This document shows, one piece after another, positions 1 through 36,407 of a stretch of DNA of 36,407 bases (position 1 is the stretch's first letter; every line of letters starts with the position of its first letter). Source of the DNA: Myxococcota bacterium (GTDB lineage: Bacteria; Myxococcota; XYA12-FULL-58-9; JABJBS01). Position numbers and translations under genes: made by a program. The stretch is taken from positions 1 to 36,407 of the forward strand of contig JAYZAY010000068.1 of assembly GCA_036339465.1 (NCBI GenBank), written 5' to 3'. Below the pieces are notes generated by a model. It was not told where the DNA came from and did no database searches. It worked only from the letters and a program-made list of their open reading frames with translations.

Positions 1-991
1 ATTCACCGATGACCACATAAGCCTCAACTTCGCTGGTGGCTACGCCACTGGTTGCTTGGTACATTTGGCTAACTGCGGCGGGGCAGTTTGGGCACCACTC
101 TGCTACGTAGGTCAGCCAAAGTGCCTTGGTGTTTCCCTTAGCAGCGTGGACTTGAACGTCCTGGCCGTTACAATTTTTGAGGGTAAATTCACCTTCCATA
201 ACTTCACCGATGCTTGCGCCTTGTCCGGCCGGTGCACCGCCGCTTTGAGCTGTTGCATCTGGATCTTCGAACGTCACGTTGAAGTTGAAGCTACTGAAGC
301 AGTAAGTTCCAGTACCACTCACGGGAAGCTGAGCATTTGGCACCATGGTTACGGCACTTAGGTTACCGGCGAAAGCTCCACCGATTTGGGCTGTGAGCGC
401 AGTCGCGGTGAGGGTTCCACCGTTGGCCATATATGCATTGGCACAGGTGTTTGGAAATCCTTGAAGATCGGAACAACCGGTAAATGCGATGGTGGCAAAT
501 CCCGCAGTTGATGCGAGGTCAAAAGTACCTGCTGCAGTGGGTGCGCCTGAACTGGTAGCGCCTTGCATAATGAGTACGTCATACCCACCTGTGGTTTGAG
601 CCACAGAGTATACGGAGTAAATGGGTCCGTACTGATCGTCTACGGAATATGTTCCGAATGTTTGTTGTCCCGCGAAAGGCTCATTGCAATCGGGTTGATT
701 GGTGGTGCCTGGATTGGTGTTTCCTGAATTATTGGTGCCTGGATTGGTGTTTCCTGAATTATTGGTGCCTGAATTGGTGTTCCCTGCATTATTGGTGCCT
801 GGATTATTGGTGCCAGCTGGATTGGGCACACTTTCTTCATTTGGGCTTACTTTTTCATCACCGCCCGTTTCCAATGAATCACCAATGGCTTTTCGAATTG
901 CGTCGGCTTCAGAATTCTTGCTACCACAGCCATAGCCTACGAGGCTTAGACCGAGAGCGATTACAAATAAACGTGCTCTTATTTTAACCAT
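1..991 (-). CDS. Lipoprotein with Asn/Gly/Thr-rich linker and C-terminal TlpA/thioredoxin-like domain (3'-truncated by window edge; absent from ORF track)
   Basis: Manual translation from ATG at 991 (RBS AAGGGGAG upstream): MVKIRARLFVIALGLSLVGYGC (lipobox), GTNNSGNTNP repeats, then EFTLKNCNGQDV...LWLTYVAEWCPNC (CxxC at 83-94). No stop before base 1. Confidence 0.85.
   Translation of the reverse strand, partial: MVKIRARLFVIALGLSLVGYGCGSKNSEADAIRKAIGDSLETGGDEKVSPNEESVPNPAGTNNPGTNNAGNTNSGTNNSGNTNPGTNNSGNTNPGTTNQPDCNEPFAGQQTFGTYSVDDQYGPIYSVYSVAQTTGGYDVLIMQGATSSGAPTAAGTFDLASTAGFATIAFTGCSDLQGFPNTCANAYMANGGTLTATALTAQIGGAFAGNLSAVTMVPNAQLPVSGTGTYCFSSFNFNVTFEDPDATAQSGGAPAGQGASIGEVMEGEFTLKNCNGQDVQVHAAKGNTKALWLTYVAEWCPNCPAAVSQMYQATSGVATSEVEAYVVIGE
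703..814 (-). repeat. Coding tandem repeat (~3.5 x 30 bp) encoding a GTNNSGNTNP-type linker
   Basis: + strand unit TGGTGCCTGGATTGGTGTTTCCTGAATTAT at 703 and 733, degenerate copies at 763 and 793. Confidence 0.85.
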
Positions 992-1220
992 TAAATATCT
1001 CCCCTTGAGAATGAAAATACCTACAATTTAGGCGATTTCGTTAAGTACAGGTGTACGCTTTTGAGCAAGTTCACCATACATATTTTTGGTTGTACTCAAT
1101 ACGAAAATGCGCCAAAAACCTTTCGCAAAAGTGCGAATGATCACAACAGACGCCGGATTACCTCATTTGGAATAAAAAAAGAAGACCAATGGAAGAATGT
1201 TTGGGTCGATAATCTCTTTC

Positions 1221-1583
1221 TTAGCTTTCTAGTTTTTCGACAATGGTGCGCATTTTTTCGCTTGAGATGGGTTTGGATACCAAGCCAAAACCGAGCGCTT
1301 CGCATTTTTCCGAAGTTTGTTCCTTAATATTGGCAGTGAGCATGGTTATATAGGCTTTTGGGGACTGCTGCTTGAGCATGGTGCCGAGCTTGAATCCATC
1401 CATTCCCGGCATATTGATATCCAAGATCATAAGATCGATTTCTGTTCCTTGGGTTTTTTTAAGGGCATCTGCTCCACTTTCAGCGGTGAGGACTTTCCAA
1501 TGGGGGTGTTGTTGGTGGAGAAACGTTTCTACCCACAGCCGCGAAACAAAGCTGTCGTCAACGATAAGTACGGTGGTCGTCAT
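1221..1583 (-). CDS. Single-domain response regulator (CheY-like receiver)
   Basis: VLIVDDS, LDINMPGMDG (phospho-Asp), MLTAN, SKP motifs; RBS GGGGAG upstream. Confidence 0.95.
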   Translation of the reverse strand: MTTTVLIVDDSFVSRLWVETFLHQQHPHWKVLTAESGADALKKTQGTEIDLMILDINMPGMDGFKLGTMLKQQSPKAYITMLTANIKEQTSEKCEALGFGLVSKPISSEKMRTIVEKLES

Positions 1584-1797
1584 AGTGTTCTCCCCCTGGT
1601 TGGGTCTATTCTAACACTTTAGCAAACTTATGCCGAGTAACCAAAATTCGAGGAAAGTTTTTCGTTAAAGGGTAGTGGAGTGGGCTAATGAGTGCTGTTG
1701 GAGGGGTATTGGGCTGTTTTTGGCACGATGCTATTGTCGTGCCTTGGGAAGTCTGGGTCGAATGGGTGAGGTCGTCATCAATGTTGGTTTATGTCTC

Positions 1798-4700
1798 TCA
1801 ATTCTTGGCACCACCACAATTCGTTACCCACCGCTTCACAAAGAGAGCATCATTGGCGTTCCAGCAGTTGACTCCTGGCGTACACCCCTTTGGCATTCGA
1901 GTGCCCTGTCCCCCGGTGGTGAGTCTCGTGTAGAACCTGGCCTGGTAGTAGCTACTGTCGGCAAAGGTGTTGGTATTGCCGTGGCATGCCGTGCTGCAAC
2001 CCGATGATGTACTGGTGCCGTTATTGGCGGTTTTGGGGCCATAGGAAAACCATGTAATCACCGCGTTGTAGATTGCCGTTCGGGCGCTACTAGAGGATGG
2101 GCATCCGATGGAAGCGTCTTCGCTGCTATCTCTACAGCCGTCTTGGTCGAAATCCTTAAATACGGAGGTCGCTCCCCAGTTTCCTTTAGCGCCCTTGCTG
2201 CACTTGTCCGGCCCCACTGAGCAGGTCCCACCTACGGCAGAATAGCCATCGCAAACACCGTCGTTGTCATCGTCTGGGTCTTCATAGGCCATGCATGTGA
2301 TTGACATCCCAACAAAACCCAAGAGGCTACAGTGGGTGTCATGACAACCGTCATCATCGTAGTCGAGGTTGTTGTCGTAGGAATTCCAGTTTTTGGCGAC
2401 GCCACTGCCGCCGGGGCAGTGATCAAACCAATTAGGTCGGTTGTCGTTGTCGTTGTCGGTGTCTTCGCCGGTAGAATCCTTACAGCCATCGTTGTCGTAG
2501 TCGAGATTGCCAAGGTTGGAGTTCCAATTCTTATAACCTTTCGGACAATCGTCGTCGATGTCATCTTGGTTGTCATTGTCATCGTCCTCGTCACAGGCAT
2601 CGCCTTGGCTGTCACTATCGTGGTTGCTTTGGTTGGCATTGCTTACGAGGGGACAATTGTCTTGGTTGTCTAGGTGCCCGTCCCCATCATCATCGTTGCT
2701 GCACGCGTTCCCTACTCCATTGTTATCCGTGTCCAATTGGGACGGGTTGGATAGGTACTGGCAATTGTCTGGACCCGACAAACAGATACCGTCTATAGCA
2801 GAAGTAGCATCACATACGCCATCGTTGTCATCATCTGGGTCCTCAGAATGAGCATCCTTGCATCCGTCGCTATCTTGGTCGTTGGCTCCCGTGGCTGTCC
2901 ATCCCGTGAGACCTCTTGAGCAGTTGTCTGATGTGTCGACAACCCCATCATTGTCATCGTCTGGGTCTTCCACATGACTGTCCTTACAGCCATCGTTGTC
3001 ATTGTCAGTGCTGAAATGGGACGTCCACCCTTTGGCGCCACGATAACATTGGTCGGGCCCATCCAAAATTCCGTCATTGTCGTCATCGTCGTCACAAGCA
3101 TTTCCCTCACTGTCGCCTTCATAATTGGTTTGACTGGGATTGCTTATCAATGGGCAGTTATCCAAAACATCAGCAACTGTATCCCCATCGTCGTCGATAT
3201 CACAGGCGTTCCCCTCATTATCTTTATCTGTATCGGTCTGACTTACATTGGATAGATATTGACAATTGTCTGGTCCCATCGAACATGTCCCTATCACCGT
3301 TTGGCTCCCATCGCAGATGGTATCATTGTCGTCATCTGGGTCTTCAGCGTGCGCATCTTTACAGCCATCGCTGTCTTGATCAGTGGCGCTATCGGACTTC
3401 CAGCCTAGAGCACCCTTTTTGCAGTCGTCCACGGTGTCGTTTACGTTGTCATTGTCATCATCTGGATCTTCAGCGTGTGCATCTTTGCAACCATCAGAAT
3501 CGTAGTCATTGACTCCATTAGATGTCCAAGAGGAATATCCCTTAGAACAAGCGTCTGAAATATCCGTCACACCATCATTGTCATCGTCGTTATCGCAGGC
3601 GTTGCCTTCGCTGTCCCCATCGTAATTACTTTGAGTCTTGTTGGGCGTCAGAGGACAGTTGTCGCTGCCATCTTTGACGGTATCGTTGTCGTCATCTTGG
3701 TCACAGGCATTGCCTTCGCTGTCCCCATCCGTATTGGTTTGAGATGGGTTTGAAACGTATTGGCAATTGTCAACTCCCGCAGAGCAGGCGCCACCCACGG
3801 CTTGGGCGCCATCACAAACTCCGTCGTTATCGTCGTCGGGATCTTCGCTGTTATTGTCCTTACAGCCATCACTGTCTCTATCGGTGGTGCTATTTGAGGT
3901 CCACGCGATGACCCCTGTGGGGCAATCGTCTACCCCATCGTTTATGCCGTCATTGTCATCATCGCTGTCGCAAGCATCCCCATTTTGGTCACCGTCGTGG
4001 TTGTTTTGGTTCGTATTGCTGATTAGGGGACAATTATCGGCCGCATTGGAGACGGTATCTCCGTCACTATCATTGGAACAAGCATTGCCTATTCCATCTC
4101 CATCGGTATCGAGTTGGTCGAGATTTTGAACGTATTGGCAGTTATCGATACCGTCATTTATCGTATCGTTGTCATCGTCAGGGTCTTCGGCGTGAGTATC
4201 TTTACAACCGTCTGAGTCATTGTCAGTGCCCGTATTGGCAGTCCAGCCTATCGCGCCTTGCGGGCATGTGTCTGCTCCATCAAGCATGCCATCGTTGTCA
4301 TCATCTGAATCACAGGCGTTGCCCACACTATCCCCGTCGCGGTTTGCTTGATCGGTGTTGCTCACCAAGGGGCAATTGTCCCCGCTGTCGTTGATGGTGT
4401 CTCCATCATCATCGTCGCTACAGGCATTGCCTATGCCATTTCCATCTGTATCTAGCTGGTTGATGTTTTGGACATATCGACAATTATCGCTGTCATCATT
4501 CACGGTATCGTTGTCGTCATCAGGGTCCTCGGTGTGGTTATCCTTACAGCCGTCTGAGTCATTGTCGGTATTTACATTGGCAGTCCAGCCAGTTGCACCT
4601 TGCGGACAGGTGTCTGGGTCATCGAACATGCCATCGTTGTCATCGTCACTGTCGCAGACGTCGCCTAGACTGTCTCCATCGTGATTTGATTGATTTTGAT

Positions 4701-7700
4701 TGCTTATTAACGGACAATTGTCTGTGCCGTCAGAGATACCGTCGCCATCATCATCATTGGCGCAGGCGTTGCCTATGCCATCCCCGTTTGAGTCTTCTTG
4801 GGCAGGGTTCGAGGTGTATTGGCAATTGTCTGGGCCTGCATTGCAGTTTCCCAAAACGCTTGGAGCACCGTCGCAAATACCGTCGTTGTCATCGTCTGGA
4901 TCTTCGGAATGCGCGTCTTTACACCCGTCATTGTCGCGGTCAGTGGTTTCGTTTGAAGCCCAATTGAGTGTACCTTTTGCACAGTTGTCGCTGATGTCAG
5001 CAAGGCCGTCATTGTCATCATCGGGATCTTCAGCATGGTTGTCCTTGCAGCCATCTGAGTCATGGTCTGTTGCTGCCCCCGAAGGCCAGTGCGCCTGCCC
5101 CTGTTTGCAGCTGTCTTGGCTATCAAGGATGCTATCGTTGTCGTCATCTGAATCACAGGCATTTCCCGCACTATCTCCATCGTGATTTGCTTGATTGGAA
5201 TTGACAAGCAGCGGGCAGTTATCGACGTTATCTTTAATGCTGTCCCCATCGTTGTCGTCGGTACAAGCATTGCCAATGCCGTCGCCGTTGGTATCTGTTT
5301 GGTTGAAATTGGCCGTGTATTGACAATTGTCGGATGAGTCATTGACGCCGTCATTATCATCATCATTGTCTTCGGCATTGTCGTCTTTACATCCATCATC
5401 GTCTTTGTCTGTTGTTCCATTGGAAGTCCAACCCGTGACTCCTTTTGAACATGAGTCGAGTCCATCGAGGATCCCGTCATTGTCGTCGTCCTGGTCTTCG
5501 GCTAGGGCGTCTTTGCAGCCATCATCGTCATGATCGCTGTTATTGTTTGCAGTCCAGCCGGCGTAACCTTTCGGGCAGCTATCCTCACCATCGAAGACAC
5601 TGTCGTTGTCGTCATCATCGTCGCATAGATCCCCGAGGGCATCTCCGTCGTGATTGCTTTGGTTGGCGTTACCGATTAAGGGACAATTGTCTACGCCATC
5701 GGTGATTGAATCTCCGTCGTCGTCGTTGGTACAAGCGTTTCCAACTCCATCATTGTCTGTGTCGATTTGGTCTGCGTTGGAGGTGTATTGGCAATTGTCG
5801 GAGTTGTCGATTATTCCGTCGTTGTCATCGTCCAAATCTTCAGCGTGGTCATCTTTGCAGCCGTCCCCATCGCGGTCTGTGGCGGCGTCGGAGCTCCAAC
5901 CAATGGCACCTTTGGTACAGTTATCCTGTGCATCGGAAACTCCGTCGTTGTCGTCATCGGGATCTTCGACATGGCTGTCTTTGCAACCGTCCCCGTCGTG
6001 GTCGTCGGTGGTGGTATCCCATGCGGTGGCGGCGTTATCTCCGTCGCATTGGTCCGAGGCATCGTTTAGCCCATCGTTATCGTCGTCGGCATCGCAGCGA
6101 TTTCCTTGGCCATCATTGTCCAAGTCCTTTTGATTTATATTGGGCACTTCGGGGCAGTTATCGGTGTTGTTACCGACGTAGTCTGTTGGTTTCAATAATG
6201 GACAAAAGAGCTGATTGTTGGTGCTCCCAAATCCATCACCATCACTGTCTAAGTAATAGATCCCTTTTCCGGGGCCTCCACATACGCCACATTCATCAGG
6301 AGAAGAGTTACAAAGATTTCCGCAAAGATATGAGGCACCCAAAATTTGTTGGGGGTTCGATGCTTTGGCTAAGCGAATGCCGCGAACTACACTTCCACCC
6401 TTACATTGGTCTGTCTCATAAGTGGTCTTATTCAGAGGTGCTCCGAGGGCTTGAAGTTCGGCTTCCGTACTGGTTGTTAACCCCCAAATGTCATCGGGTT
6501 TTTCTAAGTCTTGGCATTGAAGCCCGAGTCCTTTGAGGGTACCTGCAAGGATGGAAGTCCAGGTTGCTTGTCCCACGAGAACCTGTCCATCAGGACAGCG
6601 CAATTGAGTGTTGGGATCAGTATTGCAAGAAAAGAGGTCAATGGGGGTGGCTAGAAACTCATTGCGCAGTAGCTGGGCACCGTCGGTTTTTGAGCAGATC
6701 AGGCACATGTTTTTTGTGAGAAATATACCGCCACTTGAAACGGGAGCGAGTCCTGTTCCAACGTAACCTTCCGGACAGAAAGCGATCTCTGTGGATTGGG
6801 CGGTTATCCTGCCTGCAGGGTTCAATTTTAAAGCCACTTGACAATCATCGGAACATTCATCTCCATCGGTGGTGTTGCCGTCATCACAGCTCTCACCTAC
6901 TTCCACGAGTCCGTTACCGCAGGTGGAAATAACGACCTCGATATTGTCTAAATACCAACCACGGGGGGCAGAATTCGCAAGGGAATACAGACAGTTTTTG
7001 CAGTCCCAATTTAGGGTGAAAATCAAGTCGGGTGTTTGGGCGGCGAAGGTGGATATATCGGCTTCAACGCGGTCCCATTTCGCATCTTTGCCGTAATTGT
7101 GAAATCCGGAGGTCCCTTCATGGGGATAACAGGCTACATCGGAGGATTTACCTAAGTTGTTTAGTGGATACCGCCCTTTAGGTTCGATGGTTTCGGTGGT
7201 GTCACCACTTCTTACCTGAAGGTATGCCAGATCCTTTGCCCCAGACACTACAGGTGAACAGTATTCGCCTCCATCTAAGTCCAAATCTTGGTGGTACCTT
7301 ACCCAGATGGATTGGTGGGCACTAAGTGCGGGTAATGGCGGTAGGGAAGCTTCAAATCGAATTTTTGATGCTGTGGTGTTGGCTTGTTCTGCATATTGGA
7401 AGTGATAAGCGGGGGATTTTAGTCCAAATCCATTTTCTTTATTGATTGTACTAAGATTGACCGAAACATGTTGGTGATTAATATCGGTGTAGTTTTCTTC
7501 CCATGGATTATTATTGGAATGATTGCCATTGGCAAAGAAAAGTGAGATGCCGTCATCACATGCATCCCCCGCCTCATCTGCGCCCACAGAAAAATCAGTA
7601 TCGGCTTGGTTAGGGTTTGAAATAGCAATGCAGTTATCGCATTGATCTCCGACGCCATCGCCATCACTATCGGTTTGGTTTATGTTTGCAGCGTGGGGAC

Positions 7701-10700
7701 AGTTGTCACACCCATTGGGAACGCCGTCCTGATCTGAATCAAGGTTGTCATCGGCATTTCCACAAATATCGCAGCTATCACCACTACCGTCATTGTCACT
7801 GTCAGTTTGCGCGATGTTTGTATGCATTGGGCAGTTATCACAGACGTTTCCAACCCCGTCCTTATCAGCATCCAACTGGTTTGTGTTTTCAATCCCAGGG
7901 CAATTGTCGCATGGGTTGCCAAGGGTATCCCCATCGGCATCTACTTGGTCTGGGTTGTTGGTTGATGGGCATGAATCACATGCGTTGCCGACGCCATCAT
8001 GGTCAGTATCGGTTTGGTCTATGTTGCTCGTATTTACACAATTGTCGCAGGGGTCGCCTACCCCATCCGAATCCTTATCGTTTTGAGCACTGTTGGAGGT
8101 TGTGACACAGTTATCGCAGAGGTCACCGACAAGGTCTTTATCTTGGTCTTCTTGGTTTGGGTTTGAATGGGCGACACAATTGTCGCAAGGGTCACCAATT
8201 CCGTCTTTGTCCCCATCGGTCTGATTTGTGTTGGCATGATTGGCGCAATTATCACAGAGATCACCGACGGTATCTTTGTCAGTATCATTTTGATTACCGT
8301 TAGAGTCACTGACGCAGTTATCACATTGATTGCCGACGCCATCATTGTCTGTATCGGCTTGGTCAACATTGGAGTCATTGGGGCAATTGTCGCACACCTT
8401 ACCCACGCCGTCGGCGTCTTGGTCAGACTGATTTGGGTTTGAGGCCGCCGAGCAGTTATCACAGACATCACCTAGAGCATCGCTGTCCCCATCAGCTTGA
8501 TTCGAATTGGAAGTGGAATCGCAATTGTCACAGCGATTACCAATACCATCGCTGTCCTCATCTCTTTGGTTGGGGTTGCTGATGGACTCACAATTATCAC
8601 AGCCATCACCTACGCCATCGTTATCGTTGTCGGCTTGATTGGCATTGGAGTTAGATGGGCAGTTATCACAAACATTACCTACGCCATCGTTATCTTGATC
8701 CGCTTGCTCTGGATTATTGATAGATTGGCAATTATCGCAGCTATCTCCCACGCCATCTTTATCTAAATCTCTTTGGTTTGGGTTCTTTATGGTGACACAG
8801 TTGTCGCAGCTATTGCCGATGCTGTCGCCGTCACCATCTCTTTGGCTTGAATTGGAGGTGGTTGCGCAATTATCACAGCCATCACCTACGCCATCGCTGT
8901 CGCTGTCTTGCTGAGCTGCATTTGAATAAGTAACACAATTATCGCAGAGGTTTCCTATTCCGTCGGTATCACCATCCAATTGGTTTGGGTTGGTAGTCAC
9001 GACGCAATTGTCGCAGGCATCGCCAAATGCGTCTGAGTCACTGTTGGTTTGATTTTTATTGGTCGTCGAGACGCAATTGTCGCAGACGTCCCCCACGGTG
9101 TCCCCGTCTTGATCTCGTTGATTACTGTTGGCTGTGAGGGAACAATTGTCACAAACATCCCCCACGCCGTCAAAATCCCAATCACGTTGATTGGTGTTGG
9201 CTGTGAGCGAGCAGTTATCGCAGATATTGCCCACGCCATCAAAATCGATGTCGGCCTGGTCTGAATTCGAAGATCTCGAGCAGTTGTCGCAGTGGTCACC
9301 GACGCTGTCTGAGTCACTGTCGGCTTGATCTGTGTTGGGAGTTTGGAGGCAATTATCACAAAGGTCCCCCACGCCATCAAAATCTTTGTCTTCTTGGTTG
9401 AGATTGGCCACGGTTTGGCAGTTGTCGCAGCTATTGCCAAGTCCATCACCGTCATTATCGGTCTGACTTTTGTTTGAAATCTCAGGACAATTGTCGCAAA
9501 GGTCACCTAGGCCATCCCCATCTGTGTCAGCCTGATTGGAGGTGGAGGTAAAAGGACAATTATCGCACGCATCTCCAAAACCATCGCTGTCGCGGTCTAT
9601 TTGGGTCGTGTTGGTGGTAGCGGCGCAATTGTCGCAGGCATCTCCGATGCCATCGGCGTCTCCATCGTCTTGGTTGCTATTGGGGGCATCTACGCAGTTG
9701 TCACAGCTGTCTCCGATGCCGTCATTGTCCTCATCATTTTGGTTGCTATTAGAGTCATCTACGCAGTTATCACAGGCATCTCCGATGCCATCTCCATCTA
9801 AATCGTTTTGGTTTGTATCAAAAACATAGGGACAAACATCACATAAATCACCAATGCCATCTCCATCTGAATCTTTCTGGTTTTGGTTCGGCAAGCGGCT
9901 ACAGTTATCACAGATGTCACCGACGCCGTCATTGTCTTGGTCAGTTTGGTTGGCATTGGCATTTTGGATACAGTTGTCGCAGATATTTCCAATTCCATCA
10001 GAATCGATGTCCGTCTGAGCATTGTTGGAGGCGGAAATACAATTATCACAATGATTACCTACCCCATCGTTGTCGTTATCGGCCTGGTCCGAGTTGGATA
10101 TGCTGACGCAATTGTCACAGGTATTTCCGATGCCATCTGAATCTCCATCTCTTTGCTGGGCATTGGAGGTTGACGCACAATTGTCGCAGCTGTCGCCCAC
10201 CCCATCGTTGTCTTTGTCGTTTTGGGAGGTGTTGGAGGTCGACACACAATTGTCGCAGTTATCGCCCACCCCATCATTGTCTTTGTCGATTTGAGATTGA
10301 TTGGCGCGGTTCACACAATTGTCGCAGCTATCGCCCACCCCATCCCCGTCGCCGTCGGCTTGATTTGTATTCGGATTATTGATGCAGTTGTCGCAGCTGT
10401 CACCAAGCCCATCGGAGTCGCTGTCAAGTTGGGATTCATTGCTTGTGGATGGACAATTATCGCAGCTGTTTCCGTGGGAGTCCGAGTCGCTATTGATTTG
10501 TTCGGAGTTGGCGGTAGAAATGCAGTTGTCGCACAAATTTCCAATGCCATCCAAATCTCCGTCAAGCTGTGCTGGGTTTTCAGTGTAGGCGCAGTTGTCG
10601 CACAAATTTCCTAATCCATCGCCATCACTGTCGGTTTGGCCCATATTTGCCCTTGTTAGGCAGTTGTCGCAGATATTGCCGATTCCGTCGTTGTCGTCGT

Positions 10701-12333
10701 CACTTTGGTCCACCGAATTACTGCTCGGGCAGCTGTCGCAAACGTCGCCGAGGGCATCGCCATCCCCATTACTTTGGTCGGGGTTGTTGTCTTCACCGCA
10801 GTTGTCGCAAACGTTGCCCACGCCGTCTGAGTCTGAATCTTTTTGTGAGGGGTTGTTGTCTTCACCGCAGTTGTCGCAAACGTCGCCAATTGAATCCGCA
10901 TCGCCGTCTAGCTGGTTTGGGTTCGCGTTGAGCGGGCAATTGTCGCAGGCATTGCCGAATCCATCATCATCTTGGTCGTTTTGGTTGGGGTTGAGGGTGT
11001 CGGGGCAATTGTCGCATATGTCTCCCACCTGGTCTAAATCACGGTCCTCTTGGGTTGGATTCTGTTTTTGGAGGCAGTTGTCACAGGCATCTCCCACGGC
11101 ATCGCCGTCGAAGTCGCTTTGAGCAGGATTGAGAGTTGCCGGACAGTTGTCACAGGCATCGGGAATATTGTCATTGTCGGTGTCGAGGTGGTCATTACCA
11201 CCAAGGCAAATATCGATGTCATCACAAACCCCGTCCCTATCTTGGTCATTTAGCGCTGAGTCGGGACAGTGGTCGCAGAGATCGGGAGTGCCATCTTCGT
11301 CTCGGTCATTGTTTGGGCCAAGGAGGCAAGGGTCATCCGAATCACAAACCCCGTCTTGATCCAGATCGTTAAACCGGTCTTTCGGACAAACGTCACATTC
11401 ATCCGGAATACCATCGAAGTCGCTATCAACTAGGTCATTCCCATTTGGACACACATCACAAGCGTCGGGGATGCCATCATTGTCGAGGTCGAATCGGCCG
11501 TCGGAACCCCCTGGGCATCGGTCAGCGTGATCGCAGACGCCATCGTTATCGGAATCATCGGTGGCGTCGATGGGGCATGGGTCGCAGGCATCGGGGATGC
11601 CATCATTGTCCTGGTCGTTTTGATTGTTTCCTTCGGGGCAAATATCCATTGAGTCGCAGATGCCATCATTGTCTTGGTCGTTGAGTGGGTCGATGGGGCA
11701 AATGTCGCAAGCATCTGGAATTGAGTCTTTATCGGTGTCAATTTGATTATCGCCATCACAATCATCGACCCCATCGCAAATTCCGTCTCTATCCTCGTCG
11801 TTGGTGGCATCCCCAGGACAGAGATCACAAGCGTCGGGTAATAGGTCTGAATCCTGGTTGAGGAGGTCATTTCCACCCGCACATTTATCACAATGGTCAG
11901 GAATCGAATCTAGATCGGCATCCTTGTTGTCATTGCCCCCGGGGCATATATCTCGTGAGTCGCAAATACCGTCGCCGTCGCTATCGTCGAGAATATCATA
12001 GGGACATGCATCGCAGGCATCTGGTATACCATCCGCATCGAGGTCTAGGGTATCGTCACCTATGGCACAGCGGTCAAATTTGTCACAGATGGTGTCGAGG
12101 TCGCTATCGTGGCAGGGGCTGAGGAGTTGTGGGAGGCATATGTTATCAAGGCATATGAGGAGAGAGGCGCAATCACTGTCGTAAATACAAGGAATTACCG
12201 GATGGTTTTCTTCGAAACACGCGAGCATGCCAAGACTTGCGAGCAAGACAATCAGAAGTTTAACCATGGGATGTCGATTCATGCCGTGAGGGGTTGAGGT
12301 GTGTTGGTTAAATTGTTGTCCCCACTGATTCAT
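1798..12333 (-). CDS. Giant (~3,500 aa) thrombospondin type-3 repeat Ca-binding surface lipoprotein with Myxococcus Cys-rich repeat and C-terminal cytochrome-c-like domain
   Basis: Long run of DxDxDGxGDxCDNC repeats; signal/lipobox LLIVLLASLGMLAC; CGNGLVEVGESCDDGNTTDGDECSDDC; C-terminal CSTACH...RMP...RWV. ORF is open from 12408. ATG 12333 chosen for its GGGGAGAGG RBS; 12282 and 12267 are alternatives. Confidence 0.93.
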   Translation of the reverse strand: MNQWGQQFNQHTSTPHGMNRHPMVKLLIVLLASLGMLACFEENHPVIPCIYDSDCASLLICLDNICLPQLLSPCHDSDLDTICDKFDRCAIGDDTLDLDADGIPDACDACPYDILDDSDGDGICDSRDICPGGNDNKDADLDSIPDHCDKCAGGNDLLNQDSDLLPDACDLCPGDATNDEDRDGICDGVDDCDGDNQIDTDKDSIPDACDICPIDPLNDQDNDGICDSMDICPEGNNQNDQDNDGIPDACDPCPIDATDDSDNDGVCDHADRCPGGSDGRFDLDNDGIPDACDVCPNGNDLVDSDFDGIPDECDVCPKDRFNDLDQDGVCDSDDPCLLGPNNDRDEDGTPDLCDHCPDSALNDQDRDGVCDDIDICLGGNDHLDTDNDNIPDACDNCPATLNPAQSDFDGDAVGDACDNCLQKQNPTQEDRDLDQVGDICDNCPDTLNPNQNDQDDDGFGNACDNCPLNANPNQLDGDADSIGDVCDNCGEDNNPSQKDSDSDGVGNVCDNCGEDNNPDQSNGDGDALGDVCDSCPSSNSVDQSDDDNDGIGNICDNCLTRANMGQTDSDGDGLGNLCDNCAYTENPAQLDGDLDGIGNLCDNCISTANSEQINSDSDSHGNSCDNCPSTSNESQLDSDSDGLGDSCDNCINNPNTNQADGDGDGVGDSCDNCVNRANQSQIDKDNDGVGDNCDNCVSTSNTSQNDKDNDGVGDSCDNCASTSNAQQRDGDSDGIGNTCDNCVSISNSDQADNDNDGVGNHCDNCISASNNAQTDIDSDGIGNICDNCIQNANANQTDQDNDGVGDICDNCSRLPNQNQKDSDGDGIGDLCDVCPYVFDTNQNDLDGDGIGDACDNCVDDSNSNQNDEDNDGIGDSCDNCVDAPNSNQDDGDADGIGDACDNCAATTNTTQIDRDSDGFGDACDNCPFTSTSNQADTDGDGLGDLCDNCPEISNKSQTDNDGDGLGNSCDNCQTVANLNQEDKDFDGVGDLCDNCLQTPNTDQADSDSDSVGDHCDNCSRSSNSDQADIDFDGVGNICDNCSLTANTNQRDWDFDGVGDVCDNCSLTANSNQRDQDGDTVGDVCDNCVSTTNKNQTNSDSDAFGDACDNCVVTTNPNQLDGDTDGIGNLCDNCVTYSNAAQQDSDSDGVGDGCDNCATTSNSSQRDGDGDSIGNSCDNCVTIKNPNQRDLDKDGVGDSCDNCQSINNPEQADQDNDGVGNVCDNCPSNSNANQADNDNDGVGDGCDNCESISNPNQRDEDSDGIGNRCDNCDSTSNSNQADGDSDALGDVCDNCSAASNPNQSDQDADGVGKVCDNCPNDSNVDQADTDNDGVGNQCDNCVSDSNGNQNDTDKDTVGDLCDNCANHANTNQTDGDKDGIGDPCDNCVAHSNPNQEDQDKDLVGDLCDNCVTTSNSAQNDKDSDGVGDPCDNCVNTSNIDQTDTDHDGVGNACDSCPSTNNPDQVDADGDTLGNPCDNCPGIENTNQLDADKDGVGNVCDNCPMHTNIAQTDSDNDGSGDSCDICGNADDNLDSDQDGVPNGCDNCPHAANINQTDSDGDGVGDQCDNCIAISNPNQADTDFSVGADEAGDACDDGISLFFANGNHSNNNPWEENYTDINHQHVSVNLSTINKENGFGLKSPAYHFQYAEQANTTASKIRFEASLPPLPALSAHQSIWVRYHQDLDLDGGEYCSPVVSGAKDLAYLQVRSGDTTETIEPKGRYPLNNLGKSSDVACYPHEGTSGFHNYGKDAKWDRVEADISTFAAQTPDLIFTLNWDCKNCLYSLANSAPRGWYLDNIEVVISTCGNGLVEVGESCDDGNTTDGDECSDDCQVALKLNPAGRITAQSTEIAFCPEGYVGTGLAPVSSGGIFLTKNMCLICSKTDGAQLLRNEFLATPIDLFSCNTDPNTQLRCPDGQVLVGQATWTSILAGTLKGLGLQCQDLEKPDDIWGLTTSTEAELQALGAPLNKTTYETDQCKGGSVVRGIRLAKASNPQQILGASYLCGNLCNSSPDECGVCGGPGKGIYYLDSDGDGFGSTNNQLFCPLLKPTDYVGNNTDNCPEVPNINQKDLDNDGQGNRCDADDDNDGLNDASDQCDGDNAATAWDTTTDDHDGDGCKDSHVEDPDDDNDGVSDAQDNCTKGAIGWSSDAATDRDGDGCKDDHAEDLDDDNDGIIDNSDNCQYTSNADQIDTDNDGVGNACTNDDDGDSITDGVDNCPLIGNANQSNHDGDALGDLCDDDDDNDSVFDGEDSCPKGYAGWTANNNSDHDDDGCKDALAEDQDDDNDGILDGLDSCSKGVTGWTSNGTTDKDDDGCKDDNAEDNDDDNDGVNDSSDNCQYTANFNQTDTNGDGIGNACTDDNDGDSIKDNVDNCPLLVNSNQANHDGDSAGNACDSDDDNDSILDSQDSCKQGQAHWPSGAATDHDSDGCKDNHAEDPDDDNDGLADISDNCAKGTLNWASNETTDRDNDGCKDAHSEDPDDDNDGICDGAPSVLGNCNAGPDNCQYTSNPAQEDSNGDGIGNACANDDDGDGISDGTDNCPLISNQNQSNHDGDSLGDVCDSDDDNDGMFDDPDTCPQGATGWTANVNTDNDSDGCKDNHTEDPDDDNDTVNDDSDNCRYVQNINQLDTDGNGIGNACSDDDDGDTINDSGDNCPLVSNTDQANRDGDSVGNACDSDDDNDGMLDGADTCPQGAIGWTANTGTDNDSDGCKDTHAEDPDDDNDTINDGIDNCQYVQNLDQLDTDGDGIGNACSNDSDGDTVSNAADNCPLISNTNQNNHDGDQNGDACDSDDDNDGINDGVDDCPTGVIAWTSNSTTDRDSDGCKDNNSEDPDDDNDGVCDGAQAVGGACSAGVDNCQYVSNPSQTNTDGDSEGNACDQDDDNDTVKDGSDNCPLTPNKTQSNYDGDSEGNACDNDDDNDGVTDISDACSKGYSSWTSNGVNDYDSDGCKDAHAEDPDDDNDNVNDTVDDCKKGALGWKSDSATDQDSDGCKDAHAEDPDDDNDTICDGSQTVIGTCSMGPDNCQYLSNVSQTDTDKDNEGNACDIDDDGDTVADVLDNCPLISNPSQTNYEGDSEGNACDDDDDNDGILDGPDQCYRGAKGWTSHFSTDNDNDGCKDSHVEDPDDDNDGVVDTSDNCSRGLTGWTATGANDQDSDGCKDAHSEDPDDDNDGVCDATSAIDGICLSGPDNCQYLSNPSQLDTDNNGVGNACSNDDDGDGHLDNQDNCPLVSNANQSNHDSDSQGDACDEDDDNDNQDDIDDDCPKGYKNWNSNLGNLDYDNDGCKDSTGEDTDNDNDNRPNWFDHCPGGSGVAKNWNSYDNNLDYDDDGCHDTHCSLLGFVGMSITCMAYEDPDDDNDGVCDGYSAVGGTCSVGPDKCSKGAKGNWGATSVFKDFDQDGCRDSSEDASIGCPSSSSARTAIYNAVITWFSYGPKTANNGTSTSSGCSTACHGNTNTFADSSYYQARFYTRLTTGGQGTRMPKGCTPGVNCWNANDALFVKRWVTNCGGAKN

Positions 12334-12572
12334 TAAGACCTCTCCCCGCATTTGGTCATCTATGGTTTTTCTTGGTATGCATGCACCAAAATTGGCTTTT
12401 GTTGTCAATTACTGGCTGGTGACTTTGTGTGGTAGGTCACAACGCCGGCCTTCTTCTTCGATTGAGGTGTATGGGGGCGTTCAAAGAGCTCGTAGTAAAC
12501 CGAAGAATCGGCGTATTTAGGGGACCCGATGGGTCCTAGGGGGAGGACAACGCTCAGTATCGGGAATCGGCG

Positions 12573-12944
12573 CTATTCGTTGAGGGGGGCGCCCATGGAT
12601 TCTGCGTTGGCGATGGCTTCGTCGGCCCAGGCATCTTTGATTTGTCGTAAAATACGGACGCACGCCTTTCGTACAGCAAATTCTTGATTCCAAACCGCAG
12701 TTTCTAGGTATCGCATTTCGTCTCGGCTGCTCAAGTGGCCTTCTAGGTGGTTTCGAACGGTTTCCGAAACGAGTACCACGTGTTCTAAACTTGGCTCTGA
12801 ATCGGGGCCCACGAGGTCGAAAGCGCGTAAAGAGCCGCTTTGTTCGGAGAGTTCACATTTACTTCTTGCCCGTCTTGCGAGGTCTTTTCCTAGGAGATTG
12901 AGGGCTTCGAGGTAGTCATCGTGTTTTTTTCGTCCTTTGCCCAC
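12573..12944 (-). CDS. PhnA-like protein (short form, GKDLARRAxSKCEL family)
   Basis: LNLLGKDLARRARSKCELS...MRYLETAVW. GTG start at 12944 preceded by AAAAGGAG; the track ORF extends to 13115. Confidence 0.75.
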   Translation of the reverse strand: MGKGRKKHDDYLEALNLLGKDLARRARSKCELSEQSGSLRAFDLVGPDSEPSLEHVVLVSETVRNHLEGHLSSRDEMRYLETAVWNQEFAVRKACVRILRQIKDAWADEAIANAESMGAPLNE

Positions 12945-13188
12945 GGCAGAATCTCCTTTTTTGCTGGTTCGTAGCCTGATACGGACTTTTTGTATTTGAG
13001 GCAAATGGTGTTTGGTGAAAGGGACACAGCGGACCCTCATCAATGTGCTCTCCATTATAGCGGGTTGTTTTCTCAAGAAGATTGCCCTCTTTTTGCTGGT
13101 GGTCCCCAAATGCAAGCCAGCGAGAGAGTCACGGCTTTGTCTTTTTAATAAATAGCGCTTTGGGAAGCGCTTCCATGAATGATGGTTG

Positions 13189-13524
13189 TTAAAAGCAGGT
13201 GAAGAAAATTACCCGTACCAAGTCTTCATCCACAATATCGGGATAGAATTGTTTCAGGGCATCTTGAAGTTCAGTGGCTGATTCCAAATTTTCGATGTGG
13301 GCGAGATTGTCGTCAATTTCGGAAAACTTTCGGTCTTCCATACCGTGGATCTCTAATCGAGCGAAGGGACGTTCCGATTCAGGGGTTTGGGCAAACACAC
13401 AACCGCTTGGGGCCAAGTCTGAGAGTGTTTCTGCGCGGACGAGCCGAGTGGTGGCGCTTTTCTTCCCGGAAAGTATGGAGTCCACGAATTCCGGTGCAAA
13501 TAGAAGAATGGGGAATTTTTCCAT
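13189..13524 (-). CDS. ASCH domain protein (PUA-like)
   Basis: FAPEFVDSILSGKKSATTR (GxKxxTxR) and AHIEN...LKQFYP motifs. Confidence 0.88.
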   Translation of the reverse strand: MEKFPILLFAPEFVDSILSGKKSATTRLVRAETLSDLAPSGCVFAQTPESERPFARLEIHGMEDRKFSEIDDNLAHIENLESATELQDALKQFYPDIVDEDLVRVIFFTCF

Positions 13525-13531
13525 AGGTTGT

Positions 13532-14461
13532 CTAACTCAGGTATTGGGTGCCAACGATTTTGTTAAAACGAGCGACTTCTTCTGCATTGCCTAGGCATAC
13601 CTGAACCGTTTGGTTTAGACTGTCTGCTTTATATTCCATGATTGACTTTTCGCCGTCGGACGAGGCTCCACCGGCTTTTTCAATTAGATACGCGAGGGGC
13701 ATTACTTCGTAGAGTAGTCGCAATTTGGCTTTAGCCTTTGGGCTACCCGCGTTGCAGAAGATACCCTTTCCTTTCACTAGAAGCATGTTAACATCTGGAA
13801 CTAAGGCACCGGTATAACGGAGTTGGTATTGTTCTCGCATCCATATCTCGACCAGCTTTTTATAACCGGGATTGTCTTCGGTGGCGCGGAGATTGCCCGG
13901 AGCAAAGAGTTTTCCAGAGCCAATGGATTGAAAGTCTTCGGTTTTCACCCAGGTATTGTCGGGTTTGAGGCGGAATGCGAGGCTGTTTGGATATCCTTCT
14001 ACGGCGATGGATAGGGTCGTGCGAGGGCCATAGATAGCGCAGCCCGAAGCCACCATGTCTTTTCCGGAGACGCCGAGCAAAGTTGGCGACCGCCACACCC
14101 CAAAAATAGTTCCCACGGAGAAATTTTGCCCAATGACCGACGATCCATCGAGGGGATCCCAAGCGACAGATAGATTTTTTCCGCCCATGGCAACTTCCTC
14201 GGGAATTTCTTCCGAAGAGCCTGTGGCAACCACACCCGAAGCTCGAAGCCCGTCTGCTAAGACTTGGTCGGCGAAAAGGTCGATACCCAATTGTTGGTCA
14301 CCAAACTCGTTGGTGGTGGTGGCAACCTGAGACAGGTTTGGGATCTCATTGTGGATGGCTCTGGAGACCTTTCGACACGCTTTTGCAAGGCTCAGAATGC
14401 AGGTTGAGAGTTCATGGTCTTTGAGGCCGTGGAGGAATTGATTCAGAGAGATTTCACTCAT
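13532..14461 (-). CDS. fbp: Class I fructose-1,6-bisphosphatase family, sedoheptulose-1,7-bisphosphatase-like
   Basis: NEFGDQQLGID, SSEE, WDPLDGSS, NFSVGTIFGVW, YGPRTT, PGNLRA, LRYTGALVPDV, KLRLLYEV motifs. Confidence 0.92.
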   Translation of the reverse strand: MSEISLNQFLHGLKDHELSTCILSLAKACRKVSRAIHNEIPNLSQVATTTNEFGDQQLGIDLFADQVLADGLRASGVVATGSSEEIPEEVAMGGKNLSVAWDPLDGSSVIGQNFSVGTIFGVWRSPTLLGVSGKDMVASGCAIYGPRTTLSIAVEGYPNSLAFRLKPDNTWVKTEDFQSIGSGKLFAPGNLRATEDNPGYKKLVEIWMREQYQLRYTGALVPDVNMLLVKGKGIFCNAGSPKAKAKLRLLYEVMPLAYLIEKAGGASSDGEKSIMEYKADSLNQTVQVCLGNAEEVARFNKIVGTQYLS

Positions 14462-14649
14462 TCTTTAGGGATTCCGGTTAGGGTGGTAGCGATGGAGTCT
14501 TTGGACCATGTACTTTTGTGAGGCTTGGTTTGCAACCGATTAAAATACGGATTTCAGAGGGGAATAACACCTCACCATCCAGGTTGTTCGGTGTTGGCTC
14601 ACAGAACCGTGGTTTTGGGCCCTAGGGACATCCCGGCCAATCAACCCCG

Positions 14650-16971
14650 TTAAAATGAAGGCGAGATTCGCTTTATTTGTTTTTTGAGTTCGGGAAGCGT
14701 GTTGACCGGAGGTGTGCATTGGGTTCCCACGCAGTAATAGGCAGTGGTTTGGTTTTTCTTGGTTGCTTTGCTGTGAAGCAACGGGACTTTACTGGATTTT
14801 GGTTTCTTTCCAGGATTCTGAATTTCAAGGAGCACCGATGGGCGACTAAAATTTTTAATGTACCAGTCTTTAAAGTTTGAATTACGAGCACCACTTTGCG
14901 GATGGACGACCACCAATTCGTGGCCAGGTTGAATAAACTGGCTGTAAGCTGAGACCATTTTTGGAAGACCCAGACCTCGTCGACCTAATGCGGTACCGAA
15001 ATAACGAAAGAGGGCGCGTGCCTTTGCGTCGTAGTTAGAGTCTCCAGTAAGCATGGCGAACTTCTTTAAGTTAAGAGCGCTGTAGGAATTTCCGGTGGGT
15101 ATGGCGCCATCGTAGTCAGGTTTTTGGCGGTGGAGGTGAAAGCCAGCGGATTTGGATTCGAAATAATAGCCGCCGGATGTGGGGTCCCAAAATTCCGAAT
15201 TTTGCTTTGCTTGGAGGTTTTTAGCGAGATTGAACCAGTTTTCGTCGCCGGTGGATTCGAAAAGTTGTAGCAGTCCATAGATTGCAAAGGCGTAGTCATC
15301 GATAAAGCCAGGATGGCCTTTTTGGGAGCCCCGCACGGTTCGCACGAGAGAATTGTTTTCTATTACTGCCTCTTGCGCGAGGTGTTTTGCGGCCCGTATC
15401 GCTGATTCAATATATCTTGGTTCGCCCAGAATTCGGCCTGCATGGGCCATGGCCCCAATGGTGAGGCCGTTCCAACCGGAAATAATTTTATCATCTAGGA
15501 GGGGGGCTGGTCGGGTGTTGCGATGGGCACGCAATATTTTACGGATTCGAGTCCACTGCGCTTTTAGAGCTTTATAGTCACTTTGGGTATCGGTGGCATA
15601 TTCAGAGAGTGAGCGGGGGGTGTGGAGGATATTCCGGCCTTCAAAATTCCCCCTTGAAGAAGTCCTAAAATAAGATTTTATAAACAGAAAATCTTGACTA
15701 TTGGGAAGCAAGGATTTTAGTTCATCTTCAGTCCAAGTAAAGAAATACCCTTCCTCGCGATGACCTGATGGGGTCATGCTGTCGGCGTCTGTGGCGGAGT
15801 AATAGCCACCGTTGGGAGCTTGCATTTCACGGAGAAGGTAATCACGAACATCCACGAGTTTGTCGCGAAACTCCGGATCTTTTGTGACTAAATAGACATC
15901 CACGAGGGTTTCGATGAGTTGAGCTTGGTCGTAGAGCATTTTTTCGAAATGGGGTACGAGCCATTGCGTGTCTGTGGAATAGCGATGAAACCCTCCACCC
16001 ACATGGTCATAGAGCCCTCCCCTGCCCATTTTTCTGAGGGTGAGTGTTATCGGATTTCGGAAATCGGAATTCCTCGTTTTTTCGTAGGCATCTAAGAGAA
16101 GAGCAAAATTTGCAGGCCGTGGAAACTTGGGGGCCCTTCCGAAGCCGCCGTGAATTTTATCAAAGCGTTGGACGAGAAGGCGACTGGTTTGGGTGCTCAA
16201 TTTTCTACTCGGCAGACCCACAGTCGGTCGATAGGGATTACGAATCATCGTTTGTGAAAAGTTTTGTGCTTCTTCGATGAGTTCGTGTGGTTTGTTTTGA
16301 TAATCGTCTTGGAGACGGTGTAAAATTTCAATAAGTCCTTCTCGACGTCCCCTAAATCCTCTTCGAGGAGGAAAGTAGGTTCCTGCAAAAAGTGGTAAAC
16401 CCTCGAAAGTCATGATCACGGTCATGGGCCATCCTCCACTTCCCCTCATCTTATAGACCGCTCGCATATAGATTTTATCGATATCTGGTCGCTCTTCTCT
16501 ATCGACTTTAATGGGGATGAAATGTTGGTTGATGAAGGTCGCAATTTCGATATCTTCAAATGATTCTCGTTCCATGACGTGACACCAATGGCAGGTGGAA
16601 TATCCCACGCTTAAAAAAACCATTTTATTTTCACGCTGGGCGCGTGCGAAGGCGTCGTCAGACCAAGGATACCAATTGATGGGATTATGGGCATGCTGGA
16701 GTAAATAGGGACTGGACTCGAATATAAGACGGTTGATGTATTTCGGGTTTCCTTGGCCATCTTTGTGATGGGTCCTTATTTCATATCGTCCTGTTTGTTG
16801 ATTGGCTTCTTTATCAAGTTGAGATTGAAGATTCGCGTCAGCTTGGGTACCCGGGAGAGCAGGATCTGGCTCGTTGGGTTTTTCGGGTCGAGTTCCCACA
16901 TCAGAGGTGTTGAATGCTGCGCTATTTTGACAACCGGACAATAAGAAAAGCAATAAACAGAGACGTTTCAT
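14650..16971 (-). CDS. yyaL: YyaL/SSP411 (DUF255) thioredoxin-domain protein with lipoprotein signal
   Basis: [69 protein letters not shown]-terminal LLFLLSGC lipobox. Confidence 0.95.
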
Positions 16972-17195
16972 CGATCTCGCCTAGGGGTATTAAGATTTAA
17001 GAAAGAGAATTAATAGGGACCTGAGCAAAGTGAAAGGAAAAATAGAATAGATTGTCTAGGAAGAGCCGTAAGAGGGTCAGAAAGCGCTAAACTTTTTTTC
17101 TCGCCTTGTTGTCTGTGATTGGCCAGGACTTGCATTTACTAGTGGGTTTGAAATATTTTTAATTGAGTTATGTGAATGTATTTTCTCATAACCTA

Positions 17196-17978
17196 TCATC
17201 CGTCAACATCATCAGCAGTCGCGCGCTTAGACCCTGGCAAATAAACCAAAAGAGCCTCCTGAAGTACCTTAGGATGCATCCCTGTCTGAATCCCCGTCAC
17301 AGCATCCATCAACAGTAATTTCGCATCCTTCTCTTCACCACTCCGAATCGAAAGCTTATCTGCAATGGGCAACGCAAACATATTGGCCAACATCGCACCA
17401 TAAAGCGTGGTCAAGAGAGCCACCGCCATCGCTGGACCAATGGTTGTCGGATCAGACATATTGGCCAACATTTGCACCAAGCCAATCAAAGTACCAATCA
17501 TACCCATGGCCGGTCCCACATCCCCAATAGCCGTAAATATCTTTTGACCAATCTCGTGGCGTTCAACAGTCTTCGAAATATCGATCGTCATCGTCGTTCT
17601 CAAAGTAACCGGATCAACATTATCAATCATCTTTCGAATCGCATCTTTCAAAAAAGGTTCGGTGATCGTCTCTCCTTCTAATGAGACCACACCTTGACGA
17701 CGAGCCTTTTCTGCCAACTCAACACAACGATTGATCAGCGCCTGATTGTCATCACCTTTAAAGAAAAAAGCCTTAAGCGCAATCTTAACCGCGCCCAGAA
17801 TTTGGCCGATACCAAATTTCATCATGACCACAAAAACAGAGCCACCCATGACAACAAGTAGCGAGGGTATGTTGACAAAGAGCATAATCCCACCCTTGCC
17901 TTGAGCAATACCAAACCCGACTATACCGATAGCTCCAACCAGTCCCACGAGTGTCGCCAAATCTGGCTTCATACGCAT
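17196..17978 (-). CDS. pomA: Flagellar-type stator subunit A (PomA/MotA family)
   Basis: DLATLVGL, VVMMKFGIGQILGAVKIALKAFFFK, GDVGPAMGMIGTLIGLVQML, IGPAMAVALLTTLYGA, PIADKL; resembles Vibrio PomA as recalled. Confidence 0.93.
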   Translation of the reverse strand: MRMKPDLATLVGLVGAIGIVGFGIAQGKGGIMLFVNIPSLLVVMGGSVFVVMMKFGIGQILGAVKIALKAFFFKGDDNQALINRCVELAEKARRQGVVSLEGETITEPFLKDAIRKMIDNVDPVTLRTTMTIDISKTVERHEIGQKIFTAIGDVGPAMGMIGTLIGLVQMLANMSDPTTIGPAMAVALLTTLYGAMLANMFALPIADKLSIRSGEEKDAKLLLMDAVTGIQTGMHPKVLQEALLVYLPGSKRATADDVDG

Positions 17979-18067
17979 CCTCTCAGAGCGGTGGACGATT
18001 CAATCATTACTCGATAATGCTAGCCTGGACCGCTACTGAAAGCCAAGAATTATCAGTTCTTTAGGAT

Positions 18068-18967
18068 TCATTCCGGGGCTTGCTCGGCAAGATTTTTCAA
18101 GTGTTCCTTAATCTGTAAACCACTGACATCATCCACATTGTTTGCGTGGATAATAAAAGCACGAGCATCTAAATCTCCTGGCTTGATCAAGGCTGTGTCG
18201 TTCTGGTTTAAGACAATTGTGATCCGACGATTCTTGGCTCGATTCTTGGCAGTATCGTTAGACACCCGTGGTTGGGTATCCCCAAAACTACGCACGGCGA
18301 AACGGGCCGATGGAAGTGTCTTCTCAACCAATGCGTTCAGCACAGAGACCGCTCTCGCCGATGCCAATTCCCAGTTTGAACGAAATCTTCGAGATTTAAT
18401 GGGTCGGTTATCGGTATGACCAATAATTGTAATTTTACCATCGGTCTTCTTGAGAGTCGCACGTAATTTTTTAGCGACCTTCTTGAAAGACCTCTTTAAA
18501 GTGGCACTCCCCGAAGTGAAAGTAACCGATTGTAACAATCTAATCTTGATGGTTTCCCCATCCTCTTCGATCTCAATGCGGCCCGCCTCAACTTCCTTAG
18601 ACAGATCCTCTTTCAATTTGGCGCTGGGGTCGGGGACTTTCTCGACTTCAATATTCTCCAAAACCTCTTTAAGATCTTCGATATTCTCAATAGTTTCCGG
18701 TTGGCCACCCAGCTCGTTGACCATAGACTCGACCATCTCTTGGTAGGTCTTCTTCTCCACAGTGGCCGAAGCACAAAGCATAACAAAGAAACACATAAGG
18801 AGGGACATGAGATCCGCAAACGTGGTTACCCACCCAGGTGTTCCACCACCTGCCTTGGGCTTTTTGCCGATAGCAACTGCCGGACCCGCTGGTTCCTCGG
18901 CACTTGTATCAGCTTCCTTCCCCGCCTTGCCTTTCTTGCTATTTTTTTTCTTTGTTGGTGGCGCCAT
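18068..18967 (-). CDS. motB: Stator subunit B paralog 1 (PomB/MotB, OmpA-like peptidoglycan-binding domain)
   Basis: WVTTFADLMSLLMCFFV TM segment with conserved Asp; GHTDNRPI, SNWELASARA, RAKNRRITI. Confidence 0.92.
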   Translation of the reverse strand: MAPPTKKKNSKKGKAGKEADTSAEEPAGPAVAIGKKPKAGGGTPGWVTTFADLMSLLMCFFVMLCASATVEKKTYQEMVESMVNELGGQPETIENIEDLKEVLENIEVEKVPDPSAKLKEDLSKEVEAGRIEIEEDGETIKIRLLQSVTFTSGSATLKRSFKKVAKKLRATLKKTDGKITIIGHTDNRPIKSRRFRSNWELASARAVSVLNALVEKTLPSARFAVRSFGDTQPRVSNDTAKNRAKNRRITIVLNQNDTALIKPGDLDARAFIIHANNVDDVSGLQIKEHLKNLAEQAPE

Positions 18968-19223
18968 TGTGCCGAAACCCTGTATTCTCCTTAAGTGTAG
19001 GGTATTTTCAACCTAAACAACAAGATCCCCAAACCGTATTACGACTACGAGACTCTATGGCTGACGAGAAACCAAAAAGAAAAAAGAAAAAGAAGAATGC
19101 GGAGGACCAACCCAAGAAAGAGAAACGCCCAACAGCCGCATCCATCGACGATGGTGGTAGTAAGGCAGCTGCGGGTGGAGGTTGGATCACCACTTTTGCG
19201 GATCTCATGTCCCTCCTTATGTG
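18792..19223. repeat. Perfect 29-bp inverted repeat pair (18792-18820 / 19195-19223) within the two divergent motB genes
   Basis: TTTGCGGATCTCATGTCCCTCCTTATGTG is present on the minus strand in motB1 and the plus strand in motB2. Confidence 0.9.
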
Positions 19224-19893
19224 CTTCTTCGTCATGATCCTATCCATGTCCACCATCTCCAAAGAGAAATTCAAAGCCATGCTCGAAGGCATGACCGAAG
19301 GCCTCAATATCAATCGCTCCACCATGGTCGTTCAGAAAGTAAACAACCAAGTTACCAAAATTCTAAAACAAAAAGTCCAAGAGCAAGAACAAACCTCTGT
19401 CGATATTGAGAAACTACGAAAGCTCCTAAGGCCCATAATCAAAGCCAAACAAATCGAGCTTGTGATCCGAGATCGCGTAATCGTTATTAGAATACTTCAA
19501 GGTGGATCCTTCAGGCCCGGTAAAGCAAAACTCAAACGCAGTTTCATGCCCGTCGCGAGAAGATTAAGAAAAGCACTGACCCAAATTGAAGGCTCCATTG
19601 CCGTCGCCGGTCATACAGATAACAGACCCATAAAATCGAGAAAGTTTCGATCCAACTGGGATTTGTCTGGGGCAAGAGCCTACTCTGTGATGCACGAATT
19701 ACTAAAGGAAAAATCAATTCCATCGAATCGGTTCGTTCTAAACGGCCAGGCAGAAACCCAACCCCTTCTCTCCAACAAAAAAGCCGCAGGAAGAGATAGG
19801 AATCGGCGGGTCGAAATAATCATCCAGCAAGATGACCTCGGATACCTCGAAAAAGATCACAAGAATCAGCCCAGCAAGACCAAATCCAAATAG
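19057..19893 (+). CDS. motB: Stator subunit B paralog 2 (PomB/MotB)
   Basis: WITTFADLMSLLMCFFV, GHTDNRPI, SNWDLSGARA, NRRVEIII. Start moved to ATG 19057 (MADEKPK) to avoid overlapping paralog 1. Confidence 0.92.
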   Translation: MADEKPKRKKKKKNAEDQPKKEKRPTAASIDDGGSKAAAGGGWITTFADLMSLLMCFFVMILSMSTISKEKFKAMLEGMTEGLNINRSTMVVQKVNNQVTKILKQKVQEQEQTSVDIEKLRKLLRPIIKAKQIELVIRDRVIVIRILQGGSFRPGKAKLKRSFMPVARRLRKALTQIEGSIAVAGHTDNRPIKSRKFRSNWDLSGARAYSVMHELLKEKSIPSNRFVLNGQAETQPLLSNKKAAGRDRNRRVEIIIQQDDLGYLEKDHKNQPSKTKSK

Positions 19894-20140
19894 AAGCAGT
19901 AAAAAATAACTTGCTCCAAACTTGGTCACAACGATTTAATGGAGGGGAAAGTACCCCGAAAGAAATGAATGAGAGGGGTTTTGCAATGCCACCAAGCTCA
20001 GGAACAAAAGTGGCAAAGCAAACCCGTGAATCTAGGGGTTGTCAGCCTCCACTCTGCGCAGTGGGAAAGACGTCCGAACCCTCTGACTGCCGCTGGTTGT
20101 CATAAGTGGGCACTGAGAAGTCACTATCTGGGGAGATGAA

Positions 20141-20839
20141 ATGGGTAAAATCTTAGTCGTAGACGACGACGCTACAATACAAGCTCTTGTTACACACGCA
20201 TTCAAATCCACCGGCCACAGTCTGACCCAAGTCCCCACCGGGCAAGATGCCTTGGATTCCATGGGAAAAACTGCCTTCGACCTGATCCTCTTAGACATCA
20301 ACCTTCCCGATATCCCAGGCCCTGAGATCCTACGCCGCATTCGAGAGGTAGACTCAAACACCCCCGCGGTACTACTAACAAGAGAACATTTATCCTCTAC
20401 CATTGGTCCCATGCTACAACTCGGAGTTAGTAGTTACATTCACAAACCCTTTACTCCGGGGCACTTAAGGGGACGTGTTTCTGCCATTCTCGACCGAAGC
20501 ATCTCGGCTGATACAGGGACCGAAACAGGATCAGATGAGTTACAGATGGAATGTGAGTTCGGCCACCTACTCAATAAAATGATCTCGACATTGAAAATCG
20601 AGGAAGCCGAAGCAAAGGCTCTTCTAAAAGAGCCCTATAAAGGGGTCTGGCCTTCCTGCAAAGATTGGGCACGCAAGCACCTCACGAGCACGACCAAACT
20701 CAGCGAAGTGCCCGAAGAACTGCTCCACTACTTCCAGTTTGAAAAATATGTCTCGGATTTGCAAGAACGGCATGAGCTCTTCGTGGTTGAGTACCATAAC
20801 GCTGTCCACATTTTCCATAGACCCAAGCCCACCCAATAA
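20141..20839 (+). CDS. Response regulator: N-terminal receiver fused to a C-terminal ArdA (antirestriction)-like domain
   Basis: ILVVDDD/LLDINLP/LLT/HKPF receiver; C-terminus EPYKGVWPSCKDWARKHL..EVPEELLHYFQFEKYVSDL..ELFVVEYHNAVHIF follows the ArdA C-terminal pattern. Confidence 0.85.
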   Translation: MGKILVVDDDATIQALVTHAFKSTGHSLTQVPTGQDALDSMGKTAFDLILLDINLPDIPGPEILRRIREVDSNTPAVLLTREHLSSTIGPMLQLGVSSYIHKPFTPGHLRGRVSAILDRSISADTGTETGSDELQMECEFGHLLNKMISTLKIEEAEAKALLKEPYKGVWPSCKDWARKHLTSTTKLSEVPEELLHYFQFEKYVSDLQERHELFVVEYHNAVHIFHRPKPTQ

Positions 20840-20880
20840 ACACGCCATATTCTCGATTTGATGCAGCGTGACCACCCCTG

Positions 20881-21174
20881 TTGGTGACTTTAATTGTGGA
20901 CGTAGGCACCGGTCTAATTATGAGTTGTCATGGAAGAGATCAATATCTCAATTTCGACCGAATCGATATACTCAGCCGCGATCAAATAGGAACCGAAAAT
21001 GCCACCTCCACCTCCCCCAAAGAAACCGATCACTCGGTTCTTTTGATCGAAGATGCGAATTCTCCCATGGAGAATGACAATGAAGACAACAATATTGGTG
21101 TTTTCAACAGGGCAAAAATGATTCGAAAAATGACGAGACACCCACCGATGAAGACCAATCATGAGCTAATTTGA
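20881..21174 (+). CDS. Hypothetical protein
   Basis: 97-aa ORF filling the gap after the regulator and converging on the kinase; no recognised motif. Confidence 0.35.
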   Translation: MVTLIVDVGTGLIMSCHGRDQYLNFDRIDILSRDQIGTENATSTSPKETDHSVLLIEDANSPMENDNEDNNIGVFNRAKMIRKMTRHPPMKTNHELI

Positions 21175-21196
21175 AGCCCAAAAAAAAAGTTTCAGA

Positions 21197-22000
21197 TCAC
21201 TTCCCCGGCAGGATTAGCTTTCGCTGAAAATCCAGAGCCAGTACATGGGTGAAAAATGTCTCGGCATTTTGATTCATCCATTCAATGATACGCTGGTAGT
21301 GCAGAAGAAATCGCGTTACCTGATTTCGGTCCATACCCGATGATGGAGCTGCGGCATCAGCCATCACATTTGATTTTTCTTGCTCCAAACGCCAACCCAC
21401 CACCGTTTCGAATGACGGCGACTTAAGGTAGACACTTGAGTGAAATCGGTTCCAATACTTTTCGTAACCATCAATCTGCTCGTTTACATATCGCCGCCAA
21501 AGACAATCGGCATCCTCTTCTGCCTCCATCGTGTTTCGAGCGATAACCAAACTTGACTCCGGTTGCACCAAAACCCCCAAACACCACCCTTCAACCAAAA
21601 TTACTTCCGGCCTCTGGCCCGTGACCCTGGTCGTGCCAACTCGGTCATCTTTTAACTTATCAAACTTTGGTTTTGCATAAACCCTTCCCTCTAATTCAGC
21701 TTCAACATGCTCAAATAGCAACGGCAATTCATGCGTGCCCGGCACACCTCTCACACCCAAAAGTGAATGAACCCCCTGGGCGAGCTTCAATCGCTCGGCC
21801 CTACACACATAATAATCATCCAAGGAAAAAATAACACAGCGCCGTTTCTGGGCTTTTAAGACCCTTTGAATATCCTGCGTCAAAGTTGATTTCCCTGACC
21901 CAGGTGCACCGGCAATTCCACAAACGATAGATTTCCCTTCACTTTCACCTTCTAAGGGAAATACCGTACTCATCACAAAATCCAGTAGGTCCATGTCCAT
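21197..22000 (-). CDS. P-loop kinase, D-glycerate 3-kinase (GLYK/Tda10)-like, PRK/uridine kinase superfamily
   Basis: GIAGAPGSGKST, FSLDDYY, RGVPGTH, PKFDK..DDR, LVEGWCLG, WRLEQE; AAGGAG RBS. Confidence 0.85.
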   Translation of the reverse strand: MDMDLLDFVMSTVFPLEGESEGKSIVCGIAGAPGSGKSTLTQDIQRVLKAQKRRCVIFSLDDYYVCRAERLKLAQGVHSLLGVRGVPGTHELPLLFEHVEAELEGRVYAKPKFDKLKDDRVGTTRVTGQRPEVILVEGWCLGVLVQPESSLVIARNTMEAEEDADCLWRRYVNEQIDGYEKYWNRFHSSVYLKSPSFETVVGWRLEQEKSNVMADAAAPSSGMDRNQVTRFLLHYQRIIEWMNQNAETFFTHVLALDFQRKLILPGK

Positions 22001-22102
22001 CAAACTCCTTACGCTTCCACTTCGAAATTACATAATATCAAAAAGAGCTTGCAAAATATTCCGTCAGGAGTAAGCAATTCTCTGAGTTCCTTGGGGGGGA
22101 GC

Positions 22103-23077
22103 ATGCCAACACAATTCCGAGCTCTAGTCGAGCTCGATTCGGAAATTGATATTATCAAATTCGATATTCTGGACGGATTACATCAAAGTCTAAAGTCGAT
22201 TCCAACAAAATTACTCTTCGACCATGATGCAATAAGATTGTGGAATCAACTGAGAACATCCCATGAACTATTTCCGTCCACCGCAGAGATGAACCTGCTC
22301 GATGAGCACATTGAGCCAATAGGAAACTTGATACCCGAAAACACCGCCTTAGTCGATTTTGGCTGCGGACGCGGTGAAATAGCCAAGAAGCTACTCGCCC
22401 ACACCGACACCATTGAAACCTATATTCCAATCGACGCTGCAAGTCAGGTGTTAATGGAAACAGTCAAGGATGTCACCGACCATCATTCAAACTTAGATAT
22501 CATTCCGGTCCATGCAGATTTTCAAAAACAGTTCTTTAAGCTTCCGCTCCCAAAAGAGAAAAATATCGTCGCTTTGTGCTCAAGCACCAGTATCGGGATG
22601 CTCAACACAACTCAACTCAAAGAATTTCTTCATCAAGTATTCGGTCGGTGCCACCCAAAAGGTGGACTCTTAGTTGGACTAGAACTCGAACCAGAAGAGA
22701 ACAAACGAGATCTCGTTTGTGAAGAGAAAGAGGGTCTTTGCCAAAAATTCGGACTTCATCTCTTAGAACGCATGAACAAAGAATTCGACATGAATTTTGC
22801 ACCAAACAAATTCAAATACAAGTTGAGTTACAATACAGGATTCAAACGGATAGAGATGCTTCTAGAAAGCTTAAAAGCTCAAAGCGTTGCTATTCTCGAT
22901 ACTGAAATCACCATTGATGTGGGTGAATGTATCAAAGTGAATGAGGTGCACACCCATAAGCCCAATTGTTTTCGCCTCTCATGTGAATCAATCGGATTCA
23001 AAAACCAATTGGAGTGTTACGACTCCAAAGGAATGACTACACTCCATTATTATACAGCCAGTATTAACCACTTGTGA
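22103..23077 (+). CDS. egtD: EgtD-like SAM-dependent methyltransferase (Methyltransf_33/DUF2260), divergent
   Basis: DILDGL..KSIPTKLLFD, LVDFGCG, YIPID, VHADF, STSIG, LLVGLE, FGLHLLERMNKEF, RIEMLLES. ATG 22103 follows GGGGGAG; the ORF is open from 22049. Confidence 0.75.
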   Translation: MPTQFRALVELDSEIDIIKFDILDGLHQSLKSIPTKLLFDHDAIRLWNQLRTSHELFPSTAEMNLLDEHIEPIGNLIPENTALVDFGCGRGEIAKKLLAHTDTIETYIPIDAASQVLMETVKDVTDHHSNLDIIPVHADFQKQFFKLPLPKEKNIVALCSSTSIGMLNTTQLKEFLHQVFGRCHPKGGLLVGLELEPEENKRDLVCEEKEGLCQKFGLHLLERMNKEFDMNFAPNKFKYKLSYNTGFKRIEMLLESLKAQSVAILDTEITIDVGECIKVNEVHTHKPNCFRLSCESIGFKNQLECYDSKGMTTLHYYTASINHL

Positions 23078-23199
23078 AAGTCAAAAAGCATGAAGAAACA
23101 TGAAGTTCCCAGGACCGTTGTCTCTGGGATTTCCCCACTCAAAAGCACTGAATAAAAAAAGACACTTCGGTCGAATAAACTGCCCTCACACCTACCCGT

Positions 23200-24700
23200 C
23201 CCTCCATAGGCATTTTAAATACCGAAGCAATCTCGATTGACAGGCAACCCGCGTCTAACCCAAAGGAAAGTCATACATAGAGCGTCACCGGGGGTAGCGT
23301 GTTCTAAGCCAAATAATCCAAGCAAAACGACCAAGCCGCCTAATCATGCCAAGTTTTGTGATTCGGTGAAATTGCCCGTTAAGCATGCTACTGCCTGGGG
23401 TTGACCTAGACCTAAAAACACGGTGATTAAAGCCATGGAAACGTCTATTGGGGTGCCGGTGCCACCGAAGAAATCTGCCTTCCCACCAACAGCGCCGCGA
23501 AAAACAGCGAAAATGCGGCGACTCTGCTTTCTCCAAGGAACGTTGGGTTAAAGCGCGCAGCCAAAACATACATTACGGGGCGGCTTGTCAACCACATCCA
23601 CATTCGCGAAGTTCTGGCTTGTCGCTGTGGCCAGAACTTCGGCACCATCAAACAGCTCCACAAAAATCACTGAGGCCCCAAAAGAGCCTCGTTCGAAGGC
23701 GCGCTACGGCCCGGCTGTAATGGCATTGATGGTCGTTAACCAATGCGCGGATTCCATTCAGGTGCACGGTATCAAAAAGAACTTTTCCCGAAGCGTCATT
23801 GCCTTTGCTCGAAGTACAATGAACACGCTTTTGCACTCCACAGTGGAAATAATGGCTTACATAAGCCGGCCTCTTCTTTAGTCAGCGGCCGCTTGTGAGA
23901 TGGTTCAAACCGATGAAATTCCATTTAGGGTTCTCACGAAACAAAAGGGCGACAAGGGTTATATTTGGATATCTAGATCTTTCTTGTGATGATGCTTCGG
24001 AGAATGCATATTTTATTGTTTATTCCTTATCGCTAAAGCCATGGTCGCATCGAAAATAGAGCAGCAGAGGTGCGCGACGGGACATCTAAAAAACCTGCCG
24101 TCGATTCTTAAAACAGTTACAACCGCGTCACCGACCCCGACGGTTCCAGCCGCGGCGGTTGTCTCGCCTAGGTGGGACAAAATCCTTCCACACAAAATGG
24201 TCCGACCTGATACCGGGCAAACAACCATGGACACTATCTTGGTTCTATCTCACATTAAAGCAGCAGCAAAGAAGGGCGGCATCGTTGGCATCAAAAGACA
24301 TCTCGAACTACGACAGTTTCTTCACGGTGAAATTCTCACCCGATTTCATACTTGGTTGCTTAAACGCGGATGTTTCATCCACCAAAGCTCCCCATTGGCA
24401 AAGCCATCCATTCTACCCTCTACCAATAGGAGACTCTAAATCGGTTCACAAAAGGTCCGAAAATCCCAGCGACTTCCCAACCGCTGGCAACCCCCGACTT
24501 AAAGTTACGTCACCTAAAATCCCGTTATTGTAATGTCCTTGCTCGGAGAATGTCCTAAGCGAAACGAATACACCATCATGAATCAACTTCCACTTTTAGA
24601 GTGTTGTAGGCAAAACAGGAAAATCACAAAACCCATGACAGTGGCCTGGCTCGTGAATTAAGCCCACTGAAAGAAGCGTTCATTACCCATTCATTTAATC
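23200..24700 (-). pseudogene. Probable decayed minus-strand gene(s), unidentified
   Basis: About 1.5 kb without a credible long ORF. One minus frame gives protein-like stretches broken by stops (e.g. AFERGSFGASVIFVELFDGAEVLATATSQNFANVDVVDKPP...GKADFFGGTGTP). Confidence 0.3.
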
Positions 24701-24750
24701 AATACGTTCTAGAAAAAGAGTCGCTATGGAAAAGAGATTCGCACACAAAT

Positions 24751-24774
24751 AAAAAAGGCTGCCCGAGGGCAGCC
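24751..24774 (-). terminator. Rho-independent terminator downstream of selU-pilZ
   Basis: GGCTGCC-CTCG-GGCAGCC hairpin followed by TTTTTT on the minus strand. Confidence 0.75.
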
Positions 24775-24912
24775 ATATTCTTTTTCGCAGTAACCAACCA
24801 CTATAAGATCTTACGTTCTAAACCCAAATGGTTCAAGTAAACTTTATATTTTCTATACTTTTCTAGTTTTTTAAAATGAAGCATTCTGGAACTTCGAATC
24901 CAACATCACAAA

Positions 24913-25587
24913 TTATCTGTCACGCTTGGCCCTCTCAGATGCAATAAGTTCCTCGAACAATGCCTCATCATCATAATAAAAACGGCTAATCTGAACACCA
25001 ACCCCGCGTTCAATCCCTTTTTCTCGAGCTATATGTTCATCGATAACGTAAACAACAGCTCCTTCTGCATGTAGGACAACCATCGGGCCCAAAAGATGCA
25101 CGGAAAATGGAATAACTTCGCGTAAAGAAAACTTATCCGCCGTCGGCAAGAAAATACCTCGGTGCTTCAAATTACGTTCGTACTCTTCCCAAAATCTAAC
25201 TTGGGACTCATAAGTAACAGTGAGGCGCTCCTTGAAACCACCCCGGCAGCTTTTAGACTCTGTTTCGGTAATAACTCCTTCTAAAAACTGTATATACGCC
25301 TGACTTCGTTCCAAAATTTGAACTCCCATCAAAAAAACAAACGTCAGGGTTTCTCGTTTCGCTTCTTGCCTACACCATCGAATTTCTCCCTTTAACTTTA
25401 TCTCACCAAACTCAGTAGGCACGAAAACATCTACCATCGATTTCGGTTTGAACCCCTTCTTTCCCCAAATAGCCAGCCCACCCGACGATAAGTCAACCGT
25501 AAACCCCTTCAATTTGATTCCGCCTGATTCACACCACACAGGTAGGCGACGAATAAATCGTTTATGTTCCCGATCTTTAACTGTCAT
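24913..25587 (-). CDS. Tandem PilZ-domain protein (c-di-GMP-binding PilZ plus TIGR02266-like domain)
   Basis: REHKRF (RxxxR), TVDLSSGG (DxSxxG), GEIRW, MGVQI; second domain FWEEYERNLKHRGIFLPT...AEGAVV...GVGVQ. Confidence 0.85.
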   Translation of the reverse strand: MTVKDREHKRFIRRLPVWCESGGIKLKGFTVDLSSGGLAIWGKKGFKPKSMVDVFVPTEFGEIKLKGEIRWCRQEAKRETLTFVFLMGVQILERSQAYIQFLEGVITETESKSCRGGFKERLTVTYESQVRFWEEYERNLKHRGIFLPTADKFSLREVIPFSVHLLGPMVVLHAEGAVVYVIDEHIAREKGIERGVGVQISRFYYDDEALFEELIASERAKRDR

Positions 25588-25691
25588 GACTCAGACTCTT
25601 GCATGGCAAAACTATTATAGAAACAATTACGAAAAAAACCCACAAAAAGTAAAACTGACTGACATCAACGACTCGTTGTTCCAGCGCGACA

Positions 25692-26756
25692 TCACCCACA
25701 CATCTGCGACTCAAATTCGCCCAATGAATCGGTTGCCAGCGCCACTGACTTCTCACAGAGAGAATCCAACGTTATTTCCTTAACCAATGCACCCTGAAAT
25801 TTTCTTAATGAATAGGTATAGGTGGGATCGTAGTGATGAGCCAATAAATCGGAAGTAAGCAATTCCCAATCACCGACATCGATCATCCCAAACCATTCCT
25901 CCAATCGAACCTGGCCATACCGCCGTACCAAGCCACCCAAACATTTCTTCAACGGTTCTGTATATTCGGTCCAAAACGGGTAGTCACGAATCAAGAATTC
26001 CGCTCGAACAGAAAGGGGTACGTCGATCTGCACTCGATAAGCACCGCACATACTTCTCCAAAATTCTGCGGGGCACCGTAACTTTCCAATCGCATTGCTT
26101 TCGGCCTCCACCCAAATCGGGCGATTAAGCTCAAAAGATCTAAGTTCCCTTTCCAATCTCGATTCAAACAACTTTTGGGAAGGCTGGCTCTGACCCAACT
26201 CTAACCCCAAAAGACTACCTCGATGTTTTGCAAAACCCTCGAGATCTATCACCTGATGCCCTTTTGTCTTGAGACCGCGGAGAATTCGGGTCTTCGCGCT
26301 CCCGGTATATCCAGTTAGAACAATCCATTTAAATTGTTTTGGCCAAACCTCTAAGGAACGGCGAACTGAAGAGCGAAAGCTCTTATAGCCCCCCTTTAAT
26401 AGAGTTGGGCGAAAGCCAATTTCCCCCAAGACCACAGCCAAACTTTTCGAACGACTTCCACCACGCCAACAATAAATTAAGGGACGGAAACCGCCATCAT
26501 AATCAACGACTCTAGTTTCAAGAATATTGGCAATATTTCTCGCAACCATGGCCGCACCGAGTTTCTTAGCTAGAAACGGAGCTTCATGTCGATAAATCCT
26601 TCCCACCCTCTGACGTTCCTCATTGGATAAGACAGGCCAGTTCATGGCCCCCGGTATATGATCGGCGTCATATTCATCGGGAGAGCGCACATCGACAATA
26701 TGGGTGTGATTCCCATCCGACGGTTCAGATACAACATCATATAAAGAAAGCATCAC
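25692..26756 (-). CDS. selU: tRNA 2-selenouridine(34) synthase
   Basis: Rhodanese VDVRSPDEY..DHIPGA, YCWRGGSRS, LKGGYK; P-loop GYTGSAKT; DLEGFAKHRGS; QPSQKLFE; EAES; HHYDP. Confidence 0.95.
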   Translation of the reverse strand: MMLSLYDVVSEPSDGNHTHIVDVRSPDEYDADHIPGAMNWPVLSNEERQRVGRIYRHEAPFLAKKLGAAMVARNIANILETRVVDYDGGFRPLIYCWRGGSRSKSLAVVLGEIGFRPTLLKGGYKSFRSSVRRSLEVWPKQFKWIVLTGYTGSAKTRILRGLKTKGHQVIDLEGFAKHRGSLLGLELGQSQPSQKLFESRLERELRSFELNRPIWVEAESNAIGKLRCPAEFWRSMCGAYRVQIDVPLSVRAEFLIRDYPFWTEYTEPLKKCLGGLVRRYGQVRLEEWFGMIDVGDWELLTSDLLAHHYDPTYTYSLRKFQGALVKEITLDSLCEKSVALATDSLGEFESQMCG

Positions 26757-26762
26757 GGCCCC

Positions 26763-28238
26763 TTAAGGCATCTCCCCAAAAACTCAAGTGAGAAGTGCAA
26801 GGATTAGCTCTGAGCTTCAATCAGGCCAGCCTTAAGGCAAAGTTACCCAACAAGAGGTGTTCCTCCCTAGATTCACCGTATTTATCGCCGCTTTTTGCCT
26901 TAAGAAAAAGCGCATAGATATCGCGATATTCGATCATTCCACTCAAAATCTGTAATTGCGGAATCACAAAAGATTTCACCAAAAAGGCCTGGCCGGTCTC
27001 GGTTAATGTAATCTAAACCGAGGTCCACCATGTTGTTGGGTGCTTTTCAAAAACTTCTTCGACAGACCCATGAAAACACTCAGCTTACCCTGTATAACTC
27101 ATCTCTCGGTTCGTCTGGGCTAATATCCCACGAAGACAAACCGTAGCAGAGCCGACTGAAAAGATCTGGGATCGAATACGCACAGCCCAGCTCAACTCTT
27201 CTCATTTCTCTGGCGATTCCATAAGAGCACCTACGACATTCATGAATTCACCCGCATCGTAAGCCAGACACACCTCCCTCAACCAAATCTCGATAACCAT
27301 CAAAGTAGGTAATCACCGAAACCACGCCAAAAGCCATTACTTCCACCACCGCCAATCCAAATGTCTCCTGATAGTTCTCTGAAGGTGAGAGAAAAAATGG
27401 GAGAAACAAATGGGAGAAACAAATGGGAGAAACAAATCAATGCATCCTTATCTTCGTCGCTGGTATTGAGATAAAAGAAGATATGAGATTCCGCTCCTTT
27501 AGCCAACCGCAACATTTCGAGACAACCAGGATTATCTACACCACCCAAAAGATGTAACTCACAACCAGGAAAAGATGAAAACTGCCGAATCAATGGCAGT
27601 AAATAACACTTCGTTTTCCAATCGAGCCTTCCAACATAAAACGCCTTCCAATTTCCAGGTTTCCTCAATGTAACATAGCCCTCCCCCCCCTTCCTCCGAG
27701 GAAGAAAACGAAACCAGTAAACGATATTTTATTAACTTCGGTTTCCGCGATGGCCCAACAAAAATTTGGATACCTTTAAAAAAAGGCGGTCCAATACATC
27801 GCTCGCACTTTGCGACGTACACAAGATTCCATCACCCTCAGCAACTCGCGACGTCAAGAGATCAAAAACCGCGCCGGTAAAGCGCCGGTAGCTCAAGCGA
27901 TGCGTTAAACCAAACACCGATGTTTGGGCGCCAAATTGATTCCATATTTTCACCCAAGCCGGAAAACCATGAACAAAATCGGAGCAAAAAATTGCATCAA
28001 TCTGCCCAGATTCAAATAACTTCACCAGATCCTTCGGACTCTTGATGTTTCGAAGCCTCATTTTTGAGGATATTTCACGAGCTTCAAAAACCTATTGAGA
28101 ACACATAACGAAGGTGTCCACATTAAACCTAACCGAGCAAAGGGAAAGTATCATGTTCAAATTCGCAACGCGTCACCCCTAATGGCCCGATTCATCTAGC
28201 GAAAACGAATCACCTAAGAGGATAGATTTTGCCCCCAA
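26763..28238 (-). pseudogene. Glycosyltransferase family 4 pseudogene
   Basis: Fragments in several frames: G*RVAN, FGLTHRLS, ILCTSQSA, YVGRLDWKTK, PSENYQETFGLAVVEVMAFG..FDGYRDLVEGGVSG. Several in-frame stops and at least 3 frameshifts; 3' end approximate. Confidence 0.85.
27395..27437 (+). repeat. 3 x 13-bp tandem repeat AAATGGGAGAAAC inside the GT4 pseudogene
   Basis: Units at 27395, 27408 and 27421, plus a partial AAAT. Confidence 0.9.
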
Positions 28239-28417
28239 GATCTCCCTCCCCTCCTGAAAGCTAGCAATTCAAAAATCATATTTCCAAAGCTAGACCGAAA
28301 TGTACTACTTAACCATGGCAAGGAAAATAGACTAAATTCTATCAAAGAGTTGAATGAAGAAAACATTCCTACACACATAGTAACCAGCCCACACATACGA
28401 CAAAAACGAGGACCACC

Positions 28418-29233
28418 ATGGCTTCCTATTTTTCGAACAAAAGCGTCCTAATCACCGGTGCTGCCAGTGGCATAGGTAAAGCTGTGGCAACACGTGTCGC
28501 AAAACAAGGAGGCAAACTTGTGCTTTGGGATATCAACCAAGAGAACCTAGAAGCAACCATTAAGGAACTGGCTCCAATCGCACACCACCCACCCAAAGGT
28601 TATAAATGTGATTTAAGAAAGCGGAGCCAAATCTACAGTGTCGCGAAAAGAGTTCAAAAGCAGATTGGTGACATCGATATCCTGATTAACAATGCAGGAA
28701 TCGTGAGTGGAAAAAGTTTGCTGGATATCTCCGACGACGCCATTTCCGCAACCTTTGACGTGAACACCCTAGCTCTATTCTGGACAACACGAGCTTTTCT
28801 GCCTGCGATGATTCAACGAAACACTGGTCACATCGTCACCATGGCCAGTTCTGCAGGATTTATTGGTGCGGCTCGGCTAACGGATTACTGCTCTAGTAAG
28901 TGGGCTGCCGTAGGCTTTGACGAATCCCTCCGAATGGAACTCCGCCATACCGCTCCAGGTATTAACACAACTGTCGTTTGTCCGTTCCTAATAGACACAG
29001 GAATGTTCCAAGGTGCTCAAACTCGCTTTCCTTTTCTCCTCCCAATCCTTAAAGAGTCGAATGTTGCCGACCAAATTATCGATTCCATTGCCAAAAAACG
29101 TCAAAAACTCATTGTCCCCCCCTTTGTAAATTTGGTCCCAATCTTTCGGATTTTACCGACCGCTGTTTTCGACAAAGTCGCGGATTTCTTAGGCATCAAT
29201 GCTGCAATGGATAAATTCACCGGTAGACACTAG
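28418..29233 (+). CDS. Short-chain dehydrogenase/reductase (17beta-HSD XI / retinol dehydrogenase-like)
   Basis: TGAASGIG, LWDIN, INNAGIV, GHIVTMASSAG, DYCSSK (YxxxK), CPFLIDTGMF. Confidence 0.93.
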   Translation: MASYFSNKSVLITGAASGIGKAVATRVAKQGGKLVLWDINQENLEATIKELAPIAHHPPKGYKCDLRKRSQIYSVAKRVQKQIGDIDILINNAGIVSGKSLLDISDDAISATFDVNTLALFWTTRAFLPAMIQRNTGHIVTMASSAGFIGAARLTDYCSSKWAAVGFDESLRMELRHTAPGINTTVVCPFLIDTGMFQGAQTRFPFLLPILKESNVADQIIDSIAKKRQKLIVPPFVNLVPIFRILPTAVFDKVADFLGINAAMDKFTGRH

Positions 29234-29376
29234 AACCGGTGAACCGCTCCCCTTGCGAAACTGCCAGCATCTTCGTTATGAAGCTGTCCATTATCCAAAG
29301 ATTGGAAATTAGAAGCGCGCTACCGATATGAAACTGGCTTTTTGCGCACTCCTCACCCATCTCCGGATAACCTTAA

Positions 29377-31434
<2,058 letters not shown>

Positions 31435-31628
31435 CCTAGCCTAATCTCCACAACACCCTTCCCGGGCGGTTGCTTTACGCCAAAACAATCATCGAAAACC
31501 AACCCGTGATATCAAGCAGGGGTTGAAAACCAGGATATCAACTCCTATGAGTACACGGTTGTACCGAACAAGAAGGACAGGGTAAACCAAAAGCTCACTA
31601 AACCTAAGAACCCGGGGACCAATCTTCA

Positions 31629-33077
31629 ATGAAATTTCTTCATCCAGAACACGATCAGCACTTGGAACTGTCACTCGATGACGTTTTCATCCTACCACAA
31701 TTCCATAGCGGACAATCACGACTCAATGTCAACCTTACCCCCCTCGATGGGTTGGGCGGAGCACATCCTCTGGTTTCAGCAAACATGAATGCTGTCACCG
31801 GTAAAAGGATGGCTGAAACCATGGCCCGCTTTGGGGGTCTCGGAATTCTGCCCCAAGACATGGACCTCTCAACCGTTGAACGAATTGTCGCTTCTATCAA
31901 AACCTCCAATATTCATTACGATACTCCTCTTACAGTAACATCAGATGCAACCCTCAGAGATGTTTTGGGAATCATACGTAAACGGTCTCATGATTTGGTT
32001 GTGGTCGTGGACCAAGAGCACCGAGTGCTAGGAATCATATCTCACGCTGACCTAAGAGATAAAGATCAATACACTTCTGCATCACTTCTTATGTCCAAAT
32101 CCTTAGTCAAACTGCGGGCCGGTGTTTCAAATCGAGAAGCCTTCAATCAGCTCATGGAACATCGAGTTAAGGGAGCGCCCGTTGTCGATAAAAGTGGTCA
32201 GCTCATTGGCGTTTTGACAAGAGACGACTCCATAAGAACGGATATCCTCACTCCGAATTTAGATACGAATCAACGATTCAAGATCGGTGCAGCAGTTGGC
32301 ATATCGGCTGACGCTGCCGAGCAAGCTGAATTCCTCGTTAAGATTGGCGTGGACCATATCCTTCTTGATACAGCCCACGGGCACCAAAAACGCATGCTGG
32401 ATGCCATCAAGGATGTGCGCAAAGCGATCGGCCCATCCACAGCAATCATCGCCGGTAATGTTTGTACACGAGATGGAACCCTAGCGCTTCTTGAAGCCGG
32501 CGCAGATATCGCCAAGGTAAACGTGGGTCCTGGAGCCATGTGTACCACGCGAATGCAAACCGGAGTCGGCCGCCCAACCTTTACGTCAGCTAAGATCTGC
32601 GCAGAGGCTGCCCTAAGCGTGAATAAATATATTTGGGCAGACGGAGGGGTCCGCCATGGTAGAGACGCAGCCCTATATCTCGCTGCCGGTGCTGGCAGAG
32701 TCATGGTGGGAACAACATTCGCGGGCACTTTCGAAAGCCCTGGAGACATCAAAGAAGATAAGGACGGCCGCCTTTTCAAGGAAAATTATGGGATGGCAAG
32801 TGCTAGAGCCGTCAGATACCGCAACTCTACATTAGACCCATTTGAGCAAGCAAAAAAGGCCTTATTCAAGGAAGGAATCTCAAATTCGAGAATCTATTTA
32901 CGACAAGGAGAAGAATGCATCGGTAGCATCATCACAAATTTTATCACCGGGATTCAGTCGGCACTCACTTATACCGGCTCTTCGGACCTAAAGAACTTTC
33001 ATCAAGACGTGACTGTAGGTGTTCAAACAGCTTCGGGGTTTCACGAGGGCACACCTCATGGAAAAGTGAGAAACTAA
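31629..33077 (+). CDS. guaB1: GuaB1-family IMP dehydrogenase-related protein (probable GMP reductase) with CBS domains
   Basis: SANMNAVTGKRMAETMARFGG, LPQDM, DTAHGHQ, VGPGAMCTTRMQTGVGRP, WADGGVRH, GTFESPGD, GMASARAV, FKEGIS. Confidence 0.92.
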   Translation: MKFLHPEHDQHLELSLDDVFILPQFHSGQSRLNVNLTPLDGLGGAHPLVSANMNAVTGKRMAETMARFGGLGILPQDMDLSTVERIVASIKTSNIHYDTPLTVTSDATLRDVLGIIRKRSHDLVVVVDQEHRVLGIISHADLRDKDQYTSASLLMSKSLVKLRAGVSNREAFNQLMEHRVKGAPVVDKSGQLIGVLTRDDSIRTDILTPNLDTNQRFKIGAAVGISADAAEQAEFLVKIGVDHILLDTAHGHQKRMLDAIKDVRKAIGPSTAIIAGNVCTRDGTLALLEAGADIAKVNVGPGAMCTTRMQTGVGRPTFTSAKICAEAALSVNKYIWADGGVRHGRDAALYLAAGAGRVMVGTTFAGTFESPGDIKEDKDGRLFKENYGMASARAVRYRNSTLDPFEQAKKALFKEGISNSRIYLRQGEECIGSIITNFITGIQSALTYTGSSDLKNFHQDVTVGVQTASGFHEGTPHGKVRN

Positions 33078-33451
33078 TCTTTGCCGATCTCAGACGTTTT
33101 CTTAAAGATTAGAGCAACCGTCCCAATCTGTAACATATCACCATCATGCAGGAGCGAAGAATGACACTTTATGCCATTTAGGTACACGCCATTCTTGCTA
33201 TTCATATCTGTAAAGGAAAAACCCGATTCCCCGCACCTAAGCTCACAATGTTTGCGCGAAAGTAACTCACACTCAAAAGGCAGATCCGCGTGTTTAGAAC
33301 GACCAATCACATAGAGAGGCTCCGTCAAGTTAATCACCCGTGGACTCTCAGCCCCTTCAACTTGCTGAAGCGATGCTTTCAGAACTCTTTGCGGTTTGTC
33401 CACCAGTAAAAGACTTTTACTAACGGTTGTTGTGTCGTCCCAATCACCCAT
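33074..33451 (-). CDS. Stand-alone FHA domain protein
   Basis: IGRS, LSRKH, DMNSKNGVYLNG, LHDGDMLQIG. Start set at ATG 33451 (track ORF 33487); stop overlaps the guaB1 stop. Confidence 0.9.
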   Translation of the reverse strand: MGDWDDTTTVSKSLLLVDKPQRVLKASLQQVEGAESPRVINLTEPLYVIGRSKHADLPFECELLSRKHCELRCGESGFSFTDMNSKNGVYLNGIKCHSSLLHDGDMLQIGTVALIFKKTSEIGKD

Positions 33452-33670
33452 TTTCTCAACACCACCCACTTCAAAGAAACATCTCAATAAAGTATATTTG
33501 AAATCGCGCCTGGACCCAAGTCCTTAATGAAGTACGATAGGGAAAGGGTCTTCTCAATCCAAGCCCGATGGTTGGCGAAAAATATTGAATCATACGACGC
33601 GCCGTTTCCGGTATGCAGTGGCGGGGAAGCAGAGTTTGATTCCGTAAATTCGAGGACCGTTCTATCCCTA

Positions 33671-34569
33671 TGAGTCTGATGAGGTGATTGGACGTATCGG
33701 TGAGTCTAATGGGGTCATCTAGAACAGATGACCCGTCGCCTGGGTCGTTCAAAAAATCATTCCGCCTTAAAAACAGGGGGATTAGACTTGCTACCTACAT
33801 GGCGAAGCCCCGTGAGTTTAATAAGGTCATTGCATTTATAAGTGAGTCTAATGGGGTCATCTAGAACAAATGACCCGTCGCCTGGGCCGTTCAAAAAATC
33901 ATTCCGCCTTAAAAACAGGGGGATTAGACTTGCTACATGGCGAATGCCCGGTGAGTTTAATAAGGTCATTGGGTGTATTGCATTGAAAGCAGCTCCAGTG
34001 ATGCCAGGCGACAAATGAGATCAAAGATGATCCTTTGACCCCATTTAACTCACAGCTATTGTCGCCCATGGTTTTCTATTTCCTGAAAAGATACGGTGAC
34101 TTAACAACCTCGACGTGTGAGTGCAATTGGGTCAATAGGTTTCCATTGGGCCGAATATTTAGTTGTTACGCTCCTAAACATGTGAAAACTTATGAGCTAG
34201 CTGAGTCCTACGAGGACACTTTGGTTGCACTATGGCAGATAATTGGCATTTTAGGGTTTGTTTTATCTAAATTCGTCGTAAGTGTGTCTAGGTCTTTGTT
34301 GAGTAGAACAGGGTCAAAATCGTATAAGTATTTGAAATAAAAGTAAGTATTTTAGGATGAAAATAAAAGTTTTTGAATTAGATTGAGTCATACAGGGTCA
34401 TTTAGAGAGGGGAATAAGGTCACTAGTTGAGTGTTATGAGGGAACTAACTGAGTCATACTAGAGTAATAATGGTACGTTAAGTCCTTAATATCACTAGAG
34501 AAAATTGCCGCTAAATATTCTTAAATGAATTAAATAGATTAAACACTAACAAATCTTGAAAGATGAGAA
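33671..34569 (+). promoter_or_regulatory. Putative iteron-type replication origin (TGAGT-N7-GGTCA boxes plus AT-rich segments)
   Basis: Perfect boxes at 33701, 33813, 33843, 33952, 34036 (minus), 34118, 34300, 34384. Degenerate boxes at 33671, 34202, 34279, 34406, 34428, 34450. The last four boxes (34384-34450) are spaced exactly 22 bp. AT-rich DNA at 34317-34383 and 34467-34569, directly upstream of rep. Confidence 0.8.
33700..33971 (+). repeat. Direct duplication of ~130 bp (33700-33832 and 33842-33971), each copy with two iteron-like boxes
   Basis: GTGAGTCTAATGGGGTCATCTAGAAC...AAAAACAGGGGGATTAGACTTG...GTGAGTTTAATAAGGTCATTG occurs twice with few differences. Confidence 0.92.
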
Positions 34570-36039
34570 ATGGTTCACAAAAGTAAAGTCAGAAAAGTAA
34601 CACACCAACAACTAGACCTCATCGAACAAGTAGATGAAGTTGCTTTTGATGAAATGAATCTCGTTGAGTTACCCTTTGCATTGCTCACCGATGCAAAAGA
34701 AGCACGCCAAAAACCCGTAGTAGAAGTTCCTCTTGGCCCCGATGGTACAGAAGCACTGGTAACCCATGGTCGCGGAAGTGTTCCCACAGCTCTTGCGGAA
34801 CGCGTCGTCTTGGGACTTTTGTGGCTAACCCAACAGGAAAGTGGTTTTAAGGAAGCAGTGGTTCGGTTCCCTCTTCGGCGATTGGTGGAAGATTATATGT
34901 ATCCTGGGCGGTTCCAGCAGAATCGAGCCAGTGGGGTATTTATGCAGCGAGTTGAAGAAGAAATTAATCGCGTTGCGGATACGAGAATTCATTCCGAGCG
35001 CTGGTATGACAAGGAACTCGGTAAACAGACAAAAATGAATGCGGCGATTATTGATTATATTCAAGTCGTTCATGAGGGTGGTCGAAACAGCGCAAGAGTG
35101 GTTGAAGTTCGTTGGGGAGCAAAACTATTTAAGAGTGTTCAAGCTCGTTATACAAAATCGTTGGATGTACGTACGATTTTACGAATTGAGCGGCCCATGG
35201 ACTTGCGATTCTATCGCTGGCTTGACCGACAATTGGCACGCAAAGTAAGGGAGAGCGTGGCGTCATGCCAAAACTTTGCGAAATTTAAGCTGCTTATGCG
35301 TGGCCAAAAAATTGATCGAGGGGGACGGACAGCCTCAAGCTATATCGTTCGTAAGTTGTCAGAATCGTTAGAACGGTTGGATGATATAGGTTTTTCAGTA
35401 CGGATGACCGTTGATCAGAGCCGGCCAGATTCTCGATTGGTTTTTGAGAAAATTAGCGGCCTGCATAATGAATGTGTTTCGCGGGATGATGCGGCAGAGT
35501 TGTTTCGGGTTTTTCAGGAAGAAGCCCACGGGTTGCCAAAGAACGCAGAGGTTAAGCGAATTTCGAAACCAGAGCGCGAGGATGCGACCCGTTGGTTAGA
35601 TGACTACGGATTTGACCAGGCGGTTTGGATGGTGCGTAGATGTATTGAGCTGCACAATAGGGCGCGTCGCGGGGCGGATACCTTGTTTCGCTTTAAAGCC
35701 TTGGGTTTCTATGAAGCAAAAGCCATGGCGGATTTCGAGATTAGTGAGAAAAAACAAGCAGAGTTGCCCTTTGAAGAGTCGAAATCTGTGGAGGAAGCTT
35801 GGGATAGCTATCGATTCCAAGAGGTAGAAAAAGCCCGTGAAAATTTGAGTCCGCAAGAATTGGTTGCTTTAGAGGCACTCGCTCAAAGCGAGGTTGAGGT
35901 GGAGATGAATAAGGCGAGGTTAAGAACACCTCGGAGTGCATTGAATGCAATCGTCCAAGCAAAATTGGAGGAGATGTTGGTGGCGAAAGTGGACGGGTTA
36001 ACGGAAGAGGAATTTTTTCGGCAATGGAAACCTTCTTGA
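34570..36039 (+). CDS. repA: Plasmid-type replication initiator protein (RPA / replication initiator protein A family)
   Basis: N-terminal DEMNLVELPFALL, then GSVPTALAERVVLGLL, ERWYDKE, VRWGAKLFKSVQARYTKSLD, RFYRWLD. This pattern matches Planctomycete/Deinococcus-type RPA initiators as recalled; adjacent iteron-like boxes support the call. Confidence 0.8.
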   Translation: MVHKSKVRKVTHQQLDLIEQVDEVAFDEMNLVELPFALLTDAKEARQKPVVEVPLGPDGTEALVTHGRGSVPTALAERVVLGLLWLTQQESGFKEAVVRFPLRRLVEDYMYPGRFQQNRASGVFMQRVEEEINRVADTRIHSERWYDKELGKQTKMNAAIIDYIQVVHEGGRNSARVVEVRWGAKLFKSVQARYTKSLDVRTILRIERPMDLRFYRWLDRQLARKVRESVASCQNFAKFKLLMRGQKIDRGGRTASSYIVRKLSESLERLDDIGFSVRMTVDQSRPDSRLVFEKISGLHNECVSRDDAAELFRVFQEEAHGLPKNAEVKRISKPEREDATRWLDDYGFDQAVWMVRRCIELHNRARRGADTLFRFKALGFYEAKAMADFEISEKKQAELPFEESKSVEEAWDSYRFQEVEKARENLSPQELVALEALAQSEVEVEMNKARLRTPRSALNAIVQAKLEEMLVAKVDGLTEEEFFRQWKPS

Positions 36040-36111
36040 GTGGGGCGTTTGTCTCTCCCCTTCCCTGCTTCGAGATTAGCGCGGATCAGCGACTTAATCG
36101 GATATAGTAAG

Positions 36112-36407
36112 TAGGATTTCAGAACTAGGATTTCAGAACTAGGATTTCAGAACTAGGATTTCGGAACTAGGATTTCAGAACTAGGATTTCAGAACTAGGA
36201 TTTCAGAACTAGGATTTCGGAACTAGGATTTCGGAACTAGGATTTCGGAACTAGGATTTCGGAACTAGGATTTCGGAACTAGGATTTCAGAACTAGGATT
36301 TCAGAACTAGGATTTCAGAACTAGGATTTCGGAACTAGGATTTCGGAACTAGGATTTCGGAACTAGGATTTCGGAACTAGGATTTCAGAACTAGGATTTC
36401 AGAACTA
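36112..36407 (+). repeat. Non-coding tandem array, 21 x 14 bp TAGGATTTCRGAAC, running off the window end
   Basis: 21 full units plus TA. The single variable position reads A,A,A,G,A,A,A,G,G,G,G,G,A,A,A,G,G,G,G,A,A. Confidence 0.97.

Follow-up and report, generated by a model that had tools for sequence, protein, structure and literature searches.

A plasmid-type origin and a terminus-like skew border in a marine Myxococcota contig, possibly part of a large and almost unidirectionally replicating secondary replicon

On what kind of replicon does a contig lie whose strand composition flips twice, one of the flips being located beside a plasmid-type replication module? The question is raised by a stretch of 36,407 nucleotides from an uncultured marine Myxococcota bacterium (the whole stretch is hereafter called the window), for which the original prediction had proposed a circle of 36-40 kb that replicates bidirectionally from an origin at ~34 kb to a terminus at ~17.1 kb. 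The flips, the Rep/iteron origin, the chromosome-like cargo and the expectation of more such kits in the genome stood up to our analysis; the small circle did not. The reading that we put forward tentatively, at somewhat less than an even chance, is that the window holds the region with origin and terminus in a separate secondary replicon (a chromid or megaplasmid) that is large, derives from a plasmid, replicates almost unidirectionally and carries chromosome-like cargo. The coordinates of the features are compiled in Table 1.

Table 1. Features of the window, in order of position.
Feature	Position	Strand	Details
Overlap with the end of contig C12	1..786	reverse (C12)	C12 786-1; blastn
G-rich (+ polarity) segment	1..17178	all genes -	7/7 genes GC3-positive on the plus strand; response regulator, 3,536-aa TSP_3 protein, ASCH, FBPase, DUF255/thioredoxin-like
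Secreted thioredoxin-like (AhpC/TSA-like) gene	2..991	-	3' end cut by contig end, 330/424 codons
G-to-C (terminus-like) flip	16972..17195		224-bp intergenic region between DUF255 gene start and pomA stop
C-rich (- polarity) block, 16.9 kb	17196..33487	both	18/18 genes GC3-negative on the plus strand; pomA, two divergent motB, response regulator, kinase-like gene, methyltransferase, PilZ, selU (mnmH), glycosyltransferase fragments, SDR, fadH-like gene, guaB1, FHA
Iteron region	33701..34400	7 boxes +, 1 box -	eight TGAGT-N7-GGTCA boxes
A+T-rich stretch	34200..34600		GC 0.31-0.345; between last boxes and rep
rep	34570..36039	+	489-aa putative initiator, distant RPA-family member, predicted tandem winged-helix fold
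14-bp repeat array	36112..36407		21 copies, two unit variants, ends contig; TRF: 21.1 copies, 97% matches

Both flips in strand composition were confirmed, and neither depends on the direction of the genes. The G/C counts made by hand on 60-nt samples for the original prediction were exact in all six cases (22G/12C, 19G/7C, 6G/23C, 5G/24C, 7G/13C, and 22G/10C). Plots of cumulative GC skew and GC3 skew, which it had named as the check, gave clear inflections, cumulative G-C having its maximum at 17178 and a later minimum at 33523, and the GC3 signs agreed gene by gene. No shuffle of 500-nt blocks, out of 1000 made, reached the drop between these extremes (1009; shuffled mean 501, maximum 763). 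Fine skew profiles placed one flip in the intergenic region between the DUF255 gene and pomA and the other at 33.5 kb just past the start of the FHA gene; the distance from flip to flip is 16.3-16.9 kb. The GC skew was +0.042 over positions 1-17100 (+0.125 in the sub-segment 12409-17100), -0.131 over 17101-33500, and +0.202 over 33501-36407; the AT skew changed from -0.16 to +0.12 at 17.1 kb and did not flip back at 33.5 kb. Inside the giant TSP_3 gene (1798-12408) the GC skew was -0.001, and the codon bias of this gene is gene-specific, making it a poor marker of polarity. Plus-strand GC3 skew ranged from +0.24 to +0.61 in the seven genes at 2-16971 and from -0.04 to -0.47 in the 18 genes at 17196-33487, and was +0.30 in rep; the right-hand G-rich stretch comprises within the window just 2.9 kb of noncoding DNA, rep and array. 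Genome-wide, the coding-strand GC3 skew was +0.18 for the 671 ORFs of the G-rich strand and -0.31 for the 559 ORFs of the opposite strand, so that the skew follows the strand and not the gene. The size of the GC3 skew in the window equals the genome-wide values, and its GC content (0.476) compares with 0.46-0.52 in the other 101 contigs.

The Rep/iteron module, with its boxes, its A+T-rich stretch (a candidate DNA-unwinding element) and an RPA-like initiator of predicted tandem winged-helix fold, proved genuine as well. The eight boxes compare with 0.03 expected by chance, none of 100 shuffles reached eight, and four of the boxes fall in a 142-bp tandem duplication (33700-33971) detected by TRF. 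Rep itself matched no Pfam family (E up to 5) and no NCBIfam family. Among its aligned homologues 15 of 25 matched PF10134 (best E 1.6e-13), and the profile of the Rep family aligned over residues 23-298 with the annotated RPA protein of a 34-kb plasmid (hhalign, 98.7% probability, E 1.6e-16). The AlphaFold2 model of Rep (mean pLDDT 83.1) retrieved domains 2-3 of RctB as the top Foldseek match (E 2.2e-6, TM 0.57 on target), followed by RepE54, a Rep-DUE complex and Pi-iteron complexes, RepE54 and Pi being at E of about 0.01-0.02. The family profile found no match among PDB sequences (best E 0.2), and the C-terminal ~190 residues of Rep are helical and without matches. A tandem winged-helix fold, as predicted here, is that of the initiators of iteron-type theta replicons, and repeated cognate sites adjoin the gene and are conserved with it (eight boxes here, three to six in relatives); Rep is a putative iteron-binding replication initiator. 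The unit of the 14-bp array was absent from all other contigs of the assembly. The array is an amplified form of ATTTCNGAA sites that cluster between rep and parA in relatives: 21 of the 25 hits of the ATTTCNGAA motif in the window lie inside it, 14 of 19 lie between parA and rep in G001:C152, and seven of ten lie after rep in L039. Its probable role is that of a partition or operator site for a parA operon that would lie just past the contig end.

Orthologues of rep (56-66% identity) were found in G001, G004, G019, G008, and L056, and each of these loci (G001:C152, L039/G004:C153, L040/G019:C161, L041/G008:C97, and L056) has three to six copies of the box upstream of its rep gene. Of 41 genomes searched, G000 included, only six had a rep orthologue. 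The gene order selU-SDR-fadH-guaB1-FHA is syntenic in G001:C377, L056, and L039 with unchanged polarity (fadH 71-72%, guaB1 67-68%, FHA 46-50%, SDR 60%, and selU 49% identity). In L056 and L039 the genes left of the iterons in rep orientation had skews of -0.09 to -0.45 in 11 of 12 ORFs (one L056 ORF had +0.02), and rep had +0.16 to +0.19. The left-arm sign extended over all 13.2 kb of G001:C377 (11 of 12 ORFs); in G001:C152, which is not physically joined to it in the data, the nucleotide skew had the right-arm sign over the full 18 kb that follow rep. Since synonymous sites should saturate at 65-72% protein identity, third-position skew that is kept in several lineages is most simply skew that is still being made. 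With boxes, left-arm genes and polarity all conserved in genus-level relatives, the C-to-G flip looks like a true origin, and we infer that a plasmid-type origin at ~34 kb fires today.

The same comparison bears on a passive explanation that we consider rather unlikely, namely that the flips are inherited composition or rearrangement borders left by a fused plasmid or small chromid, or by a 17-kb inversion beside the Rep module, and that the iteron origin is now silent. Fused chromosomes retain the skew peaks of both parents (PMC8729776), and an inverted or inserted block predicts a single polarity in both flanks, as seen over ~62 and ~64 kb. Relic skew is disfavored because third-position skew should have decayed over the distance of 46-72% protein identity at which G000, G001, L039, and L056 share left-arm genes, boxes and polarity; Rep, iterons and the downstream motif cluster are moreover intact in all these relatives. 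The border at 17.1 kb cuts both ways. It is sharp, the adjoining genes having GC3 skews of +0.38 and -0.47 (pomA), and pomA lacks exactly there a conserved partner gene of ~315 aa, present behind pomA in G002, G001 and the paralogous C43 cluster; this loss suggests a lineage-specific breakpoint at 17.1 kb rather than an old terminus. Against a relic, the block is without a gradient, its skew being as strong in pomA at the far end as in FHA beside the iterons (-0.38), no inverted repeat joining the two block borders was found, and the window contains no integrase, transposase or tRNA gene. An assembly chimera at 17.1 kb was also considered and was ruled out because proteins 99% identical to DUF255 on the left (771/773) and to the response regulator at 20141-20839 on the right (229/232) are both recorded from an independent JGI/IMG contig of 6,983 bp, presumably a single one given the equal recorded lengths.

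At its left end the molecule continues into C12. The overlap of the two contigs had 94.55% identity over 789 columns, with 37 mismatches and two in-frame 3-nt indels, the first 118 nt and the last ~121 nt being identical; the two sequences are alleles of a single locus. The thioredoxin-like gene truncated by the contig end, in which the Pfam model AhpC-TSA covers profile positions 7-65 of 124, has its C-terminal 94 residues encoded on C12, and an independent full-length protein of 424 aa (P0097) was 100% identical both to the half in the window (residues 1-330) and to the half on C12. P0097 was recorded from a contig of 6,331 bp, and a contig of equal length is on record for a copy (99% identity) of the next gene on C12. 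C12 (44.7 kb) has the polarity of the G-rich segment of the window (27 of 31 ORFs agree). Of 35 contig-end overlaps of this kind in the assembly, 32 join contigs of consistent polarity, and such overlaps are on that ground taken to join true neighbors.

These links largely refute the circle of 36-40 kb closing from the array to base 1, which we now regard as very improbable. The two ends of the window neither overlap by 11 nt or more nor share any 15-mer. To be complete, the gene truncated at base 1 would require a further 94 codons or more, which the array cannot supply because its unit has stop codons in all three frames of the minus strand; C12, a true neighbor by polarity, does supply them, with P0097 matching both halves and the two recorded contigs agreeing in length. 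The near-equal arms (16.9 and 19.5 kb) that had suggested such a circle are accidental, their lengths being set by the position of the contig ends. Also in keeping with a small circle are an array found in no other contig, the existence in Planctomycetes of RPA plasmids (25-132 kb) that carry giant surface-protein genes, a related contig of 18.45 kb (L042) that closes on itself and whose skew is weak and untidy, and near-equal arms in the C34+C90 scaffold (27.4 kb).

The genes expected after rep were found not at the left end of the window but on another contig: five consecutive genes at the left end of C4 (61 kb, with 37 of 40 ORFs GC3-positive) match the region 4-16 kb downstream of rep in G001:C152 with conserved orientation, a further point against closure within the window. 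This link is by synteny with one relative and not by sequence overlap, and on its basis C4 would be positioned beyond the array. The missing parA piece between the two is expected to be shorter than 5 kb, the smallest contig of the bin being 5,449 bp. Logan contigs matching the window were at most 1.9 kb among the matches listed, and none bridged anything. The scaffold of C12, window, missing piece and C4 would probably span ~147 kb (+ polarity over 61.8 kb, - over 16.9 kb, and + over at least 64 kb), and the window is probably an internal part of a replicon of at least ~80 kb, probably ~147 kb or more.

Flips are not unique to the window, as segmentation of the assembly gave 14 flips in 11 of 102 contigs. 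Of eight origin-like flips, four are within 3 kb of one of the 11 Rep or ParA modules (chance of at least four, ~4e-6), and the predicted further kits were indeed present as four Rep paralogues and other ParA/iteron modules. If every kit belonged to a separate chromid, at least four chromids would have to coexist in this genome of 4.2 Mb, which sits uneasily with a separate replicon. The kits bear on an alternative that seems distinctly improbable to us, i.e. that the iterons are a second active origin in the dnaA chromosome, whose leftward fork opposes the main fork over 16.9 kb up to a fixed barrier. The conserved polarity would likewise speak for firing; a main fork arriving from C12 would place the reversed block on the side of the module where it is seen; the geometry is alike at all four module-linked flips (C68, C21, C34+C90, and C16); the scaffold around the C21 copy of rep, laid out like the window, measures 142 kb or more; and the genome has a single dnaA, on C30. 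On the other side, no natural bacterial chromosome is known that carries several short replichores driven by plasmid origins; natural fusions with two active origins are known in Vibrio. A collision zone set by timing should be diffuse, yet the skew changes abruptly at 17.1 kb and shows no gradient across the block, and neither a dif-like site (no match in the window at up to 8 mismatches to E. coli dif, which may not be the form of this phylum) nor a 12-mer common to the four terminus-like flips that could mark a barrier was found. Other kits lie in chromosome-like DNA, with a tyrosine integrase directly after the C86 rep, restriction-modification genes beside the C21 rep, and a zero-skew element on C77 running into skewed DNA, as the passive explanation would have it.

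A separate secondary replicon, the reading we prefer, would have a plasmid-type origin and, 16.9 kb away, a terminus. Forks would depart from the iterons both ways, the leftward fork copying the 16.9-kb block alone and leaving its plus strand C-rich, and the rightward fork copying all remaining DNA and producing one G-rich polarity beyond both flips. Chromids combine plasmid-type replication, host-like composition and core genes; the window has a plasmid-type replication system and a composition close to that of the chromosome. As originally described, its cargo is chromosome-like, with no relaxase, transposase, integrase or toxin-antitoxin domain detected by Pfam in the 27 ORFs. The selU, fadH and FBPase genes had no second copy in the MAG (E 1e-10, >80 bits); pomA and motB have paralogues on C43. 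The guaB1 gene has a 35% identical guaB on C24 and DUF255 a 35% identical copy on C89. No tRNA, ribosomal or other universal core genes were seen in the window, C12 or C4. The replicon would be separate from the dnaA chromosome. Observations that sit uneasily with this reading are the short right arm in the window, the dependence of the C4 link on one relative, the loss of the pomA partner, the absence of a flip at the C86, C45, and C5 loci (three of the five with a Rep paralogue), the position of the C21 copy in its long scaffold, the lack of a dif-like match and of a 12-mer shared by the four terminus-like flips compared, the untidy skew of the self-closing L042, and the restriction of rep orthologues to 6/41 genomes.

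Known systems resemble the locus in different parts. With RctB of Vibrio cholerae chromosome 2, RepE of mini-F and Pi of R6K, Rep shares the predicted tandem winged-helix fold and directly repeated, here putative, binding sites beside an A+T-rich stretch upstream of the gene, whereas sequence identity is 9-15% and the box of the window is bipartite (5+7+5 nt) and irregularly spaced. The N-terminal half of Rep is homologous to the RPA proteins (PF10134) of the Isosphaeraceae plasmids pEP7_04 (CP151671.1, 34 kb) and pSINAC01 (NC_019893.1, 55 kb); tblastn gave 22-31% identity in nine PLSDB records, the homologous half being residues ~23-298. In pSINAC01 parA adjoins rep and in pEP7_04 it lies near rep, and both plasmids carry giant surface-protein genes. 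Unlike the window, these plasmids have little skew and are uninformative on replication mode, and none is from Myxococcota; the Rep of the window reaches no Pfam model alone, and its C-terminal ~190 residues are unmatched.

Cupriavidus necator KK10 is a natural chromosome-chromid fusion that keeps two skew peaks, and is similar in that the skew of a plasmid-type replicon is embedded in a longer molecule (PMC8729776). The fusion there is recent and across rRNA operons, whereas the arrangement studied here is common to genus-level relatives and has borders without a repeat. Most Pseudoalteromonas chromids have dif2 only about 4-27 kb away from ori2 and replicate unidirectionally, as shown by read depth and dif2 sites (PMC7858055). 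The phylum and the initiator family differ, and the replication mode of the present locus is deduced from skew alone, with no dif-like match. What is alike is a plasmid-type origin with a terminus, or here a putative terminus, only kilobases to tens of kilobases away (4-27 kb there, 16.9 kb here), one polarity over the remaining replicon, as found in C12 and C4, and a chromosome-like cargo.

Almost every contig of the draft genome (4.17 Mb, 102 contigs) carries a strong strand skew of one sign, of about 0.1-0.2 in absolute value. For ORFs of at least 300 aa on flip-free contigs of at least 30 kb the coding-strand GC3 skew was +0.18 for the 671 ORFs on the G-rich strand and -0.31 for the 559 ORFs on the opposite strand, and the skew therefore tracks the strand and not the gene. 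This asymmetry is of the replication type and strong enough to be read gene by gene. All base counts behind the original prediction were reproduced on recount, and the cumulative G-C curve of the window rises to a terminus-like flip, falls to an origin-like flip and rises again (see table), a fall equalled in none of 1000 shuffles of 500-nt blocks. At third codon positions the plus-strand skew is positive in all seven genes left of 17.1 kb, which are all minus-strand genes, negative in every one of the 18 genes between pomA and the FHA gene inclusive, whichever strand they lie on, and +0.30 in rep. Such flips are not rare in this genome (14 flips across 11 of the 102 contigs). The left part of the window also holds a 3,536-aa ORF with at least 19 thrombospondin type 3 repeats and 69-bp DNA repeats, whose coding-strand GC3 skew of -0.61 is far past the lagging-strand mean of the genome and is therefore ascribed to a codon bias specific to this gene.

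A chimeric assembly at 17.1 kb was ruled out by proteins 99% identical to those of both sides of the flip from a 6,983-bp JGI/IMG contig, which was taken to be a single contig because of the equal recorded length. The junction at the iterons is supported by relatives in which the FHA gene, the boxes and rep lie on one contig. Near-identical sequence is present in marine and seawater metagenomes (four runs from four studies). Among the Logan contigs of these runs (listed pieces of up to 1.9 kb, depth about 2-8) none crosses the array or one of the flips, and none shows a joint at which the strand changes; these short pieces have no bearing on closure, inversion or depth. Metagenome contigs scanned with an exact 34-nt stretch of a shared gene gave no matches.

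Within the iteron region eight TGAGT-N7-GGTCA boxes were found where 0.03 are expected, four of them within a 142-bp duplication, and these are followed by a stretch of 31-35% G+C and then by the 489-aa gene rep. Only seven such boxes occur outside the window in the entire genome. Extra boxes on contig C4 and on contig C152 of the related genome G001 (G001:C152, locus L036) sit in both genomes inside the gene for a Big_5/dihaem-cytochrome protein, a few kb past rep. DnaA boxes number 12 in the window at up to one mismatch, with 8.9 expected, and none lies between 33.5 and 34.57 kb. Rep on its own matched no Pfam or NCBIfam model; 15 of its 25 aligned homologues matched PF10134 (replication initiator protein A, RPA), and the family profile aligned with 98.7% probability to the initiator annotated on an Isosphaeraceae plasmid of 34 kb. 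The structure model of Rep (pLDDT 83.1, confident) was nearest to RctB domains 2-3, and then to RepE54 and Pi bound to iterons. The best E-value of a PDB sequence search with the Rep profile was only 0.2, and viral contigs searched with the same profile yielded no relative. The Rep homologues P0008 and P0014 are recorded from longer contigs, of 45.6 kb and 343 kb.

Downstream of rep, at the contig end, lies a 14-bp array of 21 copies. Its core ATTTCNGAA is clustered between parA and rep in G001:C152 (14 of 19 matches) and downstream of rep at the loci L039 (7 of 10) and L056 (3 of 7), and in G001 and in a second related genome, G019, rep is followed by parA and a small gene. This placement suggests that the array may be a partition or operator site that has been amplified, and that parA would lie past the contig end. 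Elsewhere in the MAG the best matches to a parA partner were 25-31% identical, none of them at a fitting contig end.

Coordinates of skew flips, repeats and genes in the window and on other contigs
Feature	Contig	Position	Strand	Remarks
G-to-C (terminus-like) flip	window	17178		DUF255 gene/pomA intergenic gap, 224 bp
C-to-G (origin-like) flip	window	33523		start of iteron region
TGAGT-N7-GGTCA boxes	window	33701-34400
rep	window	34570-36039	+
3,536-aa ORF	window	1798-12408	-
Region of pomA and two divergent motB genes	window	17196-19893
Receiver domain/ArdA fusion	window	20141-20839	+
Two short ORFs, glycosyltransferase matches	window	27300-28061	-
13-bp repeat, 3.8 copies	window	27389-27437
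Extra boxes	C4	2401 and 3241
Extra box	G001:C152 (L036)	8858
Flip with Rep kit	C21			21-22-bp iterons
Repeat of 22-25 bp, ~20 copies (L050)	C34	8500-9400		1.5-kb noncoding gap, exactly at C-to-G flip
Rep paralogue, 55% identity	C86	8820-10298	+	tyrosine integrase downstream
Rep paralogue, 41% identity	C45	7648-9012	-
Rep paralogue, 35% identity	C21	24541-25962	-	flanked by two type IIG-like restriction-modification genes
Rep paralogue, 28% identity	C5	4320-5846	+

The window had been predicted to be most of a 36-40 kb circle, replicated bidirectionally between an origin at about 34 kb and a terminus at about 17.1 kb. The contig ends have nothing in common. Base 1 falls within the gene for a secreted thioredoxin-like protein, and bases 1-786 form a head-to-head overlap with the same interval of contig C12 at 94.55% identity, the outer ~120 nt being identical and the only indels being two in-frame ones of 3 nt. 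The decisive evidence against the circle is P0097, an independent 424-aa protein from other assemblies, which is 100% identical to the 330 residues encoded in the window and, over its last 94 residues, to a C12 reading frame; its source contig measures 6,331 bp, and an equal length is recorded for a 99% identical copy of the next gene of C12. In the whole draft 35 contig-end pairs overlap head to tail (38-789 bp, 87-100% identity), and 32 of these are consistent in polarity (26 of 27 where both end skews exceed 0.05), and such overlaps are therefore genuine adjacencies, broken where strains differ. Using the end overlaps alone, scaffolding of the draft could go much further. C12 (44.7 kb of ordinary cargo) has the polarity of the window's left part in 27 of its 31 ORFs; relatives were uninformative on this link, the thioredoxin-like gene family being multi-copy at about 30% identity.

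Beyond the array, the gene order in G001:C152 is rep, parA, small gene, kinase, FHA gene, 253-aa gene, 214-aa gene, Big_5/cytochrome gene and two giant genes, of which the last five match the first genes of C4 in the same order and orientation, the first base of C4 falling within the orthologue of the 253-aa gene. C4 (61.2 kb) has the rep-side polarity in 37 of 40 ORFs, and less than 5 kb of sequence is expected to separate it from the array, the smallest contig of the bin being 5,449 bp. C12, the window and C4 would form a scaffold of about 147 kb, with 61.8 kb of plus polarity, 16.9 kb of minus polarity and at least 64 kb of plus polarity in contigs (about 69 kb with the unassembled piece). 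The near-equal arms of the original prediction were thus produced by where the contig ends fall, and as a practical warning, a closed circle is not demonstrated by finding skew flips and arms of near-equal length on a draft contig.

We tentatively favour the reading that the window holds the origin and terminus of a large plasmid-derived replicon with almost unidirectional replication. Forks would begin at the iterons, the leftward one ending after only 16.9 kb, at the 17.1-kb terminus, and its rightward counterpart copying the remainder of the replicon, so that one polarity would be expected everywhere except in the short arm. With the same reserve we take the scaffold to be a separate secondary replicon, because the initiator, its sites and the putative partition motif are intact across genera, because the ~142 kb of scaffold sequence show no universal core gene, and because the kit (Rep or ParA module with iterons) turns up in only 6 of 41 genomes among related bins, a scatter to be expected of replicons that are often lost in binning.

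Rep orthologues of 56-66% identity, each with 3-6 of these boxes upstream, are found in G001, G004, G019, G008 and L056. Upstream of the boxes and rep, L056 carries fadH (71%), guaB1 (67%) and the FHA gene (48%) and L039 carries guaB1 and the FHA gene, while G001:C377 has selU, SDR, fadH, guaB1 and the FHA gene in the order and orientation of the window. The upstream ORFs have GC3 skews of -0.24 to -0.45 at L056 (one of seven at +0.02; rep +0.19) and of -0.09 to -0.31 at L039 (rep +0.16); in G001 the left-arm sign is held by 11 of 12 ORFs over 13.2 kb, and in G001:C152 the nucleotide skew keeps the rep-side sign over 18 kb downstream of rep. Once gene order and skew sign at L056, L039 and G001:C377 were taken into account, a recent inversion was dropped as the main explanation; no inverted repeat linking both borders was found. 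The 18 kb of rep-side sign also make it unlikely that 17.1 kb is a chromosome terminus with rep as a small local island. Since synonymous sites should be saturated at such divergence, the third-position skew common to four lineages would most simply be still produced by replication. An element that has fused with other DNA or persists as a fossil, for which a fused chromosome keeping two skew peaks is a precedent (PMC8729776), we consider less likely.

The left border speaks against a separate replicon on two counts. With the E. coli form, which may not be the form of this phylum, no dif-like site was found in the window. The ~315-aa gene that lies 3' of pomA in G002:C65, in G001:C414 and in a paralogous cluster on contig C43 is missing where pomA directly adjoins the flip, and this loss points to a lineage-specific breakpoint. 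No motif common to four terminus-like flips was found, and on the pomA side the part shared with relatives is the four-gene stator cluster only. Right of the border, two divergent motB genes carry at their 5' ends a 57-nt inverted repeat (88% complementary), and one protein joins a response-regulator receiver domain to a C-terminal part whose match to the ArdA antirestriction family is barely over the Pfam cut-off (E 7.8e-7, 30.3 bits versus 27). Further on, two short ORFs with weak matches to the N- and C-terminal halves of a glycosyltransferase, with the 13-bp repeat between their outer limits, are probably one broken gene.

Four of the eight origin-like flips in the genome (in the window and on C21, C34 and C16) have a Rep or ParA kit no more than 3 kb away, and the chance of at least four is about 4e-6 given 11 kits in 4.17 Mb, with C91 left unannotated. 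parA adjoins three of the four Rep paralogues, and the GC3 skew of these paralogues is near zero versus that of rep in the window. The C21 kit has the same layout and lies in a scaffold of at least 142 kb, which counts against a separate replicon in that several chromids would be needed in one genome. That the main chromosome contains the scaffold and an additional origin fires there we hold to be quite improbable. Still less credible is that the scaffold belongs to the dnaA chromosome and that the plasmid-type origins of the window, C21, C34 and C16 all fire there, each with a reversed replichore of 10-17 kb to a fixed barrier; if true, the bacterium would have a naturally multi-origin chromosome, an organisation that is conserved between genera.

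On C34 the repeat gap adjoins parA and two genes without known function, and a 42-bp exact end overlap joins C34 to C90, in which a terminus-like flip lies about 15 kb further; as to closure of this pair, no ORF of C90 is cut by its right end. L042, a Myxococcota MAG contig of 18,592 bp with a Rep homologue (39%), 22-bp iterons and parA-like genes, has a 139-bp terminal direct overlap and therefore closes as an 18.45-kb circle; L061 (18,193 bp) is the same element from another assembly (99.98-100% identity, fewer iteron copies). The left ends of C50 and C77 carry the same 12-bp tandem array in opposite orientation, through which the two are probably joined. On C77 parA starts 380 bp in, and C50 with the first 10 kb of C77 is almost without skew, C77 being G-rich thereafter, a picture suggestive of a more recent plasmid-like element next to native DNA.

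A 2024 abstract (PMC11705834) puts at only two the organisms of the phylum in which Myxococcota plasmids have been found, and by title and abstract our literature search for Myxococcota with a chromid or plasmid replication initiator returned no such replicon. In PLSDB the RPA group is represented only by Planctomycetes plasmids (25-132 kb, 22-31% identity, three in one strain); the skew of known RPA plasmids was too weak to serve as a control. Rep of the window is probably a distant member of this group, on an initiator branch without model match and with a long helical C-terminal part, and its structure model has the fold of the classical iteron initiators and RctB. The comparisons suggest a distinct RPA-like initiator branch in several uncultured marine Myxococcota, with conserved iterons, putative partition-site motif and metabolic neighbour genes. 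If the origin fires as the skew suggests, the lineage has vertically kept a secondary replicon, or a second origin, with very asymmetric replication, which would be a starting point for vectors in uncultured or hard-to-transform myxobacteria. The closest parallel is with the plasmid-derived chromids of Pseudoalteromonas, in which ori2 and dif2 lie ~4-27 kb apart and read depth confirmed that replication is unidirectional (PMC7858055). The pattern of one polarity but for a short arm is the same, here read from skew, and would add a second example, independent of the first, of a large replicon copied almost entirely in one direction; the present system differs from these chromids and from RPA/iteron systems in its phylum, its bipartite box and its conserved neighbour genes.

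Follow-up and report, generated by a model that had tools for sequence, protein, structure and literature searches.

The closest described relative of the protein reported here is ArdA (Tn916 Orf18, PDB 2W82, Pfam PF07275), an anti-restriction DNA mimic with an elongated monomer of three domains, a densely negative surface and carriage on plasmids, conjugative transposons or phages. The sections of McMahon 2009 (PMC2731889) used for this comparison give the ArdA domain boundaries, name L127, L134, Y137, I138 and D146 as dimer contacts and describe domain 3 as superposable on winged-helix DNA-binding domains. In the part of Utkina et al. 2025 (PMC12548430) that concerns sArdC, free-standing C-terminal ArdA domains are treated as an independent evolutionary module and predicted dimer, with measured antirestriction and antimethylation activity; sArdC is acidic, and mutation of its acidic residues reduces its activity. 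Modulation of transcription has been proposed for chromosomal ArdAs in the portion of PMC10746416 that was used. The initial annotation of the present locus had stated that no response regulator joining a receiver to ArdA was known, and no description of such a regulator was found in the literature.

Two further groups of proteins resemble the fusion by architecture or setting. FrzS, AglZ and RomR, receiver proteins of myxobacteria, steer motility machines through oligomerising output domains that do not bind DNA. The PilZ proteins YcgR, MotI and FlgZ and the CheY-like Cle proteins are cytoplasmic binders of the flagellar stator or rotor.

The window, the whole 36,407-nucleotide stretch of DNA that was analysed, derives from an uncultured marine Myxococcota lineage. 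The features relevant to the fusion gene are as follows.

17196..17978, minus strand: motA, PomA-like stator A subunit gene, downstream of motB1 (Pfam MotA_ExbB)
18068..18967, minus strand: motB1, another MotB-type gene, transcribed divergently to motB2 (Pfam, NCBIfam)
19057..19893, plus strand: motB2, MotB/PomB-type stator B subunit gene, directly upstream of the fusion gene (MotB_plug and OmpA, Pfam)
20130..20135, plus strand: Shine-Dalgarno-like GGGGAG, 5 nt upstream of the fusion ATG, read from the sequence
20141..20839, plus strand: receiver-linker-ArdA-C fusion gene, 232 aa (P0001), ATG start, stop codon included
20150..20479, plus strand: receiver (REC) domain, residues 4–113 (Pfam, PhoP alignment, invariant residues, AF2 model)
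20501..20533, plus strand: disordered linker, residues 121–131 (pLDDT < 50; indels in alignments A1 and A2)
20531..20818, plus strand: ArdA-derived domain, residues 131–226 (Pfam, phmmer, profile against the PDB, AF2, Foldseek, VIA, ESM Atlas)

The fusion gene is chromosomal. A Pfam scan showed it to be flanked by genes for FBPase and IMPDH and by the mot genes, among chromosomal housekeeping genes, and Rfam and tRNA scans across the window gave no matches. Its locus was syntenic in three genera, with P0122 and P0123 as orthologs of P0001, and it was not carried on a plasmid, conjugative transposon or phage.

The receiver was recognised by PF00072 (85.4 bits against a cut-off of 30.2, E 3.8e-24) and matched PDB receivers at E 1e-16. 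Its AF2 model contained the five strand-helix units of a (beta-alpha)5 fold. D8, D9, D10, D52, T80, Y99, K102 and P103 did not vary among the four sequences with a canonical receiver in alignment A1 (three distinct orthologs and one 99%-identical copy), and D52 aligned with the phospho-acceptor column of B. subtilis PhoP. The initial annotation had described an intact receiver with a DD pair, a phospho-Asp, a Thr and a KP; these correspond to D8/D9, D52, T80 and K102-P103, and every residue required for phosphorylation is present. The best named relatives of the receiver were OmpR-family regulators. NCBIfam OmpR-family models covered mainly the receiver (to residue ~165) and scored far under their cut-offs, and the fusion protein had no match to Trans_reg_C (PF00486, at E<=10) or to any other DNA-binding Pfam. 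As none of the 18 window ORFs scanned encoded HisKA or HATPase_c, the fusion is classed as an orphan response regulator.

The remainder of the protein is genuinely homologous to ArdA and folds as ArdA does. PF07275 aligned with residues 147–217 at model positions 87–150 of 155 (30.3 bits against a gathering score of 27, E 7.8e-7), and gave 32.6 bits for the C-terminal 102 aa alone. Three orthologs passed the cut-off independently (30.3, 31.8 and 36.8 bits), though only over model positions ~73–153 of 155. The match is not fortuitous: when phmmer was run with the 102-aa domain on a set of 1.84 billion proteins, it returned 50 matches at E<=1e-3, including a full-length ArdA (P0125) at E 6.9e-10. 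When 48 of these were scanned with Pfam, leaving out the fusion's own cluster (P0002) and a 1902-aa repeat protein (P0124), ArdA was found in 47 of the 48 at E<=0.01 and above the gathering score in 45. This search also showed that free mini-proteins of 82–115 aa holding just the C-terminal ArdA part occur naturally. A profile built from seven fusion sequences only had ArdA 2W82 as its top PDB match (E 1.1e-3, ArdA residues 106–152).

The AF2 model of the C-terminal domain had a pLDDT of 88.7 with an input alignment that included ArdAs, and its secondary structure agreed with that of a model built from fusion sequences only. VIA-align superposed it on ArdA residues 71–164 with Z 7.7 and an rmsd of 3.5 across 92 residues; the runner-up had Z 4.4. 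Foldseek placed ArdA at rank 1 (probability 0.98, TM 0.59) with an E-value of only 0.12, which is weak, so the structural case leans on the VIA Z-score and on the rank and probability from Foldseek. Independently, the fusion protein's ESM Atlas model matched ArdA-domain clusters at TM 0.72, and the lower structural matches of the domain model were winged-helix repressors (Z 3–4.4). The profile, single-sequence and structural matches thus all led to ArdA, as the initial annotation had proposed for the C-terminal domain; the ArdA-like peptide it quoted is present and begins at ~20558, a trivial offset from the ~20546 given. Its wording had implied the C-terminal region of ArdA only, and the match does extend over residues 71–164 of 165, about 60% of ArdA. 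These correspond to a pair of helices resembling the final part of domain 2, followed by a winged-helix-like domain 3, whose fold was recovered by VIA, Foldseek and the Atlas model alike. The fusion does not have the elongated three-domain monomer; its N-terminal 130 residues are receiver and linker, where ArdA has domain 1 and the beginning of domain 2, and the linker varies greatly in length between orthologs.

In the profile alignment with 2W82, the ArdA dimer contacts L127, L134, Y137, I138 and D146 corresponded to L187, L194, Y197, F198 and D206 of the fusion. Domain 3 carries the former 'antirestriction motif' and dimer interface, together with the VF-motif column (I224-F225). L187, Y197, F198, D206 and F225 were invariant in the fusion family, and the L194 column held L or M in 8/8 fusion proteins. 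This conservation is no proof of dimerisation, because the same residues are the most conserved fold residues across all ArdAs. A homodimer prediction for two copies of the domain (alignment A3), run without controls, scored 0.30 against a mark of 0.42 and is given no weight either way.

The charge of ArdA was conserved far less well. The ArdA-like region of eight fusion proteins had a net charge of −6 to +1 (pI 4.9–8.35), compared to a mean of −13.5 (range −21 to −3, median pI 4.3) in 42 ArdA or mini-ArdA proteins, which bears out the earlier remark that the domain looked less acidic than typical ArdA. The window copy was mildly acidic (net −4, pI 5.95) with D or E in 9/15 ArdA-acidic columns; the syntenic orthologs P0122 and P0123 were at net +1 (pI 8.2–8.4). 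Across the family, nine of the 15 columns that are at least 60% acidic in ArdA were lost, three were kept and three were intermediate, with charge reversals at fusion positions 179 and 217. The column of ArdA D139, 95% D in ArdA, was N, Q or H in 8/8 fusion proteins, and only one of the seven interface-spanning acidic residues of Tn916 ArdA was conserved (D115, equivalent to D175). At the level of the family the dense negative surface of a DNA mimic was thus not found, and the acidic decoration of ArdA is not maintained among fusion orthologs. Additionally, searches of the host genome (92.8% complete) for HsdS and HsdR_N domains found neither, so the fusion, unlike ArdA, lies in a host without detected type I restriction-modification genes. 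Compared to sArdC, which comprises the same ArdA portion and depends on its acidic residues, the fusion module is receiver-linked and near neutral family-wide.

The fusion architecture is rare, forming five 90% clusters among 5.8 billion proteins and occurring in 3/401 Myxococcota genomes. A word-index search with residues 131–232 found its own cluster only, and a profile search added four further clusters. One protein with 89% query cover (P0094) was rejected, as its C-terminal half was an unrelated Cys-containing tail, and none of the Myxococcota matches in G012, G205, G396, G025 and G034 was a fusion, these being conventional ArdAs of full length or a fragment of one. The orthologs share just 34–42% identity. 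In a pseudo-receiver branch (P0129, P0167, P0173 and P0174), N replaces D8 and D52, V or I replaces K102, and the core pI is 4.5–5.0. As this branch keeps the C-terminal domain without D52 and K102, the module is taken to function in its own right.

Upstream of the fusion gene the order was constant. motB2 was followed by the fusion in 5/5 loci whose upstream flank could be seen (the window, G001, G002, L025 and L026), a linkage that represents gene order in one family, seen in three genomes and two metagenome contigs. The genes downstream differed between loci. The gap between motB2 and the fusion was 247 bp in the window and ~50–90 bp in the other four loci, and the divergent motB1/motB2 arrangement, with 89 bp between the two genes in the window (18968–19056), recurred in L002, L003 and L026. 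Another part of the host genome contains a paralogous pair of motB genes with no fusion beside it, and relatives without this mot cluster were likewise without the fusion. motB2 matched the NCBIfam MotB family at 213.6 bits, and the window motA (260 aa) matched PomA at 327 bits against a cut-off of 341. The stator cluster of this lineage, in which a single PomA-like gene accompanies two MotB genes, is itself unusual. The host genome also encodes FliG and FlhA. A reading of the MotA and MotB genes as Zorya (ZorA/ZorB) was rejected, as the PomA-like MotA had no PADLOC match and the window MotBs gave only generic cross-matches to ZorB (59–81 bits). A promoter and terminator scan of 18800–21300 gave one promoter-like and five terminator-like sites, no excess over the shuffle means of 2.4 and 3.0. 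In one run of an RNA library, a single 151-nt contig, 100% identical to 20325–20475 within the receiver part, was recovered, which may be DNA carry-over; cover was absent at the motB2-fusion junction.

The reading that we favour, with about an even chance of being correct, is that the ArdA module was exapted to give a phospho-switch its output, by dimerisation or protein binding, and that this switch probably acts on the neighbouring stator. The last part of domain 2 and all of domain 3 would have been captured from an ArdA anti-restriction protein and DNA mimicry lost, leaving a module for dimerisation or protein binding. A constitutive ArdA-type dimer would hold two receivers through flexible linkers, and phosphorylation of D52 would alter receiver packing, either between the two receivers or onto the module. 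Such repacking would switch the binding of a partner, most likely a cytoplasmic part of the neighbouring PomA-like/MotB stator or of the flagellar motor, with stator use or motor output adjusted as a result. Such a protein would share with FrzS, AglZ and RomR, from the same phylum, a receiver or pseudo-receiver joined to a protein-protein interaction or oligomerisation domain, a link to Mot/Tol-type motors and the existence of both true- and pseudo-receiver forms; their outputs are coiled coils or Pro-rich regions and not an ArdA fold. With the PilZ and Cle regulators it would share the proposed mechanism, in which a small signalling protein of the cytoplasm acts on stator or rotor units or is encoded with them. 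Those regulators rely on PilZ domains, which bind c-di-GMP, or on CheY domains alone, and binding by the fusion is only proposed.

Both functions suggested by the initial annotation, a signal-switched DNA mimic and an ArdA fold co-opted for dimerisation or output, start from the same true ArdA homology. The second is favoured because the dimer-interface residues were kept and the acidic decoration was not; the module is probably one for protein contact since the family is not strongly acidic and motB is always adjacent. As a mimic, the domain would fill a DNA-binding groove, either that of a type I restriction-modification enzyme or that of some other protein that binds DNA (a transcription factor or a nucleoid protein, for instance), gated by receiver phosphorylation. 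The activity of sArdC and the role proposed for chromosomal ArdAs, within the parts of those sources used, lend this some plausibility, as does the NCBI label 'antirestriction protein ArdA' on one member of the fusion family. The mild acidity remaining in the window copy and in the pseudo-receiver branch also speaks for mimicry, and counts against the exaptation reading. Set against this are the positive charge of both syntenic orthologs, the lost and reversed acidic columns, the dependence of sArdC on acidic residues in the part of Utkina et al. 2025 cited above, the loss of ~40% of the mimic surface with domain 1 and a portion of domain 2, the absence of a mobile-element context and the lack of detected Hsd domains in the genome, and we regard mimicry as improbable.

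Loss of negative charge could instead have returned the winged-helix-like domain 3 to DNA binding, making the fusion a conventional transcription-factor regulator, for example of the mot genes. The superposition of ArdA domain 3 on winged-helix domains, the repressor matches of the model, the OmpR-family relatives of the receiver, the net positive charge of two orthologs and the position beside a divergent promoter region are all compatible with this, but the domain has no invariant basic residue, the helix at the recognition position (residues 200–209) bears the invariant D206 and, in most members, E201, the charge varies between orthologs over the range −6 to +1 and DNA-binding Pfam matches were absent; we hold a reverted DNA binder to be very unlikely. 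A somewhat better, though still low, probability attaches to a generic dimeric receiver without a motility role, in which the ArdA module just dimerises, the protein serves as a phosphate sink or phosphorelay branch and the motB adjacency is inherited gene order. The window has no kinase gene or obvious effector gene, the linkage was seen in one family, the window gene follows a 247-bp gap and the promoter and terminator scan did not exceed shuffled sequence. Inherited order alone fits less well with an adjacency that persisted in every locus despite the low identity and the change of all downstream neighbours, with the shorter gaps of the other four loci and with the absence of the fusion where this mot cluster is absent; the pseudo-receiver branch, incapable of acting as a phosphate sink, also keeps the module.

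If the exaptation reading is true, an anti-restriction DNA-mimic domain was captured by a chromosomal two-component regulator, and kept its fold and self-association surface while shedding the charge pattern that defines the mimic. To our knowledge, this domain was previously known only within anti-restriction DNA mimics of plasmids, transposons and phages, and the response-regulator repertoire gains a new output domain. The finding also cautions against the automatic ArdA label already applied to one family member. Were the DNA-mimic reading true instead, mimicry would be a regulated endogenous signalling output, in contrast to the constitutive weapon that mobile elements make of it. If the link to the stator is genuine, the fusion would point to a new route by which phospho-signals reach stator units in a marine, flagellated lineage of Myxococcota.

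An open reading frame of 232 amino acids was found at 20141–20839 on the forward strand, the position given in the initial annotation, with GGGGAG located 5 nt ahead of its ATG. It encoded a protein with two Pfam domains, a receiver and ArdA (PF07275), and was organised as follows:

20141–20839, + strand: fusion gene (receiver, linker and C-terminal part of ArdA), ORF of 232 aa
Residues 1–120: receiver (Pfam match at residues 4–113, 85.4 bits)
Residues 121–131: disordered linker (pLDDT < 50)
Residues 130–226: ArdA-derived domain, predicted by the model to form two helices, then strand-helix-helix-helix-strand-strand

The receiver, initially described as intact, was confirmed as such both by its Pfam score and by its phosphorylation residues; none of D8, D9, D10, D52, T80, Y99, K102 and P103 varied among the four sequences with a canonical receiver in alignment A1, three of them distinct orthologs and the fourth a 99%-identical copy. 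D52 aligned with the acceptor aspartate of PhoP. The length of the linker differed by more than 20 residues among orthologs. NCBIfam models of OmpR-family regulators matched below threshold, mainly in the receiver and reaching residue ~165, and the NCBIfam scan returned no match for the C-terminal part. A G>A variant at 20496, in the codon of residue 119, was present in a contig of one public run; this residue is R in the window protein and Q in its 99%-identical cluster representative, P0002. Variation at this linker-proximal residue is natural population variation.

The PF07275 match covered residues 147–217 of the window protein and model positions 87–150 of 155 (30.3 bits, E = 7.8e-7; gathering score 27 bits). 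P0122 and P0123, orthologs from two other genera with 34–42% identity to the window protein, were independently above the Pfam ArdA threshold (36.8 and 31.8 bits respectively). A phmmer search of 1.84 billion representatives with the 102-aa C-terminal part gave 50 matches at E ≤ 1e-3. Leaving aside P0124, a 1,902-aa repeat protein matched in 25 short stretches, the best match outside the protein's own cluster was P0125 (E = 6.9e-10), a full-length ArdA (Pfam, 137 bits). Pfam analysis of 48 of the 50 matches, from which the own cluster (P0002) and P0124 were left out, revealed ArdA at E ≤ 0.01 in 47, with the cut-off reached in 45. Two PHROGs 'anti-restriction protein' families were also matched (E = 2e-4 and 2e-3).

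Comparison of a profile of seven fusion C-terminal domains alone, without ArdAs (A4), with the PDB ranked Tn916 ArdA (2W82) first (E = 1.1e-3), aligned to ArdA residues 106–152; a stronger PDB match from another profile was not independent because that profile contained ArdAs. The AF2 model of the domain, made from alignment A3 with ArdAs included, had a pLDDT of 88.7. Foldseek with this model also placed 2W82 first (probability 0.98, TM 0.59, 88 columns), but with an E value of 0.12. VIA-align superposed the domain onto ArdA residues 71–164 (Z 7.7, rmsd 3.5, 92 residues), the next match having a Z of only 4.4 and subsequent ones being generic winged-helix domains. Modelling of the full-length protein with 14 fusion sequences and zero ArdAs gave the same helices and strands in this domain, and the ESM Atlas's own model of the fusion protein matched an ArdA-domain cluster (TM 0.72, residues 131–228). 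The resemblance to ArdA proposed in the initial annotation was thus borne out by Pfam, phmmer, the fusion-only profile and VIA-align, and we assign the C-terminal domain to ArdA with near certainty. By the domain limits of McMahon et al. 2009 (PMC2731889), capture took in the final three-quarters of ArdA domain 2 and the whole of domain 3, where the dimer interface lies.

Residues were mapped using the fusion-only profile alignment to 2W82 and the residues named in that paper. The ArdA dimer contacts L127, L134, Y137, I138 and D146 corresponded to L187, L194, Y197, F198 and D206 of the window protein, and the VF-motif column to I224-F225. L187, Y197, F198, D206 and F225 were invariant across the fusion family and position 194 was L or M in 8/8 fusion proteins. 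The seven residues to which the DNA-like charge spanning the ArdA dimer is attributed (D109, D111, D112, D115, E122, E123 and E129) corresponded to V169, P171, S172, D175, T182, S183 and E189, of which the family keeps D175 alone.

Fifteen columns that were ≥60% acidic in 42 ArdA or mini-ArdA proteins were compared with the eight fusion proteins; acidity was lost at nine, kept at three and intermediate at three. ArdA D139 (95% conserved) was replaced by N, Q or H in all eight, and positions 179 and 217 were mostly Lys/Arg in the fusions whereas they were mostly acidic in ArdAs. The net charge of the ArdA-like region in the fusions was −6 to +1 (mean −2.9, pI 4.9–8.35) compared to a mean of −13.5 (range −21 to −3, median pI 4.3) in the ArdA set, in agreement with the earlier impression that the domain is less acidic than typical ArdA. 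The window copy, at net −4 and pI 5.95 with D/E in nine of the 15 columns, was the more ArdA-like one, which speaks against a loss of mimicry; its reduced net charge was due mainly to added Lys and Arg. However, the syntenic orthologs P0122 and P0123 both had a net charge of +1, so the conserved function cannot require a strongly negative surface. The module has kept its self-association residues intact while the mimic charge was not maintained, and classical DNA mimicry has probably been lost as a conserved function.

The fusion is rare; only five 90% clusters among 5.8 billion proteins had this architecture, none of which carries a name there; one cluster member from a sister branch of the family is named 'antirestriction protein ArdA [Myxococcota bacterium]' by NCBI. 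In the phylum sample the C-domain profile matched 8 of 401 genomes, three of which encoded fusions (the window genome G000, G001 and G002; one family, three genera). The matches in G012, G205, G396, G025 and G034 were rejected as fusions, being ordinary acidic ArdAs or a fragment. The fusion was present in 3/22 species genomes of the order, which here equals the class. In marine/seawater metagenomes the window stretch recurred in 12 runs from 5 studies (shares 0.23–0.88), and no indels were found in the fusion gene where it was covered by DNA contigs of three of these runs.

In the sister branch (P0129, P0167, P0173 and P0174) the receiver was degenerate, with N at D8 and D52 and V or I at K102, and the C-terminal domain was conserved. 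P0261 also belongs with this pseudo-receiver branch. A C-domain tree of 49 rows, from which P0154, the sole row >130 residues, was dropped, placed 7/8 fusion domains in one clade (support 96/89) and the window copy on a long branch (1.44) within a polytomy. A topology grouping all eight was not rejected (AU p = 0.289). Taken with the common receiver and gene order, this makes one capture event the simplest, though not a proven, history. Natural mini-proteins of 82–115 aa (P0130, P0138, P0139, P0141, P0151, P0156, P0168 and P0172) consist of the ArdA C-terminal module alone, and in P0154 (258 aa) it is joined N-terminally to a CHC2 (primase-type) zinc finger. The module therefore behaves as a mobile domain in evolution, with which the published sArdC family of stand-alone small ArdAs (PMC12548430) agrees.

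The window was chromosomal, encoding FBPase, IMPDH, oxidoreductases and a 3,536-aa TSP3-repeat protein; no mobile-element genes, tRNAs or Rfam matches were found within it. In the giant ORF (1798–12408, − strand), Pfam recognised 19 or more thrombospondin type 3 repeats (566 bits). The fusion gene lay beside an unusual stator cluster (17196–19893) of one PomA-like motA and two divergent MotB-type genes:

17196–17978, − strand: motA, on the same strand as motB1
18068–18967, − strand: motB1, divergent from motB2
19057–19893, + strand: motB2, immediately upstream of the fusion gene

MotA was PomA-like (327 bits, below the cut-off of 341) and both MotBs matched the flagellar MotB family (~214 bits, cut-off 259); a Zorya system was rejected, as MotA (260 aa) had no PADLOC match and the MotBs gave just generic ZorB cross-matches of 59–81 bits. 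A 57-nt inverted repeat, 88% complementary (18779–18835/19180–19236), lay within the 5′ parts of motB1 and motB2, in segments encoding the TM/plug peptide, and contigs of two public runs joined there on opposite strands.

The order motB2-fusion was found in all five loci with a visible upstream side (the window, G002/L002, G001/L003, L025 and L026), L026 having the complete motA-motB1/motB2-fusion arrangement. The intervening gap was 247 bp in the window versus ~50–90 bp in the other four. The downstream neighbour was a different one each time, with nucleotide-kinase-like, PLD-like, ion channel and nitroreductase genes. In the window, a nucleotide-kinase-like gene (21197–22003, − strand) was divergent from a gene for a histidine-specific SAM methyltransferase (22049–23077, + strand; Methyltransf_33, EgtD-like, 167 bits). 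Some 4 kb downstream from the fusion gene lay a PilZ-domain gene (24913–25587, − strand), which scored 68.3 bits, just under the cut-off of 68.7, for the Myxococcus paralogous family TIGR02266; it was not seen beside orthologs. Paralogous divergent motB pairs were found in G000 (contig C43; L051, L055), G001 (C382; L052) and G004 (C712; L044), each followed by an unrelated 5-formyl-THF cyclo-ligase-like gene in place of the fusion. In genus g4 of the same family (86–88% complete genomes) canonical flagellar motAB alone was found and the fusion was absent. The window genome encoded FliG, FlhA and 13 MotA/ExbB-family loci; no HsdS or HsdR_N domains were found in this 92.8%-complete genome and no histidine kinase among the 18 window ORFs scanned.

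In the fusion protein a flexible linker connects a receiver that can be phosphorylated to a module of the ArdA fold, and the gene has a conserved place behind motB2. The module would dimerise in the ArdA manner, which we moderately favour, and K179, D188, N199 and K217, which are specific to the family, may mark out a new surface for binding. On phosphorylation at D52 the packing of the receivers would change, and with it the binding of a cytoplasmic partner, for which the adjacent stator unit or the motor is the most plausible candidate; the link to the stator is itself tentative. Known Myxococcus examples in which a receiver or pseudo-receiver protein with an oligomerising output steers a motility machine are FrzS, AglZ and RomR.

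As the link to motB is based solely on gene order, a dimeric receiver unrelated to motility is an alternative, though an unlikely one. A phosphorylation-gated DNA mimic would fit the acidity that the window copy retains, the activity of sArdC proteins (PMC12548430) and the proposal that chromosomal ArdAs affect transcription (PMC10746416), but the net +1 of P0122 and P0123 argues against it and we consider it very unlikely. Reversion to a winged-helix DNA binder is disfavoured and highly improbable, as the domain has zero conserved basic residues and the helix in the recognition position is acidic. Overall, we give about even chances to the ArdA module being the dimerising or protein-binding output of a phospho-switch, probably acting on the neighbouring stator. 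No description of a receiver-ArdA protein was found in the literature searched, judged by title or abstract, and we rate the fusion as new in two respects, as an output domain for a response regulator and as a role for an ArdA module.
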